A stretch of DNA of 64,000 nt from the NCBI GenBank assembly GCA_963921275.4, contig OZ001293.3:4672001-4736000 (forward strand), written 5' to 3'. This DNA is from an uncultured Hormoscilla sp. Its GTDB lineage: Bacteria; Cyanobacteriota; Cyanobacteriia; Cyanobacteriales; Desertifilaceae. Of this stretch, positions 1 to 64,000 are shown in pieces. The notes under the pieces are model-generated. The model searched no databases. It was not told the DNA's origin and saw only the letters and a program-made list of their open reading frames with translations. The first letter of the stretch is position 1, and each line of letters starts with the position of its first letter. The position numbers were made by a program, and so were the translations under genes.

Positions 1-1
1 T

Positions 2-2797
2 ATCGCCGCTTCCGATGACCTTACGGGTAATGCAAGTTTGGGCGGTGACTGGGAACTAGAGGTGCATGGGGGTAAAGTTGAGGCCGCACTGGCGTTTCAG
101 CCCCAGGCAATTCAGACTTACGAGTATGTGTTTGATACTTTCCGCATCAACGATGTGACTGTGACGGAAGGGGACGGCGGTACTACTGACGCCGTTTTCA
201 CGGTCACTTTGGCTGCCGCCCTGGAGGAGGCAGCCTCAGTAGAATTTGATACGGAAGATTTGTCCGCAGATGCAGGGGTAGATTACGAAAGCACGACAGG
301 TACGCTGACTTTTGAGGCGGGTGAAACTACTCAAGAACTGATTGTGCCTGTAATTGGTAATATTCTATCCCAAGGCGATCGGGCTTTCTTAGTACAGTTG
401 TCCAACTCTTCCGAAAATACCACGCTCGGGGATAATCAGGGTATCGGGGTAATTGCAGATGACGATCGGATGTCCTTGTCTGTGGAAAATACCCAGGCGA
501 TCGAAGGAGAAGCTGCCATCTTTACGGTCAGGCTATCAACCGCTAGTGAAGAACCAGTGATAGTCGAGTATGCCACGGTAAGTGATACAGCAGTTGATGG
601 GGAGCATTTTGAACCTACTAGCGGTGAGCTGACATTAGAGCCGGGAGAACTAGAGAAGACCGTTACGATCGAGACGATCGACAATGAAGAATTAAACCCA
701 GACCGCGAGTTCCTGCTGGAACTAACCGCAGTCGAGGGTGCAACTATTGCCTCAGACAGGAAAACAGCGACAGCGACCATTGCAGATAACAATCTGTCAA
801 TTTCTGGTAGCAAGTGGAATGACCTGAATAACAATCAAAAGCGCGATCGAGGAGAACCGGGGTTGGCGGGAGTCACAGTCTACCTGGATCTGAATGATAA
901 TGGTCGCCTAGATGCTGGCGATCGCAGCACCACCACCAATGCTAACGGCGAGTACCTGTTTGACAACCTGACTGCAGGCGAATATTTGGTACGGGAAGTC
1001 GTCCTTGATGACTTTTTACAGAGTTTTCCCGTGGGCGAGGTCACGGAAACAGGGGTGATACTGGATGGGACAGGGATTCAATTTGGTGACATCTCCCTGA
1101 CTACAGGGGACAGTAACCTCACTACTGATGCTTATGGTGCTTTCGGTAGCGATGCAGAGGATAGCACTACTTTGGCCTCTGGGATAGCCCTCCGCATTGA
1201 GGAAGAAACCGAGGCGACATTCTTAACTACTGGAGAAATTGGCAATTCTGGCAATCTCTCAGATCCGGGCTTTACCGCATTCACCAACAGCAGCGCTACT
1301 AGCAGTTTCAATTTCAGTGATCTTGACTTTACCCTTAGCCAAACCTTCCGAGAAGTTGGCAACACTAGGGTTTTAACCCAAACCTATTTTATCTCTAATT
1401 CAGGCACCGCCAGGGTAGACTGGGAAATGTTCCGCTACTTCGATGATAATCTTCAGTTTGATAATAGCGCTGATAATGGCGGGGGCGCGCGCAGCGCTTT
1501 CGAGGGACAAGAAATTCTGTTTGAAACCGAGACTGCTGGTACTACACGAGACGACTCGGATTTTGTCGGTATTACTGCTACGGGCGGTAACAGGGACACC
1601 CCAGGACGCTATGAAGTCAATGACGCCTCAGATCTGGTAAATAACATTGTCGATTTTTCGCGCAGCGTAGCTTCCGGACTGGACGATATTGTAAATGGCG
1701 ATCGGGATAATGATGGATTTGTGGATGCCGAGGCGGGTTATGATATCAGTCTGGCCTTGAGAAATAGCTTTAGTCTTGACCCAGACGAATCAACAGTCTA
1801 TACTACTACCACCATCTTCGGATCGGGTGCGCTAGCAGATGTGGATGTGCAGTCAGGGGGATTTTACCGGCTGACCTTGAATGCGGAAGAACCAATTACA
1901 GCAGCTGATTTCGCCAATTTTCAGATTACCATACCGGAAATATCAGTGGAGAATGCTTCTGTCCAAGAGGGCGATCGGGACCCGGACAACCCGGATCGGC
2001 CAACTGCTAATCTAGAATTCACTGTGCTGCTGTCAGAACCTACTATAGTGCTTGTAACGGTGGATTATGAAACCGCAGACCAGTCGGCAACGGTTGGACG
2101 TGATTACCAATTGACTGCCGATACCCTGGTGTTTGCACCCGGGGAAACTGAGAAAACAGTCACCGTGCCCGTTTTGGGTGACGAAGAGGTGGAATCAGAA
2201 GAGACCCTGTTACTACTGCTGAGTGATGCTGCAGTCGGGATAATTATTGACAACGAGGCAACTGGGACGATCGCCAATGATGACCTACCCAGTTTGTCTA
2301 TTCCCAATATAGAGATGAGTGAGGGAGACAGGGGTGCTAATAATGCGGTCTTCCAGGTGCGTCTGTCAGCACAGGCGATCGATCCTGTAACCTTTAACTA
2401 TAGTACCCAGGATGGCACCGCAGTAGCTGGCAGCGATTACGAACGGACTACAGGAGTTTTGACTATTAATCCCGGTCAGATCCAAGGGACGATCGCGGTG
2501 CCTATTATTGGGGATATCTCCTTAGAACCAGATGATATCTTTTTTCTACAGCTGACCGATATTAACAATGGACAGCCGAATACTGTGGAAGTCCGAGGTA
2601 CGATTATCAATGATGACGACTCTCAGCGCCACGACCTCCCAGATGTGCCAACGTCTACGCCAGCGCCAGCGCCACCCTCTCTACCTGCTTTTGACGAGAG
2701 TTTCTATCTGGCCCAAAACCCTGATGTCGCCGCTGCAGTGGCTACCAATGCTTTTGCCAGTGGACTGGAACATTTTCTTCAGTTCGGACAATTCTAA
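2..2797 (+). CDS. Large secreted Calx-beta repeat / SdrD-B-like surface protein; 5' end lies outside the window; premature TAA near the C-terminus (frame continues to 3097)
   Basis: Repeated Calx-beta motifs (TAVAGSDYERTTGVLT, GTIINDD), SdrD-B-like GSKWNDLNNN...GEPGLAGVTVYLDLNDNG, and C-terminal FDESFYLAQNPDVAAAV repeats. Frame open from position 2. Confidence 0.85.
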   Translation: MAASDDLTGNASLGGDWELEVHGGKVEAALAFQPQAIQTYEYVFDTFRINDVTVTEGDGGTTDAVFTVTLAAALEEAASVEFDTEDLSADAGVDYESTTGTLTFEAGETTQELIVPVIGNILSQGDRAFLVQLSNSSENTTLGDNQGIGVIADDDRMSLSVENTQAIEGEAAIFTVRLSTASEEPVIVEYATVSDTAVDGEHFEPTSGELTLEPGELEKTVTIETIDNEELNPDREFLLELTAVEGATIASDRKTATATIADNNLSISGSKWNDLNNNQKRDRGEPGLAGVTVYLDLNDNGRLDAGDRSTTTNANGEYLFDNLTAGEYLVREVVLDDFLQSFPVGEVTETGVILDGTGIQFGDISLTTGDSNLTTDAYGAFGSDAEDSTTLASGIALRIEEETEATFLTTGEIGNSGNLSDPGFTAFTNSSATSSFNFSDLDFTLSQTFREVGNTRVLTQTYFISNSGTARVDWEMFRYFDDNLQFDNSADNGGGARSAFEGQEILFETETAGTTRDDSDFVGITATGGNRDTPGRYEVNDASDLVNNIVDFSRSVASGLDDIVNGDRDNDGFVDAEAGYDISLALRNSFSLDPDESTVYTTTTIFGSGALADVDVQSGGFYRLTLNAEEPITAADFANFQITIPEISVENASVQEGDRDPDNPDRPTANLEFTVLLSEPTIVLVTVDYETADQSATVGRDYQLTADTLVFAPGETEKTVTVPVLGDEEVESEETLLLLLSDAAVGIIIDNEATGTIANDDLPSLSIPNIEMSEGDRGANNAVFQVRLSAQAIDPVTFNYSTQDGTAVAGSDYERTTGVLTINPGQIQGTIAVPIIGDISLEPDDIFFLQLTDINNGQPNTVEVRGTIINDDDSQRHDLPDVPTSTPAPAPPSLPAFDESFYLAQNPDVAAAVATNAFASGLEHFLQFGQF

Positions 2798-3179
2798 GGT
2801 CGCAGTCCCAGCCAGAACTTCAATTTTGACGAAGCCTTTTATCTGGCCCAGTATCCCGATATTGCCACTGCCGTACTTGGTGGTATATTTTCTACTGGAC
2901 TGGAACATTATCTTCAGTTTGGACAATTTGAAGGTCGTCTGCCTAGCCCTAATTTTAATCTCGACTTCGATGAAGCCTTCTATCTCGCCCAAAACCCCGA
3001 TGTTGCGATCGCCGTAGAGGCTTCTGCTTTCAGAAGCGGGCGAGAACATTATCTTCTATTTGGCTTTTTGGAAGGGCGATCGGCTACTCCTAGTTAATGG
3101 TTCATGGTTAACATTCTTTATTAATCATCAACTATTAGTCGATCGCGGCAGCGCGGCGATCGTATAAAACATGACATAA

Positions 3180-3920
3180 ATGTACAAAAAAGTTAAGGTA
3201 AAACCCAACTCCAAAAAGCAGGAGAATGCGCTGCGCGCACGCTACGCGACCGCAATCAAACTGACAGCGATCGTCCTCGCCGGAGGTCAAAGTGAGCGCA
3301 TGGGTAAAGATAAAGCCCTAATTCCTATTGAAGGAGTGCCGCTAATTGGTAGGATTTGTAACATCGCCAAATCCTGTAGTGATCGGGTTTATGTAGTTAC
3401 CTCCTGGCCAGAAAGATATCGGGAAATTATACCTAAGGACTGTCATTTAATCTCGGAAGTCCCAATAGCAGGAGAAAGCCAACCAAGTGGACCGCTAGTG
3501 GGGTTTGTTCAAGGGTTAGTTCATGTAGAATCAGATTGGGTATTATTACTCGCCTGTGACTTGCCTAAGCTGCGCGCTGATGTCTTGCAAGACTGGGTGG
3601 TAAAATTAACAGAGGTACAAAGAGAGGCGATCGCCCTCTTGGTGCAAGGAGATCGCTATTTGCACTACTCCGATTTTTCCGGAACGATAGACATGAAATG
3701 GGGATGGGAACCCCTGTGCGGCTTTTACAGGCGATCTTGCCTGCCAGAGTTAACCCAATTTATCCAACAAGGGGGGCGATCGTTTCAGCAGTTTCTTGCC
3801 TCCCAGACAGTAGCAGAACTTCCCCTAACGGACCGCGAAATGCTATTTAATTGTAACACGCCAGCAGACTTGGAAGAATTGAGAATTGAGAATTCTACTG
3901 AGGACCCTCTCGCCAAGTAA
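3180..3920 (+). CDS. mobA: Molybdenum cofactor guanylyltransferase
   Basis: LAGGQSERMGKDKA, GPLVG, LLACDLP, WEPLCGFY and FNCNTP motifs. Confidence 0.9.
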   Translation: MYKKVKVKPNSKKQENALRARYATAIKLTAIVLAGGQSERMGKDKALIPIEGVPLIGRICNIAKSCSDRVYVVTSWPERYREIIPKDCHLISEVPIAGESQPSGPLVGFVQGLVHVESDWVLLLACDLPKLRADVLQDWVVKLTEVQREAIALLVQGDRYLHYSDFSGTIDMKWGWEPLCGFYRRSCLPELTQFIQQGGRSFQQFLASQTVAELPLTDREMLFNCNTPADLEELRIENSTEDPLAK

Positions 3921-4330
3921 AAATTATTTCCTCCTCTGCTTGCCTAAACTCAATATTAAACTTATCGAAGACAATCTCTCTTCCCAAAAGCATCACATCA
4001 GGTGTATTATTTTGCAACCAGGCGAAAGGCGCTGTAAAACTATATCCGTCGATCGTCATTTCAACTCTTCGTAAAACATACTCCACCGTCCCCCCTAATG
4101 TTTCTCCCGCTAATAGTTCCTCTCCAGAAGCTAACCTATATCCCAAATCTCGACCATTTTTCAGGGATATTACGCTAAAGTCTGCCCCTGAATCAACTCA
4201 GGTTTTCACCATGAACAATAATGCCATTAGCATTATAGGCAACATATTCATGGGCATACTGCTGTATCAGCTGCTCGTTGCGGTTCAACCATTTGAGCAT
4301 TTCCTTGATTTCCTGTTTAGTTGCATTCAT
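3895..4330 (-). pseudogene. Truncated small DUF5678-like gene joined by deletion to a retropepsin-like aspartyl protease fragment
   Basis: MNATKQEIKEMLKWLNRN...EYVAYNANGIIVHGENL stops where another frame reads VDSGADFSVIS...LLGREIVFDKFNIEF. Confidence 0.6.
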
Positions 4331-4397
4331 ATCGTTAGTGCTTCGGCGGTTCTCCCGGTGCTGCAGGTTGCCCCCAACCCATCACCGGGAGGACGGA

Positions 4398-7300
4398 TCA
4401 CACAGAGAGGAAACTGCCCTCTAGGTCTGCGGCTAGTGTACGGTTAACGAGTCCTAAGTATTGCCCGCTGTCTGCTAGCTTGATGAGGGTATTTGTACCC
4501 ACCTGCTCTAGTTCCAAATCGGCTTCTGTCAAAATGCCCGTGAGGCCGATCGTGTCAATACCTATCTCAAAAGTCAGGATCACATCGGTATCAAAAAGGC
4601 GATCAACTGAGCCATTAGTTGACAACATAAAGATATCGGCGCCATCACCGCCGGACAACAGATCTCGACCTAAGCCACCATCCATAATATCATCTCCGGC
4701 GCCACCATCAAGAAAGTCATTTCCTGGACCTCCGAAGAGAATATCGTTGTCTACACCACCAGTCAGAGTGTCATCATTCTGATCGCCTACGAGCAAATCA
4801 TTTGCCCTCTTCACCACGGAGTGCATCATTGCCAGCGCGGCCACGAATGTCATCGTCATCGGGAGTGCCGATCAGAACATCGTCTTGCTCGCTGCCATTA
4901 ATCCGGTTCCGAGATGGCATTGGCCCCACCATGACCATTACGGTGGCCGTGTCAGTGCCGCCGTTCCCATCATCCACCCGATATATGAACTGGTCCATGC
5001 CCTGGAAGCCCGCGTTTGGCTGGTAGGAGATATCGTCATCACCCGGATCAGGAGTGCCCTGGTCATTCACTATGGCTGTACCGTTGCTGGGAGGGGTGGC
5101 GATGCTGAGGGTGAGAGGGTCCAGGTCCGCATCTATGTCGTTGGCCAGGACATCGATCGCCACCGGTGTGTCAATATCGGTGCGAGCCAGATCATTAAAT
5201 GCGACGGGAGGAGTGTTCACCGGAGGAGCGGAGGATATCTGAAACTGGCCTCGGATCTCACCATATGCGAACTCATTAGTGTGGATCTCCAAGTAAAGGT
5301 CAACCTCGTCTCCTGGTTGGTTTTCCCGCAGCACATCGACGAAATTACTCAATGGTGCATCAGCGGGGTCTGTTTCTTCCCAAATGCCCGATATAGTAGT
5401 TGAACCATCCGGGTTGAGCGCCAAGCTGAGGTCATCATCGTTAGGGTTAATTACCCCAAAGACAACTGGACCATTTTCACCCCGAAAAGCATTGAGGATA
5501 TGCAGTTCAGTGACATCATCATCTGTCGAAGGTGTTTGGGGCGTGCCGTCGATCAACCCGCCAAAGTCCAAACCTGAAACAGTGATACTGTAGCTGAGGG
5601 CATCTCCTGCTTCATTCAGGGTCATTTCGGCAGTCCCCATTGCCAGAGTATCTACAGGAGCCACAGCATCTTGAGGAGGAACCACTTGGTCCCATGTCAA
5701 TACAGATGTCAGGTTTACAGGATCGTTTGGAATATCCCGTTCGATGGTGATCCGTGCTACCTGGTAACCTGGCGCTGTGAAATCTGCCCCTGGAAATGCT
5801 GTCAATATATTCCCTTCAGGCATGAAACCCGGGTGCAAACCTACTACGCCATTTTCATCTACCCCCGCATTGGGTACCATCTGGGCTAAGAAAGCCGTGT
5901 TTTCGGGCACTTCGTCATTGACTTCCGTTCCGGCATCGTAAACCCGTTCTATTATGAAGTCTGCCCCGATGAAGTTACCGTCTTCATCGAATATCTCTAT
6001 GCCTTCGGGATTATTATTAGCAATGAAGGCATCGTTAGAAGGCACAACTATCGTCCCATAGCTGAAATAGCGCGATCGCTCGTCATTGGCATCCAGGATA
6101 AATGTCTCCATGGCACTATCCCCTGGAAGCACGGCATTGAAATGAGCTGTACCTTCTATGCTGCCCTCTACCAAACCTGCTCCACTCTCAATAAAGTCCG
6201 ACGAAAGGATAGCACTATCGCCATCCTCTGCCAACCGTTCTAGACGCTCTGGCGCCGGAGAGTCGACGTCGTAAATATCAAAGGTGCCATTATGAAAGCC
6301 TACCCACAAAGGGGACACCACCGTGCCGTCTTCAGGTGCCAGGTTATAGTACGTCACCCTTACTTCCACTGGTTCCGGTTCTGGTTCCTCTACCTCCGTG
6401 ACTGTGATTCGTGCTATTTCGTAACCTGGAACTGTGAAATCTGCATTGGCGAACATCGGATCGGACAATATGTTTCCTCCGGGATTAAAACCGGGGTGGT
6501 CTGTCACTACTCCACCTTCTGTTACCCCCGTGTTCCCATCCTCTGCCCAAAGAATGCCGTGTTCGCGGGTACTTCATCATTCACCTCGGTCCCCCCGTCA
6601 TTCACTTCACTCCCCAACACCATGAAATCCACTCCTACGAAGTTCCCATCTTCGTCGAATATCTCATGTGCCTCGGGATTGCCATTAGCGACGAAGGCGT
6701 CGTTTGAAAGGAGAATCATCGTGAAGTAGTCTAGGAACCGGGAGCGAGCGTCGTTGCTATCCAGGGTGAAGGTGGCCGTCACAGTTTCCCCGGGCGCGAT
6801 CGGGCCGTCCCCGACTGCACCATCTACCACACCCGCACCACTATCGAGGAATTCCTCAGACAGCACCATGACATTGCCATCTTCTGCCAAGCGTTCTCCA
6901 CCCACTGTCAGGGGCGCACCCGAGTCGTAAGTATCGAAGCCGCCATCCTGAAATCCTACCCATACCGGAGTCAGAAAAGTCCCGTCTTCAGGCGCTAGGT
7001 TTTCAATCGTCACCCTTACTTCCACTGGCTCCGGTTCTGATGGTTCGTCATCCTCTGTCTCTACCTCCACAGAACCCAGAGTGAAAGTTGCACTTGACTG
7101 GTCAGTGTTATCTCCCACAAATACGAAGCTTGGCAAATCATAGGGATTGAAGGGTAAAGGAGGCTGACTCGCTTGTGGGTCGAAGTTGTAGTTCCGTAGC
7201 GAACCACTCAGGATTTCTTCATCATCAGCCGACAGGGTGTAATCGCTGCCTTCTATCTTCAATTCATAGTCCGTCGGATTCGTCGTGTCGAACTCCACCT

Positions 7301-7718
7301 CCTCCCCAGAGACGAATTCCTGGGCCTGAGCGAATATCCGGTCTGCGTCAAAACCCAGTTCTATTTCATTCTGGCCGTCGCTGCTGACTGCAATGACACT
7401 GAAACCCGCCCGATTGTTAGAAAGACTGGCCTCTGAGTCGATCGCCAGATTAAAAGATACGGTAAAGCCCGCTTCCGCGTCCAGGGGAGGGAATGCTGAA
7501 TTTATTGGTTCTGCCTGCCCCGTCGCCAAATCAAATGTGTAATTCGTGTAGCCTGCGTATCCCCTGCGATCGCCAATGAAATCGCTATCTAGGGTAACTG
7601 CGTTATCAATTAACGTTTCGCTAGCAGTAGGGGCCAAAGGAAGTTGTACTAAACTCAGCTCTCCTTGCTCTGCTGGTCGCGTTCCTAGGGTTCCGTCGTA
7701 AAGGGTTGTGGTTGTCAC
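4398..7718 (-). pseudogene. Spondin_N + CHRD + cadherin-like + RTX Ca-binding secreted protein, split by two frameshifts (about 6520 and 4800)
   Basis: Three successive ORFs continue one architecture: SNDAFVANGNP...GTEVNDE spondin repeats, HTNEFAYGEIRGQ (CHRD), DVLANDIDAD, GGPGNDFLDGGAGDD nonapeptides. Confidence 0.85.
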
Positions 7719-7965
7719 GAGTTCTTCTCCTTTTTTTTTAGCTCTCGGTGCCCTCTTTGTTCTTTATGGGGGTTCGTGTCGGCGCTGTGTCTCCTGGGAG
7801 ATGCGGTGGGTGCGATCGGTCTGTGGCTCCGGCTGCCCGCGGGATACACCAACTGGTCATCCCATGAGAGATGCGATCGCCTGAGAGCGCCAACCCTCCA
7901 CATATATCAGCATATCATTCACCAATCATATCTGCGTGCCCCTGTCTTGACACCTCTTCCAGTTA

Positions 7966-8798
<833 letters not shown>

Positions 8799-8822
8799 TG
8801 CACTCCTACAATTACTAGTATA

Positions 8823-8986
8823 ACTCAAGTTGCTACCTATAAAAATTGCGACCTCCCAGACAGCCATTTTGGTAAATTTATTCGCCAAAATGCCGTTTTG
8901 GGGTAAATCACAAGGTAATTTTGGCTGATTTTGGCTGATTTTGGCGCTTTGCAAGGAGTTGAGGTTCTATAGGTAGCAACTTAGGT
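8823..8986. mobile_element. 164-bp MITE with IS982-type ends
   Basis: TIRs ACTCAAGTTGCTACCTATA / TATAGGTAGCAACTTAGGT differ by about 1 nt from the IS982 ends at 26482/27493; 7-bp TSD TAGTATA (8816-8822, 8987-8993). Confidence 0.9.
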
Positions 8987-9324
8987 TAGTATAAGCTTTC
9001 CGGATGCGAACGCAATCGCAAAAGTCGCGCCACCCAGGAGAGACCGGCAGATGATTGGAGTGACACTCGTTACCACCGGTAAGATAATAACGGCGTGACA
9101 AGAAAATTAACTGAGAGCATCTCACCTTTGCTTAAATAAAGTAGAATGGCAGCGCGATATCCTTTGAGTGCCAATCGCGCAGCGTAGCGCCAGCCATGTC
9201 CCCCCGGACAAGAGCACAACAAAAGACATCGAACGCTACGCAATTGCACGGAAATACTTTTGAGCAGCGATAGCCGCATGCAATATTGATGTAAGAAATT
9301 TTTCAGAGAGATAAAGCTAGATTT

Positions 9325-9720
9325 ATGAAAATCAAAAAAACGGAAGCCGAGTGGAAGCAGCAGTTGACACAAGAACAGTTTTATGTTACCAGAAAGAAGG
9401 GAACAGAAAGAGCTTTCACGGGAGAATACCACGACAACAAGGAGAAGGGAATATATAAATGTGTCTGTTGTGGGAACGACCTGTTTAGTTCAGAGACGAA
9501 GTACGACTCGGGCACGGGTTGGCCGAGTTTCTGGGCAGCGATAAATGAAGATCGTGTAGCCTATGAAGAGGACCGCAGTCTGTTCATGAGTCGAGTAGAA
9601 GTGCTGTGTGCGGCCTGTGATGCTCACCTGGGTCACGTGTTTTCCGATGGTCCTCGACCAACTGGACAACGCTACTGCATGAATTCGGCGGCCCTAAAGT
9701 TTGTTAAAGCTGACGAATGA
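9325..9720 (+). CDS. msrB: Peptide-methionine (R)-S-oxide reductase
   Basis: [37 protein letters not shown]. Confidence 0.97.
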
Positions 9721-9729
9721 CTTTGTCGT

Positions 9730-9776
9730 GTCTTCCGCGTACTTTTGTCCTTCAGAACAAAAGTACGCGGAAGACA
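9730..9776. terminator. Long palindrome between convergent msrB and cobO; possible bidirectional terminator
   Basis: GTCTTCCGCGTACTTTTGT-loop-ACAAAAGTACGCGGAAGAC. Confidence 0.55.
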
Positions 9777-9788
9777 AGAGTGCTTGTC

Positions 9789-10928
9789 TTAAAAGTCTAC
9801 GCCGCGCTTCAAATCAACGCCTTTTTCAGCATAATGTTTATGGCAAACCATTTCTGAGTGAATATTGGCCAGATCGAAATAAGCAGGTGGATTGAGACAG
9901 CGACCTGTAATAATAATTTCAGTGTCCTTAGGTTTGCGCAAGAGCGCCTCGACAATGGGTTCTTGGGGCAGTAATTCTAAATCTACAGTGGGATTGAGTT
10001 CATCGAGGATAATGGTTTTGTACAGACCCGAGGCGATCGCGGCCCGAGCAATTTCCCAACCCCGTTCAGCCTCGACATAGTCAATTTCTTGTTGCTTGCC
10101 CCGCCAGACAATGGCATCGCTACCGCACCGCTGATGATCGACCAGGTTAGGGTAGGACTGGCGCAGAGCGGCGATCGCCTCATCTTCGGTATAGCCAGTC
10201 CCTCCCTTAAGCCATTGTAAGATCAGCACACGGTGAGACTTATCCTGACCAATACCTTTGCCAATGGCTTGCAGGGCCTTACCTAAAGCACTGGTAGACT
10301 TACCTTTACCACTGCCAGTGTAGATTTCAAGGCCCTGAATGCCCCATTCTTGGGCCGTGTGATGGAAATGAGGTTTCATTTCTGAGTGCAGATCGGCAAT
10401 ATCTAAGAGAGGTTGGGGTGCAGCTCTGCCGGTGGCGATAATTTCGGTATGTTCTGGTTTATGCTTGAGAGTCTGGAGTACAGCATCTACCGGTAGCAAC
10501 CCTAAGTCGAGCACGGGATTGATTTCATCTAGGACGATAACCGAGTACAGACCAGAGACGATCGCCCCTTTGGCCACATCCCAGCCTCGCAATGCCTCGG
10601 ATCGATCGAAGCGAGTAATTTTCTCTGGACCAAAATACTCAGATCTGCCAGTGCGAACCTGGTCGATCAGATGAGGGAACCCCTGTTGCAGGGCGGCGAT
10701 CGCCGCATCTTCGTCATAGGTGCGTCCCGGTCCTTTCAGGAACCGCAACAATAAAACACGGGTTTCGACATCGGAGTTGATTCCCAGACCGATTGATCGC
10801 AATACCACACCTAGGGCGGCCTGGGACTTGCCCTTGCCTGCGCCATCATAAACGTGAATCTGACCGGCCAACCTGTCCGTTCTCACCACAGCCGTGCGAA
10901 TACCAATCCCGTTTCTGGTCATAACCAC
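9789..10928 (-). CDS. cobO: Cob(I)yrinic acid a,c-diamide adenosyltransferase (cyanobacterial duplicated-domain form)
   Basis: Two YxGxGKGKS motifs, two LDE(I/L)NP motifs, two TGR motifs. Confidence 0.9.
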   Translation of the reverse strand: MVMTRNGIGIRTAVVRTDRLAGQIHVYDGAGKGKSQAALGVVLRSIGLGINSDVETRVLLLRFLKGPGRTYDEDAAIAALQQGFPHLIDQVRTGRSEYFGPEKITRFDRSEALRGWDVAKGAIVSGLYSVIVLDEINPVLDLGLLPVDAVLQTLKHKPEHTEIIATGRAAPQPLLDIADLHSEMKPHFHHTAQEWGIQGLEIYTGSGKGKSTSALGKALQAIGKGIGQDKSHRVLILQWLKGGTGYTEDEAIAALRQSYPNLVDHQRCGSDAIVWRGKQQEIDYVEAERGWEIARAAIASGLYKTIILDELNPTVDLELLPQEPIVEALLRKPKDTEIIITGRCLNPPAYFDLANIHSEMVCHKHYAEKGVDLKRGVDF

Positions 10929-10996
10929 CTGGCCTTTCCAGTTTTTACCTGCATAGTCTATAATAATATATCGTTACCACCTCTGGGAGCCTAGCT

Positions 10997-11509
10997 ATGA
11001 TCTTGCCTTTGCGGGCGATCGTCTTTCAACTCTTGTTAACCTTGGTGGCGATCGCCATTGAATCCTTGCACCTGCACAGACGGCTAAAATTGAGCCGTAA
11101 AACCAGTCTCGAATATGCTGTCTCTCTCAATTTACTCACCCTGTTTGCCGGTTGGTATCTGTTCTTTGTATTTTTCGGCACATTTCCCTCGGGGATGAGA
11201 TCAAGTCTGATGCAGTTTATTCTGTTCAATCAATACTCTAACGAAATTTGGCTCTTCCTGTTTGTGGCGGGAGTTTTAACATTTTTTATCACCTTGGCGA
11301 TCAAACTAAAAGGCTGGCAAATATTAGAGTATTTGCGGAATGAAATATTATTTGAAGAACCGTTGGAGTCAAAGGAGCAATTCATCAAATATTCAAACTT
11401 TTTCAATCCGGCGAGCGTGAGAGTGATGAAAATTATGCAAGCACATTCTTTTAGTTATAGTGCAATTTTACTGCTGCTATTTCTCAATTTATTGTTAACA
11501 GAGATTTAA
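10997..11509 (+). CDS. fraC: Filament integrity protein FraC-like
   Basis: LPLRAIVFQLLLTLVAIAIES...LSRKTSLEYAVSLNL; first gene of a fraCDE-like cluster. Confidence 0.75.
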   Translation: MILPLRAIVFQLLLTLVAIAIESLHLHRRLKLSRKTSLEYAVSLNLLTLFAGWYLFFVFFGTFPSGMRSSLMQFILFNQYSNEIWLFLFVAGVLTFFITLAIKLKGWQILEYLRNEILFEEPLESKEQFIKYSNFFNPASVRVMKIMQAHSFSYSAILLLLFLNLLLTEI

Positions 11510-11513
11510 GGCA

Positions 11514-12092
11514 ATGGATAAATTCTTGGAATATCTATTAAAACTGCAAAAACCAATAATGCCAGAAAGCTTGGCATCATGGAAAACTTTCATGGTTTTA
11601 AAGCTGTTTTCCCTGGTGTTAATATTAGTGAGTGAGGGCATAAATAAAGAAATATTAGCAGGATTGTCTTTGATATTTATCGCGATCGGGATGTGGTTTT
11701 TCACAAAAGAAAAACCGTTGAAATTTTTGGGAATTTCTGTAAATAGCTGGGCGATGAGTATCTTAATCTGCCTATTGCTATTGAAGCTGTTCCCAGGAGA
11801 AGTGACAAGCTGGGTGTGGATAAGCTGTCCGCAGTTGGCAGCAACGATCGCAGCTATACCAAAGTTTATGGAGTCAAAAAACAAGTTTAAGATTCCGGCA
11901 CCAGAGGTGCGCCAAAAGCTAGTGATTCTATTTCTCAGCTATTTGGTGCTCAGCTGTTGGCTAAATTTCACATTTATGATCCAGGAATGGTTAGAAAACG
12001 ACCCCAGTCTGATGCAGCAGGACTTCAGTAAAAGTTCATTTGTGGTGAAAGTTGAATGGCAAAAATGGTTGGAATGGAGAATAGTGAATTGA
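11514..12092 (+). CDS. fraD: FraD-like septal membrane protein (DUF5357-like)
   Basis: Multi-TM protein with SWKT and SCWLNF..IQEWL..DPSL...DFSKSSFV motifs; lies between fraC and an ABC permease. Confidence 0.6.
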   Translation: MDKFLEYLLKLQKPIMPESLASWKTFMVLKLFSLVLILVSEGINKEILAGLSLIFIAIGMWFFTKEKPLKFLGISVNSWAMSILICLLLLKLFPGEVTSWVWISCPQLAATIAAIPKFMESKNKFKIPAPEVRQKLVILFLSYLVLSCWLNFTFMIQEWLENDPSLMQQDFSKSSFVVKVEWQKWLEWRIVN

Positions 12093-12145
12093 CAATTCAC
12101 CATTTGCAATGGACAAAAGGAGAAGGTAGGGTGAATCCAAGGAGA

Positions 12146-12913
12146 ATGTTGGTAATAGCGAAGAATGTGTTTGCCGAAGCGATCCGCGATCGGGTGCTAT
12201 ACTTGATAGGTTTGTTCGGGTTGTTGCTAGTGGGGTCGTTGCAAATATTGCCAGAGGTGGCGGCGGCAACAGAGGATAAAATGTTCTTAGATGTCGGACT
12301 AGTAGCAATGACGGTCTTGAGTTTGATCGTGGCAGTGTTTGTGGGAACGGGACTGATAAGTAAAGAAATAGAAAAACGCACGGTTTATATTTTAGTTGCT
12401 AAACCAATAAGCTATTCAGAGTTGCTCCTGGGCAAGCACTTAGGTTTATCTGCTGTGCTGGCAGTCTTGGTGGCGGCGATGATGGTGCTTTATCTGGGGA
12501 TATGTGTCCTAAGTCAAACGGCTTACCCATCATTGGCGGCCTTAACGATCGCAGCGGTGTTTCTGGTAATCCAATTATCATTAATTACGGCGGTAGCAAT
12601 CATGTTCGGAGTGTTGACAAGCTCGCTCCTAGCCACCCTGCTGACTTTTGGGGTATATTTGATGGGAAACTTGTCTCAGGATATGGTCCGACTGAATCAG
12701 TTTGTGAATAATCCGAGTTTCTCTCGCATGACAGATGGCATATATTTGATCTTCCCAGACCTGTCTCGCCTGGATCTGAAAAATCTGGCGGTGTATGGCA
12801 TGGCCGCTTTGCCCGATCGCCTGACTCTGCTGCTCAATGCTGGCTATGGTTTGGTTTACACCCTCGGACTGCTGGCGATCGCGATCGTGCTTTTCTCAAG
12901 GCGGGAATTTTGA
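12146..12913 (+). CDS. fraE: ABC-2 type permease (FraE-like)
   Basis: IAKNVFAEAIRDRVLY, KEIEKRTVYILVAKP; synteny with fraC/fraD; start codon uncertain. Confidence 0.7.
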   Translation: MLVIAKNVFAEAIRDRVLYLIGLFGLLLVGSLQILPEVAAATEDKMFLDVGLVAMTVLSLIVAVFVGTGLISKEIEKRTVYILVAKPISYSELLLGKHLGLSAVLAVLVAAMMVLYLGICVLSQTAYPSLAALTIAAVFLVIQLSLITAVAIMFGVLTSSLLATLLTFGVYLMGNLSQDMVRLNQFVNNPSFSRMTDGIYLIFPDLSRLDLKNLAVYGMAALPDRLTLLLNAGYGLVYTLGLLAIAIVLFSRREF

Positions 12914-12940
12914 GAATGGAGAATGGAGAATGGAGAATGG
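12912..12940 (+). repeat. Heptamer tandem repeat (GAGAATG)x4, STRR type
   Basis: Directly visible. Confidence 0.8.
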
Positions 12941-13758
12941 ATAAAGAGCAAAAACTGGAACAATTAAAAAGTTTGTTTGCCCAGATGGATAAGGCGCTGA
13001 TCGCTTACTCGGGTGGGGTAGATAGCACTTTGATGGCTAAAATAGCTTACGATGTTTTGGGCGATCGGGCCTTGGCAGTAACGGCAGCATCTCCATCTCT
13101 GTTGCCAGAAGAGTTAGCAGATGCCCGCAGGCAAGCAGCAGAAATTGGCATTGCCCATGAGATCGTACCAACTCATGAAATGGAGAATCCCAATTACACT
13201 TCTAATCCGGTGAATAGATGTTACTTTTGCAAAAGCGAATTGCACGATACCCTCAAACCCCTAGCCTTAGCATGGGGTTATCCTTATGTAGTAGATGGGG
13301 TGAATGCTGATGACTTGCGGGATTATCGTCCCGGCATACAGGCGGCTAAAGAACGCGGGGCCCGATCGCCCTTAGCAGAAATAGGCGTCGCGAAAGCGGA
13401 AGTGCGAGAAATCTCCCAGCTGCTAGGTTTACCCTGGTGGGACAAACCTGCCCAACCCTGTCTGAGTTCCCGCTTTCCTTATGGAGAAGAGATTACCATT
13501 GAGAAATTGCAGCGGGTTGGTAGAGGAGAAAGATATTTAAGTTCCCTGGGATGGAAAAATATTCGAGTACGTTCCGAAGGGGACACAGCTAGGATAGAAT
13601 TACCACCAGAACAGATTCAGGAATTTGTCTTCAGCATGGAATTACCCTCGTTAGTGGCAGCATTTCAAGAATTTGGCTTCCTCTACGTCACTCTCGACTT
13701 AGAAGGATATGTCAGTGGCAAGTTGAATCGCGTTTTGACCCAGACAGTGAAGGGATAA
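12937..13758 (+). CDS. larE: ATP-dependent sacrificial sulfur transferase LarE family (PP-loop)
   Basis: AYSGGVDS, NRCYFCK, DYRPG, PCLSSRFPYGE. Confidence 0.9.
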   Translation: MDKEQKLEQLKSLFAQMDKALIAYSGGVDSTLMAKIAYDVLGDRALAVTAASPSLLPEELADARRQAAEIGIAHEIVPTHEMENPNYTSNPVNRCYFCKSELHDTLKPLALAWGYPYVVDGVNADDLRDYRPGIQAAKERGARSPLAEIGVAKAEVREISQLLGLPWWDKPAQPCLSSRFPYGEEITIEKLQRVGRGERYLSSLGWKNIRVRSEGDTARIELPPEQIQEFVFSMELPSLVAAFQEFGFLYVTLDLEGYVSGKLNRVLTQTVKG

Positions 13759-13769
13759 GGAGACAGAAA

Positions 13770-13994
13770 ATGCTTCATAATGCGGCCTTAAGGCAAACAG
13801 GTACAGGATGGGAATTTGCTAGTGAAGAAGCGTTAGAAGATTCCCTTGAGGATAATTTACAGGAGTTACTCGGGTTAACGTTTTTGAAGCGTCAACATCA
13901 TGTTCGAGAGCAATATTGTGACATTTTAGCGCAACGCTGCGCGGTTCGAGATTGCTTCGTGCCTCGCAACGCTGCGCGGTTATCAGATTTCTAA
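13770..13994 (+). pseudogene. N-terminal fragment of a NucS/DUF91-like endonuclease
   Basis: WEFASEEALED..LEDNLQELLGL...CDILA, then runs into a duplicated GCAACGCTGCGCGGTT repeat. Confidence 0.55.
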
Positions 13995-14123
13995 AAATAT
14001 CAGATAACATATTTGTAGCAATGGATATGGATACCCATTGTGACCTGAGTCTTAGTTTTCTCTCCAATTACCAGTCGGTCCTGGGGAGGGTACTTTTACC
14101 TCAACCGGCACCTACTAGAATCT

Positions 14124-14992
14124 GTGCGATTCGTTCTAGCCTAACGTGGTCAAACACGGAACGCTAGCCCGGTTTCATTAGCCGGGAACTCTGACCGCAT
14201 GGGGGTTAAATTCCCCTCCCCCCAGGTACGGGGGTGACACCGGTCCTCGGTGCTACGAAGCGACATCATCGTGGTGCTAAGCGAGGACTCAAATGTAGGA
14301 TAACTGGCAGCCTAAGCCGGTGACGCCGCTAGGAAAGATATCCAAGGTTAGAGCAGGCAAACATGTGCAAGCCTCGTTATAAGGAACCAGCGAAATAAGG
14401 CTATATGCGCTGGCCTAAAAAGGAAATGGTAGCTAGTATTAGTTTTAGACTCTGGCTAATATAGTACTCAAATAGCTCCCGGGGTATAGTGTGGACCTAA
14501 AGGTATCGCGAAATGTTGTTAGGGAACGAAGTAACCTCTCGTGTGCTGTCCATCAGGACAAGTTAGATGTTAAGCGCAAGCCACGGGGGGAGGGATGGCC
14601 CAAGAAGCGAATGCCCGGGGTAATTCCTGGGATAACATCTACAGTAATGTAGATGATGCTGGGTAGCCAGCGCTGACGTGGGTCGGTGATACTAGGAAGC
14701 TGCTGGAATGAGTAATCCTAAAAAGCCACGGAACTAATCCGAAACGCAAGTGGAGGATAAGGTATGGATAACTGGTAAAACTGACTTGAAAATGGTGATA
14801 CTAACGGTTATCAGAACAACCACTCGCTAAACCAGGAAAGGGAAGAAAAGACAGGCGGCAAGGGCTAACGGAAGTAATTCCTATTAAGTCTACCTATGAA
14901 AAGGGCCTAGTACCCAGTAGCCGGATGCGGTGAAAATCGCAAGTCCGGTTCCTCAAGGGAGGGTCGGGAAGCGATTCCCGGCTCGACCCCAT
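14124..14992 (+). mobile_element. ORF-less group II intron (869 nt), copy A
   Basis: 5' GTGCG; domain V AGCCGGATGCGGTGAAAATCGCAAGTCCGGTTC; domain VI ending ACCCCAT; a second copy at 27564-28432 defines both boundaries. Confidence 0.93.
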
Positions 14993-15014
14993 CCAACCGG
15001 TGCCCCACTGTTCT

Positions 15015-15193
15015 GGTTTTGGACCTCTCGGTTGGGGTTTTGGACCTCTCGGTTGAGGTTTTAACCCTCTCGGTTGGGGTTTTGGACCTCTCGGTTGAGG
15101 TGTAAAACCTCTCGGTTGGGGTTTTGGACCTCTCGGTTGGGGTTTTGGACCTCTTGGTTGAGGTGTAAAACCTCTCGGTTTTGGTGTAAAACC
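15015..15193 (+). repeat. About 8.5 tandem copies of a 21-nt unit (GGTTTTGGACCTCTCGGTTGR)
   Basis: Directly visible 21-nt period with no spacers. Confidence 0.9.
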
Positions 15194-15510
15194 GAGAGGT
15201 TTTACACCTCTCAAGAGGCCACCAGGGCTGTTTCATTCTTCCCCGTCACCCACGACACCGGTTACAGATCGTTTAGGCCATGAAACCAGGGCCCGCCACC
15301 AGCCAGGGCACAACCAAAAACCACCCCATTATAAAGTGACGTTTCCCCATCCGCCAGAAGATTTCCTATCAGAGTCGGACCTGAGTAAGTGGGCAAACGC
15401 CCCAGAGTCAGGAGACCCGTTACCCCCCTATCTTCAGAAAGAGAACGGTAAGTACGTATCGGACCCGGTAATCAACATTCTCCCCCCCTATCCCCATATC
15501 CCACCAACTA

Positions 15511-15966
15511 GGGCGTGTCATCAGTTAGATTAACAATATGGGTCTCCACCAAAAATATATAACAAGATGATTGAGTTGACAACCAGGATATATTGGTGTG
15601 ATCTAAGAGGGTAAAGGTTAGAGCAGGAGAATTTGAGAAATGCGTCGCTATGCTTTAAGAGATGACCAGTGGGAGAGAATCAGGGACCTATTGCCAGGTC
15701 GGGAGGGTTATGTGGGGGGGACAGCTAAGGATAACCGCTTATTTGTCTATGCTGTCTTGTATCGATATAGAGCTGGGATACCTTGGCGGGACTTACCCGA
15801 GCGATTTGGGGACTTGAGGGTAATTCATACGCGCCATAGTAGGTGGTCAAAATCCGGGGTATGGGAAAGAGTATTCAAGGTACTTGCGTCCGATGCCGAT
15901 AACGAATATGCGATGATTGATTCCACGATTGTAAGGGCTCATCAACATAGTGCAGGTGCTAACTAG
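15511..15966 (+). mobile_element. Truncated IS5-family element (left end plus orfA 15640-15966)
   Basis: MRRYALRDDQWERI...GIPWRDLPERFG...IDSTIVRAHQHSAGA; putative left end GGGCGTGTCATCA after CTA; orfB and right end absent. Confidence 0.8.
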
Positions 15967-17889
15967 GCCTGCAAACTCAGCGTTCAGGCGAACGATATCG
16001 TATTCAGCACTGGCTGCGATATTCTCGCTGACTAAAATGTGATCTAATGCCTGAGAATTACCCTGAAAGATGAATGTATAGCGTTCTTCTGATGGCATAG
16101 TTTCTGTCAGGTTGACCAAAAGGTTATCGCCTTTAAGAATTGTCAGGGTTTCTTCAAATTCAAACTAGTTTAAGTCTCCCAACACCACTACATTAGCATC
16201 CGGGTTACTTAACAGCAGGTTATCGACAAAGTCATTGACTACTTCAGCTTGCCGATTGCGCTGTTCGACGCTACCATTGATAGGAGGCTGAATCTCGCCA
16301 AACAGGGGACTGCTACCACCTTTAGAACTGAAGTGATTGTTGATAACCGTCACTGGGAGGCCATCGAACTCGAAGGTGGCGACCAAGGGTTTGCGACTGT
16401 CATCAAAGGCGGGACCCTCTAAACGCTGTTCTGACAGAAAGTTAACCCGATCGGGGTTATAAAGATATCCCACCCGAATATTACCTCCAGGTTGACTGCC
16501 ATCTTCACCATCTGCTGGTGTACTGTCCAGGATTTCGTAGGTCGGTCCCCCCGCTGCGACAATGGCATCAATGAGGGTACTGTAGGTAAGGTCGGCGTTG
16601 ACATTACCCGAATCAATAGAACCGTCATTATCTTGCACTTCTTGCAGGGCGATAATGTCGGGACCGTTTAGGTTATCGACGATCTGAAGGCCGATCGCCT
16701 CAAACCGACCCTCTGCCACATCAGCACTACCATCGTCATCATTTGGGTCTAGGTTCAGTACATTGTAGCTGGCGATCGTCAATCTATCTGTCGGTAACGA
16801 GGTAATCTCTGGTTCTAAATCCCCTGGTTCTGTGGTAAATTCTGTCGTGGGTAAGACCTGGAAATTGCCAAATCCGTAACTGATGACGCCAGTAATGTCT
16901 CCCAGGCGATCGCCTACATTTACTTGAGGGATGTCAAAATCAGGTAACAAGTCCCGATCCAGTTGGATTTTAATCCGTTCTGGGTTAAAGTCATCAGGGG
17001 CGATGGTAATGCCGCCGCGACTATTCACACCCGTGGCCCCCAGACCATTATCCGCTAGGGTGTAGATTTCATTAAAGCGAGTAGTAGGACTGACTGCCAC
17101 GGTATCGCTGACAGTAACTAACATCCCCTCCAAGCTTTCCCAAAAGTCAATGCCGTCGGGTGCTATTATTTGAGTAGGTAAAACTCGTCCTTCCGCGCCT
17201 ATAACTACTGGTTCTGGTAAGGGATTGTCCGATTCCAGAACGGCGATCGTTACTTCACCGCCAATTTGAGTGGTAGAAAGATTGTTAGTGCTAGGTCCGC
17301 CAGGAATAAACTCGCTTACCGTGCCGCTAACTAGGACTTCATCGGCAGCTATGACATCAGGTGCATCCCCAGTAAATACAAAGATACCAGAACTGCGATC
17401 GCCGTTGCCAATGGCGGGGTCTTGCAGGTAAAATCCATTATCAACAACTGCGGTAACTACGCCCGGAACATCAGTAACAACTTCACCTGCGAATTCCGAA
17501 GTTGCCCCAGAACCCTGAATATCCCCAATACTGATATCGGTCTGCTGGGTTGCTTCCAGCAGGTACGCTACAATCTGTTCAGCGTTCCTCCGCGTCGCAT
17601 CTCTAGCAACAGCCCCTGAAGTCAAATTTTCACCGGTAAACCCTAACAGATACCGCAAATACAAAATTCCGTCAGTCAAGGCGTCTATATTGCCATTCCC
17701 ATCCAGATCCAGCTCGTCACGGATGGATCTGAGGTATCCTATTATCCGATCTGCTGTCGTTCTGGTTGCATTGGGAGCGATCGAGTTTCCGATCAGGACC
17801 TCACCTGTCAACCCAAACAGATAACCCACTATCAACCTCCCGTCAGTCAGTGCGTCTAACCTGCCATTGCCGTCTACATTCCAAGTCAT
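15963..17889 (-). pseudogene. ExeM/NucH-like extracellular endonuclease (EEP family) with N-terminal DxDGNG repeats; in-frame TAG at 16165-16167
   Basis: IASYNVLNL, DIIALQEVQD, INNHFSSKGG, VVVLGDLN*FEF, SQALDHILVS; the usual C-terminal SDH motif is missing at the IS5 junction. Confidence 0.85.
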
Positions 17890-18156
17890 GTGCTATCCCC
17901 TTGAACGAAAAATTCTTCTCAATTATAAGCAAAGGAAATCCGATCTGTGTATAGATCAATAGATTTTTTTGCGTAGATTATATGTTTAAGTATTCGATCC
18001 CCTGTAGATCCTCTCTTTACAGCACCAAGGCTCCTGCTTTCATCTCCAGCACCACCGGTAGAGAGCTCCTCTCCAGCAAACAGGTTCTCCAGCATGAGAC
18101 AGATCCGCCTAAGAGACGATCGCACTCCCATATTGCCGGTCGATCGCGACGCGGCA

Positions 18157-18218
18157 AAGGCTAAAGCCTTTACTACGAACGGCACACTGGCAAAAGCTAA
18201 AGCCTTTACTACGAACGG
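18157..18218 (+). repeat. Two REP-like GCTAAAGCCTTTACTACGAACGG units; related GTAAGGACT(A/T)(A/T)AGTCCTTACTACGAAC units at about 44134, 44189 and 44976
   Basis: Palindromic core followed by TACTACGAAC, several copies in the window. Confidence 0.7.
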
Positions 18219-18290
18219 CTCAAACCCTTACAGAGAAAAGCAAACGCGCCTTGCCAGATTTTGAATCTTGAACTACCTTAAATAAGTAAT

Positions 18291-18447
18291 TAAGTCAGCA
18301 GCTTCAATAATAAAGTCAGCTTTACTTGTGACTAAGTCAGCAGCTTCAATAATAAAGTCAGCTTTACTTGTGACTAAGTCAGCAGCCTAAATAGTAAAGT
18401 CAGCTTCACTTGTTACTAAGTCAGCAGCTTAAATAGTAAAGTCAGCT
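18291..18447 (+). repeat. 42-nt tandem repeat built from 21-nt subunits (AAGTCAGC core)
   Basis: TAAGTCAGCAGCTTCAATAATAAAGTCAGCTTTACTTGTGAC, about 3.7 copies. Confidence 0.85.
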
Positions 18448-18804
18448 TTTTTTATATACAAAAAATTACTTATGTCACAAAGTAAATTTTTAATTTTCAG
18501 ATAGAATTTACTTGCAGTTTTAAATCATTACCAGATGTTTCTCCTCCGGAAAGTTTCACAATTCGGTCTGTGCGGAATGTAGGTTTCATCCTCAAAATCA
18601 AAAATACGGTCGATGTCTGGTACTATGGTTAGCATTGCTAACCTTGTCAAAGTGACTCAACTATCCCAAAACCGTTGAAATTCCCAGGTTTTCTCTCAGG
18701 CCATAACTATGGTTGGATCTGATGAAAGCCACATGATTCTCAAATCAAACAATTTATTGAAAATCAATAACATTGAAAGAACCAAAATTCATTCAACTAC
18801 ACTT

Positions 18805-19363
18805 TTACAGGGGTGGGTGGGTATTATCCACTTCTATATCAACCCAGACCAAGCGATGGTCTGAAGAGATCGCGCTGCCATCCCCTACAATCGAAAACAG
18901 GGGTTCGTCCCCTTCCGGCCAAAAGATGCCAGCATCAATAATATCCAGATTATCAGCAGGTCGTGTCCGAGAGCGCCCACCAACGACAAACGCACGCACC
19001 CCGCGACACAAAAACACAAGCCCAAACCAGTCAAACAGATAAACTTCTGGAATCATTGACTCTGGGGTTGTCCAGCAATTGGGCGATCGCATTATCAAAA
19101 CTATCCCCGTCGAAGGGGTCAGCATTTTGGTCCCCCACGATGACTCCCCTAGCATCTATGCCGTCCGCATCGAAATCGAATTCATTAATCAACAGCACGT
19201 CGGGGTTGACTATTTGGATAATCTGTGCTATTGCTTTGGCTTGTTCGTCATCTGGCCCAGACAGGTCTGCAATCAGTTCACCTGCTGAGTTACGGTTTAA
19301 TGAAGCGTTAAAAGTCGCCAAGCAAATTGATGCCATAATACTCCTCATACCGATGGCTATCAT
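18805..19363 (-). pseudogene. EEP-family endonuclease/exonuclease/phosphatase with large internal deletion and frameshift
   Basis: ATFNASLNR, NPDVLLINEFD, GDQNADPFDGDS and SSDHRLVWVD motifs compressed into about 560 bp. Confidence 0.75.
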
Positions 19364-19692
19364 TTATTCTCTGTCAGAGAATAAAGGTTGAAGGTTAAAT
19401 AAATAATATCTTCTGTTTAAGATTTGATTAATTTCAAATTAAAACTTGTTAATTATTAATCGCGATTGAGAAATTGCCTAACCAAGAGAAAGAGTTTTGA
19501 CCAGAGATCGTCTAAGATAAACGATAATTTTACCCTGAAAAATATCGGCCAAAGTATAACTGAAAAGTTGAACTAATGAAAGTGGGCAGTTGTATTTGGC
19601 CAGGTGGTAGGTATCATACCCAAGGCATAAATTCACGCTATGAGATAAAATAAGGCTATCCAAGGGCGATCGCCTGAGGTGATAATCAAATT

Positions 19693-20766
19693 ATGAATAA
19701 AATCTTATTATACGGTGCAAACGGTTATACAGGTTCCCTAATTGCGAGATTAGCAGTGCAGCGGGGACTGCGCTTTATCCTAGCGGGACGGAATGAGGAG
19801 AAAATCAAGCCTCTGGCAGCATACCTGAACCTAGAATACCGCAGCTTGGCTCTGTCCGATACTATGGCCCTAGAGGCAGAACTGCAAGATGTCGTAGCAG
19901 TCCTGCATTGTGCCGGTCCGTTTCAGCAGACCTGGAAACCAATGGTGACTGCTTGCCTGGGAACAAAAACCCATTACCTGGATATTACCGGAGAATGGAT
20001 GGTGTTAGAGGCGATCGCGGCCCTGGATGCAGAGGCCAAAGCAGCGGGAGTGATGCTATTGCCGGGAGTAGGTTTTGATGTAGTCCCCTCGGACTGCCTG
20101 GCAGCACACCTGAAAGGGCGGATGCCAGCAGCGCAAAAACTGGCGATCGCCTTTCAAATGAGTGCGGACTCCTCTAGCTTATCAGGACAGTTATCCCGAG
20201 GAACCGCCACCACGATCGTAGAAGGGCAGTCCCGTCTGGGCATGGTCCGACAAAACGGGGTACTCACCCCAGTGCCAGCAGCTTGGAAAACCCGGACGAT
20301 CGACTTAGGACGAGGTCCGGTCTTTACCACAACCTTACCTTGGGGAGACGTATCCACAGCTTATTACAGCACCTGGATCCCGGACATCGAAGTATATACA
20401 GCGGTCTCGCCCTCTCTATACCGGATGATGATTGCCAGTCGCTATCTAGGTTGGTTCCTAAGTTTACCCGCCGTACAGAACTTCCAGAAACGGGCGATCG
20501 CCAAACGGCCCCCAGGACCAACGGACCTACAGCGGCAACAGGGGATAACCCTGCTATGGGGAGAAGTAGAAGACAAAGTTGGCAACAAGCTAGCTTCGCG
20601 GTTGCAATGTCCCGAAGGCTATACCCTCACAGCCATGACTGCTGTTACCATTCTCGAAAAAATGCTGGCCGGAGAGGTAGAAGTCGGTTTCCAGACCCCC
20701 TCTTTAGCCTACGGTGCCGATTTAATTTTGTTAATTGAGGGGGTCGTGCGCGAGGATATCACCTGA
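19693..20766 (+). CDS. Saccharopine dehydrogenase-like NAD(P)-binding oxidoreductase
   Basis: YGANGYTG, HCAGPF, HYLDITGE, GFDVVPSDCLA. Confidence 0.85.
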   Translation: MNKILLYGANGYTGSLIARLAVQRGLRFILAGRNEEKIKPLAAYLNLEYRSLALSDTMALEAELQDVVAVLHCAGPFQQTWKPMVTACLGTKTHYLDITGEWMVLEAIAALDAEAKAAGVMLLPGVGFDVVPSDCLAAHLKGRMPAAQKLAIAFQMSADSSSLSGQLSRGTATTIVEGQSRLGMVRQNGVLTPVPAAWKTRTIDLGRGPVFTTTLPWGDVSTAYYSTWIPDIEVYTAVSPSLYRMMIASRYLGWFLSLPAVQNFQKRAIAKRPPGPTDLQRQQGITLLWGEVEDKVGNKLASRLQCPEGYTLTAMTAVTILEKMLAGEVEVGFQTPSLAYGADLILLIEGVVREDIT

Positions 20767-20818
20767 TAGGAACTAAGCAGATGGGTAAGTCTCTACTACC
20801 AAGGCACAACTATGCTAT
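20641..20818 (+). repeat. 178-bp direct repeat, copy 1 (copy 2 at 21675-21852)
   Basis: Near-identical sequence covering the 3' end of the oxidoreductase, the intergenic spacer and the last codons of the HEPN gene. Confidence 0.9.
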
Positions 20819-20984
20819 TTTGCGCTCAGTCTGAATCCAACAACCGGCTCATAGACATAGTTAGAAAAAATTTACAAAAAAACGCAAGCAAAATCAGGGA
20901 TAAAGATCGCGGGTGGTGTAGAATAATGAGTGGGGCAGAAGTTATCCTCATCCAACCATAATTCAGTTGTCTCATCATCAAACT

Positions 20985-21605
20985 ATGCGCACAATTATTA
21001 CTACTGTAGGCACTTCTCTTTTGACAAACAGAAGCGACGATCGACCCTGGAAGGGATGGAATCGAAATTCTGGTGAATATCCTCAACCAGAAATAGTAGC
21101 CGAGTGGGTAAAAACTGCCGATCCACGAAAAATCAGTGCAGAAACTCATACTTGGTATAAGCTGGGCGCGTTAGAAAATCAAAAGGGAGTTAAGGAACGG
21201 GTTGTCCTCATTCATTCACAAACCGAAGATGGTAAATATTGTGCAGAGAGACTCGAAGACTATGCCAAAAAAAACGGCTTAAATGTAGAATGGCCATCGC
21301 CCTGCAATACCAATCCAGCAGACAAAAATAAGCTAGAAGCTGCTGAACATCATCGACCTAAAAATTGGGAAAAAATAGTCAACGATCTGTCACAGAGTGG
21401 GTATGTACGACTGATCCGATACGACAAAGCTGGTGGGAATCAGAAAGGCATCCGTGAAGCAAATGATAATGTCACAGATTTGTATGTTGTGATAGATGAC
21501 GGCACCTACGTACTGAGTTTGAGGATAGAGACTACTGCTGAGAAGGCAGGTCAACGACGATTAGTTCTGGATCACCTTCGTAATAAGATAAATAAACTGT
21601 TGTAA
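20985..21605 (+). CDS. APE2256-like CRISPR-associated (CARF-related) protein, probably internally deleted
   Basis: N-terminal TIITTVGTSLLTN, ISAE, LIHSQTEDGKYCAE; the expected central NxTGG(F/Y)K segment is not seen. Confidence 0.6.
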   Translation: MRTIITTVGTSLLTNRSDDRPWKGWNRNSGEYPQPEIVAEWVKTADPRKISAETHTWYKLGALENQKGVKERVVLIHSQTEDGKYCAERLEDYAKKNGLNVEWPSPCNTNPADKNKLEAAEHHRPKNWEKIVNDLSQSGYVRLIRYDKAGGNQKGIREANDNVTDLYVVIDDGTYVLSLRIETTAEKAGQRRLVLDHLRNKINKLL

Positions 21606-21674
21606 ATTGAATTGCCTGTTCCGACAGCTGAAGCCCTTGCTGCTGCACGGTAGCTTCCCGGGGAAAATAAAACA

Positions 21675-21852
21675 GCTGTTACCATTGCCGAAAAATTACT
21701 AGCCGGAGAGGTAAAAGTCGGTTTCCAGACCCCCTCTTTAGCCTACGGTGCCGATTTAATTTTGTCAATTGAGGGGGTCGTGCGCGAGGAGATCACTTGA
21801 TAGGAACTAAGCAGATGGGTAAGTCTCTACTACCAAGGCACAACTATGCTAT
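21675..21852 (+). repeat. 178-bp direct repeat, copy 2
   Basis: Matches 20641-20818. Confidence 0.9.
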
Positions 21853-22432
21853 AATTGGTTTGTATTTGTTGCTTCATGCCTTCGTCGGTAACAGCTACAA
21901 GATGCCTAAAAAACGCATCAACATCGTTTATTGCTTGAGCCGTAAGCCGAACTTTTCCAGTTGGCGATTGAGTCCAAGTATAAGCCGGAATGCTAAAGCC
22001 ATGGGCAAAACTGTGCCTGACTCTCAAAATCTCGTTTAGTCTCTGTCGGACAGCAACTCCACTCATGCTTCTTGCGGACCATATCCAATCACCAATAGGG
22101 TCATAGCCAGTGTATCTAATTAAAAGGTTTCGCGTGTTCTCACTATTTGGCGTATTAAATTTTTGAAGTTCCCGTTCTGCAGTATCTCTAGCAATAAAAT
22201 GTATAGCATGAAACTTGGGGTCTAAGGGGTTAGCAGTTGCATCGAAAAAGTTTCTAACCAGTTCGTTTATATAAGCATCCCATGCAGCAACAAATGTAGC
22301 TAAAGCGGAATGGTAGTAAACTTGTGTGTCGCTGCGCGATATTGGACGCAAACGGGGGTCGGTCGCCGTTTCACGAAGTATTCGTGCCTTGTTGGACTCG
22401 TTTTGGTATTTGAGTGCTGCTGGTGATGGCAC
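21830..22432 (-). CDS. HEPN-domain protein (RiboL-PSP/MAE_28990-like), putative RNase
   Basis: AAWDAYINE, FNTPNSEN and the Rx4H motif RHSFAH. Confidence 0.7.
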   Translation of the reverse strand: MPSPAALKYQNESNKARILRETATDPRLRPISRSDTQVYYHSALATFVAAWDAYINELVRNFFDATANPLDPKFHAIHFIARDTAERELQKFNTPNSENTRNLLIRYTGYDPIGDWIWSARSMSGVAVRQRLNEILRVRHSFAHGFSIPAYTWTQSPTGKVRLTAQAINDVDAFFRHLVAVTDEGMKQQIQTNYSIVVPW

Positions 22433-22442
22433 AGTAATATCT

Positions 22443-23477
22443 CTATAGACAGTCTACGAATTGTTCGAGCGCTTCTCTGTATCTATCCAGTGGCTTTGGA
22501 TTCAATTGCACGCGCTCATCTGCAATCTTCTTAGGACCCGGTTTAATCTCGTGCAAGGGGGTACCAGTGTGACTAGCAAACACGCAAGCACTGTGATAAT
22601 CTGGGATTTCAATGAAGCTGTTACTCGGCGATTCCTTGGGATTCGCAAAAATATGACGATGATGCTTGTGTCTATTATCCATCGTCTCCTTAATCGTTTT
22701 GTTTACGGCTTCAAATGCCTTGCTCGGTTTACCATCATACAATGTCATCCTGTTGTTCACAAAACTATGTAATTTGGGTATAGATAAACCCTCTTCCTTC
22801 GCACGTTTAGCAAAGCTAATTTTTGCGTATACCTCAGTTTGTGAATCCGTTATGCCATAGAGAAGTGCAAAAACATTCTCAAGAGCGCGACGGGAACTTT
22901 CATCGGCGGTAAATGGCACAATTACGCCTGATGCTGCAACAAGAGCAAGCTGTGTATAGATAGCGAAACTAGGGTTACAGTCGATCAGAAAGAGGGTATT
23001 TCGATCGCCACTATGTTGACGGAGAGCAACTGTGAGGTCTTGTACCCAAGTTAGTACCTGTTTCCATGAGTCAATTGGTATAGACAGTTGGGAGGTTTGG
23101 CGAATCGCTTCCGAAATTATTTCGAGTAAATTGTCTCCACATATGAGCCTCAGATTCTCTGGTATATTCGTATTGTATTCTTTGGGTTTGCACAGATAAG
23201 GTGAAACCTCATTAATCATCCGAAAAGGTGAATTTAGACGCGCTTCCAGATAGCCTGCCACCGTCGCCCGAGGAGTCTTAGTGAGCAGAGAATTGAGTGC
23301 CTTTGGACTCTTGGGGTATCCTCCAAGTAGCGTTTCCGATACATTCGCTTGCGGACACAGGTCAATTACATAGACATCTGTATCCGGATGACGGTGAGCA
23401 TATTCGGAAGCTGCGACAAAGCAAAGAAAACTCTTTCCGACCCCACCTTTGTTATTCCAGAAAGTATATGAACTCAT
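22443..23477 (-). CDS. ParA/Soj-like ATPase (long WNNKGG type)
   Basis: Deviant Walker A KGGVGKS, IDLCPQAN, LIDCNPS. Confidence 0.85.
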   Translation of the reverse strand: MSSYTFWNNKGGVGKSFLCFVAASEYAHRHPDTDVYVIDLCPQANVSETLLGGYPKSPKALNSLLTKTPRATVAGYLEARLNSPFRMINEVSPYLCKPKEYNTNIPENLRLICGDNLLEIISEAIRQTSQLSIPIDSWKQVLTWVQDLTVALRQHSGDRNTLFLIDCNPSFAIYTQLALVAASGVIVPFTADESSRRALENVFALLYGITDSQTEVYAKISFAKRAKEEGLSIPKLHSFVNNRMTLYDGKPSKAFEAVNKTIKETMDNRHKHHRHIFANPKESPSNSFIEIPDYHSACVFASHTGTPLHEIKPGPKKIADERVQLNPKPLDRYREALEQFVDCL

Positions 23478-23684
23478 TTGCTGCGTTTTTTGTCAGTTGT
23501 TAGTTGTTAGTTGCGATTGACTTGTCCCGCCTGTCAGTCTGTTTTCAGTAGCATAATGTCCTAAATACAAACATATAAAGCGTTAAAGCGTTGTGATCTT
23601 ATACATCTTATTAAGTTAAAAGTAAAAAATGAATTTTATTTACTTTTAACTTTTAACTTGTGCAAGGAGATCGCCCTGGTGCTA

Positions 23685-24614
23685 TTATCTTTTATAAGCG
23701 AGGGCAAAGCGTTCAATGCCTGCTAGATCGGGAAATATCTGAATTTTATCGTAACTCCCCTGATTTTCCAGCATTTCCCTCACCGCTGGTGCCTGGGAGG
23801 CCATCATCTCCACCAACCAGACTCCTCCAGGACAAAGATAATCTGGCGCGATCGCCACCAATTCCCTGATACAATCTAACCCATCTTCACCCCCATCCAG
23901 GGCCAGGTGAGGTTCGTGTAACCTCACTTCTGGTTGCAGTTGTGGTATCATCTTCCTGGGAATATAGGGGGGATTTGCCACCATCCCACTTAACTGACCT
24001 TTTAATTCCTCTAGAGGCTCAAACCAATTACCTCGATAAAACCTAATTCGAGTTCTTAAACCTTGTTGCATAGCATTCTTTTCGGCAATTGTCAAGGCAT
24101 TGGGGCTACAATCTACAGCATGAATTGTCGCATCCGGGAAAGCTTCAGCTAAGCCAAGGGCGATCGCCCCACTACCAGTACCCAAATCCGCCCAATCTCC
24201 CAATCGGAGAGCGCTTTTGGACATCGTTCCGGAAAAATCGGAGGAGGCGATCGCCAAATCTATCAAGCACTCCGTATCCGGTCGTGGAATCAGCACATCT
24301 GGGGAAACAGCCAGGGAAAAATGACGCCAAGGGGCCACACCCGTTAAGTACTGGACTGGCATTCTGGCATCGATCCGTTGTCGCCACAGCCTCTTGAGTT
24401 CCACAAAATCAGTACCTAGCTGAAATTCAGCTAGGTCCTTAAATGACTCCAGGCGGAGACTCAATTTGTCCAGACCGGCGAACTCTTGTAATAACCAGTC
24501 CAGTTCTGCTGGGGCCACGCCTGCCGCGATCGCCTCCCCAGTCGCCTCTCGTCGCCACGAAGCCAGTTGGGCACCGTCAATATGGCGATCGCACTGACCA
24601 TCACCAGTCCCCAT
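23685..24614 (-). CDS. prmC: Release factor glutamine methyltransferase
   Basis: PVQYLTG, VLIPRPDTE, DLGTGSG, NPPY, ALDGGEDGL. Confidence 0.93.
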   Translation of the reverse strand: MGTGDGQCDRHIDGAQLASWRREATGEAIAAGVAPAELDWLLQEFAGLDKLSLRLESFKDLAEFQLGTDFVELKRLWRQRIDARMPVQYLTGVAPWRHFSLAVSPDVLIPRPDTECLIDLAIASSDFSGTMSKSALRLGDWADLGTGSGAIALGLAEAFPDATIHAVDCSPNALTIAEKNAMQQGLRTRIRFYRGNWFEPLEELKGQLSGMVANPPYIPRKMIPQLQPEVRLHEPHLALDGGEDGLDCIRELVAIAPDYLCPGGVWLVEMMASQAPAVREMLENQGSYDKIQIFPDLAGIERFALAYKR

Positions 24615-25370
24615 TCACTCATTCCCATTCTGACTGCTTTGGAGCGATCGCAAATACTCCACAGACTCCCTAGAGGGTACCAGCACAACCTGGTTCAGTT
24701 GCGGATCGTCCTTTGTTTTCAAAGTCCGAATCACCTGTAGCAGATTCACCACATCAATCTCAATATTTGGAATTTGGTTAGAGTTTGTTTCCTTTAGCTT
24801 ATCCAACATTCCTTGCAAATCTTCTTTATTAAAGAAGAAAGGAACCACCTGGTTTTCACCTCTCTGTACCGTCAAGAACCCCCCATCTTCTCCTCCCCGT
24901 GCAAAGAACAGAGGCACTCCTGGAAATCTCTCCACCTCTTGACCCTCCTGGCGCAACAGGGATAGGGCCGCCTCCACCTGTTCCTTCATCGGTACCAACT
25001 CGAATACTATTCTATCTTCGTTGTTCTGTTGGGATCTCTGGTATATTTCCGCTAGAGATAATGGCACTACTTGCACCGCATTTCCCACTTCCGGATTTTG
25101 GCTTTTCAGCCTCTGTACATATGCTTCTGCGGCCTGCTTGCTGATAAATACCCCTACTATTGAAGCCTGATTTTCCTCATCCGCCACCTCCACCACCAGT
25201 GGCGCACCTTCGGCATTCGTAATCGTAAATACTGGCACTCGCCGCAGTTTTTGCACCACATCCTGCTCTGGCAAAGCCCGAGCCTGCATACTTGTGAGCG
25301 CCACAGTCCCCAACAATGTCGTACACATCAGAGACAATGTCACGCCCCACCGGGCTAATAAATTTTTCAT
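24615..25370 (-). CDS. Tic22-family periplasmic protein
   Basis: Signal peptide, KLRRVPVFTITNAEGAPL, FPGVPLF, PFFFNKEDL. Confidence 0.85.
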   Translation of the reverse strand: MKNLLARWGVTLSLMCTTLLGTVALTSMQARALPEQDVVQKLRRVPVFTITNAEGAPLVVEVADEENQASIVGVFISKQAAEAYVQRLKSQNPEVGNAVQVVPLSLAEIYQRSQQNNEDRIVFELVPMKEQVEAALSLLRQEGQEVERFPGVPLFFARGGEDGGFLTVQRGENQVVPFFFNKEDLQGMLDKLKETNSNQIPNIEIDVVNLLQVIRTLKTKDDPQLNQVVLVPSRESVEYLRSLQSSQNGNE

Positions 25371-25525
25371 CGCTGCTCCTGACTTCTAGGTCATATTTTG
25401 TTTTCTGCTAAATATCCTTACCGCTGGCTGTGGCTGCTTTCTCCCCAGTCTTGGCTGCTTTCTCCCCAGTCTGGCCCTACCCAGGCACCACTCCTTCTTC
25501 CTGCCTACCGGTGGTAGATTTTTAA

Positions 25526-25599
25526 TCGGGATGACAGGATTTGAACCTGCGACATCCTGCTCCCAAAGCAGGCGCGCTACCAAGCTGCGCTACATCCCG
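25526..25599 (-). tRNA. tRNA-Pro(UGG)
   Basis: CGGGATG acceptor stem, CCTGC-TTTGGGA-GCAGG anticodon arm, GGTTCAAATCC T-loop. Confidence 0.97.
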
Positions 25600-25900
25600 T
25601 TTTTCATCTACCTCTTATTATATCCCTTTGCCCCAATTGTGGCAAACTTTTTTTCATCTTTTATCTGCTACCTAGCAAGCGTGAAAAAGGGCACCCTAGT
25701 TCTATGTTAGCCTGATTTGACCCTTACTGACAACCAAGAGCCGAAATTTTTCCGCCGTCGGGCTAGAGACAATTCCCTCTCCCACCCACCCACTTCCACC
25801 CACTGGACCACAAGAGCGAGTGATCGCAGAGGTCAGCTCCGGTGCCCGCCGATCACTCTTGGGATCGCCCGTGCGTTATAACCGTCGGTCCAGTTCTGGG

Positions 25901-26431
25901 TCAGTTCGGGTACCAGAACATCCCTTTTATCCCCTCTGGGTCTGGGATAAAGCCCAGATTCCGGTAGAAATCGACCACATGAGGATCTGCAAACAGGGTA
26001 ATGTTGCTAATATCCTCGCTACGCAATTTTTTAACTATCTGCTTCATCAGAGCCTTGCCCAGACCCTTTCTTTGGAAAGCTGGGTGAACCGCTACATCCC
26101 AGAGGGTAGCATTAAAGGCATGGTCTGACGTTGCTCGGGCGAAGCCTATCAGCCGGCGACGTTTCCCGCGTACCTCCCACATGGAAATCACGAGAAAACT
26201 GTGCTGAATGGCTTTTTTGACTTTACGCACGGGACGCCGAGACCAACCCACAGCATCGCAGAGTTCTTCCAGTTCGTACAGGTCTAGTTCCCGGTCGGTA
26301 CTGAAGAAAATGCGTGCGCTACTGCTAGTGTTCCCGCCCGCATCTAAGGCAGCAATATACTCCTGTGTGCGTGTTTTTCTAGGAGCGACGGTCGCATCTG
26401 AGCTGCTAAACAAGCTTTTCCAAAAACCCAT
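25901..26431 (-). CDS. GNAT N-acetyltransferase (Ycf52-like)
   Basis: [40 protein letters not shown]. Confidence 0.88.
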
Positions 26432-26481
26432 GCAGGCGTGATTAAGGTGTAAGAGTTAAATAGACATTACTAGCTAGTATA

Positions 26482-27493
26482 ACCTAAGTTGCGACCTATT
26501 AAAAAAAATATGAATTACCCACTTAGACTTTACAGATATTTGGAATATTTCGTAGCTTTTGATACAAAATTATATTTTTTTTGTGCTAGACGGCGGGTTG
26601 GCTGTTTATAGGTTATAATGTACTAAAATAATAGTTAATTGCTGGGAGATGTAGATGATGGAAGATATGATTACAACAATTTTTGTTCTTTGTGACGAGC
26701 TACTAAAATCGTTAAATATAAAAGAAGATCCACAAGTAAAAATGAACAATGCCGAAGTGATGACAGTCGGATTAGTTGCTGCATATTTTTTCGGAGGACA
26801 CCACGATCGCTCTTGTCAATTTATGGTCCAACACAAGTATATAAAAAATCTGTTAAGTAAAAGTAGGTTCAATCGTCGATTACACAATATTGAGGAACCA
26901 ATTTGGATGTTTTTCTTCCAAGTTATAGCTCAAACATTTAAAGAGCTCAATCCGGGTCAAGAATATATTCTTGATAGTTTCCCGGTGCCAGTATGTGATA
27001 ATATTAGGATTGATAGATGCCAAATTTATAACAAGGAAGAATATCGAGGGTATATTGCCAGTAAAAAACGTTATTTTTATGGATTAAGAGTTCATATGTT
27101 GGTAAACAAAAATGGAAAGCCAATAGAATTTTATCTAGATCCTGGTAGTTATAATGATTTTAAAGTTTTGCAATCTTTTGGCTTTGACTTACCATCAAAT
27201 TCAATAGTTTATGGAGATAAAGCTTATAATGATTATCAATTAGAGGATTTACTAAAAGAGTCGTCAAGTATAATGTTAAAACCTTTGCGAAAAAAGAACT
27301 CAAAAAGAAAAGAATATTCTTGTTTTGAATATATACAAAAAGTAACAAGAAAACAAGTTGAAACCTGTTTTAGTCGAATCACCAATTTGTTTCCCAAGTC
27401 AATTCATGCTGTTACATCTAAGGGATTAGAGTTGAAAATAATTCTCTTTATCATAGCTTTTTGTATCCAATTTTTATAGGTCGCAACTTGAGT
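26482..27493 (+). mobile_element. IS982-family insertion sequence, copy 1 (1012 bp)
   Basis: TIRs ACCTAAGTTGCGACCTAT / ATAGGTCGCAACTTGAGT; TSD TAGTATA; intact 274-aa transposase. Confidence 0.92.
26655..27479 (+). CDS. IS982-family DDE transposase
   Basis: SRFNRR, ILDSFPVPVC, YFYGLRVH, GDKAY, RKQVET. Confidence 0.9.
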   Translation: MMEDMITTIFVLCDELLKSLNIKEDPQVKMNNAEVMTVGLVAAYFFGGHHDRSCQFMVQHKYIKNLLSKSRFNRRLHNIEEPIWMFFFQVIAQTFKELNPGQEYILDSFPVPVCDNIRIDRCQIYNKEEYRGYIASKKRYFYGLRVHMLVNKNGKPIEFYLDPGSYNDFKVLQSFGFDLPSNSIVYGDKAYNDYQLEDLLKESSSIMLKPLRKKNSKRKEYSCFEYIQKVTRKQVETCFSRITNLFPKSIHAVTSKGLELKIILFIIAFCIQFL

Positions 27494-27563
27494 TAGTATA
27501 TACTTTGAGCAGTCACCACCCAGCTCTGGGCAAGAGGCTAATGGCTAATAGCGTTTGCTATGG

Positions 27564-28432
27564 ATGGGGTCGAGCCGGGAATCGCTTCCCGACCCTCCCT
27601 TGAGGAACCGGACTTGCGATTTTCACCGCATCCGGCTACTGGGTACTAGGCCCTTTTCATAGGTAGACTTAATAGGAATTACTTCCGTTAGCCCTTGCCG
27701 CCTGTCTTTTCTTCCCTTTCCTGGTTTAGCGAGTGGTTGTTCTGATAACCGTTAGTATCACCATTTTCAAGTCAGTTTTACCAGTTATCCATACCTTATC
27801 CTCCACTTGCGTTTCGGATTAGTTCCGTGGCTTTTTAGGATTACTCATTCCAGCAGCTTCCTAGTATCACCGACCCACGTCAGCGCTGGCTACCCAGCAT
27901 CATCTACATTACTGTAGATGTTATCCCAGGAATTACCCCGGGCATTCGCTTCTTGGGCCATCCCTCCCCCCGTGGCTTGCGCTTAACATCTAACTTGTCC
28001 TGATGGACAGCACACGAGAGGTTACTTCGTTCCCTAACAACATTTCGCGATACCTTTAGGTCCACACTATACCCCGGGAGCTATTTGAGTACTATATTAG
28101 CCAGAGTCTAAAACTAATACTAGCTACCATTTCCTTTTTAGGCCAGCGCATATAGCCTTATTTCGCTGGTTCCTTATAACGAGGCTTGCACATGTTTGCC
28201 TGCTCTAACCTTGGATATCTTTCCTAGCGGCGTCACCGGCTTAGGCTGCCAGTTATCCTACATTTGAGTCCTCGCTTAGCACCACGATGATGTCGCTTCG
28301 TAGCACCGAGGACCGGTGTCACCCCCGTACCTGGGGGGAGGGGAATTTAACCCCCATGCGGTCAGAGTTCCCGGCTAATGAAACCGGGCTAGCGTTCCGT
28401 GTTTGACCACGTTAGGCTAGAACGAATCGCAC
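27564..28432 (-). mobile_element. ORF-less group II intron (869 nt), copy B
   Basis: Reverse complement of 14124-14992, same length, no differences seen by eye; different flanks. Confidence 0.93.
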
Positions 28433-28501
28433 AGCCTCTATAGGTTTGTGCTTTCTGAGCGTTCCGAGTAGATCTCCCCCTGTATCTATCCTTCCCATAT
28501 T

Positions 28502-29227
28502 ATGCCCCAGGGATTAAAATCCTCGACACTGGAACTGCTGAAGCGCTTTAACCGGGCGTTTCCCCAGTTTTATGAGCAATTTGTCAGCAGCGAGATCCAA
28601 TTGCAAAACCTGAGGCTAGCCTACCAGTTGTACAAAACCCAGCAAGCGGTGATTGAATTGAGGCCCGAAGCTTCTAAAAGTGCCCTGCATTTTGCCTATC
28701 GTAATCAGTCTTTTTTGCTGAGCGATATTTTTGGCGTCCTAGCTGCCTACGGACTGACGATCCACAGTTTGAGTCTGTATGGTCAAATTTATCCGCCAAT
28801 GTTGGTGTTTATTAAACCGGTGGTCTCCCGTGGAGGCAAGGCGCTGACGGATAAGACTTCGGAAAACGTCTGTCGAGCCATCAGGGAAGCGCTGGCGGGC
28901 CACTTTGAGGTTGAAGAAATGCTGGCAGTGGAATTCAATCTGGATGCCGGTCTGGAACAGGTGGAAACGGAATTTTATGTGGATCCGGTCTTCCATCTAC
29001 CGGCGTTGCTGATTGAAGCAGATAACCAGCCTGGTTTGTTCTATAAGGTGATGTATGCCATCTGGCAGGAGGATCTGCTAGTGGTGAATGCCAATTTGCT
29101 AGTCTGGCGAGGGCGCACTCGCCTGATTCTCTACCTCTTAGGGCCTAACGAGAGTTTAATTCCCGAATATTTGGGACAAAAGATTGCCGAGGGGGTACGG
29201 CAGAGGTTGCTGGGCCAGTTGATATAG
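28502..29227 (+). CDS. Conserved cyanobacterial hypothetical protein, possibly ACT-like domains
   Basis: Long ORF; NQSFLLSDIFGVL and DNQPGLFYKV resemble ACT motifs. Confidence 0.65.
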   Translation: MPQGLKSSTLELLKRFNRAFPQFYEQFVSSEIQLQNLRLAYQLYKTQQAVIELRPEASKSALHFAYRNQSFLLSDIFGVLAAYGLTIHSLSLYGQIYPPMLVFIKPVVSRGGKALTDKTSENVCRAIREALAGHFEVEEMLAVEFNLDAGLEQVETEFYVDPVFHLPALLIEADNQPGLFYKVMYAIWQEDLLVVNANLLVWRGRTRLILYLLGPNESLIPEYLGQKIAEGVRQRLLGQLI

Positions 29228-29432
29228 GTTGTCAGTGGTGAGTGGTTAGTGTCAGTGGTTAATTGCTCCGTTCGGGCCGATCGCCTGTCAGTGAGTGGGT
29301 GGAGCTGTTTGCACAACTATAGTAATCCAATTGAGTGAAAGAATGGATGTGGGGTATGACCCTCTTTCTAGGAGTGTGAAATCCCTCTGATGGATAAGCA
29401 ATAGAGAGCACTTGCTCAGATAAGATAGAAAT

Positions 29433-30334
29433 ATGGCAACTATCGATATTCTGGGCGTCCCGCACGCCTACGATTTAAAGGCATCTACGTCTGTCCAGAC
29501 GCTAGTATTCATCCACGGCTGGCTGTTGAGCCGAGGATATTGGCAACCTCTGATCGAGAGGTTAGCTCCAGATTACCAATGTCTTTGCTACGATCTGCGC
29601 GGGTTTGGCGATTCCCAGCCAACTAAGAAAGGGAGTCTCAATGGTAAAAGGAAGCCCCGGTCTGGGAAGTTAGATGATGCTGCTGGTGCTGAACTGGCGG
29701 GGTCTTGCTATACACTGGCTGCATACGCGGCTGATTTGGCGGTCTTGCTGAAACAGCTAGGGATAAGTAGTGCTTGGCTGATTGGTCATTCTCTGGGTGG
29801 TAGCATTGCTCTCTGGGGGGCGTCGATATATCCTGAGTGCGTTCGGGGGGTTGTCTGTGTTAACTCTGGTGGCGGGATTTATCTGAAGGAAGAATTTGAG
29901 CGATTTAGAACTGCTGGAGAGCAAATGGTTAAATGGCGACCGAGGTGGATCTGTCAGTTGCCTTTGATTGATTTGCCGTTTACCCGGGCTCAAGTGGCCC
30001 GCCCGAGCGCGCGCTCTTGGGGGCGTCAGCGGTTAATTGATTTTGCGGTGGCTCACCCAGAGGCGGCCCTGGGAACTTTGCTAGATTCGACGAAGATGAG
30101 GTGCATCGCTTACCGGAACTGGTGTCGCGGTTGCAGCAGCCTGTTTATTTTATTGCTGGTGCGGAAGACCCGGTGATGAATACAAAGTATGTGCGGCATT
30201 TGGCTAGTTTTCATAACATGTTTCACCAGGATTCCGAGATGGTGATGGAAATTCCTGATTGCGGACATCTATCGATGTTGGAACATCCCAATCGGGTGGA
30301 GAGTGAAATTCGCAGGATTTTGGCTAATTATTAG
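29433..30334 (+). pseudogene. Alpha/beta hydrolase, frameshifted near 30092
   Basis: HGWLLS and GHSLGG in one frame; VHRLP...GAED...CGHLSMLE C-terminus in another. Confidence 0.8.
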
Positions 30335-30368
30335 ATAGTGGTGAGTGAAGAGTGGTTAGCGGAAATGT

Positions 30369-31415
30369 TCATGGTATTTTCATATCAATTCGGGAGGCGA
30401 TCGCCCTTGCCAAAGAAGCAAAATCGCTATAGACCTTTTTGACAGCTGAACTATGAGCACCAATAGCCCCATCAGCAGGCTTCAAGTAAAAAATAGGCTT
30501 GCGAGCTTCTTGAGCCATTGGCATCAAACTCTGGTAATTTTTCAGCAAAGCTAAACAATGAGGATCGACAGCTACAGAGATCTTATTATCCCCGGGTTTA
30601 TTCAACACAGCATCTCTGTAAACACCTGGAATCTTGGCAATCCAACGGTTGTACGCCTTGACTGGACGATCGAATCGCGCTGAGTGCTGTAAAACAACAT
30701 AACCGATTGGTTGCATATCTCCTTTCGGCAATTCCAGATCGTCAGCAGGGTTTTGGGTGAGTCGATCTCGCCAGTTTTTTCGCCAGCGTCTTAAGGTAGG
30801 ACCGAGGTTGCGTAAACCTTGCAAAGAGAACAAGTCTGGTGAAAGTGGCACGACAACATCATCTGCTGCAATCAATGCAGCACGATTAATTGCTCCTAAA
30901 TTAGGTCCTAAGTCCATCAAGATGACATCAGCTTTGTGGCGGTCGGCTGTATTTTGCATTATTCTCCAAAAAGCAGAGATGACCCGAAAGGCACGTTCGT
31001 CGCCATCCATGCATTTAGGCCACACTTCTGAAAGTTGATCTTCAAAACCTGAAAGTGATAAATCTCCAACTAAAAGTGCCAGTGATAAATCTTCAACTAA
31101 AAGTGCCAGTTCTACCGGAAATAATGGTAGATAATCTCCAACATATTCTAAGTGGGGGTCGGCGATATCACCAGTAGCTCTGATCAAGGGTTGCACGCAA
31201 CCAAAGATGGTGTTTGGATGATGATTGCCATCAGGCCAGAGTTTTTCCAAGCGATCTTCATTAAGAAAAGCTGCTGTCAGGTTAGCTTGGGGGTCGAGAT
31301 CGGCAGCAACAACCCTCAGTCCTAAATCTTTATACATCCATGCCAAGTGATAAACTAAGGAGGTTTTGCCTACGCCTCCCTTATTATTGAAGAAAGCAAC
31401 GATCGTGGTATTCAT
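30369..31415 (-). CDS. ParA/Soj-like ATPase (FNNKGG type)
   Basis: FNNKGGVGKT, DLDPQANLT, DLGPNLGAINRAAL. Confidence 0.85.
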   Translation of the reverse strand: MNTTIVAFFNNKGGVGKTSLVYHLAWMYKDLGLRVVAADLDPQANLTAAFLNEDRLEKLWPDGNHHPNTIFGCVQPLIRATGDIADPHLEYVGDYLPLFPVELALLVEDLSLALLVGDLSLSGFEDQLSEVWPKCMDGDERAFRVISAFWRIMQNTADRHKADVILMDLGPNLGAINRAALIAADDVVVPLSPDLFSLQGLRNLGPTLRRWRKNWRDRLTQNPADDLELPKGDMQPIGYVVLQHSARFDRPVKAYNRWIAKIPGVYRDAVLNKPGDNKISVAVDPHCLALLKNYQSLMPMAQEARKPIFYLKPADGAIGAHSSAVKKVYSDFASLARAIASRIDMKIP

Positions 31416-32605
31416 AGTTTTTTCTTGATGGTGACTAGGACGTGAGCGTCTTCCACGGTAAATTCTGGGGGCGGGTTGCCGTTTTTCTGCAATTCCCTCC
31501 GGGCCAGCTGGATGCCTACGCCAAATCGCTGCACGTAACCCAAGTTTTTCATCGCTTCAGCGATATTAGAATTTCGATAGTCTGCGATCCCCGGTTGACC
31601 AAAGTTTTGCCGATTTACCTGACCGAAAGGACCGCCGGGATTTTGAATTTCAATGCGGTCATTAAACCACGTAATTCGCACCGGTGCATTTGTACTTTCA
31701 TAAGTACGATGCATGACTGCATTTCTCGCTAGTTGTTGCAGGGCAACGATCGGGTAATCAGGCTGTCGAATTTCAACAGGTTGAGCCGTTATGTCTGAAG
31801 CAACAGAAATATGAGCTTGAAATGTTTCGTCTAACATTCGCAGTAAGTCGGACAGAGGACCGCTGATTTCTTTTTGAGCTTTAATTGGATCGGTTAATTC
31901 CGTTCCGTCAATGCGCAGAAATTGAATATAGGCACCGGGAAGTAATTGTTTGGGGTTATTTCCCACTACCAATATACCCAGTATAGTCGGTTGTTGCGGC
32001 TGTGTTACTGTTGCAAACCTTAGAGAAGTAAGTTGTTCTTCTACCGATCGCTCATTTTCGGCAATAATTTCCCTTGGTAAAGATGCTGGCAGATAAGTTC
32101 TTCTAAAAAGTTCTAAATCTAGGTCTTCTATTGTAGCATATGATAAGGGTCGCAGATCGAAGGGTAAATCCTTAGACCGTCTTTTTTCTGCCAGACGACG
32201 CTCTTCTTCTATTGTAGCAGTTGCTCTGCGCGGACCTACGCGCACCCAAACTCGTCCGTTAAAGCGCACCGGAGGCGCGTCAGATGGTTGGACGATCGCC
32301 ACTGCTAGTTCGCAACCGCCTAGATTACGTTTCTGGACTGTCATGGAGGGAAAAGGTAAGATATTCCCATCCGATCGCATATCTGAGAGGATGAGTAAAA
32401 GCTGATCGGTAATTGTCTGGTTAGCACAACTGCCGTCGTCATTAACTCCAATAAACAGGACTCCTGGTTGTTGGTGATTTGGCAAGTCGTTAGCAAAAGC
32501 ACAGATCGCCTGACGGATTTTACTTTGGTCAGATATCGAACCTTTACGTTCCACCCGATCTGATTCTAGATCCTTCAGGAGGTTTTCTAACTCCTGGTCT
32601 TCCAT
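31412..32605 (-). CDS. AlbA_2 (Schlafen-like) domain + HATPase_c_4 protein
   Basis: ESDRVERK, ICAFAND, GVLFIGVNDDG; NAVMHRTY, IEIQNPGG, YRNSNIAEAM, GVGI. Confidence 0.8.
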   Translation of the reverse strand: MEDQELENLLKDLESDRVERKGSISDQSKIRQAICAFANDLPNHQQPGVLFIGVNDDGSCANQTITDQLLLILSDMRSDGNILPFPSMTVQKRNLGGCELAVAIVQPSDAPPVRFNGRVWVRVGPRRATATIEEERRLAEKRRSKDLPFDLRPLSYATIEDLDLELFRRTYLPASLPREIIAENERSVEEQLTSLRFATVTQPQQPTILGILVVGNNPKQLLPGAYIQFLRIDGTELTDPIKAQKEISGPLSDLLRMLDETFQAHISVASDITAQPVEIRQPDYPIVALQQLARNAVMHRTYESTNAPVRITWFNDRIEIQNPGGPFGQVNRQNFGQPGIADYRNSNIAEAMKNLGYVQRFGVGIQLARRELQKNGNPPPEFTVEDAHVLVTIKKKL

Positions 32606-32676
32606 CTGTCCTCCTCCTATCTACTGCATACCCATATTACCGGTTGTGGCAATGGGGATGGAACGCGATCGCATCC

Positions 32677-33459
32677 TCATTCGCCTAACCCAGCTGACCG
32701 CAATGCCTGGGTCATCATCTCTTCTAATTGTAGCATCTTTGCCCAGCTAGCCAGATAGTCAAAATCAAGTGATTCCCCCTGAACCTTCAGCACTCCTAAA
32801 ATATCACGCCACTGGCGATCGGACATATTCTCCATCCGATCCAAAATTAGCTTTTGCAAAATGATGTCTTCTGCTGATGCCAACCAAATCGAGCGATCGG
32901 GGGATATCTCCAACCGCTGACGGCGCTGCATTTCCGACTGTGCCAAGGGTTCTTGCTTGTCAAGCACGAAAATATCTACTTTCTGCATGCTGTCTAGATG
33001 GATGATATTAAAAGAGGATTTCCCGGCAATTGCTGCTGTTACCATCATCTCATCAATATAGAATCCCTCGATTGTGGCTGCTATTAAAGACTGCACTTGG
33101 TTTTGCTGTAAATCGGCCACCAGATCTACATCTAGGGTAGCACGCGGTTCCCCCCAAATTGAACTGGCGACGGAACCGCCTATTAAGTAGGCAATTCCTA
33201 GACTCTCCAAAATCTCTGCCATTCTTAATGCTAACCCGATAGATTCAGCATCCATTATTTTCCTCTCATTATCTCGTTCCAGTCGATCGGCTATTTCTTT
33301 GCCCAACCATCTGACCGCTAGCTGCAAGCGGATCTCTGCTGGGGTAGCATCAGGATATTGATTTCGGATTCCAATTAGGGCCCATTGTTGAATTCTTTTA
33401 GTTACTTTGTCAATTAAATTCGCTTTGGCGATCCCAGGCATTTCCCGAAAAGCCTGCAA
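32677..33459 (-). CDS. Nucleotidyltransferase-like protein fused to a short N-terminal module; start uncertain
   Basis: IGGSVAS...EPRATLDVD, EDIILQKL, RQWRDILG. Confidence 0.6.
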   Translation of the reverse strand: MQAFREMPGIAKANLIDKVTKRIQQWALIGIRNQYPDATPAEIRLQLAVRWLGKEIADRLERDNERKIMDAESIGLALRMAEILESLGIAYLIGGSVASSIWGEPRATLDVDLVADLQQNQVQSLIAATIEGFYIDEMMVTAAIAGKSSFNIIHLDSMQKVDIFVLDKQEPLAQSEMQRRQRLEISPDRSIWLASAEDIILQKLILDRMENMSDRQWRDILGVLKVQGESLDFDYLASWAKMLQLEEMMTQALRSAGLGE

Positions 33460-33718
33460 GAGAAATCTTTCTATTTCTGGATGGGTATCTGCTGATTGGG
33501 GCTGGTATCTTGCTGGATCTCAAATTAAGTTGAAAAAGTTGGAAGCTAAAACCAAACCTGTGTCTGAAGTTCCAATAAATCCCATATTTGAAACCAGATT
33601 TAGACCACTTTATAATGCTATTTTCAGTTTACTAATGTGTGACTATGAAAAATAATAGGACAAATCTCTGAATTTTCGGAAGCAAATAGCTTGAGTCAAG
33701 TCTGTAAGCCTTTGCCTA

Positions 33719-34021
33719 CTAACCGGTGGTTCGTGCTCTTGGGTGCGGGGCGATCGCCTCTTTGGAAGGAACTGAGGGATCGTCGCTATGGGTATAACCG
33801 TAGATTACGTACAAACCGATGTTCATCAGATGTTCTACGGTTTCGATCATGTAGTCTCGAAATCTCTCGTCATAGGGCACCTCAAATTTATGTACTTCTT
33901 TCGTCAGGCGGGCGAAACTCCGCCCATCTAACCGGGCTACCATATATATTCCTGGAAGGACGCAGTGGTCGTGGGCCGTTTCATAGACCCGCATTTTGGC
34001 ATCTAATTCGTCAAATTTCAT
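33719..34021 (-). pseudogene. N-terminal fragment of a Thg1-like tRNA(His) guanylyltransferase
   Basis: RLDGRSF, PYDERF, GYTHSD, then an unrelated tail. Confidence 0.75.
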
Positions 34022-34027
34022 TTGAGA

Positions 34028-37006
34028 TCAATTCTGCAAAACCTGCTTTAAATATAGCCCAGTATAAGAGTTGGGATTCTCTGCCACTTCTTCGGGGGTG
34101 CCCACGGCAATTATCTCTCCGCCATTATCGCCCCCTTCTGGTCCTAAGTCAATTACCCAGTCGGCACAGCGAATCACATCTAAGTTATGTTCGATGACAA
34201 TAATCGAATTTCCTTTATCTACTAACCGCTGCAAGACATTTAACAGTTGATGGACATCATAAAAGGATAAACCCGTCGTCGGTTCGTCGATTAAATAGAG
34301 AGTCTTACCCGTGGCCCGACGGGATAACTCTGAGGCTAATTTCATCCGTTGTGCTTCCCCGCCGGAAAGGGTGGGGGCGGGTTGTCCTAACTGTATATAT
34401 CCTAACCCGACATCGACTAATGTTTGCAATTTTTTGGCAGCTTTGGGGATGTTTTCAAAGATTGATAATGCTTCTTCTACTGTCATGTCCAAAACGTCGG
34501 CGATCGCATGTCCTTTGTATTTCACTTGCAGGGTTTCCCGGTTGTATCGCGCCCCTTTACAAACTTCGCATTGTACGTAGACATCGGGCAGGAAGTTCAT
34601 CGAGATGATATTTATCCCTTGTCCGCTACAAGCTTCGCATCGGCCTCCTTTGACGTTAAAGGAAAATTGTCCCGGTTTGTAACCTCTTGCTTTTGCTTCA
34701 ATGGTTTCGGCAAATATGCCTCGAATGAGATCAAATACTCCTGTATAGGTGCCTGGGTTGGAACGGGGCGTTCTGCCAATGGGTGATTGGTCGATCGCGA
34801 TCGCCTTATCGATCGCCTCTATTCCTTGCAACCGCTTCATGTGCTTGGGGAAGGGAACTTTGCGGGTGAGATGATGTTGCAAGGTTGGGTAAAGTAACTC
34901 GTTAATTAAGGTCGATTTTCCCGAACCGGAAACTCCGGTAATGCTGACCAGTTTCCCTAGGGGGATTTCTACATTGATGTGCTTGAGGTTATTTTTGTGG
35001 CAATCTTGCAAACGCAGCGATCGCCCATTTCCTTCTCTTCTGTTCTTGGGCGTTTCAATAACTCGCCTCCCGGACAAATAAGCACCGGTCAGGGACTCTT
35101 CTGATGCTTGCAAATCTTGGAGAGTTCCTTGGACGACAATATTGCCCCCATGTACTCCCGCGCCGGGACCGATATCTACCAGGCGATCTGCTGCACGAAT
35201 GGTTTCTTCATCATGTTCTACTACAATTAAAGTATTGCCCAGATCCCGAAGTTTAATTAGGGTTTGCAGCAGACGCTGATTATCTCGTTGATGCAACCCG
35301 ATACTGGGTTCATCCAAAACATAGAGGACTCCCGTGAGTCCGGCACCAATTTGGGTGGCCAGGCGAATGCGCTGCGCTTCCCCTCCAGATAGGGTGGTGG
35401 CCGCCCGATCGAGTGTCAGGTAATCTAAACCCACGTCCAGGAGAAATCGCAGTCTCGCCGTAATTTCTTTGAGTGCCAATTCCCCAATTTTCGCCTGACG
35501 GGGGGAAAGATTTAGCTTGTTAATCCGTTCCAGACATTCGCCGATGGAAACCTTGGTAAGGTCCTGTATTCTCTCCTGTCCTAATCTTACCGCTAGGCTG
35601 GCGGGTTTGAGTCGCAATCCTTGACATTCGGCACAAGGTTTATTGATTAAATATTGTTCCAGCTTTTGCTTTTGCAATTCGGAACCCATTAACTTATACT
35701 GCCGGTCCAGCATGGGGATAACCCCTTTATACAAACCGTAGTAACCGCGATCTTCTTCTTCATCCACAGCAGTGTAAATGTAGATTTCCTCCTTGCTGCC
35801 ATAGAGGATAATCTCCTCTTGTGCTGCTGTTAGCTGGTTCCAGGATGTTTCCATTTCAAATCCATATTCTTCTGAAAGGCTGTAGAGTAGGGACAGATAA
35901 TAACTACTATCTTTCTCTACCCAAGGGGCGATCGCGCTATAGACGGGGGCATCGGGATAGGGCACGATTAATTCTGGAGAGAAGGTCCGCAAGCTACCCA
36001 AACCGTGACAATTTGGACAGGCCCCGTGGGGAGAATTAAAGGAAAACAGTCGCGGGGATAATTCTTCCATGACCGCCCCATGTTCGGGACAAGCAAAGTT
36101 TTCCGAAAAGACTATCGTTTCGTTCTCGTCTGAGTCCTCATTCAGGATTTCAATAATTGCCAGTCCCGACCCCTGACCCAGACAGGTACTCAAAGAGTCA
36201 TGCAACCGTTCGGTTATTTCCGGTTTCTTGATCAGGCGATCGACTACTATTTCAATGTTGTGAGTCTGATTTTTATTTAACTGGATATTTTCGTCTAGGC
36301 GCAGGACCTCCCCATCCACCCGGACTCTGACGAAACCTTGAGAAGCGAAGGATGAAAGTAACTTCTGGAAACTCCCCTTTTTGCCCCGGACTACCGGGGC
36401 CAGGATTTGGAAACGGGTTCCCTCGGGCAGGGTCATCACCCGATCACACATTTGGTCGATAGTTTCCGGCACAATAGATCGATCGCACTGAGGACAGTGA
36501 GGTTCTCCGACCCGCCCGAACAGTAGTCGGAGATAATCGTATATTTCTGTTACCGTTCCCACAGTCGATCGCGGGTTGTGGGAAGTAGACTTCTGGTCGA
36601 TAGAAATAGCCGGACTTAAACCCTCTATCGCATCTACATCGGGTTTATCCACTTGTCCCAGAAACTGCCGCGCGTAGGCGCTGAGAGATTCCACATAGCG
36701 GCGCTGTCCCTCGGCAAAGATCGTGTCGAAGGCCAGAGAAGATTTCCCCGAACCCGATACTCCTGTAAACACGATCAGGCGATCGCGGGGAAGTTCCAGG
36801 TCAATATTCTTCAGGTTATGCTGTCTGGCACCCCTTATTCTAATTGTATTCTCCCACTGTGTCCCCCCTTTTGTGCGGCTAGCGCACTGCGTATCCTGGG
36901 TAGTGCGAATAGCGCTCCCAGCATATGCAGCATCGGGGGACACAGTGGCGGCAGAATTTTCCTTGGCGGCGGGTAGTCGATCGGAAAGATTCACAAACTC
37001 TGACAT
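34028..37006 (-). CDS. uvrA: Excinuclease ABC subunit A
   Basis: Two GVSGSGKS motifs, LSGGEAQR, Zn fingers. Confidence 0.98.
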   Translation of the reverse strand: MSEFVNLSDRLPAAKENSAATVSPDAAYAGSAIRTTQDTQCASRTKGGTQWENTIRIRGARQHNLKNIDLELPRDRLIVFTGVSGSGKSSLAFDTIFAEGQRRYVESLSAYARQFLGQVDKPDVDAIEGLSPAISIDQKSTSHNPRSTVGTVTEIYDYLRLLFGRVGEPHCPQCDRSIVPETIDQMCDRVMTLPEGTRFQILAPVVRGKKGSFQKLLSSFASQGFVRVRVDGEVLRLDENIQLNKNQTHNIEIVVDRLIKKPEITERLHDSLSTCLGQGSGLAIIEILNEDSDENETIVFSENFACPEHGAVMEELSPRLFSFNSPHGACPNCHGLGSLRTFSPELIVPYPDAPVYSAIAPWVEKDSSYYLSLLYSLSEEYGFEMETSWNQLTAAQEEIILYGSKEEIYIYTAVDEEEDRGYYGLYKGVIPMLDRQYKLMGSELQKQKLEQYLINKPCAECQGLRLKPASLAVRLGQERIQDLTKVSIGECLERINKLNLSPRQAKIGELALKEITARLRFLLDVGLDYLTLDRAATTLSGGEAQRIRLATQIGAGLTGVLYVLDEPSIGLHQRDNQRLLQTLIKLRDLGNTLIVVEHDEETIRAADRLVDIGPGAGVHGGNIVVQGTLQDLQASEESLTGAYLSGRRVIETPKNRREGNGRSLRLQDCHKNNLKHINVEIPLGKLVSITGVSGSGKSTLINELLYPTLQHHLTRKVPFPKHMKRLQGIEAIDKAIAIDQSPIGRTPRSNPGTYTGVFDLIRGIFAETIEAKARGYKPGQFSFNVKGGRCEACSGQGINIISMNFLPDVYVQCEVCKGARYNRETLQVKYKGHAIADVLDMTVEEALSIFENIPKAAKKLQTLVDVGLGYIQLGQPAPTLSGGEAQRMKLASELSRRATGKTLYLIDEPTTGLSFYDVHQLLNVLQRLVDKGNSIIVIEHNLDVIRCADWVIDLGPEGGDNGGEIIAVGTPEEVAENPNSYTGLYLKQVLQN
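36854..36948. repeat. Palindromic micro-element in-frame in the uvrA N-terminus
   Basis: CCACTGTGTCCCCC...GGGGGACACAGTGG with TTTTGTGCGGCTAGCGC and GTAGTGCGAATAGCGCTC cores. Confidence 0.8.
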
Positions 37007-37050
37007 AACTATGTGGTTTCTTTATTCATTTTCCAATATACCACAACTGA

Positions 37051-37404
37051 TGGGATTCGGCAATCGCGATACGGCCCGCCAGGGGTTCAAAGAGCGACCA
37101 GGGGACACCGCCAGTATCTGCTATTAGCGGACTACCAGTCTGACGTTAACTGTCAGAAGTATCTGCCGCCTACCGAGACCGCGAGAGATGAACGCGGATG
37201 TCGATTCTAAATACAGCCCGGATGGGAAAATTTAAGGGCGAACGCGCAATTCTTGAGTATTGTCGATATCTCTGTCAGAGCTCTTGTCCCAGGGAACATA
37301 CGGCGCAGGAGACATCGAGTCGAGATATCTCGCCAGGGCAGCCAGTTAAGATTAACATCGGAGAGTACGTCCAAGCATCGGCTAGCTTAAAAACACAGAC
37401 ATGA
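37051..37404 (+). pseudogene. glgP: C-terminal remnant of glycogen phosphorylase
   Basis: YLLLADYQS..NCQ and MSILNTARMGKF; interrupted by a palindromic element near 37264-37317. Confidence 0.65.
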
Positions 37405-37994
37405 ACAATCAACCAAGTAAACTGATAGTGTTGACAGGACCGAGTGGAGTCGGCAAAGGAACATTAGTGTATCGGCTGCTGGAACGTCATCCACAACTAT
37501 TTCTGTCAGTTTCCATGACTACCCGTTCCCCCCGTCCTTGTGAAATTGAGGAGAAACATTATTACTTTGTCAGTCCCAGGGAGTTTGAGCAAAAGGTGGA
37601 GGCGTCCGAACTGCTGGAATGGGCTGAATATGCCGGTAACTACTACGGAACTCCCCGGCGAGTGGTAGAGGAGTTACTCCGACAAGGCAACTCAGTCCTG
37701 CTAGAAATAGAACTAGAAGGGGCCAGACAGATCGCCGCTAGTTTTCCAGAAGCCCTGAGAATCTTTATTTTACCGCCATCAATGTCCGAGTTAGAAAGAC
37801 GCCTGCGCCGCCGGTCCAGCGAAGACGATGGGGCGATCGCCCGACGCTTGGAACGGGCGATCGTCGAAATTGCCGCCGCCGATGAATTTAACCTGCAGAT
37901 TATCAACGACGATCTAGAAACGACCATAGCGGAGATCGAAGCCGTTCTCCACCAGAATTGCGTAGGACGGGCGTCCAGCCTGTCCGAGACGTAG
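37401..37994 (+). CDS. gmk: Guanylate kinase
   Basis: GPSGVGKGT, SVSMTTRSPR, GNYYGTP. Confidence 0.95.
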   Translation: MNNQPSKLIVLTGPSGVGKGTLVYRLLERHPQLFLSVSMTTRSPRPCEIEEKHYYFVSPREFEQKVEASELLEWAEYAGNYYGTPRRVVEELLRQGNSVLLEIELEGARQIAASFPEALRIFILPPSMSELERRLRRRSSEDDGAIARRLERAIVEIAAADEFNLQIINDDLETTIAEIEAVLHQNCVGRASSLSET

Positions 37995-38189
37995 CGGGCG
38001 TCCCGCCTGTCCGTTATACCCGTCAAGCTAGGCCCAAAGCATACAAAAACACCTTTGGGCAACCTTACCCAAAGGCGAAAGATGTTGATTTGAGAAGTGT
38101 TCGGGAATTATATAGCCCTTAACAGTTTTTTGATGTATTTCCTCTGGACTCCCGAAACCAAGAGAGTATCAACAAAACCCACAAGGCTT

Positions 38190-38234
38190 TCGATGTCTCT
38201 GGGGAGCTCTACTCGCACTACCCCAGAGACATCG
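38190..38234. repeat. Palindromic micro-element downstream of psaJ
   Basis: TCGATGTCTCTGGGG-AGCTCTACTCGCACTA-CCCCAGAGACATCGA. Confidence 0.8.
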
Positions 38235-38245
38235 ATGGCTAATTC

Positions 38246-38371
38246 CTATAGGGGATGGAACAGCAGGTCGGGGAAAAAGCGGTTAAACTCAATCAGAATA
38301 CCAGCCGTGATCGTCATCCAAACTGCCAGAATCACTGGCGCGAGGGAAAGATACTTGAGTAAATCCTGCAT
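38246..38371 (-). CDS. psaJ: Photosystem I subunit IX (not in the ORF track)
   Basis: Hand translation [41 protein letters not shown]; directly downstream of psaF. Confidence 0.95.
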
Positions 38372-38404
38372 GATTTATTCTCCAAAAAATACCACAAACA
38401 GAGA

Positions 38405-38899
38405 CTAGCGGGGGGAAATGGGGATTTCGTTGTCAGAGGCAAACATTTCACCAGAGACAATGTCTTTGAAAGCTGCTAAAGGCCACATAGGACCGGTTGC
38501 CACGCACTTGAGTGCCAAAGATACATCAATGATGATTTCTTTTTCTTCAGGGTTCTTCTCTGAGCGAATTGCCATCAGATAGGCCCGACCGACCCAACCA
38601 ATCCAACCGGTGATGTAGAGGAACAGAATGCTGGGAATCAGGAAATCACCAGCATGAGAGAAACGCCCATCCACAATCAGGTGGGGGAGTCCATCTTCGC
38701 CGCAGAGAGCTTGAGCATAACGATCGAACCGCGCCGCCCCGGAATTTGGGTCAGCGGTAGTATTCAGAGCATCTTCGGCCCGATCCTGAAACTCCTCTGA
38801 TTGACTGCACGGTACCAAACCGGCAATATCGGCAGTAGCCGCTGGGACGCAACCAACCCAGAGACTAACGATCAATAGTAGAGCAAACAATCGTCGCAT
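38405..38899 (-). CDS. psaF: Photosystem I subunit III
   Basis: [42 protein letters not shown]. Confidence 0.97.
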
Positions 38900-39027
38900 G
38901 GAATTGTTTCCTTTTGTTAAGAAATACCAACAAGGTGTGCTATGGAAAGGAATCATACTCGATCGCGGGATCGAAGTAAAGTTTAACTTTGTACAACAGC
39001 CAATCCATTCCCATAAATTACCAGATA

Positions 39028-40068
39028 ATGGCTACTATTCTAGCAATTGAAACCAGTTGTGACGAAACGGCGGTGGCAATCGTAAACAATCGTAACGTTT
39101 TAAGTAGCATCGTGGGACTGCAAAGTTATTTGCACCGGCCGTATGGTGGAGTAGTGCCGGAGGTGGCGTCGCGCCGTCACCTGGAAACGATCAATGGGGC
39201 GATCGCCCAAGGGTTGCAAGCAGCAGATCTAGACTGGTCTAGTATAGATGGAGTGGCAGCAACCTGCGCGCCAGGGTTGGTGGGGGCCCTGTTGGTGGGG
39301 TTAACGGCGGCGAAAACTCTGGCAATGGTGCATCAAAAGCCGTTTCTGGGAGTCCACCATCTGGAAGGACATATCTATGCTTCCTATCTGAATACGCCAG
39401 AGTTAACACCACCGTTCTTGTGTCTGCTGGTTTCTGGCGGTCACACCAGCTTGATTTACGTGCGCGATTGTGGTATGTATGAAACAATTGGGCAAACCCG
39501 GGATGATGCGGCCGGGGAAGCTTTTGATAAGGTCGCGCGGTTATTGGATTTGGGATATCCCGGCGGTCCGGCGATCGACTCCCTGGCCCGCGAGGGCAAT
39601 GGGCAAGCCTTTCGGCTAGCCGAAGGAAAGGTATCTCTGACAACCGGCGGCTATCATCCCTATGATTCCAGCTTTAGTGGCTTAAAGACAGCAGTATTGC
39701 GGTTGGTGCAGCAATTAAAGCAAGAGTCGGAGGAGTTGCCAGTTGCAGACATAGCGGCCAGCTTTCAGCATACTGTGGCCAAAGCACTAACCAAAAGGGC
39801 GATCGCCGCTGCCCTAGACTACGGACTGAATACCATTGCCGTGGGTGGGGGAGTGGCAGCTAATAGTGGTCTGCGCTATCATTTACAAGCTGCTGGGGCA
39901 AGTCATAATTTGCGGGTCTTGTTTCCACCCCGAGCATTATGTACTGATAATGCGGCGATGATTGCCTGTGCCGCAGCAGATCATCTCCAGCGCGGACATC
40001 AATCTCCCTTGACTCTGTCAGCCCAGTCCCGGATGGCGATCGGCACCGTCATGGACTTGTACCGATGA
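39028..40068 (+). CDS. tsaD: tRNA N6-threonylcarbamoyltransferase
   Basis: [37 protein letters not shown]. Confidence 0.97.
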
Positions 40069-40124
40069 CGGAAAACCAAAAATGTTATCAGCAAAAATGT
40101 CTGCCACAAAGTTGGCAGCGGCTT

Positions 40125-40302
40125 CGATATCTTCTGGGATCTCGATGTCTCCCGGTCGCTCGATGTCCCCCGGGGCGAGGTGTCTCCTGAGAGCGCTAAT
40201 CGCACAAAAGGGGAGACACCTCGCGCTAATCGCACAAAAGGGGGACATCGTAGTCGCACAACTCCGGGGAGACATCGTACCCGCACAAAAGAGAAGATAT
40301 CG
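40125..40302. repeat. Four palindromic micro-elements nested inside one another
   Basis: Concentric arms CGATATCTTC/GAAGATATCG, CGATGTCTCCC/GGGAGACATCG, CGATGTCCCC/GGGGACATCG, GAGGTGTCTCC/GGAGACACCTC. Confidence 0.85.
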
Positions 40303-40523
40303 CTGACTGACCGCATGACCGCGTCCTTGAGGTCAAAACCATGAAATTTGCGGTTATGAACCTCGCCATTGAGGTTTTGGACATGAAATTTTTGGTTATG
40401 AAGCTGACCCGCTGTTTTCCCCGAGAGCGCTACTGGCACAAAAGGGGGAACACAGAAGGTAAACGGGGTTTGGTGTAATCTCAAATGTACGTGATTGGGT
40501 CGTAGCCAAAAAGGAAAAAAGCA

Positions 40524-41147
40524 ATGAACGATACTACGGCATTCTTGTCGGGATGCGCGATCGCAGCAGTGGCAACCTTTGTCATCATGGATAAAGGGAA
40601 TAATCTCGATTGCGCCAACCGTGGCCTTGGCAGCAATGTGCCTTCTATGAATCAAACCCTGCCCCCCACTCCTCTGCCACCACCGCCATCGGTTAATCCA
40701 CAACAGCCCCAGGCCGATAGCCAATTACAACAGCAACTGACGGAAAATCAACAGCTAAAATCTCAGCTGCAGCAGCAAGGTACTGAGGTGGAACAGCTAA
40801 AATCTCAGCTGGATAAGCAATGGATGGAAACTCAACAGCTGCTGCTGCAAATGCAAGCCCAGCAGGGTAGGCCAAAAGCAGCGGATTCATCTTTGCCTGA
40901 TTCTCGCACGATCGTCCTCTGGGTGCTGGGAGCCTCTGTGCTTGTCCTGGGCATTGGTGGTAGCATCATTATTATAGTCGTGCTACTGGCTATGTTTGCG
41001 CAATCACAGCAGCGTTATTACCCCACGGCTCATGTGGTTCATCCCTTTAATGTAAGTTCTTCGCCGCGCCGCGTCTATGAACGCCAGTCTAGGTACTTAT
41101 TCCCCTATACTAAAGTTAGAGGAACCTCCGACCTGGATGATGATTAA
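40524..41147 (+). CDS. Membrane-anchored Gln-rich coiled-coil hypothetical protein
   Basis: N-terminal hydrophobic segment, Pro/Gln-rich coiled coil, second TM segment. Confidence 0.65.
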   Translation: MNDTTAFLSGCAIAAVATFVIMDKGNNLDCANRGLGSNVPSMNQTLPPTPLPPPPSVNPQQPQADSQLQQQLTENQQLKSQLQQQGTEVEQLKSQLDKQWMETQQLLLQMQAQQGRPKAADSSLPDSRTIVLWVLGASVLVLGIGGSIIIIVVLLAMFAQSQQRYYPTAHVVHPFNVSSSPRRVYERQSRYLFPYTKVRGTSDLDDD

Positions 41148-41201
41148 TGTTGTTAGTTGTTAGTTGACCACCGACCACTGACCACTGATCACTGATCACT
41201 T

Positions 41202-42600
41202 TCAATCAAAAGGTCTGTATTCTATACTGAAATATAAGCCATTTTCTTGTAAAGTTCTCCGATTTTGCAGGAGATTCCCCAAGGGGATACCCCAATCAAA
41301 ACGTGCTGTCAACTTGCGTGCTACTTCCAAGCGCAAACCCATCCCTACGGAATAGAGATTGTTTGGTTCTGGGTTGGCCCGATCGCTATTCCAGCCCGTA
41401 CCTATTTCAAAGAATGGTGTAAACTGCAAAACTGTATCCCATTCTGAAATTCGGCAGATCGGGAGGCGGGCTTCTACGGAGGCAAAAATGCCATTATCGG
41501 CGAGGATGGCATCCTGACGATAGCCCCGGACGCTGTTTATGCCCCCCAAGCCAAACTTTTCGATCGGCAGTAATGTTTCTGGTGCCAGTTGCACGTCCGC
41601 TCTTAATAATAGGGCTGCATCTCGTCCCAGCACGCGCAAATATTGTAGCTGACCCCGCCAAGAAAAGAACCGACTGTCCGGAGGTTCGTCGTTGACCGTA
41701 GCTGCAAAGGCACCTATTCCTACCGAAAATTGCGATCGGACTGCGAATACTTCTTCCCGTCCCCGGTCCGTCCATTGTTGAAAGAAGCGGATAGCGGTAA
41801 CTCTGGTTTCCCCATCCTTATTCGCTCCCGGAGATAGAGGGAAAGGTGCGTCCAGTAGTCGCGTGTCACTCTCTCTTCTGGCAGCTATTAACCCTAGGGC
41901 CAATTCTTTGGTAGGAGTTTCAATCAGCGGTTGGCGATAACTGATTTCATAGTCCCGGGAGTTTGACTCGATATCCAACTGGTCAAATGGTTCCTCAAGC
42001 ACTTCGATCTCTGAGCTTTTGAAGAATAATCCCAAAGTTCCATTGCTAGCATTAATTGGTATCCTGTAGCTAGCTTCATCCAGGGCGTTGCTACCATCTG
42101 TGTTAGTATAGCTGAGGGTTAGGGCGTCCCCCAGTCCTAATAAAGAAGCCTCCCTGAGGAGCACTTGACGCCGATCTGTTCCTACACTTGGTACCCGCCC
42201 GTTATCCAGTGTCAATACTGTCGAAAATGTTGGTGCTGATGTCACCTCTATTTCTAACAGGCTAGTACCGCTACGGGTTCCCGCTGCCAACTCTGCCGAC
42301 AGATTTTCGATCAGCGGGTTTAGTTGCAGCAATTGCAGCGCTTGCACTGATCTATCTACCTGTAGAGGGGTTTTCGCTCCCAATTCTACCCGACTGCGGA
42401 CGTAACCCGGGTGCAGTCGCCCTTTCACCTGCACATCTATCTCTTCTACTTTTCCTATAACTGCTATTTCCACTACTCCCTCTTGCATAGTTTGGGGCGG
42501 TAGGAATGCCCCTGAGGTGATGTATCCCCGATCGACGTAGTATTTAGTGATCTCATCTAATTTGTCTGGGGATCCTACTTCCGGCTGCGTGACGGCAAGT
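41202..42600 (-). pseudogene. ShlB/FhaC (TpsB) outer-membrane transporter, 5'-truncated
   Basis: YVDRGYITSGAFLPPQ upstream of the ORF-track start, GGINSVRGY, C-terminal GLYFSI; no signal peptide or complete POTRA1. Confidence 0.75.
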
Positions 42601-44229
42601 TATCCGATTTCCAGATAATTGCCGTCACGCCAAGATAACTAATAGGGCAGAAAAAGCTCAGATAGGGATATGGGTGCATCTCAATGCATGCGCTTTGGCA
42701 ATAATTATCGCTAATTGCTAATTGCTCCCTTGCATTTAGTAAACTTGAAAGTCTCGCACAGAGCTAGTTTTCTCAATCTATAAATAATGATATCGTGATG
42801 ATCTATAATCGGCAATATAAAATCTCAAATAATATTATTTATTTTCTGCAAATCACCAGATGCTCCCTTCCTCTACAGTCCACAAGCGTATTTTTGTTGC
42901 TGTCATCGAATTATCATCCTTTGTTTGCACATAAATGCGATCGCTCGTTTCCTATAGGATATCATATCATGGTATAGCAAGTCTAAATCATTTGTGCAAA
43001 CATTTTGGGGTATAGCGCGAGTTTCCCGCTCCCCTCTCCCTGCTCCCTGCTCTGAGCTTATTGCACGACTCCTGCACGACTCACTATAGCTATATTAGGG
43101 GGCGGTTTCAGGACAATTATATTGATGACCGCTCTCCCGAGGGGAAAGGTGAGTGTATTCTGGGTAGTGGGAGTATGATGTCTCCCGGGAGACATCATAC
43201 TCCCAGAATACACCGAGAGGGAGTATGTCCAGAGTAGTATAATAGATAAGGCAAGCAAAAACTTTGAAAATAACCTCCTGTCGAACCCGCGCATAACTGA
43301 ATAATTACTGACTCCCATGGCAGAACATCTTGATGCTATACTAGAGCAGCAAGCTCTTCCCCTACTAATGCAAGCAGGTGAAAGAGCAATGCTAGCTCGA
43401 CTGCGCTCTGGCAATATCACCAGACATGATATTGAGTTCTATGTTTCGACGAACGGGGGACTAAAAAAGCCCAGAAAGAAGCAATACAGTTCCGAGGAGT
43501 TACCGAAAGGGATTTATTTCATCCCGACCTTATCCGCCAAGATCCAGAATTGTTTCCTGATAATTGAAGAGAGGAATAATCAATTAAAAATTAATAATTA
43601 ATAATTATCAAATTGAAAATAAGGCTCTCAGCTTTTCGACCTATGCAATTTAAATGCGCGACAGCTTATGAGTTTTGCTCACCTGAGACTTAACAACATC
43701 AAACAGGAGCAATCCTTAGTAGAATACCTCGTCGAGTCTTTTGACTTTAGGAAATGGGAAGAAATTGGCAAGCTTGAAATCGCTGGCAAAAAAATCTAAT
43801 TTTCGACCAGCAAAGATATGGAGCGATCACGCGCTCTTCCCCCCAGAAATATACGGTCTGGATGAAACGAGAACAGATTATTAAATCAAAATATCGAGAT
43901 TACGGTTGGGATCCATCATTGGGCAGTATCGTTTATTAAGCAAGATTCATTTCCAGAATATCATCCCTCCTCTTTCTTTCCCACTCGAAATCCCAAGAAT
44001 ATAGTAACAGATAAAGTAGAGAAAAAGCGAGCGATTGCCTATTAATTTTTGACAACAGCTATTAGGATGGGGCGGTTTCAGGACAATTGACGATCGCCCT
44101 GGTAAGAGCGGTAGTTTATTATCCTGAGGAAAGGTAAGGACTAAAGTCCTTACTACGAACGATTTGCTTCGATGCCTCCCGAGGGAAGGTAAGGACTTTA
44201 GTCCTTACTACGAACGATTTGCTTCGATG

Positions 44230-44813
44230 CCACTTTTAATAATCCCGATTATTTTCCCCACCTGATTGATAAAATACTCCTGCAAGTCAATGGTAATTAC
44301 TTGTTCTTCTAGTTTCATAAACTTCCAGACACTGCCAGTTGTGACTACTTAGACTGTCTTGATGTTATTCTCTTTCCCCTGATTAAACAATTGAGCAGCA
44401 ATCATTTCTGCCATACATTGTGCTAATCCTGATTCAATTTTATCATTTTTAGCTTCCACTATCGTAACTACGGGAGCTTCAATGAATAGTTGTTCGGGAG
44501 ACATGCTAATTAAAAAATCACAAAATCCACTCAAACCTTTTTCTGTATCTACTTCAAAATCATTACCGGAAAATAAGCTAACAGCTTCCGATAACAGCTT
44601 TCTAATTTATATTAAAATTGGCGTAACGATCATCTCAGATAGGGCTTTCTCAAAAGCAATAGATAAGGCCAAAGGTATATTATACCGGAGCGTTTCAGTC
44701 AAGTAATTACTGTACTTAACTTCTGGAAAATTGGCAAAAATGCCCGCAGTTTCCACAATGGTGATTCCGAAAGTTGTCTTGAGGCTTTCTAGGGTGAATT
44801 GACTGTAGGACAT
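44230..44813 (-). pseudogene. Conserved cyanobacterial PD-(D/E)xK-like hypothetical protein, disrupted
   Basis: MSYSQFTL..., GFCDFLIS, IVEAK, GLAQCMAEMIAAQ, VTTGSVWKF split across frames and stops. Confidence 0.7.
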
Positions 44814-45031
44814 AAAATTTGAGACTCTTTTGATATCATCTTGACCATATTATAGCTGAAAATCTTATCCCCTTCGATGTCCCCCAGAGGGGACGCGCTA
44901 TTCGCACTGCGCAGAGCACATCGCAGAGACATCGGGATCTCCTAACAGGGGAATGTCCTTAATAAGAAGGCCCGGGTAAGGACTTTAGTCCTTACTACGA
45001 ACGGACGATATTCTCTATTTTCTATTCTCAA

Positions 45032-46069
45032 TTAACACATGGCCAGCAGAGTCACTTCCCAAACAAGTCGGGGTTGAGCATAACTGAGCAGGTATTTGCG
45101 AGCTGTTTCAAGCTGTTGCAGGACATCTGATCGCGTAGCGTGCGCGCAGCGCAATCGACAGTCCTGTTGCCAGTAGCTATGCTGTAAATAATCAACTAAC
45201 CAGAGTTGAGCTTCTGTGTCAAGGTTTTGGTTAATTTCCTTTGCTAATTCTAAAGCATCTCGGAGAGTATTGGGCGGTGTCTCGTGGGTAGTGCGATCGT
45301 GCAGGACACGTAGCCCGGTGCGCGCAGTGCGAGTAGCGCTCCCACGAGACACCGGAAGATGGCGCAGTCGGGATAGCAGTTCTGCTGGTATAGCCTGGAG
45401 TTGGGCAAAACAGGCGATCGCCTCTCCAGGACTCCCCTGTGCCATTGCCATTATCTGGTCTTGCTGTAAGATCTCTTCATAACCCAATTGTCGCAATATT
45501 TGACTCATTTGTGCTTTAGGGAGCCGATAAAAAGGAATTCTAGCACATCGCGATCGAATTGTCGGCAATAAGTCAGACGAGGCTAGCAAAATGATGGTAG
45601 CACTTCCTGGTTCTTCCAATGTTTTGAGTAAACTATTAGCAGCTGCTTCTGCCATTGTGGGAGCTTGTTCTATTACTACCACATGTCGCGGTGCTTTTAG
45701 AGGCGATCGGCTGATAAAACTGGCAATTTCTCGCACTTGCTCAATTCTAATCTGGGGAAGCGCTTTCCGTTTTAAACCCGCAGCAGCAGCTTCTTGAGCA
45801 GACAATAGTTGACCCTGATGCTGATAGGTTGGTTCCACCCACAATACATCAGGATGATTGCCATCTCGTACAAGTTTCTGGATTTTGGTATGCTCTGAAC
45901 TGGGAGCACGATCGCAAAACATGGCTTCGATAAAACACTTGACTGCTATACTCTTGCCCACACCATCGGGACCCGCAAATAAATAAGCTGGGGCCAGGCG
46001 CTGACGGGCGATCGCTTCCCTTAAAAACTTTACCGCCTGTTCTTGCCCGATCACTCTCTCAAAAGGCAT
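45032..46069 (-). CDS. holB: DNA polymerase III delta' subunit, with two in-frame micro-insertions
   Basis: AYLFAGPDGVGKS, NHPD, AANSLLKTLEEP, LLPTIRSRC. Confidence 0.92.
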   Translation of the reverse strand: MPFERVIGQEQAVKFLREAIARQRLAPAYLFAGPDGVGKSIAVKCFIEAMFCDRAPSSEHTKIQKLVRDGNHPDVLWVEPTYQHQGQLLSAQEAAAAGLKRKALPQIRIEQVREIASFISRSPLKAPRHVVVIEQAPTMAEAAANSLLKTLEEPGSATIILLASSDLLPTIRSRCARIPFYRLPKAQMSQILRQLGYEEILQQDQIMAMAQGSPGEAIACFAQLQAIPAELLSRLRHLPVSRGSATRTARTGLRVLHDRTTHETPPNTLRDALELAKEINQNLDTEAQLWLVDYLQHSYWQQDCRLRCAHATRSDVLQQLETARKYLLSYAQPRLVWEVTLLAMC

Positions 46070-46103
46070 AATTTTTCATTTTGTTCTTGTAAATTTTTAA
46101 TTT

Positions 46104-46871
46104 TTAATTTTCGATAATTTGCCATTTAGTTAAGTATTCTGTTATAATGGTTTGGATATGGGCTTGGACTTGGGACTGGGAACCGCTAGCATCAACTCGG
46201 ATAATGCGATCTTGTTCTTTTGCCAATTGAGCAAATCCCCGATATACTCGGCGGTGAAACTCCAAATCAGCTTGCTCCATCCGGTCAGCTTTACCCCGTT
46301 GGCGCGTCCTCAAAAGACCCACCTCCACATCTAAATCTAACCACAAAGTTAGATCGCTGTGCAGACCAAAGCTAGCCATTTGATTGAGTTGCTCGATTTT
46401 ACTCAGACTCAGACCGCGACCATAACCCTGATAGGCTAGAGTCGAATCAGTGAAGCGATCGCACAAAACGATCGTCCCCTTCGCCATCTGAGGCTTGATG
46501 AATTCTTCAACATGTTGAGCTCTGTCGGCTGCATATAACAACAGTTCTGTCATCCCTCCTAGGTCAGAGTCGATGTCTCTGCGATGTGCTCTGCGCGCGC
46601 TATTCGCACTGCGCAGAGCACATCGGGGGTAGTGCGAATTCGGTGTCCCCCCTTTTGTGCTCCTAGCGCTCTCGGGGGACACCGAAAGCTTTTTAGAGAC
46701 ATCGAAGGCGAGCAAAATCTGGCGCAGTTTCTCTCCTAAGGGCGTACCTCCAGGTTCTCTGGTGACCGCAACGCGATCGGTCCGGCAGCGCAACCACTGG
46801 TACAGCAGCTGGATCTGAGTTGTCTTACCACTACCTTCGGTTCCCTCAAAGACGATCAGTTTTCCCTGCAT
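46104..46871 (-). CDS. tmk: Thymidylate kinase, with a 44-codon in-frame palindromic insertion
   Basis: FEGTEGSGKTTQ, TREPGGT, ELLLYAADRAQH, DRFTDST.AYQGYGR. Confidence 0.93.
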   Translation of the reverse strand: MQGKLIVFEGTEGSGKTTQIQLLYQWLRCRTDRVAVTREPGGTPLGEKLRQILLAFDVSKKLSVSPESARSTKGGTPNSHYPRCALRSANSARRAHRRDIDSDLGGMTELLLYAADRAQHVEEFIKPQMAKGTIVLCDRFTDSTLAYQGYGRGLSLSKIEQLNQMASFGLHSDLTLWLDLDVEVGLLRTRQRGKADRMEQADLEFHRRVYRGFAQLAKEQDRIIRVDASGSQSQVQAHIQTIITEYLTKWQIIEN

Positions 46872-46961
46872 TTATAATTATATGGTAATTTCTCCGGTTG
46901 AGTCTTGGTGCGGCCATAGTTATCATAAAAGAGTCGCACTGTCGAGGTCTTTGAATTTTAT

Positions 46962-47308
46962 ATGGCTCGGTACACTTGTTCTTTCACTGTTGCGCTTCCT
47001 GCCGATCATCTCCAGCAGTCTTTGAGTGAGATTCTGGAGTCCTGTAACTTCGAGGTTGTCTACGACAAAGTCGACTATATCAGGGTCGTGAGTTCCCCGG
47101 TCAAGTCTCCTTTACCAAGCTAGTGGAAGTAGAATTTCTGATTGACAGCACCACTGCTACCGAAACGGAACTGAAATTCAATTTAGTCATGAAAAACGAC
47201 GAACTGGCCCTAAAACTGGACAACCACTGTCGGCAAATGTTCGATCGCCTGACTAGGGCAATCGCCGACTCCAACCATTTGCAGCTGATTGAAACTGCGG
47301 TGGGATAG
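46962..47308 (+). pseudogene. Conserved cyanobacterial hypothetical protein, frameshifted near 47085
   Basis: MARYTCSF...SCNFEVVY, continuing KLVEVEFLID...KNDEL...NHCRQMFD in another frame. Confidence 0.6.
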
Positions 47309-47427
47309 ATTTGGGTGCATGTCAGTTGTCAGTTATCAGTTGTTAGTTGTACATTTTGAATTTTGAATGAGAGAATTTTGAGCAGTGCTAATGGTATGTT
47401 AGCAATCAGCCTGTTTATCATCAGACA

Positions 47428-47830
47428 TCATGCTGGGACTGATCGGAGTGATATCGAACTCATCGGCTGGGCTGCTAGCAACTGATTCAGTAAGTAATAG
47501 ATGGCACGCACCTGCGGTCCAAATACAATCTCATCGGAATTTTGCAGGTCATGAGTTACCAGTTTCCGACTGTTAATCAAGATGCCATTAGCACTGCTTT
47601 TCCCTTTCAAATTGCCATCCACTATCCGGCAGTAATAGCTTCCATCTTCATGGGGAAGCAGTACCAAGGTAGCATGTCGCGGGGGAGACAAACTGAGAAA
47701 CGAAGCGGATATCACATTGTGCATCTCTGCTAATTGAGTATACAGGGGATGAGAGCGTAAATTCCCGCTTCCCTTTGTCGTCTTCAATAATCAGTTTATG
47801 AGTTTGCTGTGCTGATGAAGCCATTGTCAG
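47428..47830 (-). pseudogene. FHA-domain protein remnant
   Basis: RHATL, IVDGNLKGKSSANG, HDLQNSDEIVFG; disrupted frames. Confidence 0.7.
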
Positions 47831-47914
47831 GATGTTTCAGGAATTGTTCTAGATCAACAAAAGTGGCGACATCCTCTCTCACGATCGCGAAAGTGGCTGT
47901 TTTTCCCCATACTG

Positions 47915-49770
47915 CTATTTTAGCATTCCCATCGAGAGCCGCACTTCTGCTATTACCTCGTCCGATGTTATTCCGATGGATCTGGCGATCGTATTTGCTG
48001 TCTTTTGTCTATCTCCTGTGAGCATTTTCACTTTTAATCCCATCTGCCGCAACTCTTCTATTGTTGTTTTGGCATCTGGCCTTAGTTGGTCCCTTACTGC
48101 TATCAATCCCCCTATTCTACCCTCTACTGCTACATATACTATTGTTTTACTCAACTCTGCCCAGCCTTGGGCCATTTTTTCCTCTTTTTTAACATCAATC
48201 TCATGCTTTGTCAAGCATTCTCTAGTTCCCAGAAGCACCAATTGACCATCCACCCAAGCCGATACTCCCAGTCCCGATACTGTGCAAAAGTCCTGGGCTC
48301 TTGGGATGGGCAAGTCTTGGGCGATCGCGGCTTGGGTGATGGCCTGAGCCAAAGGATAATTGCTGCCAGTTTCTACCGCTGCTGCTATTTGTAACAGAGA
48401 TTGTCGATCGTAGCCTGTACCAATGGGTAGAGAATCTGTGACAGTAGGCTTTCCAGTAGTGAGGGTGCCAGTTTTATCGAACGCCACTAGATCCAGCTGA
48501 TGAACCAGTTCCAGCACGTCACCCCCCTTGATTAAAATTTCCCGTTGGGCTCCCAGGCCAGTACCCACCAGGATCGCCGTCGGAGTGGCCAGTCCTAAAG
48601 CACAGGGACAGGCCACCACCAAAACCGCGATCGCTAGCTTTAAGCTCAACAACAGGGGAGTTTGATGAATCAGCTGGTGATGTCCCATTGTTGGCATCAA
48701 GACATGAGGCCAGATCTGAGTTCCCACAAAATACCAGAACCCGAAAGTCAGTGCTGCCACTGTCATCACTCCATAAGCAAAGTATCCAGCTACCCTATCT
48801 GCCAATTGCTGCACGGGGGCCTTTCTTGTTTGCGCCTCTTCTACCAGGGCGATAATCTGAGCCACAGTAGTATTTTGACCAGTACGGGTGGCCCGCATGG
48901 CAATTACTCCCGACTGGTTCATGGTTCCTGCTGCCACTGCATCTCCCGGTTTTTTTCCTACGGGGACCGATTCTCCCGTGAGCATTGATTCATCTACCGC
49001 AGTTTCTCCCGCCACCACTAACCCATCGGAGGGTATGTTTTCCCCTGGCAACACCCGCAAATACTCACCTACTTTCACATCAAAAGCGGGAATGTCTACT
49101 GATTTTTGGATCTCACCAGTTTCGCTAGGAATCAGATGTGTTATTTTCGGTCTGAGTGCTAGCAAGGATTTTAAGGAAACTGCTGCCTGAGTTTTCGCCT
49201 GTTGTTCCAGGGTACGTCCCAGAAGAATGAAACCCAGCAGCATCACCGGTTCATCAAAGAAGCATTCCCAACCCAGTTGGGGGAATAGCAAGGCTATGCA
49301 GCTAGCCATGTAAGCAGATAGAGTACCCAAACCCACCAGGGTATTCATATTGGGGGCATTTTGCCAGAGTCCCCGCCAGCCATCTATTAATATAGTACGT
49401 CCGGGCAGCAGCAAGGCCAAGGTTGCCAGTCCCCAGTGAAACCAGATATTACTCAGAACAGAGGCATGACCAAAGAAATGACCCATCCTCGATAGGAGGA
49501 TTAGCAAGCCAGCAATTACTAGATTTTTAATTTGTTGCCGAATTTATTCCCGCTGTTGCTGGTCATCCTGGGTTCGGTGTTAATGGGGAGAACGGGGCTG
49601 AGTGGGAAAACCCGCCTTTGTCAACTGCGCTGCCAGGGCCGTGCGATCGACTGTGCCCGCTGCACATTCCACTGCTGCCACAGCTGTTACCAGATTTACA
49701 CAAGCGGAAGATGAGACTTGGTAGAGGGGGAAGACAGGTAGACAAAAAAGATTCTTCAACGAAAGAATAA
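47915..49770 (-). pseudogene. Cu-type P1B ATPase, frameshifted at the 5' end and truncated at the 3' end
   Basis: DESMLTGE, VACPCALGLATP, DKTGTLT, MLTGD; GDGxND and final TM helices missing; HMA remnant (ACVNLVT.VA) upstream. Confidence 0.85.
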
Positions 49771-49880
49771 GCAATTCACTCCCTTGTCTACTTTCCCTCC
49801 TTGTCCCCCAAGTCTTGTCCCAACAGAAAAGTAAAAAACCTACCCCTGTGAGCAGCCCCCAGCTCCCTAAAGCTTAGATC

Positions 49881-50374
49881 GGGTGTGGTCAAAACCCGTT
49901 GGTACACGGCTGGCGCCCCCAGCGTAGCGCCATCGGCCTCGTCGTCCGAACCCGTGCATGGTCCGGCTACTCCGCAACATTGTCCGCCTGCGCGGGCTAT
50001 ATTACATGCATCATCGATGCACCCGACTATCAACTACTTGTGACCGCACCCAATCTAACCGGTGCCCCACTGTTAGGATTTTAAACCTCTCGGTTGGGGT
50101 TTTAAACCTCGATTTTGGAGTTTTAAACCTCGATTTTAAAGTTTTAAACTTTGATTTTGAGGTTTTAAACCTTGATTTTATAATTTTAAACCTTGATTTT
50201 ATGGTTTTAAACCTCGATTTTTGGGTTTTAAACCTTTCGGTTAATGTTTTAAACCTCTCGGTTGGGGTTTTAAACCTTTCGGTTGAGGTTTTAAGTGGTC
50301 TTGCGCCCGTTAGCAACCGTTCACCGTTTTCTGTGAAGAGTTCCCCACTAATACAACTACTTTTGACCACACCA
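49881..50374. mobile_element. Composite MITE with GGGTGTGGTCAAAA ends and an extra internal end at about 50028-50051
   Basis: Left GGGTGTGGTCAAAACCCGTTGGTA; inner TATCAACTACTTGTGACCGCACCC; outer CAACTACTTTTGACCACACC; degenerate 9-bp flanks GCTTAGATC/GTTTAGATG. Confidence 0.7.
50076..50294 (+). repeat. About 10 tandem copies of a 21-nt unit (GGTTTTAAACCTC...), related to 15015-15193
   Basis: Visible 21-nt period; shares the leader AACCGGTGCCCCACTGTT with the 15015 array. Confidence 0.85.
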
Positions 50375-50380
50375 GTTTAG

Positions 50381-51078
50381 ATGCACCCCTTGACAACCCT
50401 GAGTGAAAGTATGACTCCGGAGGATAACTTCAAATTTATCAATGCCTATCTGTCTAACATAGAACCGGCGATCGTCGAAAATCAGGGCTTTATTGATAAA
50501 TACATTGGCGATGAGATTATAACATTGTTTAGCGGTGAGGCCGATAATGCTGTTAAAGCTAGTATTGCTATGTTGCACCGCCTGAGAGAATATAATATCA
50601 AAAGGAAAAGACAGGAACAGATTAGAATTGGGATTGAGATTAATACGGGGGATTTGATGCTGGGGACGATCGGGGGTATTTCCCGCATGGATAGTACAGT
50701 GATTAGCGATGCGGTAAATTTAGCCTCTCGCCTGGAAAACCTGACCAAAGAGTATGGAGTGCCCCTGTTGGTCACTCACCAGACTTGTTCGCGCTTGACA
50801 AATCCAGAGCAATATGATATCAGAAAGATAGACAAAGTACGGGTGAAGGGAAAATCAAAATTGGTGACAGTATATGAGGTGTTTGATGCCGATCGCAAGT
50901 GCGATCTCTCAAGTTGGCGACGCTAGATATGTTTACAGAGGCATTGTCAGTTGATAATCAGTATAATCTCAGTGAAGCGAAATCCTTATTCTCTGATTCC
51001 CTCCGCCATAACCCAGGGGATAAAGTAGCTCAACTTTATCTGCAACGCTGCTGTCAACGGGAGATTGGTGAATGTTAG
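50381..51078 (+). pseudogene. Class III adenylate/guanylate cyclase fragment (5'-truncated, frameshifted near 50910)
   Basis: TTLSE, IDKYIGD, TVISDAVNLASRLE, RVKGK. Confidence 0.85.
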
Positions 51079-51130
51079 TTGTGGGTGGTCAGTGGTTAGT
51101 GGTCAGTAGTTAGTAGTCAGTAGTAAATTT

Positions 51131-52765
51131 TTGATTAAGAATTGTCAGCAATTAGCAATGAACAGAAGAATCACAACAGCAATAATTGGCACGGCAGCAA
51201 TGGCGGCGATCGTGGTGCCAGCGATCGCCTCAATTCCCGATGTGAACGGGACGATCGCAGAGATTACAGTCCGTATAGATGGATACAGAAGGAGAGGCAG
51301 TGGTGTCATAGCTTACAAAAAAGGTAACACTTACTACGTGCTGACCAACACTCATGTAGTAAACCTTCCGGAAACCTACACCATTGTCACAGAAAATGGC
51401 ACCCGTTATTCTGTAGATTCAGGGGACATCCTGTATATGCCCGGAGTAGATTTAGCAGTATTGCCTTTCACTAGCAATGCGGAGTACGGAGTGGCCCAGC
51501 TAGGAGATTCAGATCGCCTGCAAAAGGGAGAAGTAATTCACGTAGCAGGATGGCCCCGATCGGGAGGTTCTTTGCGACAGCGGATATTTATTCACACAGA
51601 AGGGAAATTAACTCAAGGGGGGGCAGCTTTAAGCTATACTAATCTGGTAAGAGCGGGAATGAGTGGCGGTCCGATATTAGACAGTCAGTCAAGGTTAATA
51701 GGCATTAATCGCCTGGTCAGATTAGAGGGTGACACAGATAAAATAGTGGCATCGGGAGTAGCGATTAACAGTTTTTTGAACTGGTGGCAAACGGTACCCC
51801 TGGGGCCAGAACCGACAGTGCCCGCAAATGCTAATGTGACAGGCCCGAACTGGGGAACGGGTGGGGTAGACTTTGCTTTAGCTCAGACCATCGAAGGGGA
51901 AAATGGCTCGATAAGTTCGGTAGCTATTAGTAGCGCCAATGCAGGGCCGGGACAGTTGGTGGCTAGTGGGAATAGTGATGGGAGAATATCGGTGTGGAAT
52001 CTGGCGGACGGGAAATTAATCGCTACTCTGCGGGGTCATGAAAAACCAGTGAATGCTGTAGTAATTAGCCCCGATGGGAAGATGCTAGTCAGTGGCAGTG
52101 ACGATAATACCATAAAAATTTGGAATATGTCCAGTTGGGAACTAAAACGCAGTCTCATAGGACATGCATTGGCAGTGTCGGCCCTGGCGATCGCCCCAGA
52201 TGGTCAAACACTGGTGTCGGGCAGTTGGGACAAAACCATCAAGATTTGGCATCTGACTACAGGGGAGTTGCAAGAGACGATCGCAGGACATTCAGCATTG
52301 GTGAGTGCTTTGACCATAAGTCCGGATGGACGGATTTTAGCCAGTGGGTCTCAGGATAAAACGATCCGCCTGTGGCATCTGCAAACAGCTCAACCCCTGG
52401 ACATCCTGAGAGGACATGGACTGTCCGTGTTAAGTATAGCCATAAGTACAGATGGCCAAACATTAGCCAGTGGCAGCGGGGACGGGACGATCGGGATATG
52501 GAATTTGAGCAAAGGAGAGAGAATCACTACATTGAGAGGGCATACAGATGGGGTTTGGTCTGTTAAAATCAGCCCAGATGGTCGCACAGCGATCAGTGGG
52601 AGCTGGGATAGGTCGATCAAGCTGTGGGATCTGAGCACTATGAGATTGAAGAGGACTCTGGAGGCCCATTCAGGTTATATTAATTCGGTAGCCCTGAGTG
52701 GGGATGGACTCATCCTAGTCAGTGGTGATTGGAATAGTAAAATCAATATTTGGAGAAGAAAGTAA
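51131..52765 (+). CDS. Trypsin-like serine protease + WD40 repeat protein
   Basis: LTNTHV, DLAVL, GMSGGP; about 7 GH...SGSxDxTIxxW repeats; ATG at 51158 is a possible start. Confidence 0.88.
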   Translation: MIKNCQQLAMNRRITTAIIGTAAMAAIVVPAIASIPDVNGTIAEITVRIDGYRRRGSGVIAYKKGNTYYVLTNTHVVNLPETYTIVTENGTRYSVDSGDILYMPGVDLAVLPFTSNAEYGVAQLGDSDRLQKGEVIHVAGWPRSGGSLRQRIFIHTEGKLTQGGAALSYTNLVRAGMSGGPILDSQSRLIGINRLVRLEGDTDKIVASGVAINSFLNWWQTVPLGPEPTVPANANVTGPNWGTGGVDFALAQTIEGENGSISSVAISSANAGPGQLVASGNSDGRISVWNLADGKLIATLRGHEKPVNAVVISPDGKMLVSGSDDNTIKIWNMSSWELKRSLIGHALAVSALAIAPDGQTLVSGSWDKTIKIWHLTTGELQETIAGHSALVSALTISPDGRILASGSQDKTIRLWHLQTAQPLDILRGHGLSVLSIAISTDGQTLASGSGDGTIGIWNLSKGERITTLRGHTDGVWSVKISPDGRTAISGSWDRSIKLWDLSTMRLKRTLEAHSGYINSVALSGDGLILVSGDWNSKINIWRRK

Positions 52766-52848
52766 GCAATTGAAAATTGAAAATTGGGAAACCTATTGAA
52801 AAAAAGGCTCTCAGCTTTTATCCTTAGGCAATGAAAATGGGTGACATC

Positions 52849-52998
52849 CCGCAGCAGAGGTAAGAAGCACCCACCAGATGGCACCAGTCGCAATATTAAG
52901 AAACCCGATGCAAACGGAGAAACCGGGTTTCTGGGCTACTGGTTCAGATGGCCGCAGCAGAGGTGAGAAGCACCCACCAGATGGCACCAGTCGCAATA
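52849..52998 (+). repeat. 47-nt direct repeat x2 (52849-52895, 52952-52998)
   Basis: CCGCAGCAGAGGTRAGAAGCACCCACCAGATGGCACCAGTCGCAATA. Confidence 0.85.
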
Positions 52999-53180
52999 GC
53001 CCGCCACTAAAGGAAAAGAGGCAAGCTATCAGCTCAGGGTAGGCAAATCCAGCTCAAAGGAGTAAAATAGCAGAGAATGAGGGCAAACGCCTATGGCGAT
53101 TACGGCTCTCCTCACTGCCAAGCACAGGTCTCCAGAGATAGGTTGATTGCAGTCAGCAAAAAAATGGTAGGAAATCAGCG

Positions 53181-55625
53181 ATGTTTGAATATTTTACAGA
53201 ACAAGCGATAAAGGTAATAATGCTCGCTCAGGAAGAGGCCCGTCGCCTGGGACATAACTTCGTAGGGACGGAGCAAATCCTCCTGGGTTTAATTGGTGAA
53301 GGGACGGGAATAGCAGCAAAAGTGCTGGGGGAACAGGGTGTAAATCTGAAGGATGTCCGGACGGAGGTAGAAAAAATTATAGGTCGGGGATCGGGGTTCA
53401 CGCCAGTGGAAATTCCGTTTACGCCAAGGGTAAAGCGGATTTTCGAGTCATCCCTGAACGAAGCACGCCAATTGGGACATAATTACATAGGCACGGAACA
53501 CCTGCTGCTGGGACTAATTCAGGACCGGGATGGGGTAGCAGCGAAGGTGTTGCAAAATATGGGGGTTGACCCCAACGCGATGCGCACCCAAGTGATTCGC
53601 ATGCTGGGAGAAGAAGCAGCGGTAAGCGTGGGAGGGAGTTCAAACAATGGCAAAGTCCCCACCCTCGATGAGTTTGGCACGAATCTGACGAAACTGGCAG
53701 GACAGGGGAAACTGGACCCGGTGGTGGGTCGGGAGCCGGAAATTGAACGGGTAATCCAAATTCTGGGTCGCCGCACGAAGAATAATCCAGTGCTGATCGG
53801 AGAACCGGGGGTGGGGAAAACGGCGATCGCGGAAGGACTGGCCCATCGGATTGTCAACAAGAATGTGCCGGAAATCCTAGAAAATAAGCAAATAATTAGC
53901 CTGGAACTGGGAATGCTAGTGGCAGGAACCAGGTTCCGAGGAGAATTTGAAGAGCGGTTGAAGAAAATTATCGAGGAAGTCAGATCGTCGGATAACATTA
54001 TCCTGGTAATTGATGAAATCCATACGATCATAGGGGCGGGCTCGGTAGAAGGAAGCCTGGATGCGGCGAACATCCTCAAGCCAGCATTGGCGAGAGGCGA
54101 AATGCAATGTATTGGGGCCACGACGATGGATGAGTACCGCAAGTATATCGAGCGGGATGCGGCCCTGGAACGTCGGTTCCAACCAGTGAAAGTGGGAGAA
54201 CCCAGCGTGGAAGAGACGATCGAGATTCTCTACGGCCTGCGATCGGCCTACGAACAGCATCACCAACTGAAAATCTCCGATGAAGCGATCGTGGCCGCTG
54301 CTAACCTCTCGGACCGCTATATCTCGGACCGGTTCTTGCCGGATAAGGCGATCGACTTGGTGGATGAAGCAGGTTCCCGGGTCCGGCTGTTCAATTCTAA
54401 ACTGCCGCTAGAGGTGAAGGAACAGAAGCGACAGTTGCGAGAAGTGATTAAGGAAAAAGAGGTGGCGGTCAAGGACCAAGACTTTGATAAGGCGGGAAAA
54501 CTGCGCGATCGGGAGTTAGCAATTAAAGAGGAGATCCAAATCGCTACTAGCAATAAAATAAATATTGCTCCGGTGGTCAGCGCAGAAGACATCGCCCAGA
54601 TCGTATCTTCCTGGACGGGAGTGCCAGTGCTCAAGCTGACGGAATCGGAATCGGAACTGCTGCTGCACATCGAGGATACCCTGCATCAGCGCCTGATCGG
54701 TCAAGAAGAAGCAGTGACGGCTGTATCTCGCGCTATTCGTCGGGCCCGGGTAGGTCTGAAAAACCCCAACCGCCCGATCGCCAGTTTCATCTTTTCGGGA
54801 CCGACGGGTGTGGGCAAAACGGAACTGACAAAAGCTTTAGCAGCCTATTTCTTCGGTTCGGAAGAGGCAATGGTTCGCATAGATATGTCAGAATACATGG
54901 AACGTCACACGGTATCCAAACTGATCGGTGCGCCTCCTGGATTTGTAGGTTATCAGGAAGGGGGTCAACTGACAGAAGCGGTGCGCCGCCGTCCCTACAC
55001 TGTGGTCCTATTCGATGAAATTGAAAAAGCTCACCCGGATGTCTTTAACCTGATGCTGCAAATTTTTGAAGACGGTCGCCTGACGGATGCGAAGGGTCGG
55101 ACTGTGGACTTCAAAAATACCCTGCTGATTATGACCTCTAACATCGGATCCAAGGTGATTGAAAAAGGTGGGGGAGGTTTAGGATTCGAGTTTGAGGAAA
55201 ATAGCGCTGATGCTCAGTATAACCGGATTCGCACTCTGGTAAATGAGGAACTGAAGCAGTATTTCCGCCCCGAGTTCCTCAACCGCTTGGATGAGATTAT
55301 CGTCTTCCGTCAGTTGACCAAAGAACAGGTGAAAGATATCTCGGAGATCATGCTGCGGGAAGTCTTCGGTCGCCTCACGGAACAGGGTATTACTTTAGAA
55401 GTTACCGATACTTTCAAAGAACTCTTGGTCAAGGAGGGATACAACCCCAGCTATGGTGCGCGACCCCTGCGACGGGCGATTATGCGCTTGTTGGAAGATG
55501 TCCTGGCTGAAGAGTTGCTCTCCGGTCGCATCTCTGAGGGCGATCGGGCGATCGTAGATGTTGACGAAGAGGGTAAAGTTAAGGTAACCCGTGCAGAGAA
55601 GAAGCAGTTGCTCTCAGTTAGTTAA
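53181..55625 (+). CDS. clpC: ATP-dependent Clp protease ATP-binding subunit
   Basis: Clp-N repeats, [20 protein letters not shown]-type linker. Confidence 0.96.
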
Positions 55626-55840
55626 TGCCAACCATACACCACCCTCACCCCCTCACAGGGGTAGGTTTTTTACATTTCGGTTCGTTTGAGGGGGTGAGGG
55701 GGTGAGGGGGTGCTCACAGGAGTAGGTTTTTTATTTTTGCTTAATTTTTGTTTTACCAAAAGTCGGAAAGTGGGGGAGTAGTATCAACAAAAGTCAACAC
55801 TTGTTCATAATTTATTAATCAAATTTACCAAGATTAACTA

Positions 55841-56852
55841 ACTCAAGTTGCGACCTATAAAAATTGGATACAAAAAGCTATGATAAAGAGAATTATTTTC
55901 AACTCTAATCCCTTAGATGTAACAGCATGAATTGACTTGGGAAACAAATTGGTGATTCGACTAAAACAGGTTTCAACTTGTTTTCTTGTTACTTTTTGTA
56001 TATATTCAAAACAAGAAGATTCTTTTCTTTTTGAGTTCTTTTTTCGCAAAGGTTTTAACATTATACTTGACGACTCTTTTAGTAAATCCTCTAATTGATA
56101 ATCATTATAAGCTTTATCTCCATAAACTATTGAATTTGATGGTAAGTCAAAGCCAAAAGATTGCAAAACTTTAAAATCATTATAACTACCAGGATCTAGA
56201 TAAAATTCTATTAGCTTTCCATTTTTGTTTACCAACATATGAACTCTTAATCCATAAAAATAACGTTTTTTACTGGCAATATACCCTCGATATTCTTCCT
56301 TGTTATAAATTTGGCATCTATCAATCCTAATATTATCACATACTGGCACCGGGAAACTATCAAGAATATATTCTTGACCCGGATTGAGCTCTTTAAATGT
56401 TTGAGCTATAACTTGGAAGAAAAACATCCAAATTGGTTCGTCAATATTGTGTAATCGACGATTGAACCTACTTTTACTTAACATATTTTTTATATACTTG
56501 TGTTCGACCATAAATTGACAAGAGCGATCGTGGTGTCCTCCGAAAAAATATGCAGCAACTAATCCGACTGTCATCACTTCGGCATTGTTCATTTTTACTT
56601 GTGGATCTTCTTTTATATTTAACGCTTTTAGTAGCTCGTCACAAAGAACAAAAATTGTTGTAATCATATCTTCCATCATCTACATCCCCCAGCAATTAAC
56701 TATTATTTTAGTACATTATAACCTATAAACAGCCAACCCGCCGTATAGCACAAAAAAAATATAATTTTGTATCAAAAGCTACGAAATATCCCAAATATCT
56801 GTAAAGTCTAAGTGGGTAATTCATATTTTTTTTAATAGGTCGCAACTTAGGT
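55841..56852 (-). mobile_element. IS982-family insertion sequence, copy 2 (1012 bp)
   Basis: Same TIRs as copy 1; 6-bp TSD TAACTA. Confidence 0.92.
55855..56679 (-). CDS. IS982-family DDE transposase
   Basis: 274 aa; differs from copy 1 at about 6 residues. Confidence 0.9.
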   Translation of the reverse strand: MMEDMITTIFVLCDELLKALNIKEDPQVKMNNAEVMTVGLVAAYFFGGHHDRSCQFMVEHKYIKNMLSKSRFNRRLHNIDEPIWMFFFQVIAQTFKELNPGQEYILDSFPVPVCDNIRIDRCQIYNKEEYRGYIASKKRYFYGLRVHMLVNKNGKLIEFYLDPGSYNDFKVLQSFGFDLPSNSIVYGDKAYNDYQLEDLLKESSSIMLKPLRKKNSKRKESSCFEYIQKVTRKQVETCFSRITNLFPKSIHAVTSKGLELKIILFIIAFCIQFL

Positions 56853-56853
56853 T

Positions 56854-56887
56854 AACTACGAACTACGAACTACGAACTACGAACTAC
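56854..56887 (+). repeat. Heptamer tandem repeat (AACTACG), about 5 copies
   Basis: Directly visible next to the IS end. Confidence 0.8.
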
Positions 56888-57158
56888 CCCTGTAAGGTGA
56901 GGGGGTGAGGGGGTGAAGAGGATTCCTAGTTAAAATTCGTAGGCTGGGTTTCCGAACGAAACCCAGCAGTTACCTGTAAAGTTGGGTTGAGCCTAAGCTC
57001 AACCCAACCTACGATGATTATAAATAATTGTTACAAAAAAATCGAGATTTTGCGGAAAATGTAGGGTTAAATCTGAATATACAAGTATAAGGATTAAATC
57101 AGTCGATCCTGGGGTTGGGTGCAGAACCAAAGAAAATTACTACAAGAGCAACCCTGAT

Positions 57159-58973
57159 ATGGCTTGAATTAACGGTACGCAAAGGGACGATCTGCTCCCG
57201 GGAACGTCGGAGCAGGACGAGATTCGAGGTAGAGCCGGTAACGAATGCGCTGCGCGCACGCTACGCGGACGGCTTTTGGGCGATCGCGGAAATGACGTGC
57301 TCTATGGCAATCGAGGCCGGGATACCTTAACAGGAGGGGATGGGAGTGACATCTTCGTGCTCAGCGGCGGTCGCGATCGGATTACCGACTTTACTGACGG
57401 TCAGGACTTGATAGGATTACCAGGTCGTGTCAGCTTCGATCGGCTACAGATATCTGCTGGCACCGGGGCGAATGCTGGGAACACGATTATCTCCTTGGGA
57501 CGCTTTCAGTTAGCAGTCTTGGAGGGGGTGAGCAGCAGCCAGATCGACGCCGCTGATTTCACAAACGATCTGACACCGATATCGGAACCGACGCCGACAG
57601 TACCGCCATCAAATGGCAATTTTAACATTGAATTCGACTATCGCTTTGACAGCAGCGGATTTTTCAATGACCCCGCCCGCCGGGCGGCATTAGAAGCTGC
57701 TGCTGATATCTGGGAGGGCTTTATCCAAGACGAGTTTCCCAATGTTCCAGCAGGGATTGAATTTACTGTAGAAAATCCTTCTGTGTCAGGCCGGGAAGAA
57801 AGGATTGTCTTGAACTCTGAAATTGACGATTTGCTGATTTTCGTAGGTGTACGTCCATTGCCTGGCAGCACTCTGGGACAAGCTGGACCTGATGGTGTGG
57901 ATGCTGCTGGAACTGTTTTCTCCAACCGCATCAATGGCAGTGATTTTCAGCCTTGGGTGGGAGAGTTGACCTTCGATCCGGATGCGAATTGGTTTTTTGA
58001 CTTCACGCCCAATACAGATGGGGACATTCCTTTCGGGCAAAGCGATTTTATTAGTACGGCTTTGCATGAAATCGGGCATATTTTGGACATTGGTACTGCT
58101 GACATTTTCGAGTAAATCGGTGCAGGGAGGGCTTTTGATGGTCCCAATGCTCTGAATGTGAATGGGGGCCAACCTATTCCTTTGGAACGAGATTTGTCTC
58201 ATATCCAAGAGGGTTTTTTGAATGGTACTGTCTTGCTGGACCCCTCAATCACGAACGGCACCCGCATATTGCCGACTCAGGTTGATTTGGCTTTGTTGGC
58301 GGATATTGGCTATGAAATATCCGACTTTACAGCTCAAGGTGAAACGCCCCCGATCGCATCTTTCGGGGATGACCAGATCATCGCTACAATGTTGGCTGAC
58401 ACGATCGATGGTTTAGGTGGTGGCGACTAAATTCAAGGCGATCGGGGGAACGATCGGCTGAATGGAGGTTCTGGAAACGATCGGCTGTTTGGTCAAGCAG
58501 GTAACGATACCCTGAATGGGGACGCTGGGGATGACCAACTTGTGGGAAATGAGGGTAATGACATTCTCAATGATGGCTCTAATAATGATAACTTCTTCGG
58601 TGGCACGGGTAACGATACCCTGAATGGCGATGCGGGGAATGACTTCCTAAGAGGAGAAGCAGGGGATGATTTGCTCAATGGTGGTGCTGGCGATGATAAC
58701 CTTTTTGGTGATGCGGGCCGGGATAAATTCTTCTTTGGTGCTAACAATGGTGAAGACACTATTACCGACTTTGACATTGCTACTGAAAGGATCCAGATAG
58801 CATCTGGTCTGGGTTTTGCTACGGGTGCAGATGTGCTGGCTACTCTCTCTAGGACTTTCATTAATACTTCTGTCTTCACCCTGAGTCCGGGGAACTCGAT
58901 AGAGGTATTTCATGAGGATGTATCTAACATAAATAATACTCCTCTGACAGCAGCAAATTTCGTTATTGTCTGA
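57159..58973 (+). pseudogene. RTX Ca-binding zinc metalloprotease (HExxH) with several stops and a frameshift
   Basis: ATG GCT TGA at the start, FNIEFDYRFD, HEIGHILDIG, GGxGND nonapeptides; stops at 58113 and 58428. Confidence 0.82.
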
Positions 58974-59501
58974 TCTGTTTCATCCGCTAGCCCGCCGGGG
59001 GTTCAAACCCCCGGCTAATAGCTAAAGTCGGTTTAAAACCGACTAAAAATATTGTCATTTTAGTTTATGAGTAGGGTGGGCACCGCCCACCAGACAGCGG
59101 GTTCCTCTCGTTCCCAGTTTCAAGCTGGGAACGAATTCTAGAGGCAGAGCCTCCAGTTTAACCGAGATAGAGGGAAAATGGACAAATTTCATAAATTATA
59201 CCCTCGTTCCCAGTCAGCCAGTAGAACTTCCAGTAGAGATTGGATATTTTTCTCAAGTCGAAGTGAAACGAGGATCTTTTCAGAAAGCGGTCACAAATAC
59301 AAATAACTGATATTGTCGCGATCGCCCCCAAATTCCACGCAGTTATGTTACCATATTGTCCGATCGGTAAAAGCATTAGGTGTATCTAACTTTACCCGAT
59401 CGCTGGAGGCGATCAGGAATTGGCAGAAAAAGGAATTAAACAGATAAAGATCGTTCTGCTATGATTATAAAATAAATTAAGTGGGATTGCCAGAGTTAAT
59501 G

Positions 59502-59935
59502 GGGTGTGGTCAAAAGTAGTTGATATCCTGGCCAAAAGGATTGCGCTACCGGTGTCTCCTGGGTAGTACGAATAGTGCTCCCAGGAGACGCCGAGCACAC
59601 GGCTACGCCTACGCGATCGACGCTGACAGATTACATCGTAGCGAACGTAATACTAAATTTGCGTGTTACACGTAATCAAGCATAATGCCGGGCGGGAGCC
59701 TTCATGAATGATTACATCGTAGCGAACGTAATACTAAATTGTGTATTACACGTAATCAAGCATAATACCAAGCCGGGCGGGAGCCTTGATGGATGATTAC
59801 ATCGTAGCGAACGTAATACTAAATTGCGTGTTACACGTAATCAAGCATAATACCAAGCCGGGCGGGAGCCGCTTATCAACCAGTGAAATCGTCATAATTT
59901 TACCTTTTCTTTACCAACTGGTTTTGACCACACCC
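59502..59935. mobile_element. 434-bp MITE with GGGTGTGGTCAAAA ends and a perfect 9-bp TSD
   Basis: GGGTGTGGTCAAAAGTAGTTGATA ... TACCAACTGGTTTTGACCACACCC; TSD GAGTTAATG (59493-59501, 59936-59944). Confidence 0.9.
59629..59870 (+). repeat. Three tandem 81-85-nt structured repeats inside the MITE
   Basis: Units start at 59629, 59710 and 59795: GATTACATCGTAGCGAACGTAATACTAAATT...TTACACGTAATCAAGCATAAT...GCCGGGCGGGAGCC. Confidence 0.9.
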
Positions 59936-59949
59936 GAGTTAATGTGATA

Positions 59950-60594
59950 ATGCCAATATATAGCGTATTACCTGATGATAGTGACATAGACCAGCGGCTG
60001 CAAAACTTGAAGAATTCAGGTATGTTAGTTGGCAGCGATGAGAGCATCATCAATAAAAAACTTAATGACTTGGCAAAGGAAGTTAAACAGGGTCAGATCG
60101 GTGCCAAAGGAGAAGTGACATTTTTAGAACGGCAAGTATTTGGCGAAGGTAGACAGGTGTTAATCATTCCCGATCCGATACAGTCAAATGTTAAAATACC
60201 CGATTACGCAGTTTACCAAGATCGGGGTGGGACGCTGGGACGAGAAATTATTGAAGTAAAAACTACAGTGAGGACCACTAATGTTACCTTATGTCGGGGA
60301 TGGGAAAAATGGATTAAGAGTAAAATCAATGAGGGAAATAAACAGCTAAAACGCTCGGGAATTACTTATGGAATACCGGGTTCTTTGGAAATGCAGCTAT
60401 ACGAAAGTGCCAAGAGCGAATTTGCTCAGATACTTCAAGACGATGCTACTACTGTGGAGAGTTGGGTAACTAGAGAATTCCGTCCCAATCAAATGAGGAG
60501 CTTACGGCGAGTAGCTATTTATGGTAATGGAAAACTCCTGCTTGAGTTTACTCGAACTGTTGAAAACCAAATTGTCAGAACATTTCCTGCATAA
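59950..60594 (+). CDS. Putative PD-(D/E)xK nuclease toxin (CdiA-CT/REase-like)
   Basis: GAKGE, PDYAV, IIEVKT, INEGNKQL motif order. Confidence 0.6.
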   Translation: MPIYSVLPDDSDIDQRLQNLKNSGMLVGSDESIINKKLNDLAKEVKQGQIGAKGEVTFLERQVFGEGRQVLIIPDPIQSNVKIPDYAVYQDRGGTLGREIIEVKTTVRTTNVTLCRGWEKWIKSKINEGNKQLKRSGITYGIPGSLEMQLYESAKSEFAQILQDDATTVESWVTREFRPNQMRSLRRVAIYGNGKLLLEFTRTVENQIVRTFPA

Positions 60595-60600
60595 AAAACT

Positions 60601-61287
60601 ATGGTAGAAACAAGAACTTGGCGGCGAGGAAGCGGTCTCATAGATTGGACGTATAATATAGTAGATCACCATCATCAGGTAAAACAGTTGCTTGCCGATC
60701 GGGTAAAGCGTAGAATCTGGATAGCAGATAAAATTGAGCGTCTGCTAGATGCTCTGGGAAATTTCGCGCTGGTTCAGGACGTAACAGTCGATACCTGGAG
60801 TGGTGGAGAAGATAGTTTGGCGATCGCCGAATGGCAAGGAGTGGCGTCACGTTTAAAACTTGTAGACTTTTTGCAAAAAACAGACGAGGTGGTAAACATA
60901 GATTTTACCTTGACATTGCAATGCGCAACCCCGACAACTAATGGCAAGCTAAAAGAATTACAGATTGAGTCTGGTGGGAGTATATTCTTCTTCATTGAAC
61001 TAGAGGATGAGGGCAAATTGGATCTTAATACCGATACTCCAATTTGGTTGACTTTCTCTCTTGATGTTGATATCCATGCACCAATTTCTTGGGGACCAGT
61101 TCGGAATAATACTCAACATGCTCGGCTGAATGGATCGCGCTTATCTGCTTTCCTACACCGTCTGGAACAGGACATCCCAGCAGAATTTATAGGTGTAGAT
61201 GCTCCTGATTATCAAGGGATGGTCGATCGTTATGGATTTTTAACTCACTCAGTGGAGTTAGAAGCACAAACAACTGAGTCCTATTAA
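60601..61287 (+). CDS. Hypothetical protein, candidate immunity protein
   Basis: Acidic 228-aa ORF 6 bp downstream of the putative toxin. Confidence 0.55.
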   Translation: MVETRTWRRGSGLIDWTYNIVDHHHQVKQLLADRVKRRIWIADKIERLLDALGNFALVQDVTVDTWSGGEDSLAIAEWQGVASRLKLVDFLQKTDEVVNIDFTLTLQCATPTTNGKLKELQIESGGSIFFFIELEDEGKLDLNTDTPIWLTFSLDVDIHAPISWGPVRNNTQHARLNGSRLSAFLHRLEQDIPAEFIGVDAPDYQGMVDRYGFLTHSVELEAQTTESY

Positions 61288-61383
61288 GCGATCGCCATCA
61301 TTTGCGATCGCTTTTATTTATGGGTAATGCTAGCTAAAAATAGATGATGTACAAATTACATAAATCATGTTATGATAATCTTA

Positions 61384-62419
61384 CAGCTTGTTCAGGAAAC
61401 AAGTAGAACATTTTTGTGCTAAACTAGAGCTATACTCAATGCAGACCAAATTCAGCTATGGGACGTTACTCTCTGGACCTGAGACAAAAAGTAGTCACTG
61501 CTTATCAATTGGGCAAAGGCTCGATTCGGCAACTCGCCGAGCAGTTTATGCTCAGTCCTGCTACTGTTCATAGTTATATAAAACAAGATCGAGAAACGCA
61601 AGATATAACCCCTAAAAAACCCGGTCCCAAACGTCCGGGCAAGCTAGAAGCCGATCGAGACTTGATCGTGAAGATGGTAAAAGATTACCCAGATTGTCCG
61701 GTGAGGCAGTATCGGGAACATCTCCGGCGGGAGCAGGATGTTTATGTCAGTGTAGGGGGGATGTGTGAGTTCCTAAAAAAAGAAGGCTTAACCCTTAAAA
61801 AAAAACTTACCGGGCAGAAAAGGTAGCAACGGAAGCAGGTCAGCAGCAGCGAGTTGATTACCGAGAGCGGGTTCGAGATGTCCCACAGGGAAAATTGATA
61901 TTTATTGATGAGGCAGCTTTCTGGATAGGGATGAGTCGCGATCTGGCCAGGAGTGAAAAAGGTAAAAAGGCATTCTATTTAAGACCATTTTATCAGGGGA
62001 GTAAAATGACCTTAATCGGAGCAATAAGTCTTGAAGGAGTTGTGGCTAAAAAAGCAATTAAAGGCTCTATGAAAGGTAAGGATTTTAAGGATTTTATTGA
62101 AGATGACCTGGTTCCGAAGCTGAATCCAGGGGATGTGATAGTTATGGATAACCTTAATATCCATAAAATGGAAGGGATCGAAGAACTGATAGTCGCTACG
62201 GGAGCAAGAGTAGAATATTTACCACCCTACTCACCAGACTTCAACCCTATTGAGATGTTGTGGTCAACGGTTAAGTCACTGGTCAGAATGTTCCCAACAC
62301 GAGCAATGGAGGCGCTAGAACAGTTAATTGAACTTGCTCTGATGCTGATTGGAACAAATACGTTTAAGAACTGGTTTACTAAATGCTGTTATTGTACTAA
62401 TTAAATAGCGAACCTGCTG
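61384..62419 (+). mobile_element. IS630-family element; orfA 61458-61826 and orfB to 62404, joined by a -1 frameshift at the A-run near 61797-61805
   Basis: YSLDLRQKV, FIDE, MDNLNIHK, LPPYSPDFNPIE; TA flanks; TIRs CAGCTTGTTC/GAACCTGCTG. Confidence 0.9.
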
Positions 62420-62448
62420 TATCAGAAGATATTTCCTTAAGTCCAGAG

Positions 62449-62680
62449 ATGAAAAAGGTAACTATAATAACAATGAATCCGGAAGTGATGGGCGGAAAAC
62501 CTTGCATCCGGGGGTTACGAGTCACAGTTGGGACTATTGTGGGACTAATAGCATCGAGTCATTCACCAGAAACAATATTGCAAGCATATCCCTATTTAGA
62601 AGAGGCAGATATTTACGAAGCACTTGCCTAGGCAGCGTGGTGATTTTAAGAACAAGAATTTATCCTCCACAGCAACTCAG
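62449..62680 (+). pseudogene. DUF433 antitoxin-like gene with a premature stop
   Basis: NPEVMGGKPCIRGLRVTV...YPYLEEADIYEALA*AAW. Confidence 0.75.
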
Positions 62681-62739
62681 CATAAAAATATTGTGCTAAG
62701 ATATTATTAGAGTACAACCAAGAAATCAAAGAGGATAAA

Positions 62740-63420
62740 TTGAGTTACGACAACACCTGCAAATATCTGGCAGAACAGGATCCGAGAGTCAGACAGTATA
62801 ACTGTGAAGTCAAACAGGCGGTGATTTTCCTCAAAGCTACTACGAGTGAGTTAGTGTTCCAGAATCAGTATGAAGACGAAGATACCATACATCGGTATCA
62901 GGTCATTCGGTTATGGGAAGAAGACCCAGCTATACTGATGGCAGATCCAGGTCTTTTACCACTGGCCACTCTAGCTCGCAGCGATAACTTCAATAGCTTG
63001 TTAGCACAAGTGGCCCAGGAATTTGGTAAAATAGAGTCAACAGCTCAACGCAATGAGATCTCAGCCTGCATTTCAATTTTGGCAGGTCTGCGATTTGAGA
63101 AACAATTGATTAATCAGTTATTCAAAGAGGAAGTCATGCGTGAATCAGTAATCTATCAGGATATTCTGCAAAAAGGTCGGCAAATTGGTCGCGCGGAAGG
63201 TCGCGTTGAAGGCCGCGAGGAAGGTTATTTGGAAGTTATTCACCGCCTGAGCGTGCGCCGATTTGGAGTTTGGACTGAGTGGTTTGAAGATCGCCTGAAA
63301 AAGCTGTCTATCTCTCAGTTAGAAGATTTGGTAGAAGCGCTGTTGGATTTCTCGACGGTGGATGATTTAGCCGCTTGGTTACAGCAAAATGAATCAGGCG
63401 ATATGGGAGTAGCCCCATAG
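62740..63420 (+). pseudogene. Rpn/DUF4351-family protein with an internal deletion
   Basis: MSYDNTCKYLAE joined directly to RQYNCEVKQAVIFL; MRESVIYQDILQKG, LEDLVEALLDF. Confidence 0.7.
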
Positions 63421-63559
63421 CCCCAAACCCGATCGCCCCAGGCGCGATCGGGGTACAATTGTTATTATAGCTCAGTTGCCCGCGCCGGTTCCGTGCATTT
63501 ACAGGTTGATTTGCGCAGTGGTACTATCAACGCAGCCTGTTGCACTACCTATTTCTCCT

Positions 63560-63982
63560 TTATTCGATCGTCCAATCGGAAAGTCTCAGAGCTGGCACCC
63601 GTGCAAAATTCCGTCGGTTGCGCGTAACCAGGATAGCATTTTTAGAAAGTGCTATCGCCGCAATTCGCAAATCTTGCGTGCCAATGCGAATCCTTTGACG
63701 AATCAATTCGGCGTAACAATTGTAAGCCTCCCGATCGAAGTCAAGTAAATTAACGCCATTGAAGAATTCTACTCCAGTCCGCAATCCTATGTAAGCCCAT
63801 AGCAGTCTATCAGGTCGGGAAGATTGCCTGATAGCATTAAGCCATCCACGCATTTGTTCTTCCACTGTGATAACTGTCACACCAATATCTTCACTATTGA
63901 CTGCATTAACGCGCTGTATTACAAGAGGATGTCTATGTTGAAAAAGTGAGACGTGATCCGTATCAAGTATCCAAAAACTCAC
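63560..63982 (-). CDS. PIN-domain (VapC-like) toxin
   Basis: ILDTDHVS, TVEEQMRG, TQDLRIAAIAL, LVTRNRRNF. Confidence 0.88.
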   Translation of the reverse strand: MSFWILDTDHVSLFQHRHPLVIQRVNAVNSEDIGVTVITVEEQMRGWLNAIRQSSRPDRLLWAYIGLRTGVEFFNGVNLLDFDREAYNCYAELIRQRIRIGTQDLRIAAIALSKNAILVTRNRRNFARVPALRLSDWTIE

Positions 63983-64000
63983 ATTTTAGCCTCCGGGAGC

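Follow-up and report, generated by a model that had tools for sequence, protein, structure and literature searches.

A family of short DNA hairpins in Hormoscilla with the hallmarks of non-autonomous mobile elements

The genomes of Hormoscilla, sponge-symbiont cyanobacteria, harbour a family of DNA hairpins that we consider, with a probability of roughly 85%, to be genus-restricted, non-autonomous mobile elements. In the 64,000-nt stretch of DNA analysed here (the window), a 15-nt core, GAGCGCTAWTCGCAC, matches ten times at two or fewer mismatches (0.17 expected; none of 100 shuffles reached ten), and the 7-Mb genome holds about 500 copies of it. Exact matches to the conserved loop number 154, 86, 54, 49 and 22 in the five congeneric genomes G000, G001, G002, G003 and G004, respectively, and all 74 loci listed from relatives lie in Hormoscilla. 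The loop motif is absent from G007 and from 400 other genomes of the phylum, and a covariance-model search of 60 genomes of the order (93 candidates scored) recovered the family in none of them. Among the genomes searched the family is found only in Hormoscilla, and its copying to hundreds of places within this one genus is recent. The initial annotation had described tiny palindromic mobile elements without an attached transposase; the empty sites recovered in orthologues bear this out, and the genome-wide core search and covariance model that it had proposed reveal a family with strong covariation.

Each unit comprises 44 nt (14 + 16 + 14), in which a 14-bp stem of free sequence encloses a conserved loop of 16 nt (AGCGCTAnTCGCAC, then TA). 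Another variant, with AAAA after the core, has a shorter stem. The loop is asymmetric and 90–99% conserved at each position, and 108 distinct arms occur in the 207 simple copies of the genome. The arms are self-complementary, as had been noted for the window: over the 207 copies the Watson–Crick share is 86–99% at stem pairs 1–14, 54% at pair 15 and 26% at pair 16. Two-sided changes are found in 161 stem cells (75 copies), against 58.9 ± 7.9 in shuffles, none of which reached 161 in 500 trials, and 27–65 cells in slid controls; the covariance model was built from 75 copies, 74 from relatives and one from the window. G–T cells are not commoner than A–C cells in the stems of the 207 copies, and hence the stems give no hint of the wobble tolerance typical of RNA. 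Subfamilies, such as the CGATGCACTCGGG.../...CCCTCGCGCATCG type, pass on their own stem mismatches when copied, and because these mismatches persist, stem pairing is taken to be inherited from donor copies; selection on the capacity to move is the simplest explanation for its maintenance. The family matches none of the curated covariance models of 4227 Rfam families in a scan of window positions 36000–60500 with Rfam 15 (E ≤ 1), where the sole sub-threshold match was Acido-Lenti-1 (23 bits, at 58995, off any unit).

The units of the window, together with two coreless palindromes and one unit of a different family, are the following:

36856 to 36945, minus strand: nested pair of units, 90 nt (2 x 45), in frame and sense in the N-terminal extension of uvrA; covariance-model match at 36882-36936
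37260 to 37335, no strand assigned: degenerate coreless palindrome in the uvrA-gmk gap, no covariance-model match; not a confirmed member
38188 to 38236, plus strand: simple unit, perfectly paired stem, in the gap between the convergent genes gmk and psaF; covariance model 69.7 bits
40125 to 40300, plus strand: four-deep nested array downstream of tsaD, its arms matching in nested order; covariance-model match at 40172-40226
40406 to 40460, plus strand: AAAA-loop variant unit, intergenic; read from the sequence and matched by the covariance model
43146 to 43221, no strand assigned: coreless palindrome with family-type arms; weak covariance-model match
44869 to 44935, plus strand: composite unit, intergenic, downstream of holB; covariance-model match
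45133 to 45157, minus strand: 23-24-nt unit of a different family, in frame in holB; in G000 only among the genomes compared, with a gap in G001-G004
45267 to 45353, minus strand: unit with extra material in the loop, in frame and sense in holB, residues ~240-265; covariance-model match
46572 to 46706, minus strand: three units in frame in tmk (outer, inner co-oriented and inner inverted), 135 nt or 45 codons; empty sites in relatives
59545 to 59599, minus strand: simple unit, intergenic; covariance model 54.9 bits, DNA fold z -6.9

Covariance-model matches in the window fall at 36882, 38185, 40172, 40406, 44869, 45270–45360, 46576, 46636 and 59545, with two weak additional ones at 3634 and 9150. 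Ten sites of one design had been claimed; the one near 37264, though its arms are inverted, lacks both the core and a model match, and so nine of the ten are confirmed as family members. The coreless form placed at about 43177 does possess family-type arms, but the covariance model finds it only weakly; it is one of about 13 palindromes without the core listed over the whole genome. The copies in uvrA, holB and tmk do lie inside reading frames, as the initial annotation had it; its wording ‘essential genes’ suits tmk and holB, but uvrA is a repair gene and the remaining window sites are intergenic. The unit at 38188 folds as DNA at −17.3 kcal/mol (z −8.2).

The alignment of orthologues, which had been put forward as a check, shows that the tmk, uvrA and holB inserts are missing in congeners or other genera. 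The 90-nt uvrA insert is missing in G001, G003 and G004, all of which conserve its flanks and the start codon, and in one contig of run X7. The holB segment at 45267 makes the gene 81 nt longer than in G001 and is missing there and in G005, G006 and G011 (two other genera), and the tmk site is empty in G001, G002, G004 and seven genomes of other genera; in G003 and one run X7 contig tmk lacks 39 nt of the inverted inner unit. Intergenic copies vary likewise: the array downstream of tsaD differs in relatives, the G004 counterpart of the 40406 unit contains an additional 21-nt GTTCCCA-type hairpin within its loop, the composite unit at 44869 holds 83 more nt inside in G003 and G004, and the uvrA–gmk gap (37260–37335) contains other small insertions in relatives. 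Elsewhere, the 24-nt companion unit seen in holB occurs as an indel at CGAT^CG sites (the caret marks the junction). Beyond the window, 12 of 29 simple G000 copies in aligned blocks are missing from the sister genome G004, and at locus 822674 the 45 nt are missing from G001. Outgroup comparison gives the direction of change at this locus and at the tmk, uvrA and holB sites.

Single-unit differences between G000 and G004 over ~1.39 Mb of alignment (n = 20) define the insert. Its length is 45 nt in 13 cases and 39, 41, 43, 44, 44, 46 and 48 nt in the others; four of nine G000 events that appear non-coding by a crude ORF test also measure 45 nt. In the usual 45-nt insert a leading pair of bases, mostly TT, precedes the left arm of 14 nt, which is followed by the 16-nt loop and by 13 nt from the right arm; the insertion point lies immediately 5' of a G or GA in the target, which supplies the rest of the stem and in many cases is preceded by CC. 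In counts made by eye over 22 events (the 20 indels plus the outer tmk and uvrA units), the right flank begins with G in 12 and the left flank ends in CC in eight, and seven events plus one variant take the form TTCG...^GA; a third of these roughly 22 events do not fit CC^GA. In CTGTG-type events whole arms are inserted. The ends of the inserts are ragged and overlap the target by 1–4 nt, on the loop-3' side. Target duplications, sought at the recovered empty sites, did not materialise: no direct repeats flank the ~22 polymorphic insertions. The suggestion of an inverted target copy made on insertion is not supported either: inserts of the main class start with an invariant TTC regardless of the third flank base, which pairs in one of seven events.

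Units also insert into one another. Nesting occurs at one loop position, with 24 co-oriented against two inverted cases in the 207 copies and none of either at control positions; existing copies are targeted preferentially in their loops, and in a specific orientation. The nested junctions (...GAGC-T-[unit]-TAnTCGCAC) depart from the un-nested arithmetic. At two loci 39 nt have been lost secondarily, leaving 6 nt; these cases are better read as deletions because at one locus none of the 45 nt is present in the most distant congener. The idea that the 39- and 43-nt indels had arisen by insertion where TTC or TTCGATG was already present was rejected.

By crude, ORF-based coding calls, 102 of 467 clusters (22%) lie within ORFs of at least 200 aa, compared with 43% of random positions, and the hosts include tmk, holB, uvrA and a ZipN/ARC6-like gene. 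Intragenic copies are sense in 68 cases and antisense in 25, and their reading is skewed towards one frame, which takes 43 of the 93; selection on the peptide could account for the sense bias, which is therefore silent on mechanism. With a length of 45 nt, or 15 codons, and a unit open in five of the six frames, genic insertions survive as extra peptide, the commonest translation being a Ser/Pro/Gly/Thr-rich stretch. In Tmk this stretch is predicted to be disordered (AlphaFold2 pLDDT < 50 over residues 59–101).

The hairpin family is of the same kind as the REP, SDR and RPE repeats. The small dispersed repeats SDR1 to SDR8 of Nostoc punctiforme and its relatives, reportedly 21–27 nt long, are said to have been described by Elhai and colleagues in 2008 (Genome Res). 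Like the present family they are very small cyanobacterial repeats that nest in themselves, with stem-loops kept by compensatory change, no attached gene, recent mobility and no known mobiliser, and SDR5 reportedly resembles the 24-nt companion family of G000 in its CGAT^CG (HIP1-core) sites. Compensatory stem-loops and self-nesting are thus shared, but a hairpin unit of 44–45 nt with a 14-bp stem falls outside the range of 21–27 nt. One account reports SDRs from Nostocaceae only (PMC5861425). REP and REPIN elements resemble our family: both are short, palindromic and repeated hundreds of times, their hairpins evolve with pairing kept, and they cluster and insert into one another without target duplication. 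REPs are mainly extragenic, tagged by GTAG at the stem foot (GTAG/CGTC-tagged REPs are described in PMC3733652) and flank a RAYT gene, whereas our family has a single hairpin in place of the REP doublet, the loop as its conserved part, and an intragenic share (22% of clusters) at odds with a predominantly extragenic location. RPEs, described as elements of ~100–150 nt with a conserved encoded peptide, mostly old and from obligate intracellular alphaproteobacteria (PMC10969869), are likewise palindromic, lie in frame in unrelated housekeeping genes where they are read as an extra peptide tolerated by the fold, and have no known mobiliser; unlike them, the 45-nt hairpin is polymorphic between sister species and nests. 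Neither inverted repeats matching an insertion sequence nor target-site duplications, as expected of DDE-type MITEs, were found, a decayed ISL3 family being the sole link to insertion sequences. PATEs and other miniature elements derived from IS200/IS605 bear a different hairpin at each of their exact ends and depend on TnpA. Hairpin ends, insertion beside a short specific sequence and the lack of target duplication are shared with them, but our family has one hairpin and ragged ends; beyond two Y1 matches, both without family hairpins, G000 contains no IS200/IS605 tnpA.

That the hairpins might be structured RNAs or protein-binding sites (terminators, stabilisers or regulatory motifs) selected in place, and not mobile, is scarcely credible: several window copies do sit between convergent genes and the folds are very stable, but the empty sites contradict it, presence varies among close relatives, ORFs contain about a fifth of the copies, the stem is not followed by a run of T and Rfam offers no match. 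Moreover, in the very small sample of four ungapped orthologous pairs that could be compared in place, all five stem changes are one-sided, breaking or making a pair. We regard it as very unlikely that the family consists of REP/REPIN elements whose single-stranded DNA hairpins are moved by the resident RAYT, a Y1 HUH transposase. The hairpin shape, the lack of target duplication and the clustering and nesting are as described for REPINs by Bertels and Rainey in 2011 (PMC3116915), GTAG occurs on the reverse strand of the loop, and G000 has one Y1_Tnp gene (69 bits). That RAYT, at 241.7 kb of contig C1, has on its flanks a GTAG-tagged REP of its own, GCCCGCCTGCGCGGGC (~105 copies genome-wide), and not the family hairpin, and since the RAYT has a different REP of its own the family is not a member of the REP/RAYT class. 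The HUH/RAYT gene flanked by family hairpins that the initial annotation had envisaged did not turn up, the covariance model remaining empty over 22,204 nt around seven Y1 loci in six genomes (G000–G005). Nor do RAYT lineages co-occur with the family: an 84% orthologue of the G000 RAYT exists in G003 only, and homologues of 37–40% alone are found in G001, G002 and G004, which have the family, and in G005, which lacks it; the intragenic copies and ragged ends also tell against a RAYT. A distinct mobility system is what we infer, the RAYT/REP link being the only one excluded.

Spread without a dedicated enzyme, by replication template switching or palindrome gene conversion with loss by hairpin-promoted deletion, would suit the variable junctions with their short target overlaps, the stereotyped 39-nt losses leaving 6 nt and the roughly 13 coreless palindromes listed genome-wide; we think it quite unlikely, as the conserved asymmetric loop and the 12:1 orientation bias of nesting point to sequence-specific recognition, and nothing alike is seen in other palindrome-rich genomes. 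On the mobile-hairpin reading that we prefer, a trans-acting factor would recognise the conserved loop on any stable stem of single-stranded nucleic acid; copies that still pair would be the only ones able to found new ones, and this restriction would produce the stem covariation. The ragged ends and the 1–4-nt overlap on the loop-3' side suggest polymerase-based copying over a precise cut-and-paste recombinase, and we tentatively propose, at odds somewhat short of even, a target-primed or template-switching copy step, possibly through one of the many genomic reverse transcriptases. A specific form of this, possible if on balance doubtful, is a 45-nt retro-element whose hairpin RNA is copied into nicked targets by a group II intron reverse transcriptase, the target 3' end pairing with the last 1–4 RNA bases. 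The 87 RVT_1 matches in G000, the one-sided target overlap (G, GA, GCA, TCGA) beside a constant 5' end and the RNA intermediate that Elhai is said to have proposed for Nostoc SDRs are in its favour, but hairpins lie near just two or three of 12 reverse-transcriptase loci and identical intron copies are without them, the stems have no excess of G–T over A–C, there is no A-tail or other 3' mark, and a few events run in the opposite sense.

No protein gene in the genome is consistently flanked by hairpins, and genes between two hairpins have an ordinary housekeeping look, judged from the first 60 residues of their translations. As for a master copy, an all-against-all comparison of 1.5-kb flanks gave just repeats of group II intron type and the decayed ISL3 family, whose ~8 copies carry the hairpin as a passenger; Rfam identified one intron and one tRNA among eight flank-repeat loci. 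GC skew is weak and irregular, and the copies show a strand bias that shifts near 3.9 Mb without matching the skew.

We know of no mover for bacterial very small palindromic repeats that lack a RAYT or IS partner. The present family makes this question testable: its copies run to hundreds, sister genomes offer sites that are filled, empty or scarred, the recognition loop is sharply delimited, and the stem has only to pair. A bolder reading, which we think probably wrong, takes the 45-nt hairpin as the substrate for a kind of mobilisation that has yet to be described in bacteria, with a codon-tuned length and a 39-nt excision scar. It may be the smallest known retro-element, a loop-tagged hairpin RNA hijacking the reverse transcriptases of an intron-crowded genome, or a new loop-specific single-strand DNA enzyme may move it; if so, its whole-codon length would let it live inside essential genes and its stereotyped 39-nt excision would leave a two-codon scar. 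For protein evolution, the hairpins represent a route by which core proteins of an uncultured sponge symbiont, namely Tmk, HolB, UvrA and a ZipN/ARC6-like division protein, gain 15-codon, mostly hydrophilic additions to loops and linkers. On the practical side, the repeats break short-read assemblies at their sites and inflate or split gene calls.

The 15-nt core of the palindromic element has ten matches in the 64-kb window at up to two mismatches, against an average of 0.17 in the shuffled window, and none of 100 shuffles reached ten. The units share one layout: a left arm, for example (T)TCGATGTCTCCnGG, is followed by the core GAGCGCTAnTCGCAC, by TAC or AAAA, and finally by the arm's reverse complement. 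When 75 copies, 74 of which come from the genomes of relatives, are used to build a covariance model, it recovers all the sites listed in the initial annotation except that at about 37264, which has inverted arms and no core; the palindrome at 43177, also coreless, receives a weak score. Gene placement with Pfam puts window copies in the N-terminal part of uvrA, in holB and in tmk, and the intergenic copies in the spacers uvrA/gmk and gmk/psaF, 3' of tsaD, 3' of holB and in one more spacer. Throughout the genome that holds the window (G000; 7.03 Mb, marked as cyanobacterial by 47% G+C and 4738 HIP1 octamers) the core motif is matched 486–521 times at up to two mismatches, and the matches form about 450 clusters (467 in the ORF-placement count). 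Contig C3 of this assembly (31,420 nt) has 17.6% G+C compared with 47% for the chromosome, contains no HIP1 and probably does not belong to the organism.

The TA-type loop is present in 314 G000 copies, 207 of which keep at least 11 of the 14 stem pairs. In these simple copies pairs 1 to 14 are Watson–Crick in 86–99%, compared with 54% for pair 15 and 26% for pair 16, so that the hairpin has a stem of 14 bp and a loop of 16 nt. The loop is conserved to 90–99% per position bar one free base. The arms come in 108 different versions among the 207 copies; several pairs, pair 4 (T-A 91, G-C 63, C-G 46) among them, switch between two or three Watson–Crick types, and G-T cells amount to at most 2% per pair and are not more frequent than A-C cells. 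The proposal that arms differ between copies yet stay complementary is borne out by 161 two-sided-change cells on 75 copies, a set in which three pairs were fixed by the collecting search pattern, compared with 58.9 ± 7.9 after shuffling (none of 500 shuffles reaches 161) and 27–65 in slid controls. Folds of the units as single-stranded DNA have z-scores of -5 to -10. Subfamilies with stem mismatches copy these unchanged, for instance CGATGCACTCGGG with CCCTCGCGCATCG, and new copies are therefore replicas of a donor and are not born perfect.

The 45-nt hairpin family is mobile, and recently so. Alignments with relatives recovered empty sites for all three genes in which insertion had been suspected. 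In tmk of G000 an additional 135 bases (45 codons) lie between the REPGGT and ELLLYAADR regions; the site is uninterrupted in the congeneric Hormoscilla genomes G001, G002 and G004 and in seven genomes of other genera. The remaining congener, G003, has a different, older state of the insertion, and in a contig from another sponge metagenome run (X7) the inner inverted unit is missing exactly 39 nt, as it is in G003. For Tmk, an AlphaFold2 model from a 12-row alignment (mean pLDDT 75) is confident except at residues 59–101, which correspond to the insertion, and 195–200. In uvrA, 90 bases comprising two nested 45-nt units occur in G000 alone compared with G001, G003 and G004, where the start codon and the N-terminal peptide preceding the insert are conserved; the 90 bases are absent from the X7 contig too. 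G001 lacks residues ~240–265 of holB, as do three genomes from two other genera, so that this segment was inserted in the ancestor of G000, G002, G003 and G004. Within the aligned blocks of a ~1.39 Mb G000–G004 alignment 12 of 29 simple G000 copies are absent from G004, which holds private copies of the family. Exact loop matches number 154 in G000, 86 in G004, 54 in G003, 49 in G002 and 22 in G001, the counts in draft assemblies probably being undercounts. A P-type ATPase gene of the window (47915–49507, minus strand) is without ~430–470 nt that G001–G004 all have, with the break at 47937/47938, and looks truncated in G000; the missing piece holds a 45-nt unit in G003 and G004.

The products of insertion were read from 20 single-unit G000/G004 indels, to which the outer units of tmk and uvrA were added to give 22 flanks. 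The insert measures 45 nt in 13 of the 20 indels and 39, 41, 43, 44, 44, 46 and 48 nt in the others. In the main class (seven events and one variant) TT precedes the 14-nt left arm, after which come the loop and 13 nt from the right arm, and the next target base, a G and usually GA, completes the stem; CTGTG-type units are inserted whole (44 nt). The right flank begins with G in 12 of 22 cases and the left flank ends in CC in eight. No examined event has direct repeats at its flanks, and the typical insertion is of 45 nt, 5' of G(A) and without target duplication. An insertion step that creates an inverted copy of the target, which the initial annotation had considered as a source of the complementary arms, agrees poorly with these junctions: in only one case of seven does the third flank base pair with the constant inserted 5' TTC. 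A crude ORF test, in which an event can score as coding only if its length is a multiple of three, classes 11 G000 events as coding, each of them a multiple of three; by the same test four of the nine events that look non-coding likewise measure 45 nt. Since the length recurs in non-coding events, the 15 codons seem to be characteristic of the main subfamily and not only a survivor effect.

ORFs contain 102 of the 467 clusters (22%), compared with 43% of random positions, a cluster counting as genic if its ORF was 200 aa or longer and extended 30 aa or more to either side of it. Genic copies are oriented in sense in 68 cases and antisense in 25. Translation yields an S(M/V)SPGSAxRTTQETS-like peptide in 43 of 93, an antisense-frame RCxxGSAxSAPRxHR-like peptide in 19 and an FDVSGERYSHY-like peptide in 18. 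Stops occur in one antisense frame, and in one sense frame when the free loop base gives TAA or TAG; with so few stop-bearing frames, stops by themselves would not yield the frame skew, and its simplest explanation is selection for harmless, hydrophilic segments. Four to five hairpin-derived segments lie in the linker before the membrane span of one gene:

G000:C1:2804013-2806496 (L176), ZipN/ARC6-like division gene with DnaJ, Arm_PDR, ARC6 and IMS domains

At locus G000:C1:822674 the full unit is found in G000 and G003, G001, the most distant congener, is without the 45 nt, and G002 and G004 keep six bases of the unit's left end, equivalent to a loss of 39 nt. The inner tmk unit displays the same 39-nt difference in G003 and X7, again with six bases left; in both cases the left arm's outer five bases are kept, and the rest of this arm, the loop and the right arm are gone. 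Insertion into a target resembling an element end is disfavoured by the absence of all 45 nt from G001 at 822674, and the sequences there are better read as a secondary deletion. Enzyme-made excision or hairpin-promoted slippage may account for the 39-nt loss. Furthermore, 24 of the 207 simple copies nest, co-oriented, in another copy's loop at one position, with the junction ...GAGC-T-(unit)-TAnTCGCAC... and an intact 3' half of the host loop; inverted copies at that position number only two, and control positions 300 nt off gave 0 and 0. Because the host-loop variant GAGCTCTA, a possible ready TC target, is rare (3/207), the nested junction is probably a product of the insertion itself. No one rule for nested and un-nested junctions was found among the junctions read.

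No gene is attached to the hairpins, in line with the initial annotation, which had noted the lack of a transposase. Apart from intron-type repeats, the only sequence that hairpin flanks share is a decayed ISL3 in which one copy is a passenger, and genes between two hairpins look housekeeping-like judging from the first 60 translated residues, with the four orientation classes equally frequent. The 22,204 nt surrounding seven Y1 loci in six genomes contain no family hairpin and give no backing to the suggestion of a HUH/RAYT gene flanked by such hairpins. G000 has two Y1_Tnp matches, and the strong one is a typical RAYT:

G000:C1:241711-242259 (L065 1417-1965), single-copy RAYT-type Y1 transposase gene

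To either side of this gene lies a tandem GTAG-tagged REP of its own (GCCCGCCTGCGCGGGC; ~105 genome copies). A close orthologue (84%) exists in G003 only, and the homologues in other carriers and in the non-carrier G005, a genome of another genus, reach only 37–40%. Given its own REP flanks, the absence of family hairpins at Y1 loci and the patchy orthologues, no REP/RAYT link was found. G000 also has 87 RVT_1 reverse-transcriptase matches, mostly in frames of 486–609 aa that look like typical group II intron proteins; family hairpins lie near only two to three of 12 reverse-transcriptase loci, and identical intron copies occur without hairpins. The best-scoring RVT_1 match resides in a frame of only 279 aa (e.g. 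C1:611211-611831) and may represent another kind of reverse transcriptase. A decayed ISL3-type IS of ~1.4 kb with a fragmented transposase frame (G000:C1:5390150-5391535 and about seven more copies) carries a 45-nt hairpin mid-element, which explains a set of identical-arm copies.

The hairpin element is non-autonomous and replicative. Its loop is conserved, and pairing is all that its stem requires; the element favours its own loops in one orientation and undergoes secondary 39-nt losses. A trans-acting factor would recognise the loop when the single strand is folded, and the stems would stay paired because copies are selected for mobility. Insertion would proceed via a polymerase-based copy step, which fits better than a precise recombinase because the ends are variable and the overlaps short and one-sided; the abundant reverse transcriptases might conceivably provide a route through RNA. 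In its manner of working the 45-nt element resembles REP/REPIN, Nostoc SDR and Rickettsia RPE elements. In contrast to REP/REPIN it has no RAYT link and is not extragenic, and in contrast to MITEs it does not combine terminal repeats with a target duplication. Nostoc SDRs, as Elhai and colleagues are said to have described them in 2008, measure 21–27 nt, a length that the element does not share, and it is by this size that it is set apart from them. Rfam returned no match to it in window 36000–60500. It is a well-defined, very small, codon-phased mobile hairpin.

A 17-nt loop pattern has no match in 400 other sampled genomes of the phylum or in one sister-genus genome, and the covariance model found none in 60 other genomes of the order (93 candidates scored per genome). 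Named genome records contain at least 74 loci, and among the matches listed all 74 are titled Hormoscilla sp. A full-text literature search found no account of the family; in a comparative-genomics paper on these symbionts (PMC6520454) 'palindrom', 'mobile' and 'pseudogene' are absent and 'repeat' occurs three times, on other matters.

The hairpins are accompanied by further small repeats:

Window 45133-45157 (holB), G000:C1 4397063, 5916288 and others: 24-nt mobile family of the TGCGCTGCGCGCACGCTACGCGAT type
G004 at window 40440, the G003 tmk insert (L002) and genome-wide: 21-24-nt hairpin family GTTCCCA(N8-12)TGGGAAC
G002 versus window 37309, 38156, 44101, 44494 and 44770: 22-nt family ATGGCTGCGCCACGCTGCGCGA
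Window 44127-44188 and 44960-45003: small palindromic repeat, GGTAAGGACTnnAGTCCTTAC then TACGAACG

The 14-nt core of the 24-nt family occurs ~208 times; its target is the HIP1 core, entered between CGAT and CG with CGAT repeated, which is reminiscent of Nostoc SDR5, for which insertion at HIP1-core sites has reportedly been described. The GCGCTnnnCGCAC of the 24-nt family is similar to the loop of the 45-nt hairpin. The 21–24-nt hairpin has 109 copies in G000 and in relatives is inserted within the loops of 45-nt units. The 22-nt family has many private insertions in G002 and ~66 copies in G000, and the small palindromic repeat is polymorphic with respect to G003 and the X7 contig.
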